Origin: Sumerlaeia bacterium
GTDB lineage: Bacteria > Sumerlaeota > Sumerlaeia > SLMS01 > JAHLLQ01
Assembly: GCA_040219255.1 (NCBI GenBank)
Contig: JAVJSW010000031.1
Location: forward strand, 1-64,000
Reading direction: 5' to 3'
DNA: 64,000 nt
Shown here piece by piece: positions 1 to 64,000 of this stretch; position 1 is the first letter of the stretch; every line of letters begins with the position of its first letter. The notes beneath the pieces were generated by a model. The model was not told the origin of the DNA, searched no databases, and saw nothing but the letters and a program-made list of their open reading frames with translations. Both the position numbers and the translations under genes were made by a program.

Positions 1-61
1 GGCTGGTAAGTAGAAAAGCACGCTCGGCGCGGCCGAGCAAGCTCTTGCCTGCGGAGGGGAA

Positions 62-115
62 AAAGTGTTACCGATGTCTCCGGTACAAAGTGTCACCCCT
101 CTGCCCGGTCGTACA
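62..115 (+). mobile_element. IS481-family right end remnant
   Basis: AAGTGTTACCGATGTCTCCGGTACA-AAGTGTCACCCCTCTGCCCGGTCGTACA: two tandem imperfect repeats ending in TACA. It reads KVLPMSPVQSVT, resembling the C-terminus/IRR of IS481 transposases as I recall them. Confidence 0.6.
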
Positions 116-141
116 CCGCACCGCCGCCCCCTGATGCCCCC

Positions 142-696
142 CTACGTAAGAAGAGGCGGGATCAGCCGCCTCAAGGCCGTGTGGACGATCTCATCAAGCT
201 CTAAGCGGCCCTTCAGCAGGTCCACCCCCTCGCAACCTTCCCGGATAAGGTCAGCGATCTGGCTTGCGTATGGCTCGCGGCAAACTTCGGGATGTTCTTC
301 TGGAAGCCAGTCCAAGCTGCTGGCGACAAACGCCTCCAGAAGTTGTTCATCCAGATCAGTCGCAACAACGCCATGCGCATCGCGCAGGAAGTAGCTTGCA
401 TAGCATCCCGAGATGCAGACCAGCGTCCTCTCTCTCACCTGCCACAACCCCACAGAAGAGTCGAAGAGCTCAAAGTTGACGGCAGGGCGATGGTCTGGGC
501 ACCTCCGCCTCCACGGCGCATCTGAAGCATCCTTATCTCCCAAGATGAGCGCTTCAGGGGTCTTGCCGTCCGCTGCGACCAGCATATCCCTCGCTCCGAA
601 GGACCTGGGAGAATCGTACATAGCCTCCAAGACTGGCGCATCTCCTTCTTCAACGATCCACCACTGCATACCTTCTTCAGCAACAAAGTCGTCCAT
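142..696 (-). CDS. hypothetical acidic protein
   Basis: 184-aa ORF with a GAGG RBS-like sequence upstream. No family recognised. Confidence 0.55.
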   Translation of the reverse strand: MDDFVAEEGMQWWIVEEGDAPVLEAMYDSPRSFGARDMLVAADGKTPEALILGDKDASDAPWRRRCPDHRPAVNFELFDSSVGLWQVRERTLVCISGCYASYFLRDAHGVVATDLDEQLLEAFVASSLDWLPEEHPEVCREPYASQIADLIREGCEGVDLLKGRLELDEIVHTALRRLIPPLLT

Positions 697-767
697 GTTC
701 GTATCCTCTAGATGAAGTTCATGCCGCTCACCATGAGCAGCAACTTCATCATACGACGCGCCGGAGG

Positions 768-923
768 ATGATGTTCGCGGGAAGGTATCTCGTGAAGGAG
801 GGCCTCGGCATCAATGCGATCGCACGAAGGCTCAACGAGGAAGGACTACCAAGCCGGAGAGGCCGCAGGTGGTATGGCACGACGGTTACGCTGGTGCTCA
901 ACAGGTTGGGTGGAGGACCGTGA
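768..923 (+). pseudogene. serine recombinase C-terminal (Recombinase-domain) remnant
   Basis: Translates KEGLGINAIARRLNEEGLPSRRGRRWYGTTVTLVLNR, nearly the same as the C-terminus of 11988..12317. Not in the ORF track. Confidence 0.8.
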
Positions 924-975
924 TTCTACTTCACCCTTGCTTGCGATGCCTCATCTTTGCAACCTTCTCTTCGCT

Positions 976-1284
976 ATGCGCCTGTTCGACCTGCTCCCAT
1001 CCCTCCTACGCCGTCTCCCCGCCCTCTTGCTGGTGGGGATGTTCGTGTTGATGGCGACTGGCGTAGTTCACGGGACATGCACCGATGGTGACGGAGAACC
1101 TGAGCAGACCGAGCATGTGGTGATCTGTAAGTGCGCCTGTCATCATCACCTTTACGTGCCGGACACTAAGGTGGCTCGCGTTTCCTTCGAGATCGCGCCT
1201 TCGCAGCTTATCGTTGAGCCCGCCTTCCGGCTCCCTGACGCCGAACCTTCCGGCATCTTCCGACCACCTAAACATCTCGTCTGA
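976..1284 (+). CDS. small exported Cys/His protein with C-terminal RPP motif (CzcI/DUF2946-like uORF)
   Basis: Signal-like N-terminus, CKCACHHH metal motif and terminal IFRPPKHLV. Lies just upstream of the czcC-like gene. Confidence 0.7.
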   Translation: MRLFDLLPSLLRRLPALLLVGMFVLMATGVVHGTCTDGDGEPEQTEHVVICKCACHHHLYVPDTKVARVSFEIAPSQLIVEPAFRLPDAEPSGIFRPPKHLV

Positions 1285-1364
1285 GTGACCTTCGCGGGAG
1301 ACGTATGTCTTCCGCCCGGCGGGCCCTTCTTGGGCCGCCGCATCACTTTTGACGAGGTACTTCT

Positions 1365-2747
1365 ATGGATACCCCTCTGCTGAGGGCGGCCCTTCTGCGG
1401 GCTGCTCCTCGCTTGTGCATGATCGCGGGGCTGGCGTTCTTCACTGGATGCGCCAGCTATTCGCGGAAACCGCTTCTGGAAGATGAGTTTCAGCAGGTGC
1501 TGGAACGGCGTTCACCAGTTGAGAACACCATTGTCCAGGGCGTCTCTGTCGATGCCTATGGACCGGATGATGGTCTCACGCTCGAAGAAGCTGAACTGCT
1601 CGCGCTCTACCTGAACCCGCGTCTGCGATCCGCTCGGCGGGACGCGCAGGTGCTTTCGGCGTCGGCCCGCTACGCCAATCTTTGGCAGGACCCAGAGATC
1701 GGAGCCGACGCCCTTCGCATCCTGGAGGATGTGGAGGAATCCTGGATCGCTGGGGCTTCTCTCTCCTTTACCATTCCCATATCCGGGCGGCTCTCAGTCG
1801 CAAAGGACCAGTCGAAAGCCGAAGCTCGCGCCGCCATCGTGGAGGCCTGGACGGAGGAGCAGCAGGTGCTGCTGGAACTTCGCCAGACGTGGGCCGAGTG
1901 GGAGGCCGCGACGGAGACGCTTTCTGTGAACCGTAGTCTCTATGGCGATCTCCAGCGTCTCGTAGAACTGACGAACCGGCGCGAGGAACTGGGGGAGTTG
2001 ATCGCTGCCGAGGCTGTGGCCTTTCGTCTGGCGGAAGCACGGCTGCGTTTGGCCATCGAACAGATCGAGGCCGAGAAAGCGCAGGCGCGGCTTCGCGTGA
2101 TCGATCTCCTCGGGCTGCTGCCGGGAGCCGACGTGGCGCTCGTTCCTGACGAGGCACATGCGCCTGCGAGCGCTGACGGGCCGGATGTCGTCTACCAGCG
2201 GTCCCCGCAAGTGCTCCTGGCCGCTGCTCGCTATCACGCAGCGGAAGAGCGGCTGCGCCTGGAAGTTCGGAAGCAGTACCCGGACATCAACCTTGGGCCG
2301 CTCTACGGGTACGAAGAGGGCATGAGTCGCCTCGGACTCGGCTTTTCCATCCCGATCCCCATCCTGAACGCAAATCGCCAAGGCATTGCCGAAGCGGATG
2401 CCGCCCGCGAAGCCGCCCGCGCCGAATGGGAGCAGGCGGTGCAGGAGGCTCTGTCCGCGAAGGCGCAGGCAGAGGCGGCGCTGGCCGCAGCTCAGCAACG
2501 CGTGGCAACGCTTGAGGAAACAATCGTTCCGCTGGCTGCCCAACAGATCGATCAGGCTCGCCAGCTTGCCGAACTCGGTGAGTTGAACACCTTGCTGATC
2601 CTGGAGGCGCTTCAGGCGGAACGCGAGGCTGAACTCGACCTGATCGACGCTCAGGCGGACGTCCAAACCGCAGCAGTGCAGCTTCGCTTCGTTGTCCCCG
2701 ATGAAGCGCCAGCCTTTGTACCTGAAGCAGACGAGGCCGCGCCATGA
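1365..2747 (+). CDS. czcC: TolC/CzcC-family outer membrane efflux protein
   Basis: Lipobox FTGC, two OEP repeats (YPDINLG...SIPIPILNANRQGI), first gene of a CBA operon. Confidence 0.88.
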   Translation: MDTPLLRAALLRAAPRLCMIAGLAFFTGCASYSRKPLLEDEFQQVLERRSPVENTIVQGVSVDAYGPDDGLTLEEAELLALYLNPRLRSARRDAQVLSASARYANLWQDPEIGADALRILEDVEESWIAGASLSFTIPISGRLSVAKDQSKAEARAAIVEAWTEEQQVLLELRQTWAEWEAATETLSVNRSLYGDLQRLVELTNRREELGELIAAEAVAFRLAEARLRLAIEQIEAEKAQARLRVIDLLGLLPGADVALVPDEAHAPASADGPDVVYQRSPQVLLAAARYHAAEERLRLEVRKQYPDINLGPLYGYEEGMSRLGLGFSIPIPILNANRQGIAEADAAREAARAEWEQAVQEALSAKAQAEAALAAAQQRVATLEETIVPLAAQQIDQARQLAELGELNTLLILEALQAEREAELDLIDAQADVQTAAVQLRFVVPDEAPAFVPEADEAAP

Positions 2748-4321
2748 GCAAGCTTTCGATTATTGACATGAACTCGACCGACTACCGGAGTAGACCGACG
2801 ATGAAGACGATGACAACGGCGTTGAGCGCCCTGCTCCTGGCGGGAGTGCTCACGGGTTTCCCATCCCGCGCTTACAGCCAGGACGATCATGCAGGCCACG
2901 ACCACGACGAACATGGGCACGAAGCAGGAGCACACGGACCAGAACCCGCAGAAGAAGCCCATGATAATCACGAAGGCCACGACGATCACGCGGGGCATGG
3001 TGAAGAAGAGGAAGGCCACACCGATGAGGTAACGCTTTCCGAAGAAGCGATCCGCCGCTTTGGGATCACTACGGCGCGGGCAGAGCGTCGCAGCCTGACC
3101 GGAACGACGACCGTGCCTGCTCGCGTCAGCTATAACACAGAAGCCATGGCGCACATCGGGACTCAGGTGCAGGGGCGCGTGCAAACGATCGCCGTGCGCC
3201 TCGGGGATGAGGTGAAGGAAGGGCAGCTTCTCCTACTGATCGACAGCCCGGAGCTCGGCGCCGCGCAGAGCGCGTACCTCCAGAAGGACGCCGCTGTGGA
3301 TGCTGCGCGAATCAATGTAGAAGCTGCTGAGGCGCTGGTCGGAGTCGCCCGCACGGCCTTCGAGCGGGCGGAGACGCTGCGCGAATCAAACGGCATCTCG
3401 ATCACGGAGTTCCTGGAGCGCCAGGGGGCTTTGCGCGAGGCCGAGGCAAACGTGCGCCGGGCCCAGGCGGCTCTCCGCGTGGCGGAGTCAGAAAGGCTCG
3501 CCGCCGAGAACCAGCTCCACATCTACGGATACGACCACGCGGGATGCGAGGCGCTGCTCGCGAGCGGAGAGATTGATACGAGCTATGAAGTCCACGCCCC
3601 GATCTCCGGGCGTGTCATCGAACGCGAGGTTACGCCTGGCGAAGTGGTGGACCCCTCCGACGAAGCACTGATGGTGCTGGCAAACATGTCGGAACTATGG
3701 GTGCTTGGCGACGTGCCGGAGCGCCATGTGGGACGGGTTGCCGTCGGAACGCCCGCTCGGGTCACGGTGGGGGCGTTGCCGGACTTGGCGTTCGAGGGCA
3801 TCGTATCCTACATCGCCCCGCAGCTCGATCCGCGTACGCGGACGGCGTCTGTTCGCATCGTGGTGCCTTCCGGCGCAGCGAACGCGGAGGAAGCGGAGCA
3901 TGCCCACGAAGAGCATGCTCATGACGAACATGACCACGCTGGCCACGATCATGGAGAACAGGAACACGAGCACGAAGCCGAGGAGAAGGCTCAAGCGCCG
4001 TCCAGCCCGCTGCTGAAGCCGGGCATGTTCGGCCAGGTGGAGCTATCCCTGACAGCGATGCCGGATCAGCACGGCCAGCCCATCGTCGCCGTTCCCGAGG
4101 ATGTCATCCAGGACGTCGAGGGCGGTCCTGCCATCTTCGTTCCCGTCGAGGGAGAACCGAACACCTTCGCGATGCGCCCCATCCGCACCGGGGCTCGCGT
4201 AGGCCGCTGGGTGCCGGTTCTCTCCGGTTTGAGCGAGGGCGAAGAGTATGTCGCCAGCCAGACCTTCATCCTGAAGGCAGAACTTGGGAAAGCGGGCGCC
4301 GAGCATGCACACTCCCACTAA
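2744..4321 (+). CDS. czcB: RND periplasmic adaptor (CzcB-like) with two His-rich tracts; start may be 2801
   Basis: MFP motifs (GRVQTIAVRLGDEVKEGQ, APISGRVIER, LKPGMF), HDHDEH tracts, C-terminal HAHSH. Confidence 0.9.
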   Translation: MSKLSIIDMNSTDYRSRPTMKTMTTALSALLLAGVLTGFPSRAYSQDDHAGHDHDEHGHEAGAHGPEPAEEAHDNHEGHDDHAGHGEEEEGHTDEVTLSEEAIRRFGITTARAERRSLTGTTTVPARVSYNTEAMAHIGTQVQGRVQTIAVRLGDEVKEGQLLLLIDSPELGAAQSAYLQKDAAVDAARINVEAAEALVGVARTAFERAETLRESNGISITEFLERQGALREAEANVRRAQAALRVAESERLAAENQLHIYGYDHAGCEALLASGEIDTSYEVHAPISGRVIEREVTPGEVVDPSDEALMVLANMSELWVLGDVPERHVGRVAVGTPARVTVGALPDLAFEGIVSYIAPQLDPRTRTASVRIVVPSGAANAEEAEHAHEEHAHDEHDHAGHDHGEQEHEHEAEEKAQAPSSPLLKPGMFGQVELSLTAMPDQHGQPIVAVPEDVIQDVEGGPAIFVPVEGEPNTFAMRPIRTGARVGRWVPVLSGLSEGEEYVASQTFILKAELGKAGAEHAHSH

Positions 4322-7300
4322 GCACCCGACCGAAGACATCTTCGAGCAGCGCGGGCCGAACCTCTTCGAGAAGATCCTGCGCTTCTCCATCCAGCATCGC
4401 TTCCTGATCCTGCTGCTGACGATCGGCGTCGGCGTACTCGGGTTCTTCTCGTTGCAGCGCCTGCCCATCGACGCGGTTCCCGACATCACGAACAAGCAGG
4501 TGCAGATCAACACGCTCGCTCCTTCGCTTGGGCCAACGGAGATCGAGACCCAGGTCACCTTCCCTGTGGAAACCGCGCTGGCGGGCATCGCGGGGCTGGA
4601 CTACACGCGTTCCCTCTCACGCAACGGTTTCTCACAGGTGACCGCTGTCTTCGATGAGGACGTGGACATCTACTGGGCTCGCCAGCAAGTCGCCGAACGT
4701 CTCGGTGCCGTTGGTGAGGAACTGCCCATGGGAGCGAACCCAGCCATGGGCCCGCTCACGACTGGCCTCGGCGAGGTGTACTCCTTCTCCATCGAGTACG
4801 AGGAGCCGGAGGACATATCACCTGTTGAGGGCGAGCCAGGCTGGCAGCCCGACGGGAGTTACCTTACTCCGGAAGGCGAAGTCCTGCGCACGCACGTGGA
4901 GAAGGCCGCCTACCTGCGCACGATCATGGAATGGGTTGTGGTCCCCCAGCATGTTCTCGTGGACGGCATCGCAAGCGTTGATGTGATCGGTGGCTATCAG
5001 AAGCAGTATCATGTGCAGCCCGACCCGGCGCAGCTCACGCGGTACAACCTGACGTTTCACGACGTGATGGAGGCGCTGGAGCGCAACAACATCAGCACCG
5101 GCGCGGGTTTCATCGAACACAAGGGCAACCAGTACATCGTCAAGTCCGACAGCCGCGTCTCCAGCATCCCGGAGATCGAAGCCATCAAGGTGGGCGATCA
5201 CACCGGCACGCCCATCTTCATCCGCGACATCGCGAACGTACTGATCGGTGAGGAACTTCGCACCGGCGCAGCCAGCGAAGACGGTCACGAAGTCGTCATT
5301 GGAACAACGATGATGATTCCCGGCGAAAACAGCCGCACGGTTGCCATCGCTGTCGGACAGAAGATGGACGACGTGCGTCGCAGCCTGCCTCCTGGCCTGC
5401 AAGCGCGTGAATTGATCGATCGATCCGAATTGGTCGACGCAACGATTCATACCGTGACGACAAACCTGACCGAAGGGGCTCTGCTGGTCATCGTGGTGCT
5501 GTTCCTGATGCTGGGAAACTTCCGTGCGGCGTTGATCACGGCCCTGGCGATTCCCCTGTCCATGCTGATGGCGGCTACTGCTATGGTCCAGTCGGGCATC
5601 AGCGGCAATCTGATGAGCCTGGGCGCGATCGACTTCGGCATTATCGTCGATGGGTCGGTCATCATCGTTGAGAACTGCATCCGCCATCTCGCCGAGGAAC
5701 AACAGCGGCTCGGACGCAAACTCACGCTGAAGGAGCGTCTCCACACGGTCTTCTACGCCGCGAAGGAAGTTCGACAGGCCACCATGTTTGGCGAGGCCAT
5801 CATCATCACGGTCTACCTTCCGATCCTGGCACTGACCGGAGTCGAAGGGAAGATGTTCCATCCGATGGCGTTGACGGTGATCTTCGCGCTGACCGCCGCC
5901 TTCGTTCTCTCGCTGACGTTCGTGCCCGCTGCGATCGCGATCTTCATGACTGGCAAAGTGAAGGAGAAGGAAAACTGGATCATTCGCATCAGCAAGGCGA
6001 TCTACGCGCCCGTGCTCGACTTTGCCTTGAGGCTTCGATGGCTCGTGATTGGCGGGGCGACGGCGGCATTCGCCGCTTCCCTGCTGCTGTTCGGACAACT
6101 CGGCACCACCTTCATCCCGACGCTTGATGAGGGGAACCTTGCCGTCCAGTCGCTCCGCATCCCCAGCACAGGCCTCGGCCAGTCGATGGAGCTTCAGTTT
6201 GCCGTCGAAGAAGCGATCGCCGGACTTCCTGAAGTGGAACTGATCTTCTCCAAAACCGGCACGACCGAAGTGGCCTTCGACCCCATGCCACCGAACATCT
6301 CCGACGGTTTTGTCATCCTGACGGACCGCGAAACATGGCCGGACCCGGACATGTCTCGCGATGAACTCTACGAGAAGATCGAAGCCGCTACGGCCCACCT
6401 GCCCGGCCAGATCTACGAGAACAGCCAGCCGATCCAGCTCCGCTTCAACGAACTGCTCTCCGGTGTTCGCGGAGACCTGGCAATCAAGGTCTACGGCGAC
6501 GACTTTGACGAGATGGTCACCACGGCCAACGAGATCGCCGCTGTCGTGCAGGAGATCCCTGGCGCGGCGGACGTGAAGGTGGAGCAGACCAGCGGCCTGC
6601 CGATCATGGACATCGACATCGACCGCGAAGCTGCCGCCCGTTTCGGGCTCTCCATGGCGGACGTCCAGGAAGTAATCGCTATCGCCGTCGGCGGGCGCGA
6701 AGCCGGGACTGTGTTCGAGGGTGATCGGCGCTTCCCGCTGATGGTGCGCCTGCCGGAAAGCATCCGTGGCGACATCACCACGCTGGAGGACTTGCCCATA
6801 CCCCTTCCAGCGGAGGACGACGACGCCATGCAGTTCGCCTCGCTCGATCCGGTCTCGATGGCCTCCGGTGCGCCACCGTTCGTGCCTCTCGGCTCCATCG
6901 CGACCATCACGGTGAGCGAAGGCCCCAACCAGGTCAGCCGTGAGAACGGCAAACGCCGCGTGACCGTCTCGGCAAACGTTCGCGGGCGTGACCTTGGCGG
7001 TTTCGTCGAAGAAGTACAGGATCGCGTACGCGAGGAAGTAGCGATTCCTGCTGGCTCGTGGGTCGACTACGGCGGAGCGTTCGAGAATCTGCTCCGCGCC
7101 CGCGAGCGTCTCGCCATCGTGGTGCCCGTCTGCTTCTTCCTTATCTTCCTGCTGCTCTTCACCACGTTCAACTCGGTGCGTTACGCGCTGCTCGTCTTCA
7201 CCGGCGTGCCTCTCGGACTGACCGGCGGGATCGTGGCCCTCTACCTTCGCGGCATCGAGTTCAGCATCTCCGCCGCCGTCGGCTTCATCGCGCTGAGCGG

Positions 7301-7652
7301 CGTCGCGGTGCTGAACGGCCTCGTCATGGTGAGCTACATCAACCACCTGCGGGCCGAAGGCATGCCTCTCGAAGAAGCGATCCGAAAGGGCGCGATGACA
7401 CGCCTCCGTCCCGTACTCATGACGGCTCTCGTTGCGAGCCTCGGCTTCGTCCCTATGGCGCTGTCGACCACGGCAGGAGCAGAAGTCCAACGCCCCCTCG
7501 CCACCGTCGTCATCGGTGGCCTGGTCTCTGCAACGTTCCTTACCCTGCTGGTGCTTCCCGCGCTCTACCGCGTTTGGCACCGCAAGAACGAGGATCTGCT
7601 GCATCGCGAAGATCCAGAGCACCTCGCGACGGCGGAAACAAAGGTGGACTGA
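4305..7652 (+). CDS. czcA: heavy-metal RND permease CzcA/CusA family
   Basis: LPIDAVPDIT, MSLGAIDFGIIVDG, RLRPVLMTALVASLGFVPMA, GAEVQRPLATVVIGG. Confidence 0.95.
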   Translation: MHTPTKHPTEDIFEQRGPNLFEKILRFSIQHRFLILLLTIGVGVLGFFSLQRLPIDAVPDITNKQVQINTLAPSLGPTEIETQVTFPVETALAGIAGLDYTRSLSRNGFSQVTAVFDEDVDIYWARQQVAERLGAVGEELPMGANPAMGPLTTGLGEVYSFSIEYEEPEDISPVEGEPGWQPDGSYLTPEGEVLRTHVEKAAYLRTIMEWVVVPQHVLVDGIASVDVIGGYQKQYHVQPDPAQLTRYNLTFHDVMEALERNNISTGAGFIEHKGNQYIVKSDSRVSSIPEIEAIKVGDHTGTPIFIRDIANVLIGEELRTGAASEDGHEVVIGTTMMIPGENSRTVAIAVGQKMDDVRRSLPPGLQARELIDRSELVDATIHTVTTNLTEGALLVIVVLFLMLGNFRAALITALAIPLSMLMAATAMVQSGISGNLMSLGAIDFGIIVDGSVIIVENCIRHLAEEQQRLGRKLTLKERLHTVFYAAKEVRQATMFGEAIIITVYLPILALTGVEGKMFHPMALTVIFALTAAFVLSLTFVPAAIAIFMTGKVKEKENWIIRISKAIYAPVLDFALRLRWLVIGGATAAFAASLLLFGQLGTTFIPTLDEGNLAVQSLRIPSTGLGQSMELQFAVEEAIAGLPEVELIFSKTGTTEVAFDPMPPNISDGFVILTDRETWPDPDMSRDELYEKIEAATAHLPGQIYENSQPIQLRFNELLSGVRGDLAIKVYGDDFDEMVTTANEIAAVVQEIPGAADVKVEQTSGLPIMDIDIDREAAARFGLSMADVQEVIAIAVGGREAGTVFEGDRRFPLMVRLPESIRGDITTLEDLPIPLPAEDDDAMQFASLDPVSMASGAPPFVPLGSIATITVSEGPNQVSRENGKRRVTVSANVRGRDLGGFVEEVQDRVREEVAIPAGSWVDYGGAFENLLRARERLAIVVPVCFFLIFLLLFTTFNSVRYALLVFTGVPLGLTGGIVALYLRGIEFSISAAVGFIALSGVAVLNGLVMVSYINHLRAEGMPLEEAIRKGAMTRLRPVLMTALVASLGFVPMALSTTAGAEVQRPLATVVIGGLVSATFLTLLVLPALYRVWHRKNEDLLHREDPEHLATAETKVD

Positions 7653-8458
7653 TGAAGGCTAAGATGGGGAAGACTGCACTTATATCCGGAGCCTCTCGCG
7701 GCATGGGAGAGGAGTTTGCCCGCCAGCTTGCTCAGCAAGGTTGGCGGGTGGTCCTCGCGGCCCGTAGTGAGCAGCGTCTCAGCGAGGTCGTTTGCTCACT
7801 GCCGGAGAGGGTTGGCCTTCCTCTTCCTCATCTTGTTCTACCTGCTGATCTCACCCTCGCCAGTGAGCGCTCGCTTCTCCAGGAGCGACTTCAGGAGAAC
7901 GGTATCAGGATCGACCTTCTGATCAACAACGCCGGGAGCGGGGACCTCGGTCTCTTCGTCGATCAGCCTGCCGAGAAGCTACAGCAGACGGTTCAGCTCA
8001 ACATCGAAGCAGCAACAGATCTGACTCGGGCGCTCCTTCCTTCCATGATCGAGCGCGGCAAGGGTCGCATCCTCATCACCGCCGGGACGGGAGCCTGTAT
8101 CCCTGTGCCCGGTTTCGTGGTCTACGCCGCCGCCGAAAGCTACTTGTGGAGCTTCGGCCTCGCTCTACGAGAAGAGGTCTCGTCGATGGGCGTGCGGGTC
8201 TCCGTGCTCTCTCCCGGCATAACGAAGAGCAGCTTCTTCACGGAAGATGAGCTTCATCGTCTGCCTTGGATCGTACGCCAGACGATGATGGAACCCAAAG
8301 AAGTGGTCACCGCCGCGATCCAGGGACTACGCCGAAACCAGGCGGAGATAGTCCCCGGCCTCCTCAACAAGCTCAACGTCTGCACCGGGCGTCACCTGCC
8401 GATCAGCCTTAGAAGCAAGATCGCCGGATGGATGCTCGGCCACCAACCGCGAAAGTGA
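7652..8458 (+). CDS. short-chain dehydrogenase/reductase (degenerate YxxxK)
   Basis: SGASRGMG and LINNAG present, but the catalytic motif reads YAAAE. ATG overlaps the czcA stop (TGATG). Confidence 0.8.
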   Translation: MKAKMGKTALISGASRGMGEEFARQLAQQGWRVVLAARSEQRLSEVVCSLPERVGLPLPHLVLPADLTLASERSLLQERLQENGIRIDLLINNAGSGDLGLFVDQPAEKLQQTVQLNIEAATDLTRALLPSMIERGKGRILITAGTGACIPVPGFVVYAAAESYLWSFGLALREEVSSMGVRVSVLSPGITKSSFFTEDELHRLPWIVRQTMMEPKEVVTAAIQGLRRNQAEIVPGLLNKLNVCTGRHLPISLRSKIAGWMLGHQPRK

Positions 8459-8467
8459 AGGAACAAC

Positions 8468-9388
8468 ATGGCACATGATCATAGCCACGGCCATCAACAC
8501 TCCACCGAAGGCATGAGCGACTCGCGCCTCCTCTGGGCGATCGTGGCGAACGTGCTCCTCACCGTGGCGCAGATCGTTGGCGGGGTGATCTCCAACAGCC
8601 TCGCTCTCATCGCCGATGCCCTGCACAACCTCAACGATGCCGCTTCGCTTGTGCTGGCGCTCGTGGCGCGAAGGATTGGGCGACGGCCCCCGGACAAGAT
8701 GCGCACCTTTGGGTACAGGAAAGCTCCGGTCGTCGGGGCGCTCATCAACCTGACCACGCTGATCATCGTCGGCCTCTACCTCATCTACGAGGCGATCATG
8801 CGCTTCTTCAAGCAGCCCGACGTCGGCGGCTGGATCATCGTCATCGTCGCGGGGATCGCGCTGCTGGTAGACATCGCGACGGCTCTTCTCACCTACGCCG
8901 GATCGAAGGAGAGCATGAACATCAAGGCGGCCTTCATCCACAACTTCTCCGATGCTCTCGCGTCTGTTGGCGTCATCGTCGCCGGAACGCTCATCATCCT
9001 GTTCGAGTGGTACTGGACGGACCTCGTCGTCACGCTCGCGATCTCGGCCTACATCCTCTACCAGGGCACCACGATGATCGGCGGCGCGATCCGCGTGCTC
9101 ATGGACTCCGCGCCCAAGGACTTTGACCTCGCCCGCATGGTCGAGGACGTGATGGCCATCAACCGAGTGCGCGACATCCACCACGTTCATGTCTGGCACC
9201 TGGATGAAGAACGGGTCGCACTCGAAGCCCACGTTCTCGTCGACACCGACGCCACCATGCCGCAGGTCGAAGAGGTGAAGAAGCAGATCAAGGCCGTCCT
9301 CCGCGAGCACTACCACATCGACCACGCCACTCTGGAGTTCGAGGCCAGCGAAGCCGACGAACACGATACGCGGCTGCTGGTGGGTTAG
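8468..9388 (+). CDS. czcD: cation diffusion facilitator (CzcD/ZitB)
   Basis: SLALIADALHNLND, HNFSDAL, His-rich N-terminus, HHVHVW and HATLEFE C-terminal domain. Confidence 0.92.
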   Translation: MAHDHSHGHQHSTEGMSDSRLLWAIVANVLLTVAQIVGGVISNSLALIADALHNLNDAASLVLALVARRIGRRPPDKMRTFGYRKAPVVGALINLTTLIIVGLYLIYEAIMRFFKQPDVGGWIIVIVAGIALLVDIATALLTYAGSKESMNIKAAFIHNFSDALASVGVIVAGTLIILFEWYWTDLVVTLAISAYILYQGTTMIGGAIRVLMDSAPKDFDLARMVEDVMAINRVRDIHHVHVWHLDEERVALEAHVLVDTDATMPQVEEVKKQIKAVLREHYHIDHATLEFEASEADEHDTRLLVG

Positions 9389-9462
9389 GGTTCGTTTGTC
9401 TCATGTTGGGGAGATGCTAAACTCCCCGTGCTATGTGCGCCCTGCTCAGTAAGGACAGGAAG

Positions 9463-9891
9463 TCACTCCTTCAGCTTCGCGGCCAACTCGCGCAGCTTCA
9501 ACTTCTGGTTCGGGACGGCCTGACGGCGCTCGATCGGAACCCGCTTTATGGAAGGCGCAGGTGAAGGTGGTGCTGCCTCATCAACCGGCGCGTCTGCGGC
9601 TTCGGGCGACTCAGGTGCATCCTTCATGGCGTCCGCATGCTCGATGATGAGAAGCCGGGGCTGGTGCCTGAGGTGATCACTTCGATCTGCTGCCGTGATC
9701 TTCCCGTACTTCTTCGTCCGGCGCTCCGCCTGCATCGTGTTGATCGCGAAGATCAGGTCTGCGCCCCAGTAGCCTGCACCGGGGAGGGAGACGAGTCCAT
9801 GGGCTCGGAGCGTGTCCAGCTTCACGCATCCCGAGAGCATGTTCATGACTTCTTCCGTCGTGTAGATGGCGTACGGGTCGATCACGTGCAT
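9463..9891 (-). CDS. putative excisionase/winged-HTH protein, copy 1
   Basis: N-terminus IYTTEEVMNML..KLDTLRAHGL resembles a Xis/MerR-like HTH. Adjacent to att; paralog at 20613..21038. Confidence 0.55.
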   Translation of the reverse strand: MHVIDPYAIYTTEEVMNMLSGCVKLDTLRAHGLVSLPGAGYWGADLIFAINTMQAERRTKKYGKITAADRSDHLRHQPRLLIIEHADAMKDAPESPEAADAPVDEAAPPSPAPSIKRVPIERRQAVPNQKLKLRELAAKLKE

Positions 9892-10069
9892 GCCATGAAG
9901 TGGCCTTCAGGGGAAATGGACCTGTTCCAGTCCGACTTGCGGGAAAGCTGGTCGGGGCTTGTTCCGACTCGGCTGTTGTTGTCAGTAGGATACGTCGTCT
10001 CGCAGGTCGAGTGTTTTTTGGTTCTTGACTGCTGAGGATGCTTGAGTTAGACCTAGTTAGTAAACGGTC

Positions 10070-10100
10070 GTTCAAGTCCTCTCCTGGGCACCATTTACAG
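10070..10100 (+). repeat. att site: tRNA (Leu-type) 3'-end duplication
   Basis: GTTCAAGTCCTCTCCTGGGCACCA = T-loop, T-stem 3' strand, acceptor strand CCTGGGC, discriminator A, CCA. The 28 bp at 10073-10100 are identical to 21219-21246. Confidence 0.88.
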
Positions 10101-10102
10101 TT

Positions 10103-11443
10103 TCAAGCAAGTGCCCCGATCTCAAAGATCTGGGCTTCGGACCCCGGAGACGCAACCTCCGGGGTCTGTCCTTTTTGTGCCAGATCGGTACGTTTCGGAC
10201 GCCCGAGAGCCTCATCGACGGCTTCGTCGATAAGAGGCACCACCTTCTCCCTGAACGCCTCAACAAGACGCCCTTTCTGCTGGTCGGCGTAGTGCCTCTC
10301 CATGATCGAGCGAGGGGCATGACCCACGTAGCGATCGACGAGGTAGACGTTCCACCGGGCCTGATCCTTCAGGCAGGTGTCCTGGAGGGTGTTCCTCAGG
10401 TCGTTGCCTGGGAGATCTCCCCGATCTGCATCCCACCGAAGAAGAGCAGAACGAAGACGCTGGCCCAGGAGGTTGTCAGGTCGGGTCGACGTTCGCTTCT
10501 CGATGCGCTGTGACACGAGGGAGAGGACCTGCTCACCGTCACGGCCACGGTCGAGACCGCGAAGATGTTCGGCCACGAGCGCGGGCATGGGAAGGCGGCG
10601 GATGGAGTAGCCGTTCTTCACGCGGTGCCCAGGCTCGTCCTGGATCGTGATCGTGCCGCCGATGAGGTCGATGTTGCCCCAGGTCAGGAAGATCGCCTCC
10701 CGCAACCGGAGCCCCATCAGGCCGCACAGGAGCGCGGCAAGCTGGAGCGACGACGCATGAGGATGGTCTTCGAGCCAGGTGTAGAAGGAGACGACCTCGG
10801 CGATCGTGAGGGCACGAGTTCCCTCGCTTTCGTCGTAGTGCCCGGACCTTCCCGCGTCCTTGCGGAGCTTGAAGGCCGCGAGCGCATGGCGGTAGTGTTC
10901 AGGGTACATCTCGGCCAGACGCAGGGAGGTCTCCCGGACAGGTTCCAGGTACCTCTTGATCGTGTTCTGCTTGAGACCACGCTCGCGAAGGTTGCCGACG
11001 TACTCGACGACATGGGAGAGACGGAGATCTTCCCAACGCAGAAGACCAGCGTCGGTCGCCCACGTGGTGAAGTATCCGGCGTTCTGCCGCTTGATCTCCA
11101 GGTACTCGTCGCCGCACTGGCTGCACCGAAGAGCCTGGGACAGGGCCTCCTCGATGCTCAGGCGAGGGTGATCGTTCGGACGCGATCCGAGACGATGATC
11201 GTCATACAGAACAGAGGCTGCCTGGAGTACCGCGTCCTCCAGGCTCTCCGCGTCAACGTAAGGACGACGGCGACAGCCAGTAGATTCCACGCCCGACAAT
11301 CGCCAGCGCACATGACCCTCCTTCGTTAGGCTGAAAACTCGGTCGCCCTTCATCTCGCGTATCCTCGTTCTTGGTCCACGCTCCTCGACGGTCCAGGGAC
11401 CTACGATGCGAGCGTGAGTGATGTGTTTCGGTCTTCGTGGCAT
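10103..11443 (-). CDS. tyrosine recombinase/integrase
   Basis: GLRLRE (R), RVKN (K), NDLRNT (HxxR variant), YVGHAP, RHY (Y). The stop codon abuts the att. Confidence 0.9.
   Translation of the reverse strand: MPRRPKHITHARIVGPWTVEERGPRTRIREMKGDRVFSLTKEGHVRWRLSGVESTGCRRRPYVDAESLEDAVLQAASVLYDDHRLGSRPNDHPRLSIEEALSQALRCSQCGDEYLEIKRQNAGYFTTWATDAGLLRWEDLRLSHVVEYVGNLRERGLKQNTIKRYLEPVRETSLRLAEMYPEHYRHALAAFKLRKDAGRSGHYDESEGTRALTIAEVVSFYTWLEDHPHASSLQLAALLCGLMGLRLREAIFLTWGNIDLIGGTITIQDEPGHRVKNGYSIRRLPMPALVAEHLRGLDRGRDGEQVLSLVSQRIEKRTSTRPDNLLGQRLRSALLRWDADRGDLPGNDLRNTLQDTCLKDQARWNVYLVDRYVGHAPRSIMERHYADQQKGRLVEAFREKVVPLIDEAVDEALGRPKRTDLAQKGQTPEVASPGSEAQIFEIGALA
10140..10176 (+). terminator. hairpin/putative terminator downstream of att, antisense within the integrase 3' end
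   Basis: GACCCCGGAG-acgcaac-CTCCGGGGTC followed by tgtccttttt. Homolog at 21286-21310. Confidence 0.55.
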
Positions 11444-11578
11444 TCGCACCACCTTTCGTGGTTGCGAGATGCACACGACGACGCTGACCCAGCGATACTC
11501 AACCATGAGCCTGCTGGAAGTCAAAACAGACGATGGACTTGCCCCGTTCAGTCGCGCCCGCGAAGCTTCACATAAGGA

Positions 11579-11824
11579 CTAAACAAAGGGCTTTTCGCCG
11601 ATGATTGCCTCCGAAGCGATCCGGCCGCCTTGCCGATCGTGTTCCACATCGCCCCGCCCTTCGGTGGCAAAGCGCTTGCGCCAAGAGATAAACGATTGAT
11701 AGCTCAGGCCTTGCTCTCGGCAGAAGGCGGCGGCCGAGAGTCCGCTCACCATCTGCTGGTCGACAGCTGCCTGCCAGTGCGTTCGCTTCGCGCCGGATAT
11801 GAAGCCGGTGGGGCTGTGTTCCAT
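11579..11824 (-). CDS. IS66 TnpA-like small HTH protein (solo)
   Basis: WQAAVDQQMVSGLSAAAFCREQGLSYQSFISWRKR pattern. No tnpB or tnpC nearby. Confidence 0.65.
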   Translation of the reverse strand: MEHSPTGFISGAKRTHWQAAVDQQMVSGLSAAAFCREQGLSYQSFISWRKRFATEGRGDVEHDRQGGRIASEAIIGEKPFV

Positions 11825-11887
11825 GACCTGCTCTCCGTGTATAAAATGAGGAGGCAGAATCGCACAGGGCCCCGGCGATGGTCAAGT

Positions 11888-11988
11888 TGTCACCGATCAA
11901 AATACCGTGACCCCCTGGTGGTCATAAGTTTGACCCCCCTCAGTGTTCAAAAGCTTGACCCGTCTGTGATCAAAAGTGTGACCCCCCT
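11888..11988 (+). mobile_element. IS21-family terminal region (orphan end)
   Basis: Starts TGTCA, with four TGACCC-core repeats at 11908, 11931, 11956 and 11979 (23-25 bp period). Confidence 0.65.
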
Positions 11989-12317
11989 TGGAGGCGCTCG
12001 GCGCGGCGAAGGAACGTGGCGTACTCCTTGGATCGAACCGACCAGGTCACTGGGACGACCGCGAAGAGCGACGCAGAGCGGGAGCTATACGAGGTGCTGC
12101 ACGTGCCGCAGAGGCTCATCGTGCCGCCGCAGCTGTTGCCTACGAAGATGTCCTGCCACTGATCCAGGAACTTCGGGAAGAAGGTCTCGGGCTCAACGCC
12201 ATTGCCAGAAGGTTGAACCAGGAAGGGATCCCCTCGCGGCGGGGTCGGAGATGGTATGGGACGACGGTGAAGCTGGTCCTTTCCCGGTCTTCGACTTCGC
12301 TTGTATCAACCGGATGA
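11988..12317 (+). pseudogene. 5'-truncated serine recombinase/resolvase
   Basis: ALGAAKERGVLLG...GLGLNAIARRLNQEGIPSRRGRRW. The catalytic N-terminal domain is absent and the remnant abuts the IS21-like end. Confidence 0.8.
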
Positions 12318-12361
12318 TATTGAGCGCGACACCTTCTGGTCGGAACTGGCCGCAGCAGCCA

Positions 12362-13576
12362 TCAAACCGCTCTCGGTTTCATCGACCATAACCAGATCAC
12401 CCCAAGAACCCCAATGCCTGCCCCCATCACCAACGAAACCTTCATGGGATCGCCGGGCAGGAGGCCTGTGGTCGTGCTGAAGACGACGAGGGTGAGGGAG
12501 AAGGCGAGGCGGCCTGCGAGACTTTGTAGGGAGAAGTAGGTGGCGCGTTGTTCCTTCTCGAAGAGCGGCGCGACGGCGGCGTTGATGGGCGCTGTCATGA
12601 GGGCCCTGGGGATGGAGCGGCTCAGCAGGAGGACCGCTACGACCCAGGACGTGACGAGGGCCATGCTGCCGATGAGGAGCGTCTGGAGTCCGGCGGCGAG
12701 GAGGAAGATGCCGCGCAGGCCGAGCCGATCTCGCAGGCGGATGCTGCGCCCGGCGAACCAGGAGGCGATGAGCATGGCGAGGGCAACGTGCAGGCCAGTC
12801 AGAAGTGGAGTTATGCCGGTGTCGGCCTCGACGGTGGCGAGCAGCCTTTCGATGTACGGCTGGTAGAACTCGTAGGGTACGTGGTTGAGGACCGTCATCA
12901 ACACGTAGAAGGCGAAGACAAAGACGATCACCGGGTGTTTGATGCGGGCGGCGACTCGCCGGGTCTGGGCGAAGAAGCCGCCAGATGGAAGCAGCTTCTT
13001 CTCCAGGGTAGCGGGCTCCTTCATGGCGAGGACAATGACGAAGGCTGCTGCCGCCGCGATGAGCGATAGCAGGTAGGCCATGCGCAGTTCGAGAAGCGCG
13101 GAGACACCGCCTCCTACAGCCCCGAGGGCTCCGGCGTAGAAGCCGAGCTTCGAGACAATCGCTTCGCGAGGGCCGTACTCCTCCTCGCGGCCAAGAGCGG
13201 CGAGCGCGTCGTAATGGAGAGATGTATCGGTCCCTGAGTTGAAGGAGAGCCCCGTCGCGAGCAGCACCTGGGCGATGGCGAAGGGCAGGAAGCTCGATGA
13301 GGCGAAGAAGAGCGCGTAGGCCGTCACGAGGGAGAGCGTGGAGATGATGAGCGTGATGCGGCGTCCGATGCGATCAGAGAAGTAGCCGGAGGGAACCTCC
13401 AGCAGCACCACACCCGCGTAGTAGATGGCTTCGAGCAGGAGCACCTGCTCCAACGGCAGGTACGTGAGGAAGAAGAGAAAGAAGACCGGCATCCAGAAGT
13501 ACGTGTTCGACAGGAACGCATACCAGGGGTAGAGGCGAACCGTGCGCTCGTGCTCCTGGCGGGTGCGGTCGTCCAT
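12362..13576 (-). CDS. MFS transporter, putative metal exporter
   Basis: EVPSGYFSDRIGRR (motif A) and many TM segments. Coupled to the repressor gene. Confidence 0.88.
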   Translation of the reverse strand: MDDRTRQEHERTVRLYPWYAFLSNTYFWMPVFFLFFLTYLPLEQVLLLEAIYYAGVVLLEVPSGYFSDRIGRRITLIISTLSLVTAYALFFASSSFLPFAIAQVLLATGLSFNSGTDTSLHYDALAALGREEEYGPREAIVSKLGFYAGALGAVGGGVSALLELRMAYLLSLIAAAAAFVIVLAMKEPATLEKKLLPSGGFFAQTRRVAARIKHPVIVFVFAFYVLMTVLNHVPYEFYQPYIERLLATVEADTGITPLLTGLHVALAMLIASWFAGRSIRLRDRLGLRGIFLLAAGLQTLLIGSMALVTSWVVAVLLLSRSIPRALMTAPINAAVAPLFEKEQRATYFSLQSLAGRLAFSLTLVVFSTTTGLLPGDPMKVSLVMGAGIGVLGVIWLWSMKPRAV

Positions 13577-13848
13577 CAGAGGTACTTGCTGATCTCGCGG
13601 ATCTCCTCAATGACCTTCTGGGCCTTGCGGAGATCACCGACAGCTTCGGGGTCCATGCAGTGCTCGATATGATCGCGCACATAAAGGTTCTTCGCGTTAC
13701 CGACGGCCTTGTGAACGGCGTGAAGCTGTTGAGAGGTGTCGAGGCAAGGCTTTCCTTCTTCGATCATCGCGATGACCTTCTCCAGATGCCCGGCGGCGCG
13801 GCGAAGGCGCTTCAGCACGTCGTCGTGGTGTTTGTGCGGCCCACTCAT
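13576..13848 (-). CDS. CsoR/RcnR-family metal-sensing repressor (NreA/InrS-like)
   Basis: HKHH..LKRLRRAAGHLEKVIAMIEEGKPC..QQLHAV..DHIEHC, with an AGGAG RBS. Confidence 0.9.
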   Translation of the reverse strand: MSGPHKHHDDVLKRLRRAAGHLEKVIAMIEEGKPCLDTSQQLHAVHKAVGNAKNLYVRDHIEHCMDPEAVGDLRKAQKVIEEIREISKYL

Positions 13849-13870
13849 GCGAACTCTCCTTGAGCCTCTG

Positions 13871-13889
13871 TATCCTGAGGGGGGGGATA
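13871..13889. promoter_or_regulatory. putative RcnR/InrS/NcrB-type operator
   Basis: TATCC-TGA-GGGGGG-GGATA: inverted ends around a G-tract, between divergent genes. Confidence 0.7.
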
Positions 13890-13976
13890 GGTTCAGCAGA
13901 TGGCAAGCGGTGCAGGGCGTCAACGCCTTCCTGCCCCCAAGCGCCATCAGAATCCTTTCCGGAGTTCCCCTTTCCG

Positions 13977-14636
13977 ATGAAACTTCTTCCGTATCTTCTC
14001 TCCACGGCACTCGTGGGCACGATGCTCGTTGGCTGCGGCCAGCAGGAGCAGGAGGCTTCCTCCGCCACCTCCGCGTCCGAACCGGCAGCGGCACCCGACA
14101 CACACACGCACTCCGACGGCAGCACCCATGCAACACACGACGAAACCGCTGCTTCTCAAGAGCAAGCTCACTCGCACGGCGGCGAGATCGTCTCCCTTGG
14201 CGAGAAGCAGGTTCTTGGCTTTACCGTCAAGGCGGAGCAAGAAGGTGCCGTAACTGCCGGACAGGAAGCGGTCTTCCTGATCGAGACGACTCCTGCCGCC
14301 GAAGCGGTTCGGCTCTGGGTTGGTGACGAGCAGGCGACGGGCTCCGTGCGGTCGAAGGCCGAGGGCGGTCCCACGAGCTTCCACTCACACGCTATGGTGC
14401 CTTCCCCGCTGACCGCAGAAGCGCAGCTCTGGGTCGAGGTGCAGAACGCCGCCGGTGAACGTGGCTCCGTCGCGTTCGATCTTGGTGGCGCGGCGGCGAG
14501 TGCTAGCCACAGCCATGGTGACGCCGAACATAGCCACGAAGGTGAAGCGGCCCACAGCCATGACGAAGTTCCCGCCCCGGCTAACGATGACCACGGTCAC
14601 AGCCACGACGACGGAGATCATGGTCACTCCCACTAA
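13977..14636 (+). CDS. His-rich lipoprotein
   Basis: Lipobox LVGC, repeated HSH motifs, C-terminal HGHSHDDGDHGHSH. Confidence 0.85.
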   Translation: MKLLPYLLSTALVGTMLVGCGQQEQEASSATSASEPAAAPDTHTHSDGSTHATHDETAASQEQAHSHGGEIVSLGEKQVLGFTVKAEQEGAVTAGQEAVFLIETTPAAEAVRLWVGDEQATGSVRSKAEGGPTSFHSHAMVPSPLTAEAQLWVEVQNAAGERGSVAFDLGGAAASASHSHGDAEHSHEGEAAHSHDEVPAPANDDHGHSHDDGDHGHSH

Positions 14637-16026
14637 ACAGCTCTTCACACTGCTCTATCCATCCCTGGCAGTCCTTCTTCTCGGTCTCTCCGGATGCGTC
14701 CGGTACACCCCGACTCCGGTTTCCGAGGAAGAGGTGCTCTCGCGCTTTGCACAGCGCTCGCTGGCGACGCCGGAGCTGACCCGATTCGCGGAGCAGATGG
14801 CCGAGGCAGAGCACCATAGCGGCGGTCACTACGATCCTGTGGACGGGCTCGCCCTCGCAGAAGCAGAGATCGCGATGCTCTTTTTCAGCCCCGAACTTGC
14901 GGCAGAGCGGGCGCGTGTCGGGATCGCTGATGCCACGGCGTCGACCGCAGGACGCCTTGATGATCCCGTCCTTTCCCTCGAAGCAACGAGGCTTCTGGAG
15001 AACGCCTCGTCTTCAGCGAATCCTTGGGACTCACGAGTAGGTCTCAGTTTCGTCATACCCGTCTCCGGCAAGCTCGGCGTCGAGAAGGACCTCGCGGAGG
15101 CCGAGGCGCAGGAAGCGCGGGCGCAGTACCTCGTAGCTCAGCGCGAGCAGCTTCAGGAGCTGCGCCATACCTGGCTGGAGTACTCGGAGGCGGCTGCTGC
15201 CGCCACGCTGTTGGAGTCTTACCTTGAAGATCTTCGGGAGATCGTTGATCTGTCTCAACGCCTAGCCGAACAAAGCGTTATCCCGCGCACAGAGGCCAGA
15301 CTTCTGCGGATCGAGCATCTCGAACGCGAAGCGGAGCACCGCCACCTTCTGGCCCGTCAGGATCTGCTTCGACGTGATGCGCTCCATCTCATCGGCGTCC
15401 CTGCCACGCCCGCCGTGGAACTCTTGCCGACCCTGGAAGCACCCGATAGCATTGAGGCAGACGAGCGCCTCCTGATCGAGCGACACCCCGCGCTGGCGGC
15501 GCTCAGGCTTCGCCTGGCCTCTACCGAACAGGCTTTTCGGCTCGAAGTGCGCCGCCAATATCCCGACCTCTCGCTCGGCCCTATCGGTGCGGAAGAGGAC
15601 GATCTCTGGCGGCTGGGGTTCGGTCTCTCGCTGCCGCTGCCCGTCTGGAATAAGAATGCCCAGGGCCTCGCCGAAGCGGAAGCCGCCCGTGATGCCGCAC
15701 GTGCCGAGTATGAAGCGGCCCTAGTTGGCGTACTTGCAGAGGTCGACCAGCTCCGGACTCGGGTCACTGCCAGCGAGGAGCGCCTCCGCTTCCTGCGTGA
15801 AGAGCTGGCGCCGGTCGTGACCGAGCAGATCGAGGAAACCCGACGCCTTGCAGAGCTGGGGAGCCTCGACATGCTCCTCCTGCGCGAGGCGCTCTCCATG
15901 AACTATGAGACAACCATCCGTCTGCTGAGCGCCCAGCGCGAAAGCGCGGAGCTGAGGTGGAGTCTGGCCAGTTATCCCTCGCCCCAACCCATCGCCCCCA
16001 TATCCGATCACGAGTTGAGCGAATGA
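14620..16026 (+). CDS. TolC-family outer membrane efflux protein
   Basis: Lipobox LSGC and QYPDLSLGP..LPLPVWNKNAQG. Paralog of 1365..2747. Confidence 0.88.
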   Translation: MVTPTKQLFTLLYPSLAVLLLGLSGCVRYTPTPVSEEEVLSRFAQRSLATPELTRFAEQMAEAEHHSGGHYDPVDGLALAEAEIAMLFFSPELAAERARVGIADATASTAGRLDDPVLSLEATRLLENASSSANPWDSRVGLSFVIPVSGKLGVEKDLAEAEAQEARAQYLVAQREQLQELRHTWLEYSEAAAAATLLESYLEDLREIVDLSQRLAEQSVIPRTEARLLRIEHLEREAEHRHLLARQDLLRRDALHLIGVPATPAVELLPTLEAPDSIEADERLLIERHPALAALRLRLASTEQAFRLEVRRQYPDLSLGPIGAEEDDLWRLGFGLSLPLPVWNKNAQGLAEAEAARDAARAEYEAALVGVLAEVDQLRTRVTASEERLRFLREELAPVVTEQIEETRRLAELGSLDMLLLREALSMNYETTIRLLSAQRESAELRWSLASYPSPQPIAPISDHELSE

Positions 16027-17411
16027 AGTTTACTCCGGCCTTCACGGCCCTCCTCTGTACCGCCTTGCTCTTAGCAGCGTGCGACCACTCACACGATCAC
16101 GCCGCGCCGATGGCGGAAGAGGAAGCTGCCCCTCCGACCAACCGCGTTGATGTACCACTCGCGGTACGCCAGAACCTTGGGATCACCTTCGCAACGGTTG
16201 AGCGACGTGCCGTTGCCGATACGGTCCGGTATCCCGGCGTCTTCGAGCTGAAGTCGACCGCTCGCAATCAGTACGTCGCCCCAGCGGCGGGGCGGGTCGA
16301 GGTGATGGTTGAGGACTACCAGCCTGTCGAGCCTGGCACAGTGCTCATCCGTGTTCACTCGCCCGCATGGTCGCGAGTGAAGGCGTCGATGAGCGAAGCT
16401 CTGCTTTCCGCCGAAGCCATGCGGGGAAGGCTTGCCGCGCATGAACGGTATCACGCCGCGCTCCAGGAGAAACTGGCTTTCTGGCGGGAGCGTCTCGCTC
16501 AACTCGAACAGCTTAGCCAGGCTGGAGGCGGGCAGCAGGCGCAACTTGCCGATGCCCGACAGAACATCGCCGCCACGGAGGCCGAGATCGCCGAGGCGGA
16601 GGAGAACCATCAGGAACTCCTCATGGAGGCTGTCCCGTTTCTCGGCGCTGAAGGGTCGGGCGAGGGCAACCCCTCCTTCGACCTCGCCCTGAACGAAGCG
16701 AGCGTCCTGCTCGGCATGAGCGAAGAAGAACTGCTGGAAGACGTGAACGGCGAGCCCCGATGGCGCACGATCGATGCGCTGGAGGTGGTTGCGACCAGCG
16801 GTGGCCGCGTCGGCCCGATCCCGGTAACCACGGGATCGCTGGTAGACAACGGATCCCTCGTCATCACCGTCACCGACCCATCGCAGCTTCGCTTTCGGGC
16901 CAAGGCTCTCCAGTCCGACCTCGCGAAACTCCAGGAAGGATCTGTCGTTCGCGTCGCTCCGCTCGACCGGAGTGCAGGAGAGACCCTCGCGGGAACGCTT
17001 GCCTTTGGCCTCGAAGCCAACTCAGCTCAGCGAACCGTCGACCTCATCATCAACCTGAACGAAACCGCCTCCGCCACCTGGGCACGTCCTGGTGTGGCGG
17101 GTGTGGCTGAAGTCGTCATCGCAGGCGGCGGTGCCATGGAACTCGCCGTTCCCGAACGCGCCGTCATCACCGATGGACTTCAGCGCGTGCTCTTCCGCCG
17201 AGCCCCTGACAACCCGAACCAGGTCATTCGGCTGGAGGCCGACGCAGGGGTGAGCGACGGTCAGTGGATCGAGATCCTCTCCGGCCTGGCCGAAGGCGAC
17301 GAGGTCGTCCTCGGCGGCATCTACGAACTCATGCTCGGTAGCTCTACCGATGGAACCCGCCAAGAAGGTGGTCACTTCCACGGTGACGGCACCTTCCACG
17401 AGGCGCACTGA
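16023..17411 (+). CDS. RND periplasmic adaptor subunit
   Basis: Lipobox LAAC, coiled-coil hairpin, WIEILSGLAEGDEVV, C-terminal GHFHGDGTFH. Confidence 0.85.
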   Translation: MKFTPAFTALLCTALLLAACDHSHDHAAPMAEEEAAPPTNRVDVPLAVRQNLGITFATVERRAVADTVRYPGVFELKSTARNQYVAPAAGRVEVMVEDYQPVEPGTVLIRVHSPAWSRVKASMSEALLSAEAMRGRLAAHERYHAALQEKLAFWRERLAQLEQLSQAGGGQQAQLADARQNIAATEAEIAEAEENHQELLMEAVPFLGAEGSGEGNPSFDLALNEASVLLGMSEEELLEDVNGEPRWRTIDALEVVATSGGRVGPIPVTTGSLVDNGSLVITVTDPSQLRFRAKALQSDLAKLQEGSVVRVAPLDRSAGETLAGTLAFGLEANSAQRTVDLIINLNETASATWARPGVAGVAEVVIAGGGAMELAVPERAVITDGLQRVLFRRAPDNPNQVIRLEADAGVSDGQWIEILSGLAEGDEVVLGGIYELMLGSSTDGTRQEGGHFHGDGTFHEAH

Positions 17412-20400
17412 TGCTAGCTCGCCTGATCTCGTTTTCGCTCAAGAACTCGCCACTGGTTCTGATCATCGGTCTGCTCATCATGTTCGCCGGGGCATACGTG
17501 ATCCCGCGCATGAATCTCGACGTCTTCCCGGAGCTGAACGCCCCCCGCGTTGTGATCCTGACGGAGGCGGGCGGCCTCTCTGCTGACGAGGTTGAGCAGT
17601 ACGTCACCTTTCCCATTGAAAGCGCCATGAACGGCATCGTCGGCGTGCGGGCGGTGCGCAGCACGAGTGCGCTATCGCTCTCTGTCGTCTACGTCGAGTT
17701 CGACTGGGACATGGAGATCTACCGGGCGCGTCAGCTCGTGAGCGAACGCCTCTCCGCCGTACGAGAAGAACTGCCCGAGAACACACATGCGGAGATCGGC
17801 CCCGTCAGCTCCATCACCGGCGAGATCATGCTGCTCTCGCTTTCGTCGCCGGAAGAAACGGTGTCGCCGCGAGAGCTGCGTTCCTTCGCAGAGTACGACC
17901 TCCGCAACCGCCTCCTGGCCGTACCTGGTATCACCCAGGTCGTCGCCATCGGCGGCGAGTTGCCAGAGTACCAGGTGAACCTCAGCCAGGAGAAATTACT
18001 CCTCCACGGCCTCACCGTTCACGACGTGGTGGAGGCGACACGCAACGCCCATAGCATCGCGTCCGCTGGATACCTGACCGATGTGGAAGGTCTTGAGCTA
18101 CCTCTTCGCCAGCAAGCCCGAGCCCAAAGCATCGACGACATCGCCGCGACGACAGTGCGTTTCGCGGACGGCTCGGCCCTCACGCTCGGCGACGTGGCAG
18201 ACGTACGCTTGGGCGCGGCGATTCCTCGTGGCAGCGGCTCCGAGTCCGGCAACCCGGCGGTGGTGCTCGCCCTCACGAAAGCGCCCGGCATCAACACGAT
18301 CCGCCTTACCGAAGCCGTGGACGCCGCGCTCGACGAGATCCAGTTCGCCATGCCGGAAGGGATGGTGCTCAACCGCCACATCTTCCGCCAGGCCGAGTTC
18401 ATCGAGCGCTCCATCGGCAACCTTCTACACAAGCTCCGCGACGCCACGATCCTGGTGGCGATCATCTTGGTGCTCTTCCTGCTCAACGCCCGGACGACGA
18501 TCATCACTCTGGTGGCGATCCCTCTCTCCATGGGCGTGACGATCCTGATCTTCTACGCGCTCGGCATGACGATCAACGTGATGACACTCGGCGGTCTCGC
18601 CATCGCCATCGGCGAGTTGGTCGACGACGCCATCATCGACGTGGAAAACGTGTACCGGCGTTTGCGCGAGAACGCCAGCCTGCCCGCCGAACAGCAGCGC
18701 CCCCGCGTGAAAGTCATCTACGACGCCAGTAACGAGATCCGTTCGTCCATCGTCTTCGCAACCATCATCATCTGCATCGTTTTCCTCCCGCTGCTCTTCC
18801 TCCAGGGCATCGAAGGTCGCTTCTTCCGTCCCATGGGTATGGCCTACATCCTGTCGATCCTGGCTTCGCTGGTGGTGGCGCTCACCATTACGCCCGCCAT
18901 GTGCAAACACCTGCTGAAGCCAAAGGAAGGCAAGGAACACGGCGATGGACCACTGGTGCGGTTGCTGAAGCGTGCCTACGAACCGAGCTTGCTCCTCGCG
19001 CTGCGCCTGCGGAAGACGGTGCTGGGCCTGGCTCTGGTCGCGACCGTCGCGGCTCTTGCCTTGGCGTCGACCTTCGGCACGAGCTTCCTGCCCTCCTTCA
19101 ACGAGGGCACGTTCACCATCTCCTTCATGGCTCCTCCCGGAACGTCGCTTCCTGCGAGCGATCGCCTCGGGCCGGGTGTCGAACGCCGCATCGCCGAGAT
19201 CGAAGGAGTCCGCGCTGTTGTCCGCCGTACAGGTCGCGCTGAACGGGACGAACACGCCATGCCGCCCAGCAACAGCGAGATCGATGTCTCCCTCGAACCC
19301 GGAGCCGACAAGGAAGCCGTGCGGCGAGAGATCGATACGGTACTCGCCACAGTCCCTGGTGTTGTAGCGACCGTGGGACAGCCCATCGGCCACCGCCTCA
19401 GTCACATCCTCTCAGGTACGCCTGCCGACGTTGCCATCAGCGTCTATGGCGAAGACCTGAACGTGCTGCGGCAGATCGCTCGCGAAGTCGAAGGCGAGTT
19501 GAACGCTCTCCCCGGAGCCCGCGACGTAAACGCCAACCGCGAACTGATGATCCAGTCCATCCCGATCATCTATCGCCATCAGGACCTCGCCCGTTACGGC
19601 CTCACGCCCGCCGAGGCCGCCGAGCAGGTGCAAGTCGCCTTCAGCGGCGAGCACGTCGCCACCATCAACGAAGGTATCCGGCGCTACGATCTCGTGGTGC
19701 GGCTCGATGCTTCCGAGCGCGACCGCATCGACCAGGTGAAGGACTTCATCCTGCGCGGAGCCGACGGCGCGATGTTGCGTCTGAGTGACGTCGCCGACGT
19801 CGGGCGCGAGCGCGTCTCCAACCTGATCACCCGCGAGAACGCCCGGCGCAAAGCAGTAATCTCGCTCAACGTCGCGGAGGGCTCAAACCTCGGCGATCTC
19901 GTCTCAGAGGTCCGCGAACGCGTCGATCCCATCGTCGCCCGCCACGGCTACTCCGTGCAGTACGGCGGCCAGTTCGAGGCGCAGCAGTCCGCCGCCCGCA
20001 CCATCGCCGTCATGGGTTTCGTCACGCTCGTGCTCGTACTGCTTCTTCTCCACGCTGCGCTCAAGTCTTTCAAGGCAGCGATCCTGGTGCTCGTCAACCT
20101 GCCACTCGCCCTCATCGGAGGCATCGCCGCCGTCTACATCTCCGAGACGCCGAACTTCCTCGCGAACACCGGGGCCCTGCTCGGCCTCGGCGGCACGTAC
20201 ATCGCGCCGGTCCTCAGCATCGCCAGCCTCGTCGGCTTCATCACCCTGTTCGGCATCGCCGTCCGAAACGGCATCCTCCTCGTGAACCACTACGCCTGGC
20301 TTCAGGAAAACGAAGGCTTCGGCCTTGGCGACGCCGTCGTACGCGGCAGCATGGAGCGCCTCGTTCCCATCCTGATGACCGCTCTCACAGCGGCACTCGC

Positions 20401-20554
20401 GCTCCTCCCCGTCGTCTGGGCCGCAGGCCAACCCGGCAGCGAGATCCTCGCCCCCCTCGCCGTCGTCGTCCTCGGAGGCCTCATCACCTCCACCTTCCTC
20501 AACGCCATCGTGGTGCCGGTGGGGTACGCGATGATGTTTGGTAGAAGGCGTTGA
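17411..20554 (+). CDS. heavy-metal RND permease (CusA/CzcA family)
   Basis: LDVFPELNAP, MTLGGLAIAIGELVDDAIIDVEN, ERLVPILMTAL. Confidence 0.95.
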   Translation: MLARLISFSLKNSPLVLIIGLLIMFAGAYVIPRMNLDVFPELNAPRVVILTEAGGLSADEVEQYVTFPIESAMNGIVGVRAVRSTSALSLSVVYVEFDWDMEIYRARQLVSERLSAVREELPENTHAEIGPVSSITGEIMLLSLSSPEETVSPRELRSFAEYDLRNRLLAVPGITQVVAIGGELPEYQVNLSQEKLLLHGLTVHDVVEATRNAHSIASAGYLTDVEGLELPLRQQARAQSIDDIAATTVRFADGSALTLGDVADVRLGAAIPRGSGSESGNPAVVLALTKAPGINTIRLTEAVDAALDEIQFAMPEGMVLNRHIFRQAEFIERSIGNLLHKLRDATILVAIILVLFLLNARTTIITLVAIPLSMGVTILIFYALGMTINVMTLGGLAIAIGELVDDAIIDVENVYRRLRENASLPAEQQRPRVKVIYDASNEIRSSIVFATIIICIVFLPLLFLQGIEGRFFRPMGMAYILSILASLVVALTITPAMCKHLLKPKEGKEHGDGPLVRLLKRAYEPSLLLALRLRKTVLGLALVATVAALALASTFGTSFLPSFNEGTFTISFMAPPGTSLPASDRLGPGVERRIAEIEGVRAVVRRTGRAERDEHAMPPSNSEIDVSLEPGADKEAVRREIDTVLATVPGVVATVGQPIGHRLSHILSGTPADVAISVYGEDLNVLRQIAREVEGELNALPGARDVNANRELMIQSIPIIYRHQDLARYGLTPAEAAEQVQVAFSGEHVATINEGIRRYDLVVRLDASERDRIDQVKDFILRGADGAMLRLSDVADVGRERVSNLITRENARRKAVISLNVAEGSNLGDLVSEVRERVDPIVARHGYSVQYGGQFEAQQSAARTIAVMGFVTLVLVLLLLHAALKSFKAAILVLVNLPLALIGGIAAVYISETPNFLANTGALLGLGGTYIAPVLSIASLVGFITLFGIAVRNGILLVNHYAWLQENEGFGLGDAVVRGSMERLVPILMTALTAALALLPVVWAAGQPGSEILAPLAVVVLGGLITSTFLNAIVVPVGYAMMFGRRR

Positions 20555-20612
20555 TCGACGGAGGTGCTGAGCACCGCCTTCTACTCGTGCCTCGCTCTGT
20601 AGGCAGCAGAAG

Positions 20613-21038
20613 TCACTCCTTCAACTTCGCGGCCAGCTCGCGCAGCTTCAACTTCTGGTTCGGGATGGCCTGACGGCGCTCGATCGGAACTCGCTTTATG
20701 GCAGAGGTAGGTGAAGGTGGTGCTACCTCACCAACCGGCAAGTCTGCGTCTTCGGCCCCCTCGGCATCCTTCATGGCGATAGGTTGCTCGATGATGAGGA
20801 GCCGGGGCTGGTCCCTGAGGTGATCGCCTCTATCTGCTGTCATCTTCTTGCCGTACTTCTTCGTCCGCCGCTCTTTCTGCATCGCGTTGATCGCGAAGAT
20901 GAGGTCGGCACCCCAGTAGCCTGCACCAGGGAGGGAGACGCGTCCATGGGCTCGGAGGGTGTCCAGCTTCACGCATCCCGAGAGCATGTTCATGACTTCT
21001 TCCGTCGTGTAGATGGCGTTCGGGTCGATCACGTGCAT
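20613..21038 (-). CDS. putative excisionase/winged-HTH protein, copy 2
   Basis: Close paralog of 9463..9891 in the same position relative to att. Confidence 0.55.
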   Translation of the reverse strand: MHVIDPNAIYTTEEVMNMLSGCVKLDTLRAHGRVSLPGAGYWGADLIFAINAMQKERRTKKYGKKMTADRGDHLRDQPRLLIIEQPIAMKDAEGAEDADLPVGEVAPPSPTSAIKRVPIERRQAIPNQKLKLRELAAKLKE

Positions 21039-21218
21039 GCCATGACATGGCCTTCAGGGAGATGTGGACCTGTTCCAGTCCGACTTGCGGGAAAGATGGT
21101 CGGGGCTTGGTCCGACTCGGCTGTTGTTGTCAGTAGGATACGTCGTCTCGCAAGTCGAGTGCTTTTGGTTCTTGACTGCTGAGGATGCTTGAGTTAGACG
21201 TTATTAGTAAACGTTCTG

Positions 21219-21246
21219 CAAGTCCTCTCCTGGGCACCATTTACAG
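21219..21246 (+). repeat. att site: tRNA 3'-end duplication, copy 2
   Basis: CAAGTCCTCTCCTGGGCACCATTTACAG, identical to 10073-10100. Confidence 0.88.
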
Positions 21247-21247
21247 C

Positions 21248-21525
21248 TTAGTTATCAGCAACAATCTCAATGATCTGTGCTTGTGAACCCGGAGCCGCGA
21301 ACTCCGGGTTTCTGCCATTTTGCTGCCATTTCGTTCCTGCAAGAGCTGATTCGATCTCCGAGTTCAGGAGAGGAATAATGCCATTCTGGAACAGGTCGAA
21401 GAGTTCCACCGCATCGGTGCTCTGGTAGTGCTTTCCGGTTACGGACGGATCCGCATGGCCGACGTACTGCTCGACCAGCCTCTCCGACCATGCGGGGTTC
21501 CGGCGGGCGGTGTTCAGGAGTGCCC
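21248..21525 (-). pseudogene. C-terminal remnant of another integrase (third element)
   Basis: Minus frame reads LLNTARRNPAWSERLVEQYVGHADPSVTGKHYQ...PEFAAPGSQAQIIEIVADN*, homologous to the integrase C-terminus (WNVYLVDRYVGHAPRSIMERHY...PEVASPGSEAQIFEIGALA*). Confidence 0.85.
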
Positions 21526-21563
21526 ACCTCCGTTCTCAACTTCTTGTCTGTGGTGAAACTGAA

Positions 21564-22118
21564 TCAACCCGCCACCTCAAGCCCATATCGCATATGCAGC
21601 CCCAAGTCGTTGACTCCTCGCTCCAGAGGCCCGATGAGGCCGATGGCTTCGATGCGGATATCCGCCAGCAGGGGCCGCTCGGAGAGGATCTGCATCGCCT
21701 GTCCCGCCTTCTCGGCCGTCAGATCGTGGGCGGCGAGGGTGATGTGGGGGACCCAGTTTTCCGGCTCGTAATGCGTCGAGGGGCTGATAGCGGCTTCGTC
21801 GAGTTCGGGGAGCAATTTCCGGTGGATCATCGTCAGGCGCGGGTCGCGAACGATGGGCAGGAAGAGGATGGGGCTGGGTTCGGCGAAGAACCCGAGGCCA
21901 CTGGACCGGGCGGTGAAGATGGGGAGCTTGCGCTGCCAGCGCTCCAGGACGGCCTTCAGGCGGTCGCGGTCGTAATCTTCGGCGACCTGCCAGGAAAAGT
22001 GGGGGATCGGCGTGCGGGCGATCCCGCGTAGGTCGAGATGCTCCTCCAGCAGGGCCCACAAACCCTGCACGTGGGTCGCACTTGGCTCGTCGAGAAGGGC
22101 TGCGACGGCGAAGGGCAT
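21564..22118 (-). CDS. 2'-5' RNA ligase-like 2H phosphoesterase
   Basis: Two Hx(S/T) motifs: PHFSW and PHITLA. Confidence 0.85.
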   Translation of the reverse strand: MPFAVAALLDEPSATHVQGLWALLEEHLDLRGIARTPIPHFSWQVAEDYDRDRLKAVLERWQRKLPIFTARSSGLGFFAEPSPILFLPIVRDPRLTMIHRKLLPELDEAAISPSTHYEPENWVPHITLAAHDLTAEKAGQAMQILSERPLLADIRIEAIGLIGPLERGVNDLGLHMRYGLEVAG

Positions 22119-22209
22119 GAAGAGGTGAACCTTTTCCTGGATTCAGAGAGTCAGGCCGGACAATTCGCGATGCGGAAAAAGCGGGCAAGTCGGAAAAGCC
22201 CTCTCTCGA

Positions 22210-22239
22210 AAACAAAAAAACTCCCCCGAACCGGGGGAG
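22210..22239 (-). terminator. rho-independent terminator
   Basis: CTCCCCC-N5-GGGGGAG stem with a T-tract on the minus strand, after the brx gene. Confidence 0.7.
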
Positions 22240-22269
22240 CGGGGCGCCGATTTTGCCAGCGGGCGGCCC

Positions 22270-22689
22270 TTAGCAGTTTTCCTGGAAGGCGAACTTGAGT
22301 GAGTTGGCGATCATTTCCGGCATGTTGCCTTCGATGTGATGGCGCTCGATCATGTGGACCACTTCGCCGTCCTTGAGCAGGGCGACGCACGGCGAGGAGG
22401 GCGAGTATCCGGTGAAGTAGCTGCGGGCGCGGTTGGTGGCCTCGCGGTCCTGGCCGGCGAAGACGGCGTAGAGGTGCTCGGGTTTTTTTTCGGCGCCTTC
22501 GAGGGCAAGACGCAGCGACGGGCGCGCACCGGCGGCGGCGCAGCCACAAACGGAGTTCACGAAGACCAAGGCCGTGCCCTGCAAATTGCCGAGCGCTTCA
22601 TCCACCGCCTCCGGCGTGGTCAGTTCGGTGAAGCCGATTTCGGTCACTTCGTCGCGCATGGGCTGAACCATGATGGGATCGTAAAGCAT
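22270..22689 (-). CDS. BrxA/BrxB-family bacilliredoxin (DUF1094)
   Basis: VNSVCGCAAAGARP, VFAGQDREAT, PSSP, MIERHHIEG. Confidence 0.92.
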   Translation of the reverse strand: MLYDPIMVQPMRDEVTEIGFTELTTPEAVDEALGNLQGTALVFVNSVCGCAAAGARPSLRLALEGAEKKPEHLYAVFAGQDREATNRARSYFTGYSPSSPCVALLKDGEVVHMIERHHIEGNMPEMIANSLKFAFQENC

Positions 22690-22799
22690 TGGGGGAGAGC
22701 CTCCTGAAAATGGGGGGAGCAAAGAAAATTCGAGTCGAAGTCAATAGAGCCCGGCGGATTCCATCGGGTTTGAGCAATGAATGGCTAGTAATGCGGCAA

Positions 22800-23534
22800 T
22801 CATGCCATGGGCGAAATCTTCGGCTTCTCCGCGATGTGGAGCACGGCAATTCCGAAACTGAGTTCCGCGTGCCGCACGCGGGCAAAGCCGCAACGCCGCA
22901 TCATGGCGGCCAATTCGCGCTTGTTCGGCCACTCCATCACGGACTCGCTCAGGTACCGGTAGGCGTCCGATTTCGTTGCCACCCGGCCGATGGCGGGCAG
23001 CACGGTGCGAAAATAAGACAGGTAGCCAAGACGAAACAGCGGGTTCGCTGGCAGGGTGAATTCCAGCACCGCCAGCCGGCCGCCGGGCCGCAGGACGCGG
23101 TGCATTTCCGTCAGACCCGCCTCGGTGTCCTCCATGTTGCGCAGGCCGAAGGCGATGGTCACGAGGTCGAACGTCTCGCCGCCAAAGGGCAGCCGCAAGC
23201 CATCGCCCGCCACAAAGGGCGGTTCGCCCAGACCCCGGCCTTTCTTGTGGGCGATGCGCAGCATCGGCGGGCAAAAATCCGCACCGATGACTTCGCAGTC
23301 GCGGTGGGCCGCCTTGCGCAGCGCCAGCGTCAGATCGCCGGTGCCGCAGGCCAGATCGAGGACCCGCCGGTCCGTCGGCCGCAGTGCCTGCTTGACCGTG
23401 AACCGTCGCCACATCTGATCGATGTTCAGGCTGAAGGCGTGGTTGAAGAAGTCGTAGGTGGGGGCGATGGTGCCGAACATCCGCTGGATGCGGTGGCGCT
23501 CTTTGGAGATCGGCGGGGCGGCGGAGGCGGTCAA
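22800..23534 (-). CDS. ubiE: demethylmenaquinone/ubiquinone C-methyltransferase (start uncertain)
   Basis: MFGTIAPTYDFFNH, VLDLACGTGD, IAFGLRN, RVLRPGG, YRYLSES. Confidence 0.9.
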   Translation of the reverse strand: MTASAAPPISKERHRIQRMFGTIAPTYDFFNHAFSLNIDQMWRRFTVKQALRPTDRRVLDLACGTGDLTLALRKAAHRDCEVIGADFCPPMLRIAHKKGRGLGEPPFVAGDGLRLPFGGETFDLVTIAFGLRNMEDTEAGLTEMHRVLRPGGRLAVLEFTLPANPLFRLGYLSYFRTVLPAIGRVATKSDAYRYLSESVMEWPNKRELAAMMRRCGFARVRHAELSFGIAVLHIAEKPKISPMA

Positions 23535-23743
23535 GGCGGAGATGAAACCTTTGGGAAATCTTCGGGGCGGTGGACCTTGCCCCGGCGTGCACCGGCTGGA
23601 GACCCTGTGGAATCGGGCCACAACTTTGCGGGCGCCTTAGGACAAACACTCTCCGTGCCTGCGGAGTCCAACCAAATGCGACACTTTGCCCCGGCAAAGA
23701 GGCCGCCCCACGCATTCTCAATCGGAGTCAGCTCATTTCCGCC

Positions 23744-26506
23744 ATGACCGGTCATTCGTTCACCAATCCGCAAGCCCTCCGCTGGCGGGTTTTTCTTCCG
23801 CTGGCGCTTTTCGCCCTGGGCAACCTGGCTGTCCCTTTCACCGCCGGCGCCAAGCCGCCGGAGGTCCGCCAAGGAACAAGCACGGTGAAGATCGATCCCT
23901 CCGCGATTGCACAACCCGATTTCTCTCCGCCCCGCGCCGCCGCGATCGACGATCTGCAACAGGTCCCGCCGGAATACTGGACCCACGCCAGCTTCGGCGA
24001 TCGGCTCCTGGCGAACGACCGCGCCGTGTTGACCTTCGGCAAGTTGCCGGAAGGCGAGGGCACGGAGGCGAACCTCTATCGCGACGGAGCCCTTCTGGAC
24101 CTTCTTCCCCGTCTCTCCAGCCCCGAGGGTCTCCAAGTCTTCCTGCCCACCACCAACGGTATGGCGGGCGCGACGATCGAGTGGGAAACGATGGAAAGCA
24201 GCGAATCGCCCGATGAAAACCTCGCGACGATCGTCCTCACCGGCCATGACACACGCGATGAAAACCTGCGCGTTCGTACCGAGTACCGCATGAACGAGTC
24301 CATGCCGGGCGCCCTGGTCACCACAACGCTGACCTACGAAGGCGACGAGCAGAGCCCCATCGTCACCCCATCCGATTATATTCTGTGGGGGGCGATGCAG
24401 TATTTCGTGCCTGGTATCGGCTGGATCGGCAACAGTTCGGTGACTCTCCAGGCGGACTTCGTGTTCGCCAAATACCACGACACCTGGGTTTTGATCGCGC
24501 CAAGCGAGGGCACCTTCGAGGTTCGCACCGGCCAGCGCCGCACCGCGATTCTGTACGATCAGCCGGCGGCCCTGGAATCGGGCGAAACCCGCATCTACAG
24601 CCGCTGGGTTCTGACCGGCGCCAGCGATCCCGCGACCCTCTATTCTCTGGTCCTGAAGGAACGCGAAGGAGCCGATTTCGGCGCCCTCGTGGGCCGCGTC
24701 ATCGAACGCGAGCAGCTGGCCGACGGCAGCCTCCTCGACAAGTCCCCCGTCGACGATTGCATGATTCGCATTTCTCCTCTCCAACTTCCCAACTGGAGCC
24801 CAGAGGAGAAAGCGCGCATCCAGAACCGTCCCTATCTGCTGGGCATGACCAAGCCCAGCGGCCAGTTTGAGGCTCTGCTGCCGGTGGGGGAATGGCGCGT
24901 TCTTGCCGCTCCCTCGAACCGCCTGGCGCCGAAACCGACGACCGCCACCCGCATCACCAAAGACAAAGTGACGGGCCTGGACTTCGGTGTCTCGATGACC
25001 AGCCAGTTCATCTATCAGGTCGTCGACGCCGACACCGGAGAGCGCATCCCCGCCAAGATCACGGTCGAACCGCTGCGCGGCACCACATCGCCCGAACTCG
25101 GGCCACCCGGAACGACCGAAGCCCAAAACGTGGTGTTTAGCGCCAACGGCGCCGGCATCATCGATCTGCCGCCGGGCAATTACCGCGTCATCGCGAGCCG
25201 CGGCCCCGAGTACAATATCGCCGAGGAGCGTATCCAGGTGGCGAAACCGACCTTGGAGCCGGTGTACTCGGTCCTGAAACTCAAACGCGCCTTTGAAACC
25301 CCCGGCTGGATCAGCGCCGACGTGGGCCTCATGACCAGCGCCACCGCGGGATCGCGCGTCAGCCCCCGCGACCGCGTCGTCAGCGCCGTCGCCGAAGGCG
25401 TCGATTGGATCGTCACTGGCGATTATGGCGAAGTCACCAAGCTTTCCGGCGATATTGAAGCGATGGGTCTCGACGCTTACCTGAGCGCCTCGCCGGGTCT
25501 CCGCATTCCGGCCACCACGCGGGAAGCGGCGGGGGATTTCCTCTTCTTCCCGCTGGACGTCTGCTCGGTGGGTGCGGAGCCCGATTTCACGGGTGTTTTC
25601 GAAGCCGCCAACGAGGGCGACGCGGAAGCGATGGCCCAGGCCCTGCGGGCCGTTTGCCCCGAAGCGGTCGTGATGCTCAACCGGCCGATCTGGCCCGAGA
25701 CGGGGTTCCTGGTGCGTCAAGGCTATGACCCGGACACCGGCGGTCTGCCGGAAGGCGACTGGAGCCGCGACTTCGACGTCATTCAAATCTGGGAGGGCAA
25801 ACGCCAGGCCATCTATCCCGCCGGCTATCGCGCCTATCACGAACTCCTCGGCGAGGGTCTGCGCCTCGCCGCCATCGGAAACAGCGCCAGCATGGGAACC
25901 TGGAATCAGGAAGTGGGCTATCCGCGGATCTACATCCCCTCGTCGACCGACGATCCGGCCGAGTTGAACCCGGCGGAGTTGGCGGAAGCGATCAAGCGCG
26001 GCAAGGTGATGATCACCAACGGCCCCTTTATCAAAGTCACCGTCAACGATCAACCGGTCGGTTCCCTGATCACCGATCAGGATGGTTTCGTGGATGTCGA
26101 TCTGGAAGTGTTCGCCGCCAACTGGGTCCCCGTCACTTCGATCAGCATCAACCTGAACGGCCAATTCGCCCGGCGGATTATCCTGCCCCAGGGCGGAGAG
26201 CCGGACGATATGGGCCGCGTCTTTCCCCACGACAAGGGGGAAGATGCCGGAAAGTTGAAGATCCGCGTCAGCGAAGACTCCATCCTCGACGTCGTCGTTT
26301 CAAGCGATGTCTCGGCCAAGCAAGACCCCGTCAACCCCTACATCACGCCGGACCCGGCAATGGCCTCTCGTGGCAGCGGGCAAACCAGCCTCGCGATCAG
26401 CGCGCCGGTCATCATCGATGTGGATGGCAACGGCATCTACGACCCGCCGGCCAAGGCTGCCAAGCCGCAGCAACTGCCCTATGAGGAGGACGACCCGATT
26501 TTCTGA
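23744..26506 (+). CDS. secreted CehA/McbA-like PHP-fold protein with degenerate metal ligands
   Basis: Signal peptide; LPPGNYRVIASRGPEY; GWISAD...AEGVDWIVTGD; GNSAS..VGYPRIYI; TNGPFI. Confidence 0.8.
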   Translation: MTGHSFTNPQALRWRVFLPLALFALGNLAVPFTAGAKPPEVRQGTSTVKIDPSAIAQPDFSPPRAAAIDDLQQVPPEYWTHASFGDRLLANDRAVLTFGKLPEGEGTEANLYRDGALLDLLPRLSSPEGLQVFLPTTNGMAGATIEWETMESSESPDENLATIVLTGHDTRDENLRVRTEYRMNESMPGALVTTTLTYEGDEQSPIVTPSDYILWGAMQYFVPGIGWIGNSSVTLQADFVFAKYHDTWVLIAPSEGTFEVRTGQRRTAILYDQPAALESGETRIYSRWVLTGASDPATLYSLVLKEREGADFGALVGRVIEREQLADGSLLDKSPVDDCMIRISPLQLPNWSPEEKARIQNRPYLLGMTKPSGQFEALLPVGEWRVLAAPSNRLAPKPTTATRITKDKVTGLDFGVSMTSQFIYQVVDADTGERIPAKITVEPLRGTTSPELGPPGTTEAQNVVFSANGAGIIDLPPGNYRVIASRGPEYNIAEERIQVAKPTLEPVYSVLKLKRAFETPGWISADVGLMTSATAGSRVSPRDRVVSAVAEGVDWIVTGDYGEVTKLSGDIEAMGLDAYLSASPGLRIPATTREAAGDFLFFPLDVCSVGAEPDFTGVFEAANEGDAEAMAQALRAVCPEAVVMLNRPIWPETGFLVRQGYDPDTGGLPEGDWSRDFDVIQIWEGKRQAIYPAGYRAYHELLGEGLRLAAIGNSASMGTWNQEVGYPRIYIPSSTDDPAELNPAELAEAIKRGKVMITNGPFIKVTVNDQPVGSLITDQDGFVDVDLEVFAANWVPVTSISINLNGQFARRIILPQGGEPDDMGRVFPHDKGEDAGKLKIRVSEDSILDVVVSSDVSAKQDPVNPYITPDPAMASRGSGQTSLAISAPVIIDVDGNGIYDPPAKAAKPQQLPYEEDDPIF

Positions 26507-26618
26507 TCCCTTGCTCCAAGGAAACGCTCCGGCCCGGGCGCGGGAAAAAACCTGTTTGCGGGCGGGCCGGGCCATGACACTGTCACGTCAAGAGCGACTT
26601 CTCTGCGAGTTCCACGCT

Positions 26619-27368
26619 ATGTCCGTGACCGATCTTCCGGCCGAATCCGCCCCCTCCCACCTCTGGTTTCTCAAGTCCACCGAACTCTTCTCCGAGATGT
26701 CGGAAACGCTGGTCGGGTCCGCGGGGCGGCTCCTCGAAGAAATGGAATTCAAGAAGGGCGACGTGCTTCATCTGATCGAAGACGGCGCCCGCTTCATTTA
26801 CATCGTTTCCGAAGGCCAGGTGAAACTGCGATCCGTCTCGGAGGCGGGCAAGGAGCGAATTCTGGACGTGGCGGGGCCGGGTGACGTGTTCGGGCCGCTC
26901 GACCGGCTGCTGCCGATTTCGCCCGCGTCGCCAGCGGCCTCGCTGTCCGAGTCGGGTCTGGCCAAGGAAGCGGTGGCATGCAGCGGCGGCTGTGCCCTGA
27001 GGTTTGAACTCGCGGAGTTCCAATCGCTCGTGGCCCGGCGTCCCGCGGTTGTGGTGAACATCTACCGGCTTCTCGGGATCAAGCAACGGCGGCTGGAAAT
27101 CCGGCTCAGCCGGCTGCTCTTCCGCAGCTCTCTGGGCAAAGTGGCCGGTCTTCTGGCGGAATTGGCGGAGCGCTATGGCGAGAAGAACAGCGGGGGAGAG
27201 GTGGAACTCGATTTCCGCATCACCCATCAGGAAATCGCCAGCATGATCGGGGTCAAACGCGAGACGGTTTCCGAATGCCTCGCGGCGCTCGAGTTGGATG
27301 AATTCATCCGGACGAAAAACCGCCGCATCGTGGTGCTGAAGACGGAGGAACTGGACGAGGTTGTTTAG
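26619..27368 (+). CDS. Crp/Fnr family transcriptional regulator
   Basis: cNMP-binding-like domain (GPGDVFG) and HTH ITHQEIASMIGVKRETVS. Confidence 0.9.
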   Translation: MSVTDLPAESAPSHLWFLKSTELFSEMSETLVGSAGRLLEEMEFKKGDVLHLIEDGARFIYIVSEGQVKLRSVSEAGKERILDVAGPGDVFGPLDRLLPISPASPAASLSESGLAKEAVACSGGCALRFELAEFQSLVARRPAVVVNIYRLLGIKQRRLEIRLSRLLFRSSLGKVAGLLAELAERYGEKNSGGEVELDFRITHQEIASMIGVKRETVSECLAALELDEFIRTKNRRIVVLKTEELDEVV

Positions 27369-28630
27369 GCCACTGCGGCCTGATCTGCAGATGGCGTACT
27401 CGTTTCCGGCGCATCGCCGCGGAAGGCGGCTACGCCGGAGATCAATGCCAGGAGCACGAGCCAGATAACCTGAAACGTGATGTTGTGAAAGGGAAGACTG
27501 AAATAGAGCGGAAGCTGCGCCAGCGTCTCCATCGCCATCACTCCGCCCCAAGCCAATCCCAGAGCTGCGAAAAGCCGCATAGAAAGGCGGCCAAAAATCC
27601 ATTCACGCAGTTGGAGAAACATCGCTGGGGCCGCCCAAACGAAGTGATTGATTTCCAGGAGAGGCGTGAAAATCAACACCATCGGCATACCGAAGGCAAG
27701 CATCAGGGCGTGATTACCGGCTTTTTTTCGAAGCGACCACCAAGCAATCAACGCCATGTATGGCAGCGCGATCGCAATATTAATCCCTAGCACAAGGTGT
27801 CTATAAAGGTGCTCGTCCTCAAGAGCGTGGGGAAGTAAATGCAGCGCGGCAAACTTGTGAATCGACAAGGAGATGTCTTGCCAGTAGAAGGGAATTCTCG
27901 GCAGAGTTTCCTGATACAGAAAGATCTCCCAACGCCAAAAACCGCTCACCAATAGGAAAACAAGATAAAGCGTGAGCCCGGAAAACATCGTAACCAGCAC
28001 CTTCCATCGCCGGCAGCCAGCCACCGGAACCCAAAGCAGCACGGGTGCAATCTTGACCAGTGAGAGGAAAATCAGGAAAATCCCCGCCAGCTTTTCCTTT
28101 CGTTGCACAAAGCAAACAGCCAAGCCGCAGGCGAGAAAAAAGTTGAAGGGATCGATGTTGGCGGCAATCATCACCCGGTGAAGTGGCTGGAAATGGCTGA
28201 TAATCACAAAGGTGAAAAGCGGCCAGTAGCGAATGAGAAAATTGAGGACCCAGCCATCAAGACCAGTCTCCGCACTTCGCTTCGCATTCTTGGGCCACAA
28301 ACCAAATGCCAGCAGAAGGTATCCCGCCATTACAAAAAGTGCATTCCCAATATCCCAGGGAAGTTCGCTGACTTCGTAAGGAAACGCCCTGAGATAAAGA
28401 AAGATGAAACCAGTCAAGAGGGGATAATTGAATCCCAGATACAGCTCCTCGCCCTGATAGGGCGTAACGCCTCGCAGGATCGCGTCGGCAGCCATCCAAT
28501 GCTTCTTGTAATCCACCCCGAGTGTCGTAACCGGGATGACGATGAAGTGGCGGATAAAACTGTAGAGTGATAGCCCCGCCATGACGAACACCAGGGCCTT
28601 TTCCATGCGGTCTTGCGTTTGTTGCTTCAT
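27365..28630 (-). CDS. GT87/DUF2029 GT-C membrane glycosyltransferase
   Basis: DYKKHW..A, FNYPLL, ANIDPF, VKIAP and many TMs. Confidence 0.8.
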   Translation of the reverse strand: MKQQTQDRMEKALVFVMAGLSLYSFIRHFIVIPVTTLGVDYKKHWMAADAILRGVTPYQGEELYLGFNYPLLTGFIFLYLRAFPYEVSELPWDIGNALFVMAGYLLLAFGLWPKNAKRSAETGLDGWVLNFLIRYWPLFTFVIISHFQPLHRVMIAANIDPFNFFLACGLAVCFVQRKEKLAGIFLIFLSLVKIAPVLLWVPVAGCRRWKVLVTMFSGLTLYLVFLLVSGFWRWEIFLYQETLPRIPFYWQDISLSIHKFAALHLLPHALEDEHLYRHLVLGINIAIALPYMALIAWWSLRKKAGNHALMLAFGMPMVLIFTPLLEINHFVWAAPAMFLQLREWIFGRLSMRLFAALGLAWGGVMAMETLAQLPLYFSLPFHNITFQVIWLVLLALISGVAAFRGDAPETSTPSADQAAVA

Positions 28631-30480
28631 CGAGTCGTGGGCCGTTCGAATGTCCAGGGTTCGGGGTCCGCAAAGCGAACTTGCCAGAGCCGAAGCCCGG
28701 CTTGCCGCACTTCCTCGGGGGTGGCTGTGCGGTCGTCGAGCAGGATTTGCAGAAAAACCAGGTTCGTCCCCCGCCGCAGGGTTTTCGCTGGCACGGTGAA
28801 ACTGACCGTTTGCCGTCCCGAGAAGGACAAGTCGGCGACGCCTAACTCTTCTGTATTCAGTGAAACAGCCGCGCCAAGCGTCAGTGTCGGCGACGTGGCC
28901 TCGAAGGTCAGTTGCACCGTGCGAAAGGTGACATCCTGCACAGGCAATCCGGTCGTTGTGTAAGGTCCGGCGAGCGGCCGATAGCCCCAGCCTCGGTTCT
29001 CGACCCAGCCCTGATCGGCGAAACCGGTGGAGTCGAGGCGGCTTTCGAACAGCGCGTTGTCGCCTCCGGCCGCGGGGGCCTCCAGGTGCAGCGGCGGCCG
29101 GAACGCGGTCCAGGCGAAGAGGAACGCGATGATCGCCCCTCCGCTCAGAACCCACGCCCCCGCCGTCCAGGACGGCGCCGGGATAGGCGAATCGGTGTCG
29201 AGGGCAGGCGGACTTAAGGCAAGCAGAACCAACGGCCCAACGAACCCATAATACCAGGGAATGATTGCGCACGCCAAGAACAGCACGAGCGACGCCCCAA
29301 CGAAGCGGACGAGAGCGCCTTCGCCACGCAGCCGCCAGGCTCCCAACCCCCAAACCACCAGCATCCCCGACAGGCCAAAGGCCCCCTTCCACTCGAACAA
29401 CCCCAGCCGGTCCAGCAATCCTGTCAGCCCAAACCCCAGCAACAGGTTCGGGTTCCGTTCGATCAGATACCGCGACCCGGCATCGTACCACGACGTGTAC
29501 CCGTGCAGAAAAGCCTCCGGGTTCATCAGCAAAAAAGGCAGCACGATCAAGCTCGCCAGCAAGCCCCCCGCCACATGCCATGTCAGCCCCCGCAGCGCCA
29601 GCGCCCCGCCCTCGCGCCAGCGCCGCCACCCATAAATCGCGTAAAGCGGCACCGCCAAAATCAGATACGGCCGGACCGTGATGCACAGCCCAAACAGCAA
29701 ACCGGCCAGAAAATCCCGCCCCCCGCGCAAAGCCGCCACCCACAGGAATAGCAGCAGCCAAAAAACGCTGACGTGCAAGTGGGGAAGAAATCCCGCGAAA
29801 GGCCCAGCCCTCAGTAGAATCAGCGGAATCGCGGCCGGCAGTGCCGCCAGCAGAGCCCGTCCCCAGGTCCGCTGGCGGCTCGCCCGCCAGAGCGCCCACG
29901 CCGGCAGCCCGAGCGCAAGCACCGCCAGGCACGCGACCGACCACGCCCGGATATCGAGGCCCAGCAAGTACGCGGGCGAAAAACTGAGCCAATGGCCCGG
30001 CGTGTAGGTCAGCGGAATGCTCCACTCCGCGACCTGGTGCCAACGGTAGGGGTAAAGGCTGTCGCGCCAGAAACTGCGCAGCGCCGATTCGATCAGCGGC
30101 AGCATATCGCCACCGTTGCGGGGGTCGGCGACGCTGAACCAAATCAGCCGCTGGTAATCACGAATGGCGGAAACCGTCGGCCACAGAAGTCCCAGAAAGA
30201 TTCCCCCGGCCAGGAGGCGCCTTCGCCAAGGAGACGAGGCAAGGGTGTCGTTCGTCTTGGAGTTCCCACCCGGCAATGCCAGAAGCGCTACCAAAGCTCC
30301 GAGCGGCAGCAGGCTCAGCAGCGTAATCCGCGGCCACAGCCAGTAAGCGCGTTCGCTGTACCGCACACCTTCGCCCGCGATCAATAGCACCCACGGAACC
30401 CACGCCGCCAACAGGTAAAGCCCCACACGCCAAAGCATGGCGGAGCGCAGGCCGGAGGGCTCGACTCCGCGCGTGGTCAT
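28627..30480 (-). CDS. GT-C-type membrane glycosyltransferase with C-terminal periplasmic domain
   Basis: GDMLPLI...YPY...LTYTPG, multiple TMs and a beta-rich C-terminus. ATGA overlap with the next gene. Confidence 0.7.
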   Translation of the reverse strand: MTTRGVEPSGLRSAMLWRVGLYLLAAWVPWVLLIAGEGVRYSERAYWLWPRITLLSLLPLGALVALLALPGGNSKTNDTLASSPWRRRLLAGGIFLGLLWPTVSAIRDYQRLIWFSVADPRNGGDMLPLIESALRSFWRDSLYPYRWHQVAEWSIPLTYTPGHWLSFSPAYLLGLDIRAWSVACLAVLALGLPAWALWRASRQRTWGRALLAALPAAIPLILLRAGPFAGFLPHLHVSVFWLLLFLWVAALRGGRDFLAGLLFGLCITVRPYLILAVPLYAIYGWRRWREGGALALRGLTWHVAGGLLASLIVLPFLLMNPEAFLHGYTSWYDAGSRYLIERNPNLLLGFGLTGLLDRLGLFEWKGAFGLSGMLVVWGLGAWRLRGEGALVRFVGASLVLFLACAIIPWYYGFVGPLVLLALSPPALDTDSPIPAPSWTAGAWVLSGGAIIAFLFAWTAFRPPLHLEAPAAGGDNALFESRLDSTGFADQGWVENRGWGYRPLAGPYTTTGLPVQDVTFRTVQLTFEATSPTLTLGAAVSLNTEELGVADLSFSGRQTVSFTVPAKTLRRGTNLVFLQILLDDRTATPEEVRQAGLRLWQVRFADPEPWTFERPTTR

Positions 30481-30514
30481 TGAAAGCCAGCCAGTTTGCG
30501 AAGGGAAGACAGCG

Positions 30515-31084
30515 TCACGCGCTCTTGCCCTCGGCCACATCCGCCGACACGCGATATCCGGCCAGCACCTTCTCCCAGGCGCCCTGAGCCTTCAGAATGC
30601 CTTCGGCGACCTCGCGGGCCGCGCCTCGTCCACCCGGGGTCACCGTGACCCAATCCACAGCGGCCAGGATATCCTCGGCGCCGTCGGCAGGCGTGGCGCT
30701 GACCCCAGCCCACTCGATGGCGGCCAAGTCGACCAGGTCGTCGCCCATGTAGAACACCTGCGACGGTTCCAGACCCATTTCCCCGGCGAACCGTTTCAGC
30801 GTTTTCAGCTTATCGCCATCCGCCATGGAGAGGCGGGTCACGCCCATTTCCTTGGCGCGCTGGGCCACCATTTCACTCTTGCGCGCTGTGATCAGGGCCA
30901 CTTCCACACCGTTCAGCATCATCTGCTTCAGACCCAGGCCATCGCGGACGTGGAACCTCTTGATTTCCTGATCGCCCGCGAAGACAAGGGCGCCGTCGGT
31001 CAGGATCCCATCCACATCGAAAACCGCGAGACGGATTGCCTTGAGCCTCTCGTTCAATTGGGGGCTGATACGTGGTGTCGCCAT
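30515..31084 (-). CDS. kdsC: KDO 8-phosphate phosphatase (HAD)
   Basis: FDVDGILTDG, KRFHVRDGLG, YMGDDLVD, GGRGAAREV. Confidence 0.92.
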   Translation of the reverse strand: MATPRISPQLNERLKAIRLAVFDVDGILTDGALVFAGDQEIKRFHVRDGLGLKQMMLNGVEVALITARKSEMVAQRAKEMGVTRLSMADGDKLKTLKRFAGEMGLEPSQVFYMGDDLVDLAAIEWAGVSATPADGAEDILAAVDWVTVTPGGRGAAREVAEGILKAQGAWEKVLAGYRVSADVAEGKSA

Positions 31085-31207
31085 GGTTGCCAATTCCGGG
31101 TGATATTGCCCTGTTTGCAGATTTTCGGGCTGGGTTCGCCGCGCCGGACTGCTAGCTCCTTGCGCGGGTTGCGATCCAACCTCACAGCCATTGACCGAGG
31201 CAAGCCT

Positions 31208-33637
31208 ATGAGTTTCCCCAATCCGATTGCCAAGACCGCCCACTGGCTCCACACCCGCTGGCCCGCGGGCACGGTGGAAAAACTGCCCCTGGTCAACGAC
31301 GACGGCACCTGTCAGATCCCCGGCGTGTACATCGTCGGCGACCTGAGCGGCATTCCGCTCCTCAAGTTCTCCCTCCACACCGGCAGCCGCGCCGTCAAAC
31401 AAATCGCCTCCGACCCGAAGTTTCAGAAGCAACGCAAGGACGACGGCTCTGGCTCCGGCGTTCGTGACCTCGTCATCATCGGCGGGGGAGTCGCCGGCAT
31501 GGCCGCCGCCGTCGAAGCCCGCCGCCAGGCTCTCGATTTCGAACTGCTCGAAGCCGCCCAGCCATTCAACACCATCGCCAATTTCCCCAAGCGCAAGCCC
31601 ATCTACACCTATCCCACGGACATGACGCCAGAGGGTGATTTGCAGGTCTCGGCCGAGGTGAAGGAGGAATTGCTGGAGGAATTGAAGGGGCAAATCGAAA
31701 AGGCAGGTATCACGTCCCGCGCCGCCGTGGCCGAGAAAATCGCCCGCTCCGGCAGTCACCTGGAAGTCCACCTCGCCAAGGAAGCGCCCATAAAGGCCCG
31801 CCGCGTCATCATCGCCATCGGCCGCTCGGGCAACTACCGGCGCCTCGGGGTTCCGGGGCAGGACCTCGACAAGGTCACTCACCGGCTCTACGATCCGAAC
31901 GACCACACCGGCCAGGACTGCCTCGTGGTGGGTGGGGGAGACTCGGCGCTGGAAACCGCCATCGCGCTGGTCAAGGCCGGGGCCAACGTCACGCTTTCCT
32001 ATCGGCGCAAAGACTTCGGCCGCGCCAAGCCCGACAATGTCGAGATGATCGAGCGCCTCGCCAGAGGTGGCGATTGCGCGAAGATGTCTGTGGAGAATCC
32101 CGAGGGCGACCGCGAGACCACCGCCAGCGGAGACTGGTTGCACACGGACGGCCGCAGCGCCGGGCGCTTTCGCCTGATGATGGGCAGCAACCTGAAGGAA
32201 GTCCGCGAATCGGACGTTGAACTGGAAGACGCGGACGGGCAAGCTGTCACCCTTCCCAACGACATCGTCTTCGCGATGATCGGCCGCGAGGCCCCCCTCG
32301 ATTTTTTCCGCAAGAGCGGCATCCCCATCATCGGCGAGGGCACGCCCTGGGGCTGGGCGATGTTCGCCGGGTTCCTGGCGTTCTGCGTCTGGATGTACCT
32401 TTGGAAGGGCGGCTCCTGGGTCGGCGGGACGACGGGCGCCTTTCCGGGTAACGTGCCCAATCTGATCGCGTCGCTTGGCGATCGGTGGGCGGCACAGGTC
32501 AACGACCGTTCGACACTGATCGGCACCGTGGCGGTTTCGATGCAGTCGCGCTCGTTCTACTATTCCTTCCTCTACTGCCTCGCCGTGGTCATCTTCGGCA
32601 TCCGGCGCATCCGGCGCCGCAAGACGCCCTACGTCAAACTCCAGACCATCGTCCTGATGGCGATTCAGGTCATCCCGCTCTTTGTCCTGCCCGAAGTTCT
32701 CCTGCCCTGGCTAGGCTACAACGGCGCCTTCGACGCTGGCATCGGGCGCACCATCGCCGACAACCTGTTCGAGCCCTACATCAGCGCCCAGGCTCTGGCC
32801 GCCCACGATTGGCCGGCAGGATATCACCCGCGGGCTTACTGGCGCGCCTACGGGCTCATTCTGGCGTGGCCGCTGATGATCTACAATGTCTTCACGGACG
32901 CGCCGATGCTTTGGTGGCTGGTGATCTCGAGCGTGCAAACGTTCGTGATCATCCCGGCTGGCATCTTTTTCTACGGCAAGGGCTTCTACTGCGGGTGGAT
33001 TTGTTCCTGCGGGGCGTTGGCGGAAACGCTAGGTGATGCCCATCGCCAGAAAATGCCCCACGGGCCCTTCTGGAATCGGCTGAACATGGTGGGCCAATTG
33101 ATCCTTTGGCTCGCGGTCGCGTTCTTGATTCTGCGGATCGTGGGCTGGGTTTTCCCCGGCAGCGCCGCCGACAAGGCTTTCAAGGTCCTGGTGGACGGCA
33201 AGACCGCCGACGGCGCCACGAATCCCATCAGCTACAAGTACTTGGTCGATATCTTCCTGGCGGGGATTATCGGGGTTGGGTTCTACTTCAAATACAGCGG
33301 CCGCGTCTGGTGCCGGTTCTTCTGCCCGCTCGCGGCGCTCATGCATGTCTTCACGAGGTTCAGCCGATTCCGGATATTCGCGGATAAGAAAAAGTGCATC
33401 TCCTGCAACGTCTGCACGTCCGTCTGCCACCAAGGAATCGACATCATGAGCTTCGCCAACAAGGGCCTGCCCATGGAGGACCCGGAATGTGTGCGCTGCT
33501 CGGCGTGTGTGCAGAGTTGCCCGACAGGCGTGCTGGCCTTCGGGCGGACGGGCCGCGATGGCTCAGGCGAATACCACGATCAGGTGCCGGCCAGCCTGGT
33601 CCGCATGGCGGAGGCAAGGCAGAAACAGCAAGCTTGA
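31208..33637 (+). CDS. FAD/NAD(P)H oxidoreductase fused to a NapH/MauN-like membrane 4Fe-4S domain
   Basis: GGGVAG, VVGGGDSALE, CGWICSCG, CRFFCP and two CxxCxxCxxxC motifs. Confidence 0.85.
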   Translation: MSFPNPIAKTAHWLHTRWPAGTVEKLPLVNDDGTCQIPGVYIVGDLSGIPLLKFSLHTGSRAVKQIASDPKFQKQRKDDGSGSGVRDLVIIGGGVAGMAAAVEARRQALDFELLEAAQPFNTIANFPKRKPIYTYPTDMTPEGDLQVSAEVKEELLEELKGQIEKAGITSRAAVAEKIARSGSHLEVHLAKEAPIKARRVIIAIGRSGNYRRLGVPGQDLDKVTHRLYDPNDHTGQDCLVVGGGDSALETAIALVKAGANVTLSYRRKDFGRAKPDNVEMIERLARGGDCAKMSVENPEGDRETTASGDWLHTDGRSAGRFRLMMGSNLKEVRESDVELEDADGQAVTLPNDIVFAMIGREAPLDFFRKSGIPIIGEGTPWGWAMFAGFLAFCVWMYLWKGGSWVGGTTGAFPGNVPNLIASLGDRWAAQVNDRSTLIGTVAVSMQSRSFYYSFLYCLAVVIFGIRRIRRRKTPYVKLQTIVLMAIQVIPLFVLPEVLLPWLGYNGAFDAGIGRTIADNLFEPYISAQALAAHDWPAGYHPRAYWRAYGLILAWPLMIYNVFTDAPMLWWLVISSVQTFVIIPAGIFFYGKGFYCGWICSCGALAETLGDAHRQKMPHGPFWNRLNMVGQLILWLAVAFLILRIVGWVFPGSAADKAFKVLVDGKTADGATNPISYKYLVDIFLAGIIGVGFYFKYSGRVWCRFFCPLAALMHVFTRFSRFRIFADKKKCISCNVCTSVCHQGIDIMSFANKGLPMEDPECVRCSACVQSCPTGVLAFGRTGRDGSGEYHDQVPASLVRMAEARQKQQA

Positions 33638-33642
33638 GGCGT

Positions 33643-33951
33643 TCAGGCGAACTCGGAGCGAAGTCTCTCGAGTTCCTTGCGGATGGCGAAGAGTTCGGCA
33701 CGAACTTTCTCGAAGTCCGCCGGGCTGAATCGAACATGGCGCGGAAGTTCCGGGGGGGCCTCGAACAACTGGCGGGTGTCTTCCTGCCAGGCGTCGAAGA
33801 AATCCTCCGGCGTGATTTCCGCAGGCCGTGAGTAACCATTCGCCGGACGCGCGGAGGGCGGGTCCAGGACGGCCACTTCACTCGATTCATGGGATTTCTG
33901 GGGAAACTTTTCGCCGGAGATCTTGCGAAAGAATTCGCGGAACATCGTCAT
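33643..33951 (-). CDS. hypothetical protein
   Basis: Short ORF with an AGAGG RBS and a coiled-coil-like C-terminus. Confidence 0.55.
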   Translation of the reverse strand: MTMFREFFRKISGEKFPQKSHESSEVAVLDPPSARPANGYSRPAEITPEDFFDAWQEDTRQLFEAPPELPRHVRFSPADFEKVRAELFAIRKELERLRSEFA

Positions 33952-34202
33952 GGGACACCTCTTCGGAGCGGGAGCGGCGGGAGTCGAACAGCATTGGGAA
34001 CAGCACAAGGACCTTGCAGCGATATCCTTGTTGAAAAGAAGTAGAGCGTGCCGCCCCGGGATTCTCAACGAAAATCCGCGCGCGAATCGCTCCCGCTCCG
34101 CGCATTCTTCTTGACGGTCTTGGGGCGCCGCCTCCGGCAATGAGGAGAGCAAGGCCCAGATTCAATCCGGTGACCGCTCGACTCTTACGCCCGATCCGCC
34201 GT

Positions 34203-35120
34203 ATGCCCTTGAAGCAAAAGCGTTTACGAACATCCAGCAGCACCGCCGTGGCGCGCTACCGGTGGGAGGCGGGCACCGGTGCGTTCTCCCGCGGGACCCT
34301 CGCGGGTCTGGGGGTCCTGCTGGTGCTCGGGGGCATTCTGCTGGCGTCGCTGGAAAGCCGCCTTCCCGGCAGCGATGCCGCCCGCGGGGCTGTAGAGGGC
34401 GGCCTGCTTCCCCTGACGCAAGCCGCCTCCGACGCCGCCAGCGAAGGCACCCATGTCTTTTCCGCCTGGAACGACGCTCGCCGCCTGCAACTGGAAAACG
34501 AGGAGTTGCAGGCCGAACTGGCGTCCCTCCAGAATGCTCTGGCGGCGGCGCGCCAACGCGCCGACGAGCTGGAGCTGATGATCGGCGAGACGGACCGCCT
34601 GCCGGAATTCGTCGCCCAATCCATCCCGGTGCGGGTGCTGGGCCGTGTGCCCGATCCGGCCCGTCACGCCCTGTGGATCGAAGGCGGGTTGAACCGCGGG
34701 ATTCGCGCCGGCCAAGCCGTGATCGCTGCCGGCGGACTGGCTGGAATCGTCGAGCACGCCAACGGGGACTACGCGATCGTTCGCCTTTCGAGCGACGAAA
34801 AGTCCCGCTGGGGCGCCCTCGCCGGCGAGCACCGGGGCATCGTCAGCGGTACCGGCCGCGCTGGGGAACTGGAGTTCCGCCCGGAAACCACCGACGCCGC
34901 CATGGAGGTCGGCTCCCTCATCACCACCACGGGGCGCGTCGGCTCCTTCGCCCCGGCCTCTTTGCCCATAGGCCGCGTTGTGCGCATCGATGTCGACAAG
35001 TCAGGCGAACGGCGGGCCGTTCTGGAAACCGGCGCGACAACCGATCTCGAGATTGTCTTCGTGTTTCAGAGCGAGCAGATCCCATTTTCTCCTCCCCTCT
35101 CCCTGATGGCGGGAAACTGA
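34203..35120 (+). CDS. mreC: rod shape-determining protein MreC
   Basis: TM, coiled coil (LQLENEELQAEL), IEGG..RGIRAGQAV..GLAGIV, ITTTG..LPIGRV. Confidence 0.88.
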   Translation: MPLKQKRLRTSSSTAVARYRWEAGTGAFSRGTLAGLGVLLVLGGILLASLESRLPGSDAARGAVEGGLLPLTQAASDAASEGTHVFSAWNDARRLQLENEELQAELASLQNALAAARQRADELELMIGETDRLPEFVAQSIPVRVLGRVPDPARHALWIEGGLNRGIRAGQAVIAAGGLAGIVEHANGDYAIVRLSSDEKSRWGALAGEHRGIVSGTGRAGELEFRPETTDAAMEVGSLITTTGRVGSFAPASLPIGRVVRIDVDKSGERRAVLETGATTDLEIVFVFQSEQIPFSPPLSLMAGN

Positions 35121-35128
35121 CGGGTTCC

Positions 35129-35692
35129 ATGCCTCAGGACGCGACCACTCGGGGCTGGCGCCCGCCGCCAGCGGTCCTGACGGCCCTTCAAGCCGCAGCC
35201 CTGGTCTTCGCCGTGCTGCTCGCCGGTTCGGTACTGGGGCGGGTCCTGGGGGGCGTTTTGTGGGCGCCGCCGCTTTGGGCCGCCTGGGTTTACCGCAAGC
35301 CGTGGAAGACGGCGCTGGCGGGGGCCGTGGTGATCGGGATGGCGCTCGACGCGTTGACCCATGCGCCGCTTGGCATCAACACGGCCGTGCTCGGGGCGGC
35401 ACTGGCCGGCGGGCATTGGCTCTCGCCAGGACGGGGCAAACGCTGGGAACTGCCCCATCTGATTTTCGTGCTGGCCGCCACCCTCAGCGCCCTGTTCTTT
35501 CTCACTCTGGCCGGCTGGTCGTTACCCGGCCTTTTCGGCCCCGTGCCCCGCTGGCCCGTCTGGGGCCAGACGCTGACGGCTGTGATCGTTGGATTCATAG
35601 CCTATCTCTTGGGGGCCTGGCTTTGGAAGGGCGGCAGATCGCTGAGGAAGTCCCGAAAGAGCGGTCGGCGGCGGAAAGCGCGCAAGGCGTGA
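35129..35692 (+). CDS. mreD: rod shape-determining protein MreD
   Basis: Membrane protein following mreC; GMALDALTHAPLGIN. Confidence 0.75.
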   Translation: MPQDATTRGWRPPPAVLTALQAAALVFAVLLAGSVLGRVLGGVLWAPPLWAAWVYRKPWKTALAGAVVIGMALDALTHAPLGINTAVLGAALAGGHWLSPGRGKRWELPHLIFVLAATLSALFFLTLAGWSLPGLFGPVPRWPVWGQTLTAVIVGFIAYLLGAWLWKGGRSLRKSRKSGRRRKARKA

Positions 35693-36858
35693 ACGTCCTG
35701 GTCTGCGCCCTGGAAAGCCCCGGTATGCTCTTTCCCGCACTCAAGGCCGGGCGCAAGCTGACGGAACTCGGTCACAACGTCCGCGTCGTTACCGGTCCCG
35801 ATGGCGAAGCGGCCGCAGCCCGCGCGGGGCTTGAGGTCCTCTCTCGCCCCAAAGACGCCCCCGAGGGTTTCCGCGTTTCGGGCTGGGGCAAACGCCACAA
35901 CGTCGATGCCCAGATGCTCCACCTCGGCGCTGCCTGGCGCCAGTTCCCGGCGGACGCCGTCATCGGGGGACAGTTGACCCTCGGCCCTTACTTCCTCGCG
36001 GAACGCGAGCGCGTGCCCCTGGTCGTTTTGGGCATGGCGGCTTATCTTTGGCCAACGCCGGCCAGCGAACGCGCCACCCCCGCAGACCCCGCCGCCTGGC
36101 GCGAGCGCGAGATGCGCCGCCACTACGTTCGCGAGGCTCTGCGCGTTTATGAAAAGGCCCGCACCCACCTCGGTCTTCCCGCCTGGGACAAGCGCCTCGG
36201 CAATCCGCTACTCGCCAACGCCTTCCTCGTCCGCTCGTGCCACGCCATCGAGGGCCCGCCGGGGGAACTGCCCCCCAAAGTCCGGTGCGCCGGTGCCCTC
36301 CTCTTCGAACCGGAAGAGCGAACTCTCAGTCAGGATGTCGAGGCATGGCTCGACCGACAACACCGCGCCGGGCGCACCGTGGCCCTCTCGCAGGTGGGAC
36401 GAAGCTTCGGCCATCCCTCCCTTTGGTGCACCCTGCGAAGTCTCACATGCCAGGGAGACCTTGCCATCGTGGCTGATGTGGGTCGTGCCGACGATCCGGC
36501 CGCTCAGCGGGAAGCGGGCGATCTGGTCCTGCCGGTTGTGGGCGAGCCTCTCGGTCCCTTGGCCGCTAGGGCCGGCGCCATCATCGGATCGGGCCACAGT
36601 ACCCTCGCCCTGCTGGCACTCGCCCATAGAGTGCCAACGGTCACCATCCCGCATGGCAGCGGAGCCGACCTGGTGGCGAGACAGTTGGAAAAAGCGGGGC
36701 TGACCCAGGTCGTCCCTCCCGAAGACGGGGACGTGGATGGCGTCCGCATGGCGCTGGAACGGGCAGCCGGCCCGGGCTCCGGCAAGGCGAGGAAAGAGGC
36801 GGCAGAAGCCCTGCGCCAGGAGGAGCGGCGATTCGACTGGGAGGAAGCATTCCGATAA
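35689..36858 (+). CDS. GT1/GT-B glycosyltransferase
   Basis: PGMLFPAL...LTELGHNVRVVT and IIGSGHSTLALLALAHRVPTVTIP. GTGA overlap with mreD. Confidence 0.8.
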   Translation: MNVLVCALESPGMLFPALKAGRKLTELGHNVRVVTGPDGEAAAARAGLEVLSRPKDAPEGFRVSGWGKRHNVDAQMLHLGAAWRQFPADAVIGGQLTLGPYFLAERERVPLVVLGMAAYLWPTPASERATPADPAAWREREMRRHYVREALRVYEKARTHLGLPAWDKRLGNPLLANAFLVRSCHAIEGPPGELPPKVRCAGALLFEPEERTLSQDVEAWLDRQHRAGRTVALSQVGRSFGHPSLWCTLRSLTCQGDLAIVADVGRADDPAAQREAGDLVLPVVGEPLGPLAARAGAIIGSGHSTLALLALAHRVPTVTIPHGSGADLVARQLEKAGLTQVVPPEDGDVDGVRMALERAAGPGSGKARKEAAEALRQEERRFDWEEAFR

Positions 36859-37130
36859 CGAAGGGGTTTTTTGTGGGTGCGAAAAGTTTTCGCGATGGGA
36901 CAGTGCCCGTTTCCAAGTGAGACAATTCCCGGCCTGGAAATCGCTTTGAACTTTTTTCATACACCTGCATAATTAGTAAAAATGCAATGATTTCAGCACT
37001 CTAAAGAACTCTTGCGGCTCCGCGCCGAATGGCTTGATTGTTGATGGTATTATCGCACGCTTGTTCCGGGAGAAGGTGATTCTCTCGACATCCGGCCTTA
37101 TTTCAAGGCGCTTTTTTTTCGAACTTTACC

Positions 37131-40100
37131 ATGGTCTCTTCTCTTCACGTGACTCAACAGCAGCTTCGCATCGGCAATCTGGTCATTTTTCGCGAGACGA
37201 TCGCTCCGCAACTCTTTCGGATCGCGGACCTCAATGGGTCCGTTGCGGACCTCGAACCGGTCTCGCTCGGGACGACCCCCGTCCAATCCCCGGTCCGCGA
37301 ACTGCGCCGCTACCGCGTCAAGACGACCGATGAGGTGTATTGGAACGAAGAAGTGGTCCAGGTCCTGCGCCTCGTCAATCCTCGCAGCGCCGATCTCTAC
37401 GAGTACGACGTCGAGGTGAACGGCGAGGTCTTGCGCGCCCGCGAGGTGGACCTGCGCGTCGCCCCCGGCAGCGCCCTTGTCGATCCACTCTCACAGATGA
37501 TCAATCTGGACGCGGCGCCGGCTCGTCTCGGCCAGGCGCGCTCCGAACTGCTCCGCTCCTACTTCGCGGCCACCGCCAAGAGCCTTGGCATCGTCGGCTA
37601 CAACGGCGCCCGAATGCTTCCCATCCCGCACCAGATCAGCGCCGCCCGCTACGCTTTGCTTTTCGGCCGGTTGCGCTTCCTGCTCGCCGACGAAGTGGGC
37701 CTCGGCAAAACGGTCGAAGCCGGTCTGATTGTGACAACCTTGCGCAAGTACTTCCCCGAGTGGAGCACCGCCATTTTCGTCCCCGACTCGCTGACGGTGC
37801 AGTGGGCCTTCGAAATGTTCGGCAAGTTCGGCAAAGCCATCTACGATGTCGAAGGACTCGATTTCGACTCGGACGATTTCGCGGCCGGCGAGGAAGCCGA
37901 CGTTGCCCAGGGCACGATCCTGCCCCACCACCGCGCCGTGCAGTGGGATCGCGAGGGCTTCTCGCCCGAGATCCTGGTGATCGACGAGGCCCATCAGATC
38001 ACCGCCGACCCCGCCCTGGCTGAAGCGTTCGAAAACCTCAGTTCCCGCGCCCAAGCGGTCCTGCTCCTGACCGCCACACCGACGTCCGAGGGCTCGATCA
38101 ACCTGGCCCGGCTGCTGCGCATTTGCGATCCGCACCACTTCGCCGAAATGGGAGACGACGAAGAAGTGGCCCGCCGTTTCAACCAGGAAAACGATTTCCG
38201 CTCCGTCTATTTCGCCCTGCGCGACTCCAGCGTTCCTCCCGAGCGGATTCAGGAACTGGTGGCGTCGACGCCCCTGCCCGATCCAGACGTGACCGAGATG
38301 ATCGTGGAGGGCGGTATCAATCTCGACATGACCGAGCGCATCCGCGCCGCCACCGCTCTCGCCGAAGGCGCCATGCCCTCCGTGCAGGTGCTGCGCTACC
38401 GCCGCGATTATTTGGCGCTGCACAACGATCTGCCGGAACGCGTCGAGGAACCGCTCGAATATCGCGCAACGGCCCAGGAAGACCAGGTGCGCCGGGTGGT
38501 CCGGCGCTGGCTCGACGCGGTGAAAGACTGCGGCCATCGTCACAGCGCCGACTGGCAGGCCGTAGCCGCGGCGCTCATGCAGGCGTCCCACAGCAGCCCC
38601 GGCGCCGTGCAACAATGGATCGCCGGCCGGCGCGACGAACTCGGCTTCCACGGCGGCATCACCGCCGATCCGGTCTTCCGCAATCGAAAACGCCTCGCCG
38701 AACTTCCCGTCCTCACCGGCGAGGAAAGCATTCTCGCCGAACTGGAGAAAGCCAACAAGACGTGGGCGCGGGAGACAAAGGCGATGGATGTCAAGGCCAG
38801 GCCCTTGGCGCGCCATCCACGCTTCGAAATCCTGCTCAAGCAGCTATCCAGCATCTTTGAATTCGAAGAAGACGCCCATCTGCTGATCTTTACCAGCTTC
38901 GAATGCAACGTGAAGCCGTTGCATTTGCTGTTGAAAAAAGCTCTCGGGCCCAAGCGCGACGTCTTCGCCATCAGCGCCGAAATGCCCTGGCGCGATCGAG
39001 AAAAAACCGCCTTCTCCTTTCAGGAAAAACGCGGGCCCTGCGTTCTGGTCAGCGACGATCTCGGTGGCGAAGGCCGCAACTTCCAGTTCGCGAACGCTAT
39101 CTTCCACTTCGATTTGCCGCTCGCACCCTGGATTCTCGAGCAGCGCATTGGCCGCCTCGACCGCGTCGGGCGCGAGGAAGAGATGGATGTGGACAGCCAA
39201 ATCCTCATCAGCAGCGATGGTCCCGACCACACCATTTACGAGTTCCTGCGCGATGGCGTCGGCGTCTTCAACGAATCCATCGCCCCCATCGAGGGCGACG
39301 TCGATTCGGCCTATCGCCGCATGATCGAGGCGTTCATCGCCGAAGGCGACGATGCGGTGCTGGACTTGATCGAAAAGGTGTCGGAGGAACTGGATGGCTT
39401 CCGCCAGGAGCGGGAAGCGGATCCGCTGCTCACCCGCGATCTGGAAAATATCCGGTCGCTCAGCAAGCAACTCGACGACCGCGAGGAACTCGACCGATTG
39501 CGCGCCGCGGCTATCGAATACACGCGCCTGCTGGGCAGCGTCGTGGACGAGGAGCGCTCGCGCGTCACCATCACCGTCGGAGCCCACCATCCGCTGCACG
39601 CCTACCCCGGGATCCTGCCGGAAATGCGGGGCTATTTCGACCGGCGCCTTGCCGTGCGGCGCGAACGACTCGAGTTCTTCTCGCCCGGCCATCCCTTCCT
39701 GCGGGCTTTGGCACGCACCGCCATGGAGGAAAGCGCCGACCGCGTCACGTTTTCGCTGCGCCAAGGAATCCCCTTGGGCGCCTTCGTCTTCACCTTCCGC
39801 ATTTCTCTGCCGCCGGAATATATCGGCGCGGTCCGCGACATGCCGGAAGACCTGCAACCGGCCCTGCTCTGTGCCGCGGCGAGTAACTTCAGCACCCACA
39901 TGGTCCGCGTGGCGGTGGACTTCAAGGGCGACCTGGTGCCGGAAAACGAAAAGACGGAGGCCGTGTTCCTGCCGTGGCGCAGTTCCGACCTCTCCCTCGA
40001 CGAAGGCGAGGATATCTATCGGTATCTGCCGGAGAACTGGGAGGAGCGCTGCTACCTATGCTGCCAGGTGGCCGAGGCGCGCGCCCGCAAGCAGGGGCAA

Positions 40101-40268
40101 CGGATGTTGGAGGCGGGACTGGGGCCGCTCAAGCTGGCCCTTGCGGAAGCCCTCACGCGGGCTTTCGGCATCAACTATCCCATCGAAGAACAAATGGAAT
40201 CGCTCCTCTTCGTGCTCGACGAAATGAGCGTCGACATGGACTCCGTGGCGGTTCACTTCCCCGCCTGA
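37131..40268 (+). CDS. SNF2-family helicase, RapA/DpdE-like
   Basis: LLADEVGLGKT, IDEAH, LLTATP, GGEGRNFQFA, LEQRIGRLDRVG. Confidence 0.88.
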   Translation: MVSSLHVTQQQLRIGNLVIFRETIAPQLFRIADLNGSVADLEPVSLGTTPVQSPVRELRRYRVKTTDEVYWNEEVVQVLRLVNPRSADLYEYDVEVNGEVLRAREVDLRVAPGSALVDPLSQMINLDAAPARLGQARSELLRSYFAATAKSLGIVGYNGARMLPIPHQISAARYALLFGRLRFLLADEVGLGKTVEAGLIVTTLRKYFPEWSTAIFVPDSLTVQWAFEMFGKFGKAIYDVEGLDFDSDDFAAGEEADVAQGTILPHHRAVQWDREGFSPEILVIDEAHQITADPALAEAFENLSSRAQAVLLLTATPTSEGSINLARLLRICDPHHFAEMGDDEEVARRFNQENDFRSVYFALRDSSVPPERIQELVASTPLPDPDVTEMIVEGGINLDMTERIRAATALAEGAMPSVQVLRYRRDYLALHNDLPERVEEPLEYRATAQEDQVRRVVRRWLDAVKDCGHRHSADWQAVAAALMQASHSSPGAVQQWIAGRRDELGFHGGITADPVFRNRKRLAELPVLTGEESILAELEKANKTWARETKAMDVKARPLARHPRFEILLKQLSSIFEFEEDAHLLIFTSFECNVKPLHLLLKKALGPKRDVFAISAEMPWRDREKTAFSFQEKRGPCVLVSDDLGGEGRNFQFANAIFHFDLPLAPWILEQRIGRLDRVGREEEMDVDSQILISSDGPDHTIYEFLRDGVGVFNESIAPIEGDVDSAYRRMIEAFIAEGDDAVLDLIEKVSEELDGFRQEREADPLLTRDLENIRSLSKQLDDREELDRLRAAAIEYTRLLGSVVDEERSRVTITVGAHHPLHAYPGILPEMRGYFDRRLAVRRERLEFFSPGHPFLRALARTAMEESADRVTFSLRQGIPLGAFVFTFRISLPPEYIGAVRDMPEDLQPALLCAAASNFSTHMVRVAVDFKGDLVPENEKTEAVFLPWRSSDLSLDEGEDIYRYLPENWEERCYLCCQVAEARARKQGQRMLEAGLGPLKLALAEALTRAFGINYPIEEQMESLLFVLDEMSVDMDSVAVHFPA

Positions 40269-40309
40269 GCCATCTGGGCCACGGCGCCCTCACTATTCGG
40301 GGCGTGGAC

Positions 40310-41053
40310 TTACCAGCCCACTGCGAGACGGGGAAGCTCCTCGGAGGAGCCCTCGTAGGCGGAGGGGCAGCCGAAAAAGAACCCTTGGCCCAAGGGAACG
40401 TCGAGGTGCTGGAGCAACTCGAGGTGGCTCTCGCATTCGATGCCTTCGCAAAGAATCGATGAGAAGGGCGAGCGCTGGGAAATGTCGCGAAGGAACGCGG
40501 CGGTCTCTTCCTTCGTCAGGTTCTGCACCACCGTGCGGTCGACCTTGATGTAATCGGGTTCGAGCGCCCAGTACAAAGGATTGAGATTCTGAGGGTTCAG
40601 GTCGTCGAGGGCGACGAGAATGCCTTGGCAGTGCAGGGAGAAGACGATGGGGGCGAGAAGGTGGATCTGCTGATCGGTCAGGTCTTCGTGGATTTCGAGA
40701 CAAATGCGCCGGCCATCCTTGAGAAGGGGCGCCGCCAGTTCGCCGAACCATTCGACAAAGTCCGGTTCGAGCAAAGTGTCCGGGAAAACGTTCAGGAAAA
40801 GCGTCAGACCGCTGTGAAGCTGCTCGTCGAGTTTGAGGGAGCACTCGATGCATCGCCGGTCGATCGAAGAGATAACGCCCAGGCGGCGGGCTTGTTCGAA
40901 GATGGCGTCTGGATAATGGAACGGCGATTCGAGCGGACCCCGCGTCAGTGCTTCGTAGGCGACGATGGCGCCGGTCGTGAGGCAGCAGATGGGCATCACC
41001 CAAGTGTCGAGCTGGGGCTGGGCAAGAGCGTCGAGAAATTCATCGGGCAGCAT
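40310..41053 (-). CDS. stand-alone EAL domain protein
   Basis: YEALTRGP, FLNV, ALDD, YIKVDR, EGIE, GQGFFF. Confidence 0.85.
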   Translation of the reverse strand: MLPDEFLDALAQPQLDTWVMPICCLTTGAIVAYEALTRGPLESPFHYPDAIFEQARRLGVISSIDRRCIECSLKLDEQLHSGLTLFLNVFPDTLLEPDFVEWFGELAAPLLKDGRRICLEIHEDLTDQQIHLLAPIVFSLHCQGILVALDDLNPQNLNPLYWALEPDYIKVDRTVVQNLTKEETAAFLRDISQRSPFSSILCEGIECESHLELLQHLDVPLGQGFFFGCPSAYEGSSEELPRLAVGW

Positions 41054-41185
41054 GGGTGGTGTCGGTCCTGAGGCTCGGTGGTTCCCTAAGTCAATTTCGC
41101 AGCTTAGAGGATAGGCTTGTGGACGCAATCGCGAAAACGCTTACAGTTTGTTTGTCATAACCGGATCGATTTTGTCTGGCAATCA

Positions 41186-42412
41186 TTATCTGACGCCACT
41201 GTCCGCCTTCCTTCGGCGCAGTTGCGACATGTGATTGATTTCGTAGGAGAGAGCGTCCATCACCACGTGCGCGTGATCCAACGGCATTGCCGGCCCGATC
41301 GGCAGCGATAACACCTCGTCGGCCAGCCGCTCGGTCACGGGCAAGGAACCGGGCTGCAATCCGAGATGCGCCAGCGCCGGCTGCAAGTGGCAGGGCACCG
41401 GGTAGTGCAGCCCTGTGGAAATGCCGCGCTCCGAGAGCGCCTTGCGCAGCGACTCCCGCCCCCGCGGCACCCGCACCACAAACAGGTGGTAGCCGCTTTC
41501 GCTGTCCGGCACCAGTTCCTGGGGCGCCATTCCAAAGCTCAAGAAGGGCTCCTCGCAGAGGCGTTCGCGGTAGGTCTTGGCGATGGCGCGGCGATGGGCG
41601 ACCCACTTGTCGAGGTGCGGAAGTTTGGCCAGCAGAATCGCCGCCTGCATGGTGTCGAGGCGAGCGTTCGTGCCCTCCATTTCGTGGACGAACTTGCCGC
41701 TGCGGCCGTGATCCACATAAAGCCGGGCTTTTCGGTCGATCTCCGGCAGGTTGGTCGTGATGCCACCGGCGTCGCCAAAAGCCCCGAGAGTCTTACCGGG
41801 GAAGAAACTGAAGGCCGCCCCGTCGCAAAGCGCGCCACACTTCTTGCCGTGGAGGGTGGCGCCATGACCCTGGCCGGCGTCCTCCAGCAACGCCACGCCC
41901 TTAGAGTCCGCCACCCTGCGCAGTTGATCCATGTCGGCGACGGCGCCGTAGAGCTGCACGGCGACGATGGCCTTGGTGCGATCATTCACCGCCAGCCGGG
42001 CCTGATTGGGATTGATGAGCCACGTGTCGCGATCCACATCGACAAAGACCGGTTTGGCGCCGAGTAAAAGAACCGCTTCCGCGGTGGCGATGAAGGTATG
42101 CGACGGGAGGATCACTTCGTCGCCGGGGCCGACGCCGACGGCCTGGTAGAGGGCCTGGAGGGCGGCCGTTCCATTGGCGGCGCCGACGCAGTGGCTTAAG
42201 CCACAGTATTGGGCCCAGGCTTTTTCGAACTGGCCCAGCTCCGGGCCCTTGATGAACTTTCCGTGGTCCAGGACGCGCGCGATGGCGGCGTCCAAATCCG
42301 GTCTCAATTCCGCGGTGGTGGCGGCCAGATCGAGAAAGGGTACAGAGACGGTTGAGGGGGACTTGGGGGTCGTTCCCGAAGGTATCGAGTGGGAATTACC
42401 GTGAGAGGTCAT
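41186..42412 (-). CDS. DegT/DnrJ/EryC1/StrS aminotransferase (WbpE-like)
   Basis: GPGDEVI, LEDAGQGHGA, FSFFPGKTLGAFGDAG, NARLDTMQAA. Confidence 0.92.
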   Translation of the reverse strand: MTSHGNSHSIPSGTTPKSPSTVSVPFLDLAATTAELRPDLDAAIARVLDHGKFIKGPELGQFEKAWAQYCGLSHCVGAANGTAALQALYQAVGVGPGDEVILPSHTFIATAEAVLLLGAKPVFVDVDRDTWLINPNQARLAVNDRTKAIVAVQLYGAVADMDQLRRVADSKGVALLEDAGQGHGATLHGKKCGALCDGAAFSFFPGKTLGAFGDAGGITTNLPEIDRKARLYVDHGRSGKFVHEMEGTNARLDTMQAAILLAKLPHLDKWVAHRRAIAKTYRERLCEEPFLSFGMAPQELVPDSESGYHLFVVRVPRGRESLRKALSERGISTGLHYPVPCHLQPALAHLGLQPGSLPVTERLADEVLSLPIGPAMPLDHAHVVMDALSYEINHMSQLRRRKADSGVR

Positions 42413-42596
42413 GAATTTCCATTATCCGATGAAGCAAATCGTGCAGGCGCGTGTCCGATTTCCGGCGTACTGCGCCATAAGGCCCTGACGCTCGGCAACC
42501 CTCTTCTTGCCCGAGTGCGCTGCAATTCGGTTTGATGCCCGGGTGAGGGCCGTCCAGGCTGGGGTCAGTTCTGCCGAAGGGGGCTTTTTCCATATC

Positions 42597-43637
42597 ATGT
42601 CTGTCGCGTTGGCTGTGGTTGGTTTAGGGGGGTGGGGACCGAACCTGGTTCGGAACGCCGCCGAAACGAAAGGGGCGCGGCTGGCGGCCCTTTGCGATAC
42701 GGATGACGCCCGGCTGGCGGCCGTCGGCGGGCGCTATCCGGGCGTTGCGCTGAAGGCTTCCCTGGGCGAAGTCCTGGCCGATTCATCCATCGACGCGGTC
42801 ATACTGGCCACGCCCGCCGGGCTCCACGCCGACCAGGCGCGTCAGGTTCTCGAATCGGGACGCCACGTATTGGTCGAAAAGCCCCTGGCTTTGACCACGC
42901 GCGAAGGATGCCAGCTCGCAGCGCTGGCCGGGCGCCTGGGTCGCGTTCTGCTCACGGGCCATACCTTTCTCTACAACGAGTCGGTGCGCGCCTGCCGGCG
43001 GCTGATCGAGGGCGGCGAGCTTGGTAAGGTCTGGTTCGCCAACGCCGAACGCATGTCGCTCGGCAAAGTCCGCGACGACGTGAACGCCCTGTGGAACCTC
43101 TCGCCTCACGATGTCTCCATTCTGCTGCACCTGTTCGGCGAAATGCCCCGCCGCGTCTGGGCCAGGGGGGGGCGGTTCCTGCCCGGTTCGACTCAGGAAG
43201 ACGTCGTCGTGGCCACGCTCGAGTTCCCCTCCGGCGCCCTCGCCAACATCACCGCGTCCTGGCTCAACCCGCTCAAGGTCCGCCGTATGACCCTGGTGGG
43301 CGAGCGCCGCATGGTGGTTTATGACGACACCTCGGCGGACCGGCCCGTGGTGCTCTACGACATGGGGGTGGATAGCGAGGCGCCGGAACCGGCGGGGGAT
43401 TTTCAGGCGTTCCGCCGCACCCTCCGGCGGGGCGAAGAACGCGTCATCGCGGTGGAGCCAAAGGAGCCCCTGGCGGAAGAGATCGCCCATTTCGTGCGGT
43501 GCATCGCGGAGGGCGAAGCGCCCGTCTCGGGCCCCCGTGAGGCGATTGCCGTGGTCTATGTTCTCGAGGCCTGCCAGCAGTCTCTTCGCACCGATGGGGC
43601 GCCCGTGAATTTGTCACACAATTTTGACTTTGTTTGA
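42597..43637 (+). CDS. Gfo/Idh/MocA oxidoreductase (WbpB/GnnA-like)
   Basis: VGLGGWGPN, HVLVEKPLA, WNLSPHD. Confidence 0.9.
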   Translation: MSVALAVVGLGGWGPNLVRNAAETKGARLAALCDTDDARLAAVGGRYPGVALKASLGEVLADSSIDAVILATPAGLHADQARQVLESGRHVLVEKPLALTTREGCQLAALAGRLGRVLLTGHTFLYNESVRACRRLIEGGELGKVWFANAERMSLGKVRDDVNALWNLSPHDVSILLHLFGEMPRRVWARGGRFLPGSTQEDVVVATLEFPSGALANITASWLNPLKVRRMTLVGERRMVVYDDTSADRPVVLYDMGVDSEAPEPAGDFQAFRRTLRRGEERVIAVEPKEPLAEEIAHFVRCIAEGEAPVSGPREAIAVVYVLEACQQSLRTDGAPVNLSHNFDFV

Positions 43638-43733
43638 GTCGTTGGCTCCGATTTTGGTCATGGCTTCGTAAAGGGCGGCACTCCGTTGCGAGCTTGCCGT
43701 CTGGAACGATTCCTTTCTTACGGAGCCTACCCC

Positions 43734-44477
43734 ATGCATAGGCGCTTTTTCTCCTCGGCCTTCACCCTGATCGAACTGCTCATCGTTGTCGCGATTATCG
43801 CCATTTTGGCTGCCATCGCCGTCCCCAACTTCATCGAAGCCCAGACGCGCTCCAAGGTCTCGCGGGTGCGCAGCGACATGCGCACCATAGCCACCGCCCT
43901 TGAATCCTACCGCGTCGATCTAAATGACTATCCGACTGGCTTCGGCCTGACGGTGGACCCGGCGGACCGCTGGCGCTTTGGGCTTTGGCTTCTTTCGACG
44001 CCTATCGCCTATCTCAGCAGCGGCAACATTCAGGACCCGATGCACCTGCCCGCCACGAACCACCCAACCGATTCCACGATCCAGTACAACGCCATGTACA
44101 ATGACCCGGTGAGCGGCCAGAATGGCATCTATCTGTCGGAATTCCTGCGCTTCACGCCTCGATACCAGCCCGCAGGCACGTCTGTCGTCGGCTTCGGCGA
44201 AGGCTTCCGCCTCACGCCAGGCCTGAAAACCCAGTGGTGGATGCTGTTCAGCAATGGGCCGGACTTCGATGGCGGCTTCGGCCCGACCGATCCAGAGGGT
44301 AACCCGTCCGAGGAGTTCGATATCATTCAGCGTACGATCGACTCCGATTCCGACCTCGGGGAATTCCTCGACGTGGTCTACGATCCCACCAACGGTACGG
44401 TCAGTGTCGGCAACATCTGGCGCGCCGGGGGAGCGGGCGTGAACGCGGCGGGCCGCTTCGCAGCCGGGGGGACCTGA
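43734..44477 (+). CDS. type IV pilin/pseudopilin (prepilin N-terminal methylation motif)
   Basis: A|FTLIELLIVVAIIAILAAIAVPNF, SNGPD, YDPTNGTVSVGNI. Confidence 0.92.
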   Translation: MHRRFFSSAFTLIELLIVVAIIAILAAIAVPNFIEAQTRSKVSRVRSDMRTIATALESYRVDLNDYPTGFGLTVDPADRWRFGLWLLSTPIAYLSSGNIQDPMHLPATNHPTDSTIQYNAMYNDPVSGQNGIYLSEFLRFTPRYQPAGTSVVGFGEGFRLTPGLKTQWWMLFSNGPDFDGGFGPTDPEGNPSEEFDIIQRTIDSDSDLGEFLDVVYDPTNGTVSVGNIWRAGGAGVNAAGRFAAGGT

Positions 44478-44621
44478 CCGGAACGGTCCAGTCTGTGAAC
44501 TATTGCCCAGAACGGCCCAGTTCCGCTTCTTTTCAACCCGCCGTCTTCGTATCTTCTTATCATTCCCGGACCAATCGCCGCCCATCGGGATTCACTCTTT
44601 CTTCTGTGAATCGGAGAGCCG

Positions 44622-44906
44622 ATGATGCTGCTCACGAAACGGCGGGCTTTGACCCAACTCGACTTGCTTATCCTGGTAGCGGGCCTTGCGGTGGCCGGTG
44701 CTTTAATTGTGCCAGGGTTGCTCGAACCCCACACTTGTCCTTCCGACCATCGGACGCGCGACATTCGCAATCGGCGCGCGCTGCTGGAAACTTACCGCAT
44801 CGACGAATACGAAGTCACGCCCACGGATTTTGTTTACCGGATGCCGTCCCTTGACCCGGACGGGGACTTAGGCGAAGAGCGGGCACTGTCGATCCCGCAC
44901 CCCTAG
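44622..44906 (+). CDS. degenerate short pilin-like protein
   Basis: RRALTQLDLLILVAGLAVAGALIVPGLLE..DIRNRRALLETYRID parallels the upstream pilin N-terminus. GGAG RBS. Confidence 0.6.
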   Translation: MMLLTKRRALTQLDLLILVAGLAVAGALIVPGLLEPHTCPSDHRTRDIRNRRALLETYRIDEYEVTPTDFVYRMPSLDPDGDLGEERALSIPHP

Positions 44907-44921
44907 AGCCCCCCTCCGCCC

Positions 44922-45503
44922 ATGGCCGTCCATCCGCAAGCCCGCATCCATCCCGACGCCCGCGTGGACGATCCCTGCACCATTGGCTCGGGAACCAGTG
45001 TCTGGCATTTCAGCCATGTGCGGAGCGGGGCGATCATCGGCGAGGGGTGCAATATCGGCCAGAACGCCTATGTCGGCGCCGGAGTCCGCATCGGCAACCG
45101 CTGCAAGATTCAGAATAACGTCAGCGTCTACGAGAGCGTGACGCTGGAGGACGAGGTGTTCTGCGGGCCTTCGATGGTGTTTACCAACGTGGTGAACCCG
45201 CGAGCGTTCATCGAGCGCAAGGACGAGTTCCGGCCGACGCTCGTTCGGCGGGGCGCGACGATCGGCGCCAACGCCACGATTCTGTGCGGCATCACCATCG
45301 GGCGATACGCGATGATCGGAGCCGGCGCCACTGTGACTCGCGACGTGCCGGACTTTGCCTTGATTCTCGGTGTGCCGGGGCGCGTGGCGGGTTGGGTGTC
45401 TCGCGCGGGACATCGCCTCGAGTTTGAGGACGGGCAAGGGTGCTGCCCGGAAAGCGGCGAACGCTATCAATTGAGCGGGAACCGCGTCGTTTTGCTGGAT
45501 TAA
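44922..45503 (+). CDS. wbpD: hexapeptide N-acetyltransferase, WbpD-like
   Basis: [34 protein letters not shown] and CPESGERY. Confidence 0.88.
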
Positions 45504-45597
45504 CACCGCCTCCCCGATCAAATGTGCCCGAAGGTTGCTCCCGGTTTTCTTGCAGCCAACCCGATACAGGCTGCGGGAGCACACCCCCGTGTCGCTC

Positions 45598-47154
45598 ATG
45601 ATGACTAAACATCTCTCAACGATTCCGTATACGAATGCCGCTGCCCCCAGCGCGCAAGTCCCCATCGCTCAGTTGTCGATCTCGAACTGGGAGCAGCTCG
45701 CCACCCCCACATGCAAGGTTTTGTCGGCCTTTTCCGGCGGCGCCGACTCGGTGTATCTGGCACTGAAAATGAAGGCGCGTCTCGAACGCGGGCAGGTTGC
45801 ATCGGTGCGACTGGCCCACGTTCATCATGGCACGCCGCACGCCGAAGAATTTGCGGAATTCGCTCTCGATTTCGCTCGTTCTCACGATTTGCCCCTCGAC
45901 GTGCTTTATCTGACATCGACCTGGCCGGAAGGCGAATCGCAGGAAGCTTTCTGGCGATCCGAACGACTGCGACTGCTGCGCGAGGCCGCCCGCCGCTCTG
46001 GCGCGGACGTGATCGCCATGGGTCACCACGAGGACGATCTGGCGGAGACGCTGCTGCTGATGGCCATGCGCGGCTGCGGACCCACCGGTATGGGCTCGAT
46101 GGCGGAGTGGCGGCTGCTGGAGGCGGCTACGGATGAGCGGAAGCCGCTCTGGCTGATCCGGCCGATCCTGGCGACAAGCCGCGCCGACATTTTGCGGGAC
46201 CTGGAAGGGCGAGGGCAGAGTTGGATCGAAGACCCGAGCAATCGAGACCCTTCCTATCGGCGCAATCGATTGCGCCATGATATCATTCCAGTGCTGCGGG
46301 AGATGGAACCCGGCGTGACGCGGACCCTCGCGCGGGCGGCCCGACTCTGCGGCGAAGAAAGCCGGCTTCTGTCCGAATTGGCGGAGGATGCGCTGCGCGA
46401 CGCGCTCCTCGCGCAGGCGGCGGAGTACCGGCTCCTGGACCGCATCAGCCTGCGGGCGATGCGGCGGACTCTGGCGAAGTGCGCCCTCCGTAGGGCTTTT
46501 CTGGCGTTTGGGGATCAGTATCCCTCCGCGGCCTTGGCGGAGGATGTCATGACCCGGTTGGAGGTCGAGGACGGCGACCCGTCGCGATTCGAAAACAAGG
46601 CGGACGGGATGGTCGTTCGGGCGCTCGTGACGAACCACTATGTTCTGATCTATCAGGGATCGCTGTCCGAGGAAGAGGCTTTGGCGCGGGCCCTGACGCA
46701 GGCTGGGCGAGCGTTGATCCTGGCGGCGGATTTCGGAGAGACCGTGCTATCCGCCGAGCTGGAGGAGGGCGAAGCACAGCGATTCAACTACGCGACGCGG
46801 CTGGGCGTGAGGCTGGCGCGGGCGGCGGAATTGCCGGTGCGAGGTTCCGATTCGGCCTTCGCCGGTTTGGCCAGGGCGGCCATCGACCTCGACTCCACCG
46901 AGGGTGCCCTCGTGCTGCGCCTCGCGCGGGCGGGGGAAAGCATCGAGTTGGCCACCGCCGGTTCGAAAAGCGTTGCGGAAGCGGCCGCGGAGGCGGGTGT
47001 GCCGCCGGCTGTGCGGGGCCGCGTCGCGGTGGTGGCGGACCAGGCGGGTATCCTTTGGATTCCCGGAGTCCGGCGTGGACCGCGGGCCTGGGTTCGGCCT
47101 TATCACCCGGCGGACCGGGTTTGTATTCTCAGCCTCGCCTCGGGTGGAGCATAG
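45598..47154 (+). CDS. tilS: tRNA(Ile)-lysidine synthetase
   Basis: SGGADS PP-loop, GHHEDDLAET, EDPSN, RNRLRH. Confidence 0.92.
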   Translation: MMTKHLSTIPYTNAAAPSAQVPIAQLSISNWEQLATPTCKVLSAFSGGADSVYLALKMKARLERGQVASVRLAHVHHGTPHAEEFAEFALDFARSHDLPLDVLYLTSTWPEGESQEAFWRSERLRLLREAARRSGADVIAMGHHEDDLAETLLLMAMRGCGPTGMGSMAEWRLLEAATDERKPLWLIRPILATSRADILRDLEGRGQSWIEDPSNRDPSYRRNRLRHDIIPVLREMEPGVTRTLARAARLCGEESRLLSELAEDALRDALLAQAAEYRLLDRISLRAMRRTLAKCALRRAFLAFGDQYPSAALAEDVMTRLEVEDGDPSRFENKADGMVVRALVTNHYVLIYQGSLSEEEALARALTQAGRALILAADFGETVLSAELEEGEAQRFNYATRLGVRLARAAELPVRGSDSAFAGLARAAIDLDSTEGALVLRLARAGESIELATAGSKSVAEAAAEAGVPPAVRGRVAVVADQAGILWIPGVRRGPRAWVRPYHPADRVCILSLASGGA

Positions 47155-47250
47155 CGGCGAATTCCTGTTGGGCGCTCTCTTGCTATAAGGTTGGATCGCT
47201 GAGCCGCGAGACAGCCTCCCCAGCCCACTTGAAAACCCGATCGTTTCGTT

Positions 47251-48795
47251 ATGAGCCAACCCAAAGCCCGCCTCCTGATCGCCGAAGACGAAGACCGCAT
47301 GCGGCGGTTGTTGGGGATGCTCCTCAGCAACGACAACTACGAACTCGACCTGGCCGCCAATGGCCAGGAAGCCCTTGAGAAGTTCGAAGCCCAGCAGCCG
47401 GATTTGCTCATCACCGATCTGCGCATGCCGCAGATGGACGGGAAGCAATTGATCGAGCAGGTGCGGCAGCGCGCCATGGACGTGCCGATCATTGTCATCA
47501 CGGCCTTTGGCAGTATCGAGAGTGCGGTCGAGGCGATGCAGGCGGGGGCGAACGATTATATCACCAAGCCTTTTGAGGAAGCCCGCATCAAGCTGGCCAT
47601 CACGCGGGCGCTGGAAACGCGCCAGTTGATGGTGGAAAATCGGGTTCTGCGTGGGGAGTTGCGCAGCAAATTCGCCTTCGACGCCATCGTGGCGGAGGAC
47701 GCGCGGACGCTGGCGGTTCTGGAGCAAGCCCGCCAGGTGGCGCCGACGAACACGACGGCGATGATCTATGGCGAATCGGGAACCGGCAAGGAATTGGTCA
47801 CGCGCGCCATCCACGAGTCGAGCACGCGGTCGCGCGGACCGTTCGTGGCGCTGAACTGCGCGGCGATTCCGGACAATCTGCTGGAAAGCGAACTCTTCGG
47901 CCACGAACGCGGGTCTTTCACCGGCGCCACGGAAGCCAAAAAGGGACGCTTCGAGATGGCTTCCGGCGGAACGCTGTTCCTCGACGAAATCGGCGAGATG
48001 GCGCTGGCGCTCCAGGCCAAGGTGCTGCGGGCACTTGAGACGCAGCAGTTCGAGCGGGTCGGCGGAACGCGGACCATTCAGACGGACATTCGCTTCATCG
48101 CGGCGACGAACAAGAATCTTCGGCAGAAGGTGGCCAAGGGAGAATTCCGCGACGACCTTTTCTATCGCCTCAACGTTTTCCCCATCGTGATTCCGCCGTT
48201 GCGGGAACGGCCCGACGACATCATTCCCCTAACCGAGCACTTTCTGACCCGCTTCGCCCGCGAAATGGGCAAGAAAGTGCCCGCGATCAGCCCGGACGCG
48301 GAAGCGATTCTCCTCAGCCATCTCTGGATGGGCAACGTGCGCGAGCTGCAGAACGTGATCGAGCGCGCCATGATCTTGATCCGCGGCGAAGAGCTGTTGC
48401 CCGAGCACCTGCACATCGACGCGCTGGAAGGCCTGGAGGCGATGGACCGCGCCACGGCTCAGTACGAGAAAGAAGGCCCCTCGCTGGGCCCGGCCCGGCG
48501 CCGGGCCGGTGAAGTTCCAGCGGTTGCGCCTTCGCCGGGTGCCGCCGTGGCGGAGGTGGACGCGGCCCCGCTGCCGCCTCCGCTCTCCTCGCGGTGGAAG
48601 CCGTTTCGCATTCCGGAGGTGGGCTTCGACCTGGAAACCTGCGAGAAGGAATTGATCGAGCAGGCCCTCGAGCGCACCAAGTACAACAAGACGGCGGCAG
48701 CGAAAATGCTCGGTCTGAGCCGCGCCACGCTGCGTTACCGGCTGGAAAAATACAACATTGGCCGCGATGAGAAAGAAGAGGATGGCGAGGAATGA
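47251..48795 (+). CDS. sigma54-dependent response regulator (NtrC/AtoC family)
   Basis: REC domain (DLRMP), GESGTGKE, GSFTGA, LFLDEIGE, Fis HTH. Confidence 0.95.
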   Translation: MSQPKARLLIAEDEDRMRRLLGMLLSNDNYELDLAANGQEALEKFEAQQPDLLITDLRMPQMDGKQLIEQVRQRAMDVPIIVITAFGSIESAVEAMQAGANDYITKPFEEARIKLAITRALETRQLMVENRVLRGELRSKFAFDAIVAEDARTLAVLEQARQVAPTNTTAMIYGESGTGKELVTRAIHESSTRSRGPFVALNCAAIPDNLLESELFGHERGSFTGATEAKKGRFEMASGGTLFLDEIGEMALALQAKVLRALETQQFERVGGTRTIQTDIRFIAATNKNLRQKVAKGEFRDDLFYRLNVFPIVIPPLRERPDDIIPLTEHFLTRFAREMGKKVPAISPDAEAILLSHLWMGNVRELQNVIERAMILIRGEELLPEHLHIDALEGLEAMDRATAQYEKEGPSLGPARRRAGEVPAVAPSPGAAVAEVDAAPLPPPLSSRWKPFRIPEVGFDLETCEKELIEQALERTKYNKTAAAKMLGLSRATLRYRLEKYNIGRDEKEEDGEE

Positions 48796-49250
48796 GCGCC
48801 CCACACCTAGCCATCGAAAGCGGCTCCTGGGAGGGCTCCCTGGGGGAGCGGGCGAAGGCGGTCCGGCTGACCGTTTTCGTGGAGGAGCAGGGCTATCCGC
48901 TGGATGGGGAACTGGACGAATTCGATCCGGTGGCCACGCATTTTCTCGCGCTTGACGCGGATGGCCAAGTGGTGGCGACAGGCCGGCTCTTCGCGGACCA
49001 GAGCGATCCGGAAGTCGCCCACATCGGACGCATGTCGGTGCGGCGCGAGGCTCGGGGGGCGGGGGTCGGCCGCCGTGTGCTCCTGGCGATGATCGAGGAG
49101 GCGCGGGCGCAAGGTTTCGCGCGGATCGTTCTGTCATCGCAGGAACCGGCCATCGGCTTCTACGAGCGGGCCGGATTCCGCCTGACGGCGCGGCCTTCCT
49201 ACATGGACGGCCACATTCCCCACCGCGACATGGAACTCTCCTTGCGGTGA
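48792..49250 (+). CDS. GNAT N-acetyltransferase (ElaA-like)
   Basis: VRLTVFVEEQ, IGRMSV..RGAGVG, FYERAGF. Confidence 0.88.
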   Translation: MSAPHLAIESGSWEGSLGERAKAVRLTVFVEEQGYPLDGELDEFDPVATHFLALDADGQVVATGRLFADQSDPEVAHIGRMSVRREARGAGVGRRVLLAMIEEARAQGFARIVLSSQEPAIGFYERAGFRLTARPSYMDGHIPHRDMELSLR

Positions 49251-49338
49251 CTTTGTCCAAGGGTCTTGCGGGAGAGCACGCCCGGAGGCAGGCTTTCGCT
49301 GTCCGATGCGCCAAAATTCTCCCGGGAAGGATAGAGAC

Positions 49339-50448
49339 ATGATTCGACACCTCTCTTTCGCCATCGCCGCCGCCATCGCGCTGTTCGCGCTGCCGAGCAC
49401 CAGCCTCGCGGGCGACTGGAGCTTTGGCTTTTCCTACAACTTCGGCAACGCGGGCTATACCGTGGTCAATCCCGTGTACGGCTGCGCCCCCACAGTTGTG
49501 CCTTACAGCCACGGCTATTCGGTTTACCGGCCGGTGTATTCCTACGCGCCGGTGTACACGGTGCCGGCGAGCCCGAGCTATTTCGCCGCGACCTACTATG
49601 CGGACTCGCGCCACGGACGGGGCTATCATGGCGCGTCGCGGGCCCGCGCCAGCGCGGTTCTCGGCTCGACCCCGGACTACGGCTATCGCGCGCCGCATAC
49701 CCGCTACGCGCCGGCAAACGCCAGCGTGGGCTTCGGCTATCGGGGCGATCGCTTTTCGTCCTACTATTCACGAACCGTGGTGCCGAATTACCGGACCGAG
49801 CGCCCCTCCTACCACAGTGCTCCCGCCAGTTCCTACTACGATCCCTACGACCGAATCCCAGACTACGACGATCACCTGAGGGGCGATTATCAGGAGTACG
49901 GGTATTATCAGGCCCGCAAACCGAAGCGGGACATCTACACCTATCGCGAGTCGCGCGATGGTTTGACGGTGGATCACCGGGCGACTTTCCGCAAGAATCG
50001 GCTGATCGGCCAGGAAACCACCGTGGACGACCGCCGGCCAGGCGGCGGCGAGTTGCAGCCGAACACCTACTACACGCGTGACGGGCGGCTGCGCTATCGG
50101 GACGCGGTGCGGACATCGGTAGAGGCGAATCGCTCGCAGACGGTTCGCGAGTCCAACGAGTTGCGCACCGTGGGGAACGATACCCGGATCGATGTCCTGA
50201 GACGGCAGGTTACCGATCCTTGGCAAGGCGCGCGCGAAGCGCGGTCGAACCGGCTGGGGGCGGAGTCGCGACTCGATTCCCGGGCTCCGACGCCCAGGGA
50301 AAGCAACACGGCGCGCGAACGAGTGGCTGAAATCGGCCAGCGTTCCTCGTCGTCGGGCATCACGCCTTCCCGGGTAACACCGAGCCGGATCGATCCGAAT
50401 CGCAACCAGGGTGCGTTTGGAAGAAGCGGCGCGGTCGCGAGGGATTGA
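49339..50448 (+). CDS. secreted Tyr/Arg-rich low-complexity protein
   Basis: Signal peptide (..STSLA|GD), Y-rich N-terminal half, R/S-rich C-terminal half. Confidence 0.7.
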   Translation: MIRHLSFAIAAAIALFALPSTSLAGDWSFGFSYNFGNAGYTVVNPVYGCAPTVVPYSHGYSVYRPVYSYAPVYTVPASPSYFAATYYADSRHGRGYHGASRARASAVLGSTPDYGYRAPHTRYAPANASVGFGYRGDRFSSYYSRTVVPNYRTERPSYHSAPASSYYDPYDRIPDYDDHLRGDYQEYGYYQARKPKRDIYTYRESRDGLTVDHRATFRKNRLIGQETTVDDRRPGGGELQPNTYYTRDGRLRYRDAVRTSVEANRSQTVRESNELRTVGNDTRIDVLRRQVTDPWQGAREARSNRLGAESRLDSRAPTPRESNTARERVAEIGQRSSSSGITPSRVTPSRIDPNRNQGAFGRSGAVARD

Positions 50449-50564
50449 TTTCTTGCTTGCAACTGAGAGAGAGATCGGATCAGATCCAAAAAGACTTCAG
50501 TGCGCCGGTGGTTGATCCGGCCGATTAACCCAAGCGTCTTTTTCAGACGCCCCGCCGCACAGTC

Positions 50565-50599
50565 AGGGGGCTACTTCGGTAGCCCCCTCCTCCATTTTT
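50565..50599 (+). terminator. hairpin, probable terminator
   Basis: AGGGGGCTAC-TTCG-GTAGCCCCCT, then cctccattttt. Confidence 0.65.
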
Positions 50600-50691
50600 A
50601 GAGCTTGCATCCGTTTGAAAAGGTTTCTATGACACGCGCTCATCGCTGCTCGTAAGCGATGCAATTTCAACCTCTGAAAGGCTTTTAGACC

Positions 50692-51951
50692 GTGCTATAT
50701 CACGACTCGCCTTTCTATCAGCAGGCCCTTCGCCAGCTCGATTCCGTCGCGGACCGCATCGATGTGGACCCCGGGGTCATCGAACGTCTCCGGTACCCGA
50801 AACGTACCGTTGTCGTCACGGTGCCGGTTCACATGGATAGCGGAGAAACCAAATTGTTTTTTGGATACCGGGTTCAACACTCGTTGACCTCCGGTCCCGG
50901 AAAGGGGGGATTGCGATTCGCGCCGGAAGTCAACGTGGGCGAAGTCGCAGCCCTCGCCATGATGATGTCCTGGAAGTGCGCGCTGGTCGGCTTGCCCTTT
51001 GGCGGTGCCAAGGGCGGCGTGAACTGCAATCCTCGAACGATGAGCAACAAGGAACTGGAGCGCTGCACCCGCCGCTTTACCCAGGAAGTGTTGCCTTTTA
51101 TCGGGCCCAACATCGACGTGATGGCCCCGGATATGGGCACGAATGAGCAGGTGATGGCCTGGATTTATGACACGTATTCGGCCCAGGTGGGTCACAACGT
51201 GCCGCAGATCGTGACCGGCAAGGGGATCGACATCCATGGCACACTGGGCCGGCGGGAAGCCACCGGCCGCGGCGTGGTGTATTGTATCGAAGAAGCGGCC
51301 CGTGCCATGGAACTGAAGCTCAGCGGTGCCACGGTCATCATCCAGGGCTTCGGAAACGTGGGCTCGGTGGCCGCAACGGAGTTGGCGATGCGCGGCTCGC
51401 TGATCAAAGGCGTGGCCGACATCAGCGGTTATTACCTTCGCAGCGGTGACAAGGGGTTCGACCCGCTGGACCTGATTTCCTACGTCGAGGCGAATCGGTC
51501 TCTGGAGGGCTATCCGAACGCGGACAAGGTCACGAAGGAGGAGTTCTTCGCGGCGGAGTGCGACATCATGATTCCGGCGGCTTTGGAGCGTCAGATCGAC
51601 GCGGACATCGCCAGGAAGCTGAAATGCCGCATCCTGGCGGAGGGAGCCAACGGGCCAGTGACGAACGAGGCGGACGCCGTGCTCGACGAGACAGACATCC
51701 TGGTCATTCCGGACATTCTCTGCAACGCTGGTGGCGTCATCGTGTCGTACTTCGAGTGGGTCCAGGACATTCAGATGTATTTCTGGTCGGCTCAGGAGGT
51801 GGACAACAAGCTCAACCAACTGATCCGGCGGGCGTTCCTCATGTGCCATCACTACATGGTCAACAATCAGTGCTCGATGCGAACGGCGGCGTTGACTCTC
51901 GGCGTGCGCGAAGTGGCCAAAGAGAAGCAGTTGCGGGGGCTTTATCCGTAG
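50692..51951 (+). CDS. gdhA: Glu/Leu/Phe/Val dehydrogenase (glutamate dehydrogenase)
   Basis: GPGKGGLRF, PFGGAKGG, APDMGT, QGFGNVG, NAGGVIVSYFEW. Confidence 0.93.
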   Translation: MLYHDSPFYQQALRQLDSVADRIDVDPGVIERLRYPKRTVVVTVPVHMDSGETKLFFGYRVQHSLTSGPGKGGLRFAPEVNVGEVAALAMMMSWKCALVGLPFGGAKGGVNCNPRTMSNKELERCTRRFTQEVLPFIGPNIDVMAPDMGTNEQVMAWIYDTYSAQVGHNVPQIVTGKGIDIHGTLGRREATGRGVVYCIEEAARAMELKLSGATVIIQGFGNVGSVAATELAMRGSLIKGVADISGYYLRSGDKGFDPLDLISYVEANRSLEGYPNADKVTKEEFFAAECDIMIPAALERQIDADIARKLKCRILAEGANGPVTNEADAVLDETDILVIPDILCNAGGVIVSYFEWVQDIQMYFWSAQEVDNKLNQLIRRAFLMCHHYMVNNQCSMRTAALTLGVREVAKEKQLRGLYP

Positions 51952-51957
51952 CGCGCG

Positions 51958-52353
51958 TCAGATTCCCAGGAAGTCGGAAAAGCGCGGGATCTCCTCGTGC
52001 TTGGTGCAATAGACGGTCTCGCCGACGAAATAGTAGGTTCCGTCGGCGGGACATTTGGCCGAGCGCGAGATGAGATTCTGCATCCGATCGGTCGTCATGG
52101 GCCCATCCATTTGGGCCATGAGAACGTTGCTGGCGAGGGAGCGTCGGTTTGCCGTGCAGACCTGGCTCTTGGTGCGGTCGAGGCGCTGGATCTGCCAGGG
52201 CACGGCGCCCGCGCCGCCTGGTCCGCCGGCGCCGGGCCCAAAGTAAATCCCCATCAGGATGAAGATGATCACCAGCGACATGAGCAGCGACAAGATCGCG
52301 GCGCCACGATTGCGGTGTCGGGATGGGGCAAGGCTGTTGCGTCGGGCGGTCAT
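51958..52353 (-). CDS. small pilin-like protein
   Basis: Basic leader RHRNRG|AAILSLLMSLVIIFILM and C-terminal CPADGTY..VYCTKH. Confidence 0.65.
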   Translation of the reverse strand: MTARRNSLAPSRHRNRGAAILSLLMSLVIIFILMGIYFGPGAGGPGGAGAVPWQIQRLDRTKSQVCTANRRSLASNVLMAQMDGPMTTDRMQNLISRSAKCPADGTYYFVGETVYCTKHEEIPRFSDFLGI

Positions 52354-52482
52354 CGGGGGCAGCGTTTCTCGCCAAGAGCTTTCCTGAAACGGCATGTCCA
52401 GGCGCGTCGGGATGACTTCAGGAAAGCCCACCATCCCGAGTTTGTCACGCGCAAATTCAGCCCGAAAGAAAGGTGACTCTCC

Positions 52483-52746
52483 ATGGACGATCCGGCATCC
52501 GTCCCCGCCGCCACGCTCGACATCACGCTTGATTTGTGTCCCATGACCTTTGTAAAGACGAAGCTGGAACTGGAGGATTTGCGCCCGGGAGAGGTGCTGG
52601 AGGTGTTCCTGCGCCAGGGCGAACCGCTGGAGAACGTGACGCGGTCGTCCGAAGAAGAGGGTCATCGGGTGCTGACAAAGGACCCCGCCCTGGAGCGGGG
52701 CGCGGGCATCTGGCGTTTGACGATTCGATGCGGAGGGGAGGGCTAA
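52483..52746 (+). CDS. TusA/SirA-family sulfurtransferase
   Basis: LDITLDLCPMTFVKTKLELE..GEVLEV. Confidence 0.88.
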   Translation: MDDPASVPAATLDITLDLCPMTFVKTKLELEDLRPGEVLEVFLRQGEPLENVTRSSEEEGHRVLTKDPALERGAGIWRLTIRCGGEG

Positions 52747-52749
52747 GCC

Positions 52750-53580
52750 GTGGCCGTGAAGGACTTCACGCCGGAGCAACTGGATCGCTACGCGCGCCAC
52801 ATCGTGCTGCCGAAGGTGGGGGGCAAGGGACAGAAGAAGCTGCTCGATTCGCGGGTCTTCGTGATTGGCGCGGGCGGTTTGGGCAGCCCGATTCTGCTCT
52901 ACCTGGCCGCCGCCGGGGTCGGGACCCTTGAAATCGCCGATATGGACCGGGTGGATCGCAGCAACCTGCAACGGCAGATCATCCACCGCTCTTCGACGAT
53001 CGGGGAGAGCAAGATCGAGAGCGCCCGTGCGGCCATCGCCGACCTGAATCCGGACGTGAAAGTCGTCGCCCACGAGCGGCGCGTGACCGCGCGCAACGCG
53101 ATGGAACTGCTTGCCAATGCGGACGTGATTGTGGAGGGCAGCGACAATTTTCCGACCCGCTATGCGGTCGCGGATGCCGCGTTCTTATTGCGAAAGCCGC
53201 TTGTGTCGGGCGCGATGTTCCGGTTCGAGGGTCAAGTCACCGTCTTTCCGAACGATGGGGGAGAGGACTCGCCGTGTTATCGGTGCCTCTTTCCCGAACC
53301 GCCGCCGGCTGGCGCGGTGGCGAGTTGTCAGGAAGCGGGTATTTTTGGCGCGGTGCCGGGCGTGATCGGATCCATTCAGGCGACGGAAACGATCAAGGTG
53401 CTGCTTGGCATTGGCGAGCCCTTGATCGGCCGGTTGCTGCTTTTCGACGCGCTGGCGATGAGTTTCCGGAGCGTGAAAGTGCGCCGGAATCCCAAGTGCG
53501 CGCTCAATGGCGACCGGCCAACGATCACGCAGCCGCAGGAGATGGAGTTGACGGGTGAGGGTGAGGGCTGCCGGGCCTAG
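52750..53580 (+). CDS. moeB: MoeB/ThiF adenylyltransferase
   Basis: RYARHIVL, GAGGLG, SNLQRQ, CYRC. Confidence 0.9.
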   Translation: MAVKDFTPEQLDRYARHIVLPKVGGKGQKKLLDSRVFVIGAGGLGSPILLYLAAAGVGTLEIADMDRVDRSNLQRQIIHRSSTIGESKIESARAAIADLNPDVKVVAHERRVTARNAMELLANADVIVEGSDNFPTRYAVADAAFLLRKPLVSGAMFRFEGQVTVFPNDGGEDSPCYRCLFPEPPPAGAVASCQEAGIFGAVPGVIGSIQATETIKVLLGIGEPLIGRLLLFDALAMSFRSVKVRRNPKCALNGDRPTITQPQEMELTGEGEGCRA

Positions 53581-53624
53581 GCCGTTGCCAGCCAGAATGC
53601 GGGACAACTGGCGCCGGGCACCTC

Positions 53625-55418
53625 TTAGTCGAAGTTGGCCTTCTTGAACTTCTTGGGGCCCTTTTTGCCGTCTTTGTCCAACTTGCCTTTACCTTTTGGT
53701 TTGGCTTTGAAGGAACCGGCGGGGGCGTTGGCGTCCAGCGAGATGCGAAGCGGCTTACCGGCGACGCGGGTGTTCTTCAGGAGGGCGAAGACATCCGCCG
53801 GCATGCCTTCCGGCAAATCCACCGTGCTGTGGTCGTCGTAGATTTCGATGCGGCCAATGTGCGAGCCACTGAGGCCCGATTCGTTGGCGATGGCGCCCAC
53901 GATGGCGGCGGGTTTGACTCCCTGGTTGTAGCCCACTTCGAGACGGTAGCGCTCCTTGCCTTCTTCGACCCCCTCGACTTCGGAGGGGTCTTTCGAGCGC
54001 GGCTCGCGGCGGGTGCGGCCTTCGCGCGGGGCGCGGTCGTATTTGTCGAACTTGTTGCCATAGTTCGACGCGGGTTCGGGGGCCGGGGCGTTCTTGTCGA
54101 GCAGGAACGGAGTTTCGCCCTGGAGGAGTTTGGCCAGCGCGGAAGCGATTTCGATGGCCGGGATGTTGTGCTCCTGGCGGAGTTCCTCGACGATCTGCAT
54201 ATAGAAGCCGAGGTCCTCGACGGCCAGCGTGTCGGCGATGCGCTGCTTGAACTTGGCGATGCGGGCGTCGTTGATCGAGTGAATGGAGGGTAACTGCATC
54301 AGCTCGATCTTCTGGTTAGTGGCTCGCTCGATCGAGAGAAGCAGGCGCCGCTCGCGGGGCGCGACGAAGAGAATGGCCTCGCCGGTGCGGCCCGCGCGGC
54401 CGGTGCGGCCGGTGCGGTGGATGTAGGACTCGGTGTCGTGGGGAATGTCGTAGTTGATGACGTGGGTGATGCGCTGGACGTCGAGTCCGCGGGCGGCGAC
54501 GTCGGTGGCGACGAGGATGTCGAGTTCACCGTTGCGGAGCCTGTCGACGGTTTGCTCGCGCAGGTTCTGGGCGATGTCGCCATTGAGGGCGGCAGCGGCG
54601 AAGCCTCGGGCTTCGAGGCGGCTCACGAGATCGAGGGTGGCACTCTTGGTGCGCACGAAGACCAGCATGGCGTCGAAGTCTTCGCCCTCGAGGATGCGCG
54701 TCAGCGCGTCGAGTTTATGGACGCCGCTGACCATCCAGTAGCGTTGATTGATGGTCGCGGCGGTCGAGGTCTTGGATTTGATGGTGATTTCGACGGGATT
54801 TTTGAGGTGGCGCTTGGCGATGCGCCGGATGGGCTCCGACATGGTGGCGGAGAAGAGGAGGACCTGACGCTCGGGCGGGGTTTGCTCCAGGATCCATTCG
54901 ACTTCATCGAGGAATCCCATGCGCAGCATTTCGTCCGCTTCATCGAGGACGAGGCACTTGAGCTTGCTCAAGTCCAGCGTTCGGCGACGCAGGTGGTCGG
55001 AGAGGCGGCCTGGTGTGGCGACAATGACGTGGGTGCCGCGCTTGAGTTGGCGCAACTGGCCGCCATAGCCCGACCCGCCATAGATGGGCAGGACGTGGAA
55101 GTCCTTGAGTCGGCTGGCGTAGCGCTGGAAAGCCTCGGCGACCTGGATGGCGAGTTCGCGGGTCGGGACGAGAACCAGAACTTGCGGTTCGGTCTGGCGC
55201 AGGTCGATGCGCGAGAGGATCGGCAGGGCGAAGGCGCCTGTCTTGCCAGTGCCGGTTTGGGCCTGTCCGACGAGGTCGCGGCCCTCCAGAATGGGAGGAA
55301 TGGTCTGGGCCTGGATGGAGGACGGCGATTCGTAGCCGATTTCGTCGAGGCCTCGCAGCACAGGTTCTGAAAGACCGAGTTCGTCGAAACCCGGCGTGAT
55401 CGTTTGAATGTCTGACAT
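53625..55418 (-). CDS. deaD: DEAD-box RNA helicase DeaD/CsdA
   Basis: AQTGTGKT, LDEADEM, SAT, HRTGRTGRAG and a DbpA RNA-binding domain. Confidence 0.95.
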   Translation of the reverse strand: MSDIQTITPGFDELGLSEPVLRGLDEIGYESPSSIQAQTIPPILEGRDLVGQAQTGTGKTGAFALPILSRIDLRQTEPQVLVLVPTRELAIQVAEAFQRYASRLKDFHVLPIYGGSGYGGQLRQLKRGTHVIVATPGRLSDHLRRRTLDLSKLKCLVLDEADEMLRMGFLDEVEWILEQTPPERQVLLFSATMSEPIRRIAKRHLKNPVEITIKSKTSTAATINQRYWMVSGVHKLDALTRILEGEDFDAMLVFVRTKSATLDLVSRLEARGFAAAALNGDIAQNLREQTVDRLRNGELDILVATDVAARGLDVQRITHVINYDIPHDTESYIHRTGRTGRAGRTGEAILFVAPRERRLLLSIERATNQKIELMQLPSIHSINDARIAKFKQRIADTLAVEDLGFYMQIVEELRQEHNIPAIEIASALAKLLQGETPFLLDKNAPAPEPASNYGNKFDKYDRAPREGRTRREPRSKDPSEVEGVEEGKERYRLEVGYNQGVKPAAIVGAIANESGLSGSHIGRIEIYDDHSTVDLPEGMPADVFALLKNTRVAGKPLRISLDANAPAGSFKAKPKGKGKLDKDGKKGPKKFKKANFD

Positions 55419-55577
55419 GAATACCTTTATGGATCGTGGTCCGTGGAGAAAAAGGGAAGCCGAGGGGGCTTCCTCTGGATGACTGGGGAGCCGCCAGCGG
55501 GGGCGGCCTGGGAACGTGGGAGGAGAAGTTTCCGGTCACGCACCACCAGCAAACTCGAATCCACGCGCACACATCAC

Positions 55578-55602
55578 AAAGCCCCGCGCAAGGCGGGGCT
55601 TT
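55578..55602. terminator. hairpin between the exoprotein gene and deaD
   Basis: AAAGCCCCGC-gcaag-GCGGGGCTTT. Confidence 0.55.
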
Positions 55603-55691
55603 GGACGAGGGAGTAGAGGACTTGGACGCCCGTCTGGCAAGGGGGAAATGCGGGCCGACGGTAAAAAAAGATAAAATGCGGCGGGGTGGCG

Positions 55692-57080
55692 TTAGTTGGC
55701 GGAGTTGAAGGTCACCTTCCTGCCCGAGTCCGTGATGTAGGTGACGCGGTCGCCGGGGCCGCCGAGGATGGATTCGCGTTCGATTCGGGTGGCGACTTCC
55801 CCGTCGATCAGGATGCGCGAGTCGTTTTCCGAATAGTGGTTTGCCACTTGAACGGCGCCCTTGGTGGAGACGGGTGTGGAGAGCACGGCGATCATGGTGC
55901 CGTTTCCGGCGTCCATGGTGATCTGGGCGACGGCGGTCGAGAGGGCGTTCGAACCCGCGAGGGGAGCGGTGTCGGCTTCGATGATGCGACCGCCCTCGCC
56001 GGCGTAGTTGAGCCGGATGGTGGCGGACTGACCGGGCGTGACGTTCTCGGCGGTGACTTCGATTTCGACCGGGTTGCTGATGCCAGAGGGAATCACGACA
56101 TCGGGCGAGTCCGGATTGGCGCCCGCATCGGCGGGCACATCGACGCCGCCGACCTTGGATATGCGCAGCGTACCGAGGCCGGTGCCATCGGCGAAGACAA
56201 GGCCGGGGAGGCTGTTGTAAACGCGGCCGGAGGGATTGCCGAAGTTGCTGCTGAGGTTGAAGGTTTCCAGGCGAATGATGCCGTCGTCGCTGCGGGTTGT
56301 GTTGGTCGGGCCGAAACTGCCTTGACTATTTCCCGACACGTCGATGGTGCCGCTGGCTTGGATGCGTGAGGCGATGATGCGGACGGAACCGCCGCTGCCG
56401 GGGCCGCCGGAGAAATTGGTGGTTCCGGACGAATCGCCGCCGCGGCCGCCGCTGGCGTCGATCACGGCGTTGCCGCCCTGGCTGTAGGTGCCGCTGACGG
56501 CGATGGTGAGGGCACCACCACCGCCGCCGCCGGCCCCTCCATCCTCGGTGGGGGCGGTGCCGCCGCCACCGCCCGAGCCGCCGATCTGGGGCACCAGGGA
56601 GGGCTTCATGTAAGTGTTCCGGCCCCCTGCCGAGCCCACTTCCGTTTCCTCGGTTCGGGCCGTGCCGCCTCCGGGCCCTAGTCCGGCGCCTGCAGGGAAG
56701 ATTGAGCCGGCGGCTCGACCCGCCGCACCTCCGGCCCAGCCGCCGGGACCGCCCTGGCCGGGCATTTCCCGGATCGCGTCTTTGCCCTCCATCGCGATGC
56801 GGCCATTCAGGACAAAGTCGTCTTGAACCAGAATCACCAGAGGCGTGTTGTTCTCGTTCGCCTCGACTTGCAGAACACTGTTGGCATCGATCGTGACCGA
56901 ACTGAAATTGTAAATGCCGTCGGGTTTATTGTCCATGTTGAGGATGAAGGTTTCACCGGAGGCAACGGTCAGTTCGCCGTCCGAGCCGTCGGAGCCGCTG
57001 TCGAAATGTATTTCCTGCGCCTGGGCGGGCAACGCGAAGAGCGCGACGAGGGCGAAGACGGCGGAGAGTCTGAGAACCAT
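55692..57080 (-). CDS. secreted Gly-rich uncharacterised protein
   Basis: AAGGAG RBS, signal peptide AQA|Q, FDSGSDGSDG, GGSGGGGG/GGGGGG blocks, Ig-like C-terminus. Confidence 0.8.
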   Translation of the reverse strand: MVLRLSAVFALVALFALPAQAQEIHFDSGSDGSDGELTVASGETFILNMDNKPDGIYNFSSVTIDANSVLQVEANENNTPLVILVQDDFVLNGRIAMEGKDAIREMPGQGGPGGWAGGAAGRAAGSIFPAGAGLGPGGGTARTEETEVGSAGGRNTYMKPSLVPQIGGSGGGGGTAPTEDGGAGGGGGGALTIAVSGTYSQGGNAVIDASGGRGGDSSGTTNFSGGPGSGGSVRIIASRIQASGTIDVSGNSQGSFGPTNTTRSDDGIIRLETFNLSSNFGNPSGRVYNSLPGLVFADGTGLGTLRISKVGGVDVPADAGANPDSPDVVIPSGISNPVEIEVTAENVTPGQSATIRLNYAGEGGRIIEADTAPLAGSNALSTAVAQITMDAGNGTMIAVLSTPVSTKGAVQVANHYSENDSRILIDGEVATRIERESILGGPGDRVTYITDSGRKVTFNSAN

Positions 57081-57123
57081 GGTGAACTCCTTGGGGGTCC
57101 GAATGGGATGAAGAGGCATTGGA

Positions 57124-60100
57124 TCATTGCCTTTCAAAGGCGAGGGGCTTGGACACCGTCAGGCCACCGGGGGCCTGCGGTGATGGGAAGGTAAAGGCAA
57201 GGGGCCGCGACACCAGCAATCCGGAGGGTGCGCCGGGAGACGGGAAGGAGAATGCGAGGGGTTTGGAAACCAGCAGGCCGCCGGGAGCCGAGGGCGCAGG
57301 AAAGCTGAAGCCGATGGGACGGGACGCGAGGAGGCCGCCCGGCGCGCTGGGAGCCGGGAAGGTGAACCCAACGGGGTTGGAAACAACAAAGCGGCTGTCG
57401 AGGACAGTGAGGGTCGCCTCGGGCCGGAAGCCGGGGTACTGAGGCAACTCGGCCTGGACTCGGACGCGGTAGGCGGCGGGCGCGCCGACGTCGAGAGGCG
57501 CCGTGTCGAACAACCCGCCAGGGGTGATGGAGCCGGTGACGGCCGGGTTGCCGCCCTCGATGCCGTTGATGAGCCAGGCGACTCGATCGGTGACGTCGTT
57601 GCCGAGGAGTGTGGCGGAAAATTGAAGGGTTTCGCCAAGGCCAAGGGTGGCTTTGGCGGGGGAAAGGACGAAGGCCTGATCCGCATCCACGACGGAAATC
57701 GCGACCGAGTCGGTGCCGAGGTTTCCGCCCGGATCGACGGCGGTGGCTGTGATGGTTTGCGTACCGGTGGTCGGGGCGAGGGTCACGATGCCGGATGCCA
57801 TGCCGCCGGGCAGGCCTTCCTCGGATTGGCCATCCACCGTGAGTTCCACGCCGAGCACGGCCACATCGTCCGACGATGTGACATCGACGCGGATCGGGCG
57901 ACCCGCAAAGCCAATGGTGTCGGCGGTGGGCGAGAGAATCTCGACCATCGGATCGATGCCGTTCTCATCGGTCAGGCTGCTGGCGAGGGTGACATCGCCG
58001 ATGTCCACCAACACGTCGAAATCGACTGTGCTGAAGGGCGTGAAGGGGAAGACCTGGTCTTCGACGGAGCCGTTCGCCTGGCCCGTTTGCAGTCCGTCGC
58101 CAGCTTCGGCATCCACGGCGTAAACGCGGCCTTCGAGGATAGCGTTACGGGGCGGGCCATTGTCGATGGTCAGGCGGGTGTCGATGAAATGGACGAATCC
58201 GCCATCGGGGCCCGAGACGGTGGCCAGAGGCGAGCCGCTGCCCTGGAGGGTAATGTAGGTGCCGGGGAGGCCGCCCTGGGCGGCGATTTCCCGCTCGTTG
58301 GTGTCGTCGATCAAGTCGCTGGCGGCCTTTATCCGCTCGACCAGCACCGGGGTCATCATGGCCGATTCGGCGATGGCGTCGAAGCCATTGAACACTTCGT
58401 CCTGGCGGTTGATGAGGGCCCGCTCTTCTTCGAGGATGGCGACGAAGCGCTCGGCGAAATCGAGTTGTTCGTCAACGCTCTGAGGGTGGCCCGGTTCGAG
58501 GAGGACGGCCATGTCGAAGAGGAGCTGGGCGAAACGCTGATCGTTGTCGATGGCCGACTCGGAGAAATCCTTCAGTGTGTTCAAGCGGGTAAGGATATCG
58601 CCGGTGCTCTGCTGGAATTGCAGGTATTCGGGGAAGACGCTCTTGCCGTCGAGCGAACCATCGGCGAGACCGACGTTGTGGCGATAGCAATCGGCGAGGC
58701 GTTTGAAAACCCGCAGACGGATGTCGTAAGCGTCCTGGAGCGCGTCGGCGACTGCGGGTTCGGTGAAGATGGTGGTGACCGAGGTGATGAGCTGGCCGAC
58801 GCGGAAGCCGAGGGCCGCGCAGTTGTAGACGTTGTCGAGTTCCTTGAGTTTGCCCTGGTACTCCTTGAGTTTGTCCACTTTGCCGACGATGTCGCGGAAT
58901 TCGTCGAGGGCGACGGTTTCGGCGCGAGCGCGCAGGCGCGTTTCCGCGTGTTCGAGGGCCTTGGCGGTGAGGGCGGATGCCGTTTCCTGAAGCGGGGGAC
59001 TGGACTGCCCCAGCGCGGTTTGGATCAGGCCGACGTCACCAAGCGTTCCGGCGACTCCCTCGATGCGGTCGAGGGCTTTGCTGGCGGGGACGAAGTTTTT
59101 CAAACAGCCGTAGAGTTTTCCGTTGAGCAAGGTTGGGACGGCGACTTTGCCACCGCCGGGAGTCGGGACATCGGTGAGTCCCGCGATGTCCGAGACGGCA
59201 TTGATGCGGGTGTCTTCCGCTTCGGCGACGCGGTTGGCGCTGGCTGTCATGTCGCGCGAGATTTCCTGCAAATCGTTCTGCGCGGCGATCAGGCGTTCGA
59301 TGACCTGGGTGGCGGAGAGCGAACCGCACTTGGCGCGGCCTTTGACCGGAACGACCGCTGAGGCCGCGCAGCAGTAGAAGGTGACGCGGGTTTTGGGATC
59401 GCCGCCGGCTTGCTTCTGGGCCTCGATTCGGTCGAGGAGTGCCTTGGCGGCCGGGATCGCTGCGACTTGCTTCAAGGTTTCATTGTTGAAAACCGGCAAA
59501 TCGGTATTGAATGTCCCGGGAAAGGAATCGTCGGCGATGGGTTCAATGGGGACGATGCGGCCCGCGTGGGGGCCGTCCTCAGCGACCTTGGCGCGGGCGG
59601 CGAGGGAGAGTTCAGGATGGCCGTCGCCATCGCCGTCGGGGACGATCTGGAAAATCCAGAGCGGCATGGCGTTGGTGGCGCCGGCTTCGTTTTCGAGAGA
59701 AATGGCGGGGCGATTGGCGAAGAGCGGTTCGGGCGCGGCACCGATGACTCCGGCTGTTTCGTCTTCCTGGCCTTCCACCGCGATCATCATGGCGCTGGGC
59801 AGGATGATGACACCGTCCGTAAGGCCGCTGCCGGACGAGGCGACCACGCCTTCGGCTCCAGGACCCAGGAGCGCGCGAACCTCCGAATTCGTTGCGGCCG
59901 CCAATGTTGCGGTTTCACCGCGCCGGCAAAGGGCCCCAGCGGGCAAATCGATGCGGGCGGCCTGCATTTCCAGGGTTTGCGGCGGAGAGACGAACAGCTC
60001 GATCTCCGTGCGGTCGGTGGCTGAATTTCCGGCCGCGTCGCGGGCAGTCGCCACCAGCGAACGGGTTCCGCCGGCGTCGAGCGTGAATGGAACCGTGCCT

Positions 60101-60768
60101 TGGAAAGTGCCATCAGCGTTGGTGTTCATGAGAACGCCGTTGACTTCGACGGCGGCGGGGGTGTCGCCATCGAGGGCTTGGCCCCGAACGGGAACGGCTA
60201 GGGTGGTGATGAGGGCGTCCTCATTCGGCGAGTCGATCACCACCATGGGGGGCGAACTGTCGCGGCGCACCTCGACTTCGCGCAGGACGGAATTGCCGGC
60301 GGAGTCCTCAAGCGTCAGCGTAAAGAGGTTCAGTCCCTCCGCGAGGGTCAAAGAGGCCGTCCCGGTGCCGGAATTCGTGCCGGAGAAAAGAACGGTGTCC
60401 CCCTCGAGAACCATGAAATCCCCGGCGGCGCCCTGGACGGTGATTTCGTAGGAAAGGGTGGCCTCTCGGGTGACGAAGACGGAGCCGGTCAGGTTTTCAC
60501 TGAGGCCGAGAAAGGGCGGGAGCGCGGCGCCCTCCGTGACGATGCGGGAGAGCAGCAGCAGGTCGCGGTCATCGAGAAGACCAGTACGGTCGGCGTCGTA
60601 TTCCGGGTGTTCGACCGGATCCCACTGGCCAATGGCGCCGCGGACAGTGACGACGTCGGAGACGTCGAACAGGCCGTCGGCGGAGGGGTCGGGGTTGGGC
60701 GTGGCATTCCCCGCGAGAGCATGAACTCCCGCGCTCATGGCGAAGAATAGAGTTGGGACGAGTCGCAT
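57124..60768 (-). CDS. large secreted protein: dockerin/EF-hand-like N-terminus, Ig-like domains, helical core, C-terminal 19-aa repeats
   Basis: DPSADGLFDVSD / DADRTGLLDDRD, ATARDAAGN, TATAVDPGGN and terminal repeats. Confidence 0.8.
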   Translation of the reverse strand: MRLVPTLFFAMSAGVHALAGNATPNPDPSADGLFDVSDVVTVRGAIGQWDPVEHPEYDADRTGLLDDRDLLLLSRIVTEGAALPPFLGLSENLTGSVFVTREATLSYEITVQGAAGDFMVLEGDTVLFSGTNSGTGTASLTLAEGLNLFTLTLEDSAGNSVLREVEVRRDSSPPMVVIDSPNEDALITTLAVPVRGQALDGDTPAAVEVNGVLMNTNADGTFQGTVPFTLDAGGTRSLVATARDAAGNSATDRTEIELFVSPPQTLEMQAARIDLPAGALCRRGETATLAAATNSEVRALLGPGAEGVVASSGSGLTDGVIILPSAMMIAVEGQEDETAGVIGAAPEPLFANRPAISLENEAGATNAMPLWIFQIVPDGDGDGHPELSLAARAKVAEDGPHAGRIVPIEPIADDSFPGTFNTDLPVFNNETLKQVAAIPAAKALLDRIEAQKQAGGDPKTRVTFYCCAASAVVPVKGRAKCGSLSATQVIERLIAAQNDLQEISRDMTASANRVAEAEDTRINAVSDIAGLTDVPTPGGGKVAVPTLLNGKLYGCLKNFVPASKALDRIEGVAGTLGDVGLIQTALGQSSPPLQETASALTAKALEHAETRLRARAETVALDEFRDIVGKVDKLKEYQGKLKELDNVYNCAALGFRVGQLITSVTTIFTEPAVADALQDAYDIRLRVFKRLADCYRHNVGLADGSLDGKSVFPEYLQFQQSTGDILTRLNTLKDFSESAIDNDQRFAQLLFDMAVLLEPGHPQSVDEQLDFAERFVAILEEERALINRQDEVFNGFDAIAESAMMTPVLVERIKAASDLIDDTNEREIAAQGGLPGTYITLQGSGSPLATVSGPDGGFVHFIDTRLTIDNGPPRNAILEGRVYAVDAEAGDGLQTGQANGSVEDQVFPFTPFSTVDFDVLVDIGDVTLASSLTDENGIDPMVEILSPTADTIGFAGRPIRVDVTSSDDVAVLGVELTVDGQSEEGLPGGMASGIVTLAPTTGTQTITATAVDPGGNLGTDSVAISVVDADQAFVLSPAKATLGLGETLQFSATLLGNDVTDRVAWLINGIEGGNPAVTGSITPGGLFDTAPLDVGAPAAYRVRVQAELPQYPGFRPEATLTVLDSRFVVSNPVGFTFPAPSAPGGLLASRPIGFSFPAPSAPGGLLVSKPLAFSFPSPGAPSGLLVSRPLAFTFPSPQAPGGLTVSKPLAFERQ
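57127..57387 (-). repeat. 57-bp (19-aa) tandem repeat, 4 full copies + 1 partial
   Basis: VVSNPVGFTFPAPSAPGGL / LASRPIGFSFPAPSAPGGL / LVSKPLAFSFPSPGAPSGL / LVSRPLAFTFPSPQAPGGL / TVSKPLAFERQ. Confidence 0.92.
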
Positions 60769-60961
60769 AATTTCGACCGGTCTACGGTGAGGATGGCGAG
60801 TAGATCGTGGACTGGTCGAACGTTGTCAAGCAAGAAAAAGGGTTGAAAACGTTAGATATGGGAGCAAGCGCCAAAGTCAGGTTGGCAATTCAAGTCGTCA
60901 AGGGCCTGTCTGACAACGGTGATGATCGTAGAAAGTCGTCACCGTTGCCTATTCAGTAGAC

Positions 60962-63900
60962 CTAGTTGAGATTCTGGTAGACCAGAAGATCACGCCTAGG
61001 CTGAAACGTTGACTGAATGCTCACCCCGACGACAGCTATATCTGCCTCACCAGTGCCGTTCAGGTTTGCAATTGTCAAGGCAGAGCTGCGTGGTCCGCTG
61101 CCTTCCATGGGCCCATCAGAGTAGAAGGCTTGGGTTCCAAAAGTGCCATCGCCGTTTCCATTCAAGACAGTGAGTGTGCTGCCAACTCCTGCAAAGGCCA
61201 AATCCGGGAACGTATCACCGTTCAAATCTTCAATTGCAATGTCGAGTGCAAAATATGAGGAATCTAAGAACATTTCGCTGCCAATGCTGAAACCTCCAGT
61301 GCCATCACCAAGTAGGCAGAAAAAAGAGCTGTCAAGGAAGGAAAAGTAGACGAGATCTGGATTGGAGTCAGCGTTGACATCGGCAAGTGCGATTGACCGA
61401 GGGGGAGCTGGCAAATCGATCGTGGTTGGCGAATTAAACCCACCACTTGCATCAGCAAGGAAGACACTCAGCTTGCCCTGAGAGGAAACGGCACTTGCAA
61501 GAACGATATCTGTCCTCGAGTCGCCATTGAGATCGCCAAGTTCCAGGTACTCGAAATCGTATCCCAGGAGACTATTATCCAACAATAGGCTGTCAGAAAA
61601 TGTTCCGTCGCCATTGCCGGACTTCACATACAGTTCATCGTGACGCGCACTGAATACGACAATATCCAGGATGTTGTCACCATTCAAATGACCGACCTCA
61701 AACTCTGGCTGGTCGGTGAAATGACCACTGTCGTAGCTGCCGACAAAAATCGAAGAGTTAAAGCTTCCATCCCCATTGCCCAGAAGGACCGACAAGTCGC
61801 CATCGGTCGAGACTATCAGGTCCAGATTGGTATCGTTATCAAGGTCGGCGGTTTCGATATAGTCAGCACTTCCATACTTGGCGAAATAGTCAACGGGAGT
61901 ACCGAACGTGCCGTCGCCCGCATTGAGAAGAATCCAAACCTTGGAGAACTCGGCAACGGCCAAATCGACGTCGCCATCCTTATCAAAATCGCCGCTAGCG
62001 ACGTCATAGGCATCATAGTTACCTAGATTTAGATTATAGGCGTCGGGATAATCAAATTCGGGAGCCTGAATGGCTGGGTCCACGCAGAGTTCGACTCCGT
62101 AAATGACGCTAGTTGCTGATCCGATGGTATAGTCTGAGCCTGTGCTGACGTAGCCCCCCAGAAGATACACAGGGATTGTTGCAAGGGGACTCGGTGGGTT
62201 TGCTGCTGTATCGTAGAAGTAGCGGACGTTCTGAGTGGATTCCCAGTACATACCAACGGCATAGGTCTTATTGACACTGAGATCAATACTGAGAGGGCCC
62301 GTGTCAGCCAATTGGCGGGTCACATCCGATATCGTCCGATTCTGAGACCACACTTCGGTCCAGCCGCCACCGGCTACTTGCACGAGGACAAACAGAGTGA
62401 CATCGGCGGAGCCGTCAAGCGGCACACAATCGAAGCCAAATGAGGTCAATGTCGTGGGCTGGGTCACGTTAAACGTCGCACCTCGCGCGGTGTTGGTATC
62501 AACAGTGGCCTTTGTAGAGGCCGCGATCAGTTCACAAGTGGCAGACGGCGCAGGCGTCGGCGTCGGCGTCGGCGTAGGCGTAGGAGTCGGTGTGGGTGTA
62601 GGAGTGGGAGTCGGCGTTGGAGTCGGAGTTGGAGTAGGTGTCGGCGAGCCTGACTCCAGAGCGTGCAGGCACACGTCCACCCCATAAATCGAAGTGGGAG
62701 CGTTGGAGCCAGGTCCTAGAAATCCGCCTTCGATCGTTCCGTCGGCGGTTGTGAAAGCAACGGGTGCGGCGTCGAATTCGCGATAGACTCCGGCTGTCGT
62801 TCCCGAAGCCCGGAAGCTGGCGGCGTAGAGGACACCAGATTTGAGGATGAGATTGATGGGGTCGGAAACGACGGTTGGGCCGAGATCGCCGACATATTGA
62901 CGGCTGTATGTGTTGAGCACTTGCCAACCAGAACCGGGCACGAACTGCCAGAGTTCGAGGTAGGCGGTCCAGGGAAGAGCATCGGAAGGCGAATCGGCGC
63001 TGACACGGCTCTGAATTCGGCTAATGGCGTAATCCTGATTGAGGCGGAAGGTGATTCCTCGGTACTCGCCGGGCGGACGCCGGTCGAAACCGAGCCCGGT
63101 ATCGACAGGCGTGTCTTCGCAGATCTCCGTCTGATTCACGCCCGTGAGTTGGGCGGAGATAGCCACGGCCTGCGGAGAATTGGACGCCGTAGCGTCCGTG
63201 ACAGACACGGATGACGTGTGCGTCCCGGAGGTCAGGCCTGAAGCATCGAAAGTGACCGCTATCTGTTGCGATTCCCCGATGCGGAGCTTTCCGCTGGCTG
63301 GAGATAGCATGACCCAAGCGTCGGCCGGCGTCGCCGTGAAGTTCAGCGGCAATCCAGCCCCGGTGTTTGTGATGGTGAAGGTCTTGGCGACGATGCCTGT
63401 GGAAGTCGTAATGCCTTCCACATTGAGCATTGTCGAATTTAGCCCGATAACCGGCGGATTAGACCACGCAGAGGAGTCGAAGCAGGCTTCAAAACTGTAG
63501 GACGTGGTCGTCTCGACCAGGTCGCTGCCAGAGGTGAAGGTGGCGACACCGCCGGTGAAGGAACCGGGCGCTGTGGTGAAATCGACGGGGAAAGCGGTGC
63601 CGGATTTGTAGAAGTACCGAACCTGCTGGTCGCCTGGCCAGGAGACTAGCAGAGCATATTTCTGACCTGGAACAAGAGGTTGGGAAATAGGCCCGGAGTT
63701 GTAGAACAACCGCCCGCCAGCTGTCTCAACGCGGGAAGTCGTCCAAAGGACTGGGTCGAGCGCCCCGTCTTCCACCTGAACCAGTGTGTAGGTCAATTCG
63801 GTGTTGCCTTCAAGGAGAACCAGTTCAGGAGAAAACGAGGTCAGCGTGGTCGGGGCATCAGCCAGGAACACGATTCCGCGGGTGAGTCCCGCATCGTTTG

Positions 63901-64000
63901 TTTTGAGTTCGCTGGGGGAAACTTCGCAAACCTCCGGTCCAGGAGTTGGAGTGGGCGTAGGTGTAGGAGTCGGTGTCGGTGTGGGAGTAGGTGTAGGCGT
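60962..64000 (-). CDS. large surface protein (5' end outside window): PT linkers, repeated beta-sandwich domains, BACON-like domain, FG-GAP/VCBS repeats
   Basis: Frame is open to 64000; GDFDKDGDVDLAV, ADLDNDTNLDL, GDLNGDSRTD, LNGNGDGTF; TFTITNTG..W..SPASG. Confidence 0.88.
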   Translation of the reverse strand, partial: TPTPTPTPTPTPTPTPTPTPGPEVCEVSPSELKTNDAGLTRGIVFLADAPTTLTSFSPELVLLEGNTELTYTLVQVEDGALDPVLWTTSRVETAGGRLFYNSGPISQPLVPGQKYALLVSWPGDQQVRYFYKSGTAFPVDFTTAPGSFTGGVATFTSGSDLVETTTSYSFEACFDSSAWSNPPVIGLNSTMLNVEGITTSTGIVAKTFTITNTGAGLPLNFTATPADAWVMLSPASGKLRIGESQQIAVTFDASGLTSGTHTSSVSVTDATASNSPQAVAISAQLTGVNQTEICEDTPVDTGLGFDRRPPGEYRGITFRLNQDYAISRIQSRVSADSPSDALPWTAYLELWQFVPGSGWQVLNTYSRQYVGDLGPTVVSDPINLILKSGVLYAASFRASGTTAGVYREFDAAPVAFTTADGTIEGGFLGPGSNAPTSIYGVDVCLHALESGSPTPTPTPTPTPTPTPTPTPTPTPTPTPTPTPAPSATCELIAASTKATVDTNTARGATFNVTQPTTLTSFGFDCVPLDGSADVTLFVLVQVAGGGWTEVWSQNRTISDVTRQLADTGPLSIDLSVNKTYAVGMYWESTQNVRYFYDTAANPPSPLATIPVYLLGGYVSTGSDYTIGSATSVIYGVELCVDPAIQAPEFDYPDAYNLNLGNYDAYDVASGDFDKDGDVDLAVAEFSKVWILLNAGDGTFGTPVDYFAKYGSADYIETADLDNDTNLDLIVSTDGDLSVLLGNGDGSFNSSIFVGSYDSGHFTDQPEFEVGHLNGDNILDIVVFSARHDELYVKSGNGDGTFSDSLLLDNSLLGYDFEYLELGDLNGDSRTDIVLASAVSSQGKLSVFLADASGGFNSPTTIDLPAPPRSIALADVNADSNPDLVYFSFLDSSFFCLLGDGTGGFSIGSEMFLDSSYFALDIAIEDLNGDTFPDLAFAGVGSTLTVLNGNGDGTFGTQAFYSDGPMEGSGPRSSALTIANLNGTGEADIAVVGVSIQSTFQPRRDLLVYQNLN
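62552..62645 (-). repeat. Pro-Thr linker repeat
   Basis: (PT)n tract. A second tract lies at 63941-64000. Confidence 0.9.

Follow-up and report, generated by a model that had tools for sequence, protein, structure and literature searches.

Tandem arrays of tRNA-associated genomic islands have been described before (PMC4383910, PMC5812530). The available text of the Islander study counts 125 tandems of at least two members and four of at least three among 3,919 islands (PMC4383910). Likewise, the accessible part of PMC5812530 describes the tandem accretion of ICESt1/ICESt3 together with cis-mobilizable elements, and tandem arrays and hybrids of SXT/R391. On the enzymatic side, the part of PMC8138268 at hand divides the arm-binding-domain recombinases into six subgroups with published profiles.

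In this study, we analyzed a window of 64,000 nucleotides at the start of a contig from an uncultured Sumerlaeia bacterium. The source assembly (G000) is metagenome-derived, measures 5.35 Mb, and is 92% complete with 3.3% contamination. We conclude that the stack of mobile units at the left of the window probably arose by tandem accretion: related islands with tyrosine integrases would have inserted one after another into the 3' end of a single tRNA-Leu gene, most likely tRNA-Leu(AAG).

Layout of the stack and its cargo

As originally noted, the same 28-mer is present from 10073 and again from 21219, 11,146 bp apart; it occurs nowhere else in the assembly even when three mismatches are allowed in its first 22 bases. 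The two copies organize the locus as follows:

116..10072, at least 9,957 bp: visible part of unit A, bounded on the right by a xis copy, an arm and att1
11,146 bp, from 28-mer to 28-mer: unit B, the sole complete unit
21248..21529, minus strand: unit C, a 282-bp integrase tail
1..115, plus strand: right end of an IS481-family element (1,568 bp, multicopy), the cause of the contig break
142..696, minus strand: ORF of no known family, 184 aa, with no Pfam or NCBIfam match
768..923, plus strand: serine resolvase 3' remnant (Recombinase domain) of unit A, PF07508 E 2.3e-7
1365..7652, plus strand: CzcCBA/CusCBA-type efflux operon of unit A (PF02321, PF16576, PF00873), with outer-membrane factor (1365-2747), adaptor (2744-4321) and RND pump (4284-7652)
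7670-8458, plus strand: short-chain dehydrogenase, PF00106
8468-9388, plus strand: CDF cation exporter, PF01545 and TIGR01297
11609-11889: IS66 tnpA fragment
11888-11995: IS21-type end
11997..12317, plus strand: serine resolvase 3' remnant of unit B, PF07508 E 5.5e-8
12362-13576, minus strand: MFS transporter, PF07690
13576-13848, minus strand: CsoR/RcnR-family metal-sensing repressor, PF02583
13980..20554, plus strand: CzcCBA/CusCBA-type efflux operon of unit B (PF02321, PF16576, PF00873), with His-rich protein (13980-14636), outer-membrane factor (14455-16026), adaptor (15957-17411) and RND pump (17411-20554)

The original prediction spoke of three related elements of about 11 kb, each with an efflux cassette. 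What we found is one complete unit, one partial unit and one 282-bp tail, and the tail belongs to a different integrase subgroup. Only unit B has both its own integrase and its own tRNA fragment; unit A has the fragment, its integrase and left boundary being absent from the assembly, and unit C has the integrase tail, with neither cargo, xis, third core nor right boundary. Since a single unit is complete and unit C lacks cargo, the efflux cassettes number two. The expectation that the outermost piece would be the most decayed was correct.

Both pumps belong to the TIGR00914 family (cut-off 701.45 bits), that of unit A with 1446.8 bits and that of unit B with 711.5 bits, and they share 32% identity. 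Metal export is predicted for both from their family annotation, and the "resistance array" of the original prediction is better worded as putative metal efflux on that basis. No match to the unit B pump was found at E<=1e-150 in any of 10 family genomes. The resolvase remnants at the head of the two cargo blocks are 82% identical over 39 aa; the one at 11997..12317 has lost its catalytic domain at the IS junction, and an intact Resolvase+Recombinase gene is present in a related element (G001, L049:2591-3436). As anticipated, no conjugation or phage genes were recognized within the units with Pfam and NCBIfam. Profile searches of the ORFs of unit B returned no relaxase, coupling protein or type IV secretion gene, and no primase, replication or phage structural gene. 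In some relatives, AEP primase or AAA_25 genes lie upstream of xis (L075, L081, L078), and one of these (L078) provides a complete island of about 9.9 kb with both ends.

Insertion sequences mark the contig edge and unit B. Positions 1..115 are 100% identical to G000:C5:6340-6454 and to the starts of contigs C37 and C38, and the transposase of this element scores 223.9 bits against NF033577 (cut-off 224). The IS66 and IS21 remnants upstream of the unit B integrase are nested and fall within a 92-98% identity range with multicopy elements at contig ends; NF047593 and NF033819 were found on the C12 copy, and an IS21 transposase fragment on C51.

Att sites, integrase and target tRNA

The features flanking the two junctions are the following:

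9463..9891, minus strand: Xis-like gene copy 1, 142 aa, a candidate recombination directionality factor (RDF)
9892..10069: non-coding arm by att1, 91% identical to 21039-21218
10070..10100, plus strand: att1, a tRNA-Leu 3' end with an intact 7-nt T-loop and 7 element-derived bases
10103..11443, minus strand: intact tyrosine integrase of unit B (int B), PF00589 E 2.5e-7
10138..10168, plus strand: terminator-like hairpin, antisense in the integrase 3' end, with a 12-bp stem and T tail
20613..21038, minus strand: Xis-like gene copy 2, 141 aa, a candidate RDF
21039..21218: non-coding arm by att2, twin of the att1 arm
21219..21246, plus strand: att2, a tRNA-Leu 3' end

Each repeat copy is preceded by the same Xis-like gene (84% identical between copies) and arm (91%), and followed by the 3' end of a convergent integrase, intact at 10103 and a remnant at 21248, in full accordance with the earlier description. 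The arms share exact stretches of 61, 42 and 37 bp. Where contigs of this assembly overlap at their ends, the overlap is about 141 bp, and a longest exact match of 61 bp argues against a collapsed-repeat artefact, the outcome that had been named as refuting the array. Visual inspection suggested a promoter-like pair of hexamers in the arm, but a promoter scan called no sites and the pair was dropped.

The description of the 28-mer as a tRNA 3' end stands for its first 21 bases; the last seven are element sequence. These 21 bases occur in 16 of 41 genomes (none for the reversed control). Outside G000 they were found at 18 places, 11 of which proved to be full tRNA-Leu genes (10 AAG, 1 GAG); 10 of these start with GCCCAGG, the start foreseen for the target, and one with GCCCGGG. 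Five of these 11 genes (G001, G016, G006, G021, G018) are followed by this integrase or by a scar of its 3' end. Both displaced fragments match the relatives' tRNA-Leu 3' ends and lie in the same orientation, att1 matching from one base ahead of the T-loop through CCA. In copies consisting of att alone (att1, G001, G009), identity to the tRNA begins at the T-loop or one base before it. The crossover would thus fall in this region, and we take the overlap to be exactly the 7-nt T-loop. The second base of this heptamer at att2 (21218) differs both from att1 and from the tRNA, which makes one mismatch; mismatches within the overlap hinder lambda-type recombination.

The int B frame is open to 11524, and from its likely ATG the protein has about 446 aa. 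Lambda Int and Tn1549 Int were both matched by its model, with E values between 1.4e-7 and 2e-7, and its N-terminal domain (model residues 37-107, pLDDT about 75-86) is beta-rich, with six strands and a helix, where an arm-binding domain would have three strands and a helix. The catalytic residues R275, K303, R377, H402 and Y412 are invariant in 10 sequences, while the first catalytic His is replaced by Asn in int B and by Lys or Ser in its kin. No match was found among PDB sequences or in phage or plasmid collections. A single-protein scan of metagenome contigs gave 39 pattern matches, none confirmed, and an alignment-based scan gave 9 of 487 loci, and 11 of 34 in genomes. Related integrases are convergent to tRNA-Leu, -Pro, -Arg, -Gln, -Met or -Trp genes, so that the predicted habit of the family is confirmed in relatives, and the Leu-associated members cluster together (99/98 support in a tree of 12 rows). 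The unit C integrase, cut just past the catalytic box II arginine, is 38% identical to int B over 95 aligned aa, 78% to P0011 and 62% to the G008 tRNA-Leu(CAG) integrase, and its DNA is 79-81% identical to scars after tRNA-Leu(AAG) in G006 and G021. Scars measure about 55-80 bp (G002, G018), about 280 bp (G006) or 225 aa (G016), two of them ending at contig edges, and these lengths rule out one fixed cut point for the remnants.

The hairpin within int B has a folding z of -3.38 and shows compensatory change at 4 of its 12 pairs in six sequences; the seven inner pairs do not vary and coincide with codons, which makes them no evidence by themselves. The unit C tail carries the same hairpin, which was not called as a terminator and has a z of only -1.87.

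Regarding the Xis-like protein, all 13 related pairs have the homologue immediately upstream of the integrase gene, a count that leaves out a G043 match overlapping its integrase in another frame. In the window, 9 kb of cargo separates xis and int, a gene order unlike that of all 13 pairs and a point against the accretion reading. The protein has no Pfam, NCBIfam or PHROG match. The model of copy 2 (pLDDT 74-85, residues 1-60) gave 6hn7 (Z 5.5), TorI (Z 4.9) and the GIsul2 excisionase (Z 4.8) as top fold matches. These three AlpA/TorI/Xis-type matches (rmsd 2.6-3.8 over 49-59 residues) are tied with unrelated rows and lie under Z 8, the tool's bar for a confident match. Foldseek returned no match at E<=0.001 (E 0.56), and all Atlas matches stay below 0.9, with one Cox-family row at 0.84 serving as a lead. 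Hence, the fold may resemble that of AlpA/TorI/Xis proteins, at modest Z, and the Xis function first proposed is kept as a prediction.

The tRNA itself was expected upstream, but no tRNA with a matching 3' end is present in the assembly. ARAGORN, a motif search and Rfam (47 hits) returned only Leu TAA, CAA and CAG genes for G000, and an Rfam search of positions 1-25000 gave no match at E<=1. Since both this tRNA and the neighboring contig are missing, the claim that a single tRNA to the left of the window took repeated insertions was overstated, and we infer the left-hand position. The empty site sought in relatives was not found: the genes that follow 21564 are not beside this tRNA in any of 10 genomes of the family, which all belong to other genera. 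A tRNA-Leu(AAG) gene probably exists in G000. Across the phylum, this tRNA was found in 30 of 75 genomes, with G008 counted as AAG because its one GAG-type match looks like chance. G000 also has a TadA-like gene (134.7 bits, below the cut-off of 150).

Proposed order of arrival and alternative histories

In the mechanism that we propose, an island would integrate by crossover in the T-loop of the tRNA, which the island's own 3' end would restore, and would bring along the terminator-like hairpin that lies concealed where its integrase gene ends. The next island to arrive would reuse the restored tRNA and shift the earlier one outward. Such a push would leave a junction made of the newer xis and arm, the tRNA 3' end and the older integrase tail, and from this form the order of arrival would be C, B, A. 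Unit C would later have been deleted from inside its integrase to past its right boundary. Unit B appears complete in outline but worn, with its IS66/IS21 remnants, truncated resolvase and mismatched att2 T-loop. Given this wear, and with no relaxase, primase or phage gene recognized, its movement would depend on a helper or on a neighboring integrase.

Contigs from run X1, compared over window positions 1-20000, bear on this history; runs X2-X4, with small shares (0.05-0.15), were left out for habitat. Over that stretch none of the X1 contigs shows a circle junction, a point against the accretion reading. In one X1 contig, window position 115 is directly preceded by a homologue of 12111-12226, which indicates that unit A, in an allele free of the IS, is headed on the left by a resolvase-like 3' end, like unit B. 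An X1 contig also carries an A/B hybrid arm, switching there (protein P0003), and could reflect a different arrangement in that sample.

It is unlikely that the stack now lies away from its tRNA, with the IS481 end at 1-115 marking a deletion or rearrangement. Such a displacement would suit the search for a partner contig, in which the left flanks of the element (GGGG, TTGG, AATC, CCTC) did not include the CCGC of this contig, and it has a parallel in a 92% identical integrase (G002) located amid ordinary genes with a degenerate core, no tRNA and no xis. However, the tRNA is missing assembly-wide although CTC is common (counted about 30,500 times in long frames), as fits an unassembled repeat-rich locus, and the IS-free X1 contig runs on leftward as element-like sequence. 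Moreover, displacement would change the present location of the stack, not its origin.

Somewhat more doubtful is a composite island formed by two integrations and internal rearrangement, with a duplication of the xis-arm-att block and with cargo added or swapped by homologous recombination or the serine resolvase instead of a separate integration of unit A. No integrase is seen for unit A (the integrase profile has four matches in G000, none assignable to it), resolvase remnants head both cargo blocks, the arms share exact stretches, and the X1 hybrid switches in that region. Nevertheless, the Xis-like copies (N-terminal dN/dS 0.036/0.18) differ by 17 synonymous changes (dS 0.19), which together with the low pump identity would make any duplication old. 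A third xis of the same subtype, 76% identical, lies on other contigs (P0004), as expected for a circulating element family, and the arm, core and integrase tail at att1 have the form produced by tandem integration. Finally, an assembly chimera of two strains' islands is very improbable: although the metagenomic origin, the contamination and the low-depth X1 contigs with a hybrid arm would allow it, the exact shared stretches are far below the contig overlap length and both cargo blocks are covered by X1 contigs with no differences and similar depth (3.9-4.8).

Tandem accretion is therefore our preferred reading. We regard as rather speculative a broader version in which these islands form an undescribed clade with a cargo slot between xis and int that opens with a resolvase gene. 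Its stacked members, sharing near-identical xis-arm blocks, would trade or drop efflux cassettes by recombination, with the X1 hybrid as one such product. They would be specialists on the rare A34 tRNA-Leu, and the integrase tail would be kept because it carries the terminator of the tRNA.

Comparison with known systems

The mobile elements of this phylum seem undescribed in the literature searched; in the available text of PMC8092238, the terms "genomic island", "tRNA", "czc" and "mobile" do not occur. The locus thus offers a precise set of integrase, att sites and Xis candidate from an uncultured phylum, and shows how such bacteria may gather putative metal pumps.

As far as the available text of the Islander study describes them, the tDNA islands share with this locus a tyrosine integrase by the tRNA 3' end, a displaced 3' fragment at the far end, a crossover in the T-stem region and arrays with one fragment per member; unlike there, the tRNA is unassembled here, and integrase plus fragment per member holds for unit B only. 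The likeness to ICESt1/ICESt3 and SXT/R391, going by the accessible descriptions, consists of related elements on one site, decay of the older members and hybrids from recombination between neighbors, whereas here no conjugation module was recognized, the units are about 11 kb, and the phylum and integrase group are unrelated. Accretion of ICESt1/ICESt3 is reportedly also treated by Pavlovic (2004) and Bellanger (2011).

The structural neighbors of the integrase and the Xis candidate are lambda Int, Tn1549 Int, TorI and the GIsul2 excisionase. In common with the arm-binding-domain recombinases that work with a Xis, in the part of PMC8138268 at hand, int B has three parts, a beta-rich N-terminal domain and the R-K-x-R-H-Y set, with a small, putatively winged-helix protein as candidate partner; it departs from them in the clade-wide replacement of the first His ([K/N/S]DLR motif) and in the detachment of xis from int. 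Like CzcCBA/CusCBA systems reported from genomic islands (e.g. PMC6070778), the cargo comprises an outer-membrane factor, an adaptor and a TIGR00914 pump, with a CDF exporter or a CsoR/RcnR repressor alongside; unlike them, two divergent putative metal pumps are adjacent.

The target has a counterpart as well, since the available texts report tRNA-Leu(AAG), edited to IAG by TadA, from Lactobacillales (PMC13249217, PMC11472039). There too, an A34 leucine tRNA takes the place of the GAG form, and G000 has its TadA-like gene; Sumerlaeota, in contrast, are unrelated and GC-rich, with A34 known from genes. With so many genomes of a GC-rich phylum carrying it, a decoding trait that the available text of PMC13249217 places chiefly in Bacilli gains a wider range. 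Altogether, compared with these systems, the process is real but ordinary, a well-known route for piling up acquired genes. The stacking mechanism is textbook, and in this uncultured bacterium it involves a little-studied integrase group.

The repeat and the units it delimits

The window is the first 64,000 nucleotides of an 84.9-kb contig in an assembly of 5.35 Mb (83 contigs, 92% complete). The 28-bp core occurs in identical copies at 10073 (att1) and 21219 (att2), spaced 11,146 bp apart, with no further copy assembly-wide; 21 of its bases belong to the tRNA and the remaining 7 to the element. A longer similarity (9410-10182 versus 20560-21328, 86%) encloses it. Sequence comparison agrees with the original observation that each core is preceded by a Xis-like gene and arm and followed by an integrase end.

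Features of the repeated blocks
9410-10182 and 20560-21328: 142/141-aa Xis-like gene (minus strand), 180-bp arm (91%), core, and about 80 bp past the core (65%)
10103: intact integrase (int B), stop codon right after att1, PF00589
10138-10168: hairpin, 12-bp stem and T tail, antisense in the last codons of int B, z -3.38
21248-21529: integrase tail after att2 (remnant C), 38% identical to int B over 95 aa

Of the units, B is complete and runs from att1 to att2. To its left, unit A is visible over 9,957 bp; the first bases of the contig are the right-hand end of an IS481 element 1,568 bp long, whose matching 4-bp flank is on no contig end of the assembly. In sequencing run X1, whose contigs match the window, an 869-bp contig lacks the IS, and in it a homologue of 12111-12226 runs into position 115. 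Since 12111-12226 falls within the resolvase remnant of unit B (PF07508), the left side of unit A probably once resembled that of unit B. A 184-aa ORF (142-696) with no family match has a resolvase 3' end on either side. Unit C amounts to a 282-bp integrase tail from another subgroup (78% to the related protein P0011, 62% to the integrase of genome G008). No third core was found, and chromosomal-looking genes (2'-5' RNA ligase family, BrxA/B, UbiE) lie within 35 bp. An integrase profile search of the assembly gave four matches: int B, remnant C and two distant integrases on contigs C14 and C51. The array comprises a single complete unit, a partial one and a scar, and it holds two efflux cassettes; the first reading, three stacked elements, was real and right in outline but set their number too high. 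In relatives the genes past unit C do not adjoin tRNA-Leu, so an empty site is not demonstrated.

The lengths of shared sequence argue against a collapsed-repeat artefact: the longest exact match between the arms is 61 bp, whereas contig ends in this assembly overlap by about 141 bp. Both cargo blocks are covered without any difference by X1 contigs, X1 being possibly the source sample and not independent. A 997-bp X1 contig reads as copy 1 from 9349, then has 12 other letters and 3 gaps (9912, 10015, 10070); between the two copies there are 15 mismatches and 3 gaps over 9873-10100, and 62 mismatches further left. The protein encoded by this contig, P0003, carries the residue of copy 2 at position 7 and those of copy 1 from there on. 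Judged by these letters, the contig is a hybrid of the two copies. Either unit B was lost by homologous recombination, for which the portion of PMC5812530 on SXT/R391 tandems offers a precedent, or the hybrid is an artefact of graph simplification, its depth being 4.5.

The tRNA-Leu target

The matching tRNA-Leu that had been predicted was found neither by ARAGORN nor among 47 Rfam hits in this 92%-complete assembly. Atypical calls were a 77-nt 'Leu(CAG)' beside a tRNA-Stop(TTA) (C68:282572-283118) and two odd, overlapping tRNA-like calls (C16:52229-52414). The identity of the repeat as a tRNA-Leu 3' end is upheld by relatives: the 21-mer is present in 16 of 41 genomes (reversed control, 0 matches), and its 18 places outside the assembly comprise 11 full tRNA-Leu genes (anticodon AAG in ten, GAG in one) and 7 fragments. 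Downstream of five of the 11 full genes lies a clade integrase or its 3'-end scar.

Integrase sequences after tRNA-Leu in relatives
G001: intact integrase
G016: partial integrase
G006 and G021: integrase tails, 79-81% DNA identity to remnant C
G018: 81-bp integrase scar

Three more clade integrases are located at tRNA-Leu(CAG), and remoter members at tRNA-Pro, -Arg, -Gln, -Met and -Trp, convergent wherever a tRNA was called. A 27-row tree places the Leu-associated integrases together in a 12-row group (99/98) that includes 7 rows without a known tRNA, and Pro-associated ones predominate in one 7-row group. The clade of int B has 145 cluster representatives at E<=1e-30; close homologues carry the source label Candidatus Sumerlaeota, on which the phylum assignment rests, and phage, plasmid and PDB sequence sets gave no match. 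Its modelled fold is of the lambda/Tn1549 type.

For att1 and for the fragments of G001 and G009, identity to the tRNA starts at the T-loop or one base earlier, suggesting that crossover takes place in the T-loop. In att2 the second T-loop base differs; a mismatch of this kind hinders recombination in lambda-type systems.

Other clade integrases were observed elsewhere. In G002 (contig C5; L047:2851-4184) a 92%-identical lone integrase lies amid ordinary genes, its core a degenerate tRNA-Leu, without tRNA or xis; it is possibly a secondary-site insertion or a minimal unit. In the assembly under study, the distant integrase at C14:52654-54229 is convergent to tRNA-Arg(ACG), and a 20-bp copy of the same 3' end at C24:3125 makes a second island of like kind, split over these contigs, likely. 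The one on C51 has a tRNA-Pro-like fragment after it.

A tRNA-Leu pattern from D-arm through anticodon matched 57 of 75 phylum genomes (AAG in 30, only GAG in 27), the two forms being nearly exclusive of each other. AAG is the form in all eight family members that gave a match, and ARAGORN agrees at 10 of 10 AAG loci examined (examples, L043:1501-1588 and L085-L094). In the sections of PMC13249217 on this tRNA, almost all bacterial tRNA-Leu(AAG) are assigned to Bacilli. The assembly has a putative TadA-like gene (C12:70491-70931), and CTC far exceeds CTT (rough count 30,509 versus 8,449).

The hairpin in int B shows two-sided change in 4 of 12 stem pairs, outer stem only, across six related sequences. 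It could be a terminator supplied to the tRNA by the incoming island, and integrase tails may be kept as scars because it sits there. Uninterrupted tRNA-Leu genes possess their own hairpins at a comparable distance.

Xis-like gene and efflux cargo

The Xis-like gene matched no family in the libraries searched. Over its N-terminal 62 codons, the two copies give dN 0.036 and dS 0.18, indicating purifying selection. An excisionase-type fold is suggested by the model, the first 60 residues of which match 6hn7 (Z 5.5), TorI (4.9) and the GIsul2 excisionase (4.8), with unrelated rows scoring comparably. By tblastn of fetched loci, 13 of 13 homologues are directly upstream of, or overlap, a clade integrase, and four additional homologues are arranged alike. 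In the window the gene is on the integrase strand, yet at the far end, with 9 kb of cargo between. Several relatives have a primase, helicase, ParA/ParB or intact resolvase upstream of xis; unit B has none of these, and its int gene is separated from the truncated resolvase by IS66 and IS21 remnants. At L075 two xis-int pairs stand face to face with no tRNA called in between, and at L069:48-4076 Type I-C cas genes (Csd1, Cas7, Cas1) precede a xis-int pair by no more than 10 kb. Evenly spaced repeats, CRISPR-array-like in appearance, open contig C78 (L115:1-1100) and adjoin an IS21-type end identical to window 11888-11995. The 12-bp periodic repeats at 62528-62659 and 63923-64000 probably encode Pro/Thr linkers on the minus strand.

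Family matches confirm the cargo as first described: two outer-membrane factor/adaptor/RND operons, both pumps exceeding the TIGR00914 cut-off, a CDF exporter, an SDR, an MFS transporter and a CsoR/RcnR repressor. At E<=1e-150 the unit B pump has no match in any of 10 family genomes and is matched in 13 other genomes of 74, which is consistent with acquired cargo. Before the second operon, 13980-14636 encodes a 218-aa His-rich protein whose N-terminus resembles a signal peptide; it matches no family and may bind metal in the periplasm. A CzcCBA operon in G018 (L063:39-5525), the pump of which shares 68% identity with the unit A pump, is situated some 2.4 kb before the 5' end of tRNA-Leu(AAG). 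RND efflux genes were also seen near other members of the int B clade (L075:688-12888, L060:8120-10687).

Comparison with known islands

Metal-resistance islands are known. Our search of literature on the phylum and integrases found no paper on islands of Sumerlaeota, and the terms 'genomic island', 'tRNA', 'czc' and 'mobile' do not occur in PMC8092238. Decay and hybrid formation in tandem elements are already described in parts of PMC5812530. As far as the relevant part of PMC4383910 goes, Islander counts 125 tandems of at least two and 4 of at least three among 3,919 islands, and its tDNA islands are defined by just such a signature, of which unit B shows the integrase and the displaced tRNA 3' fragment.
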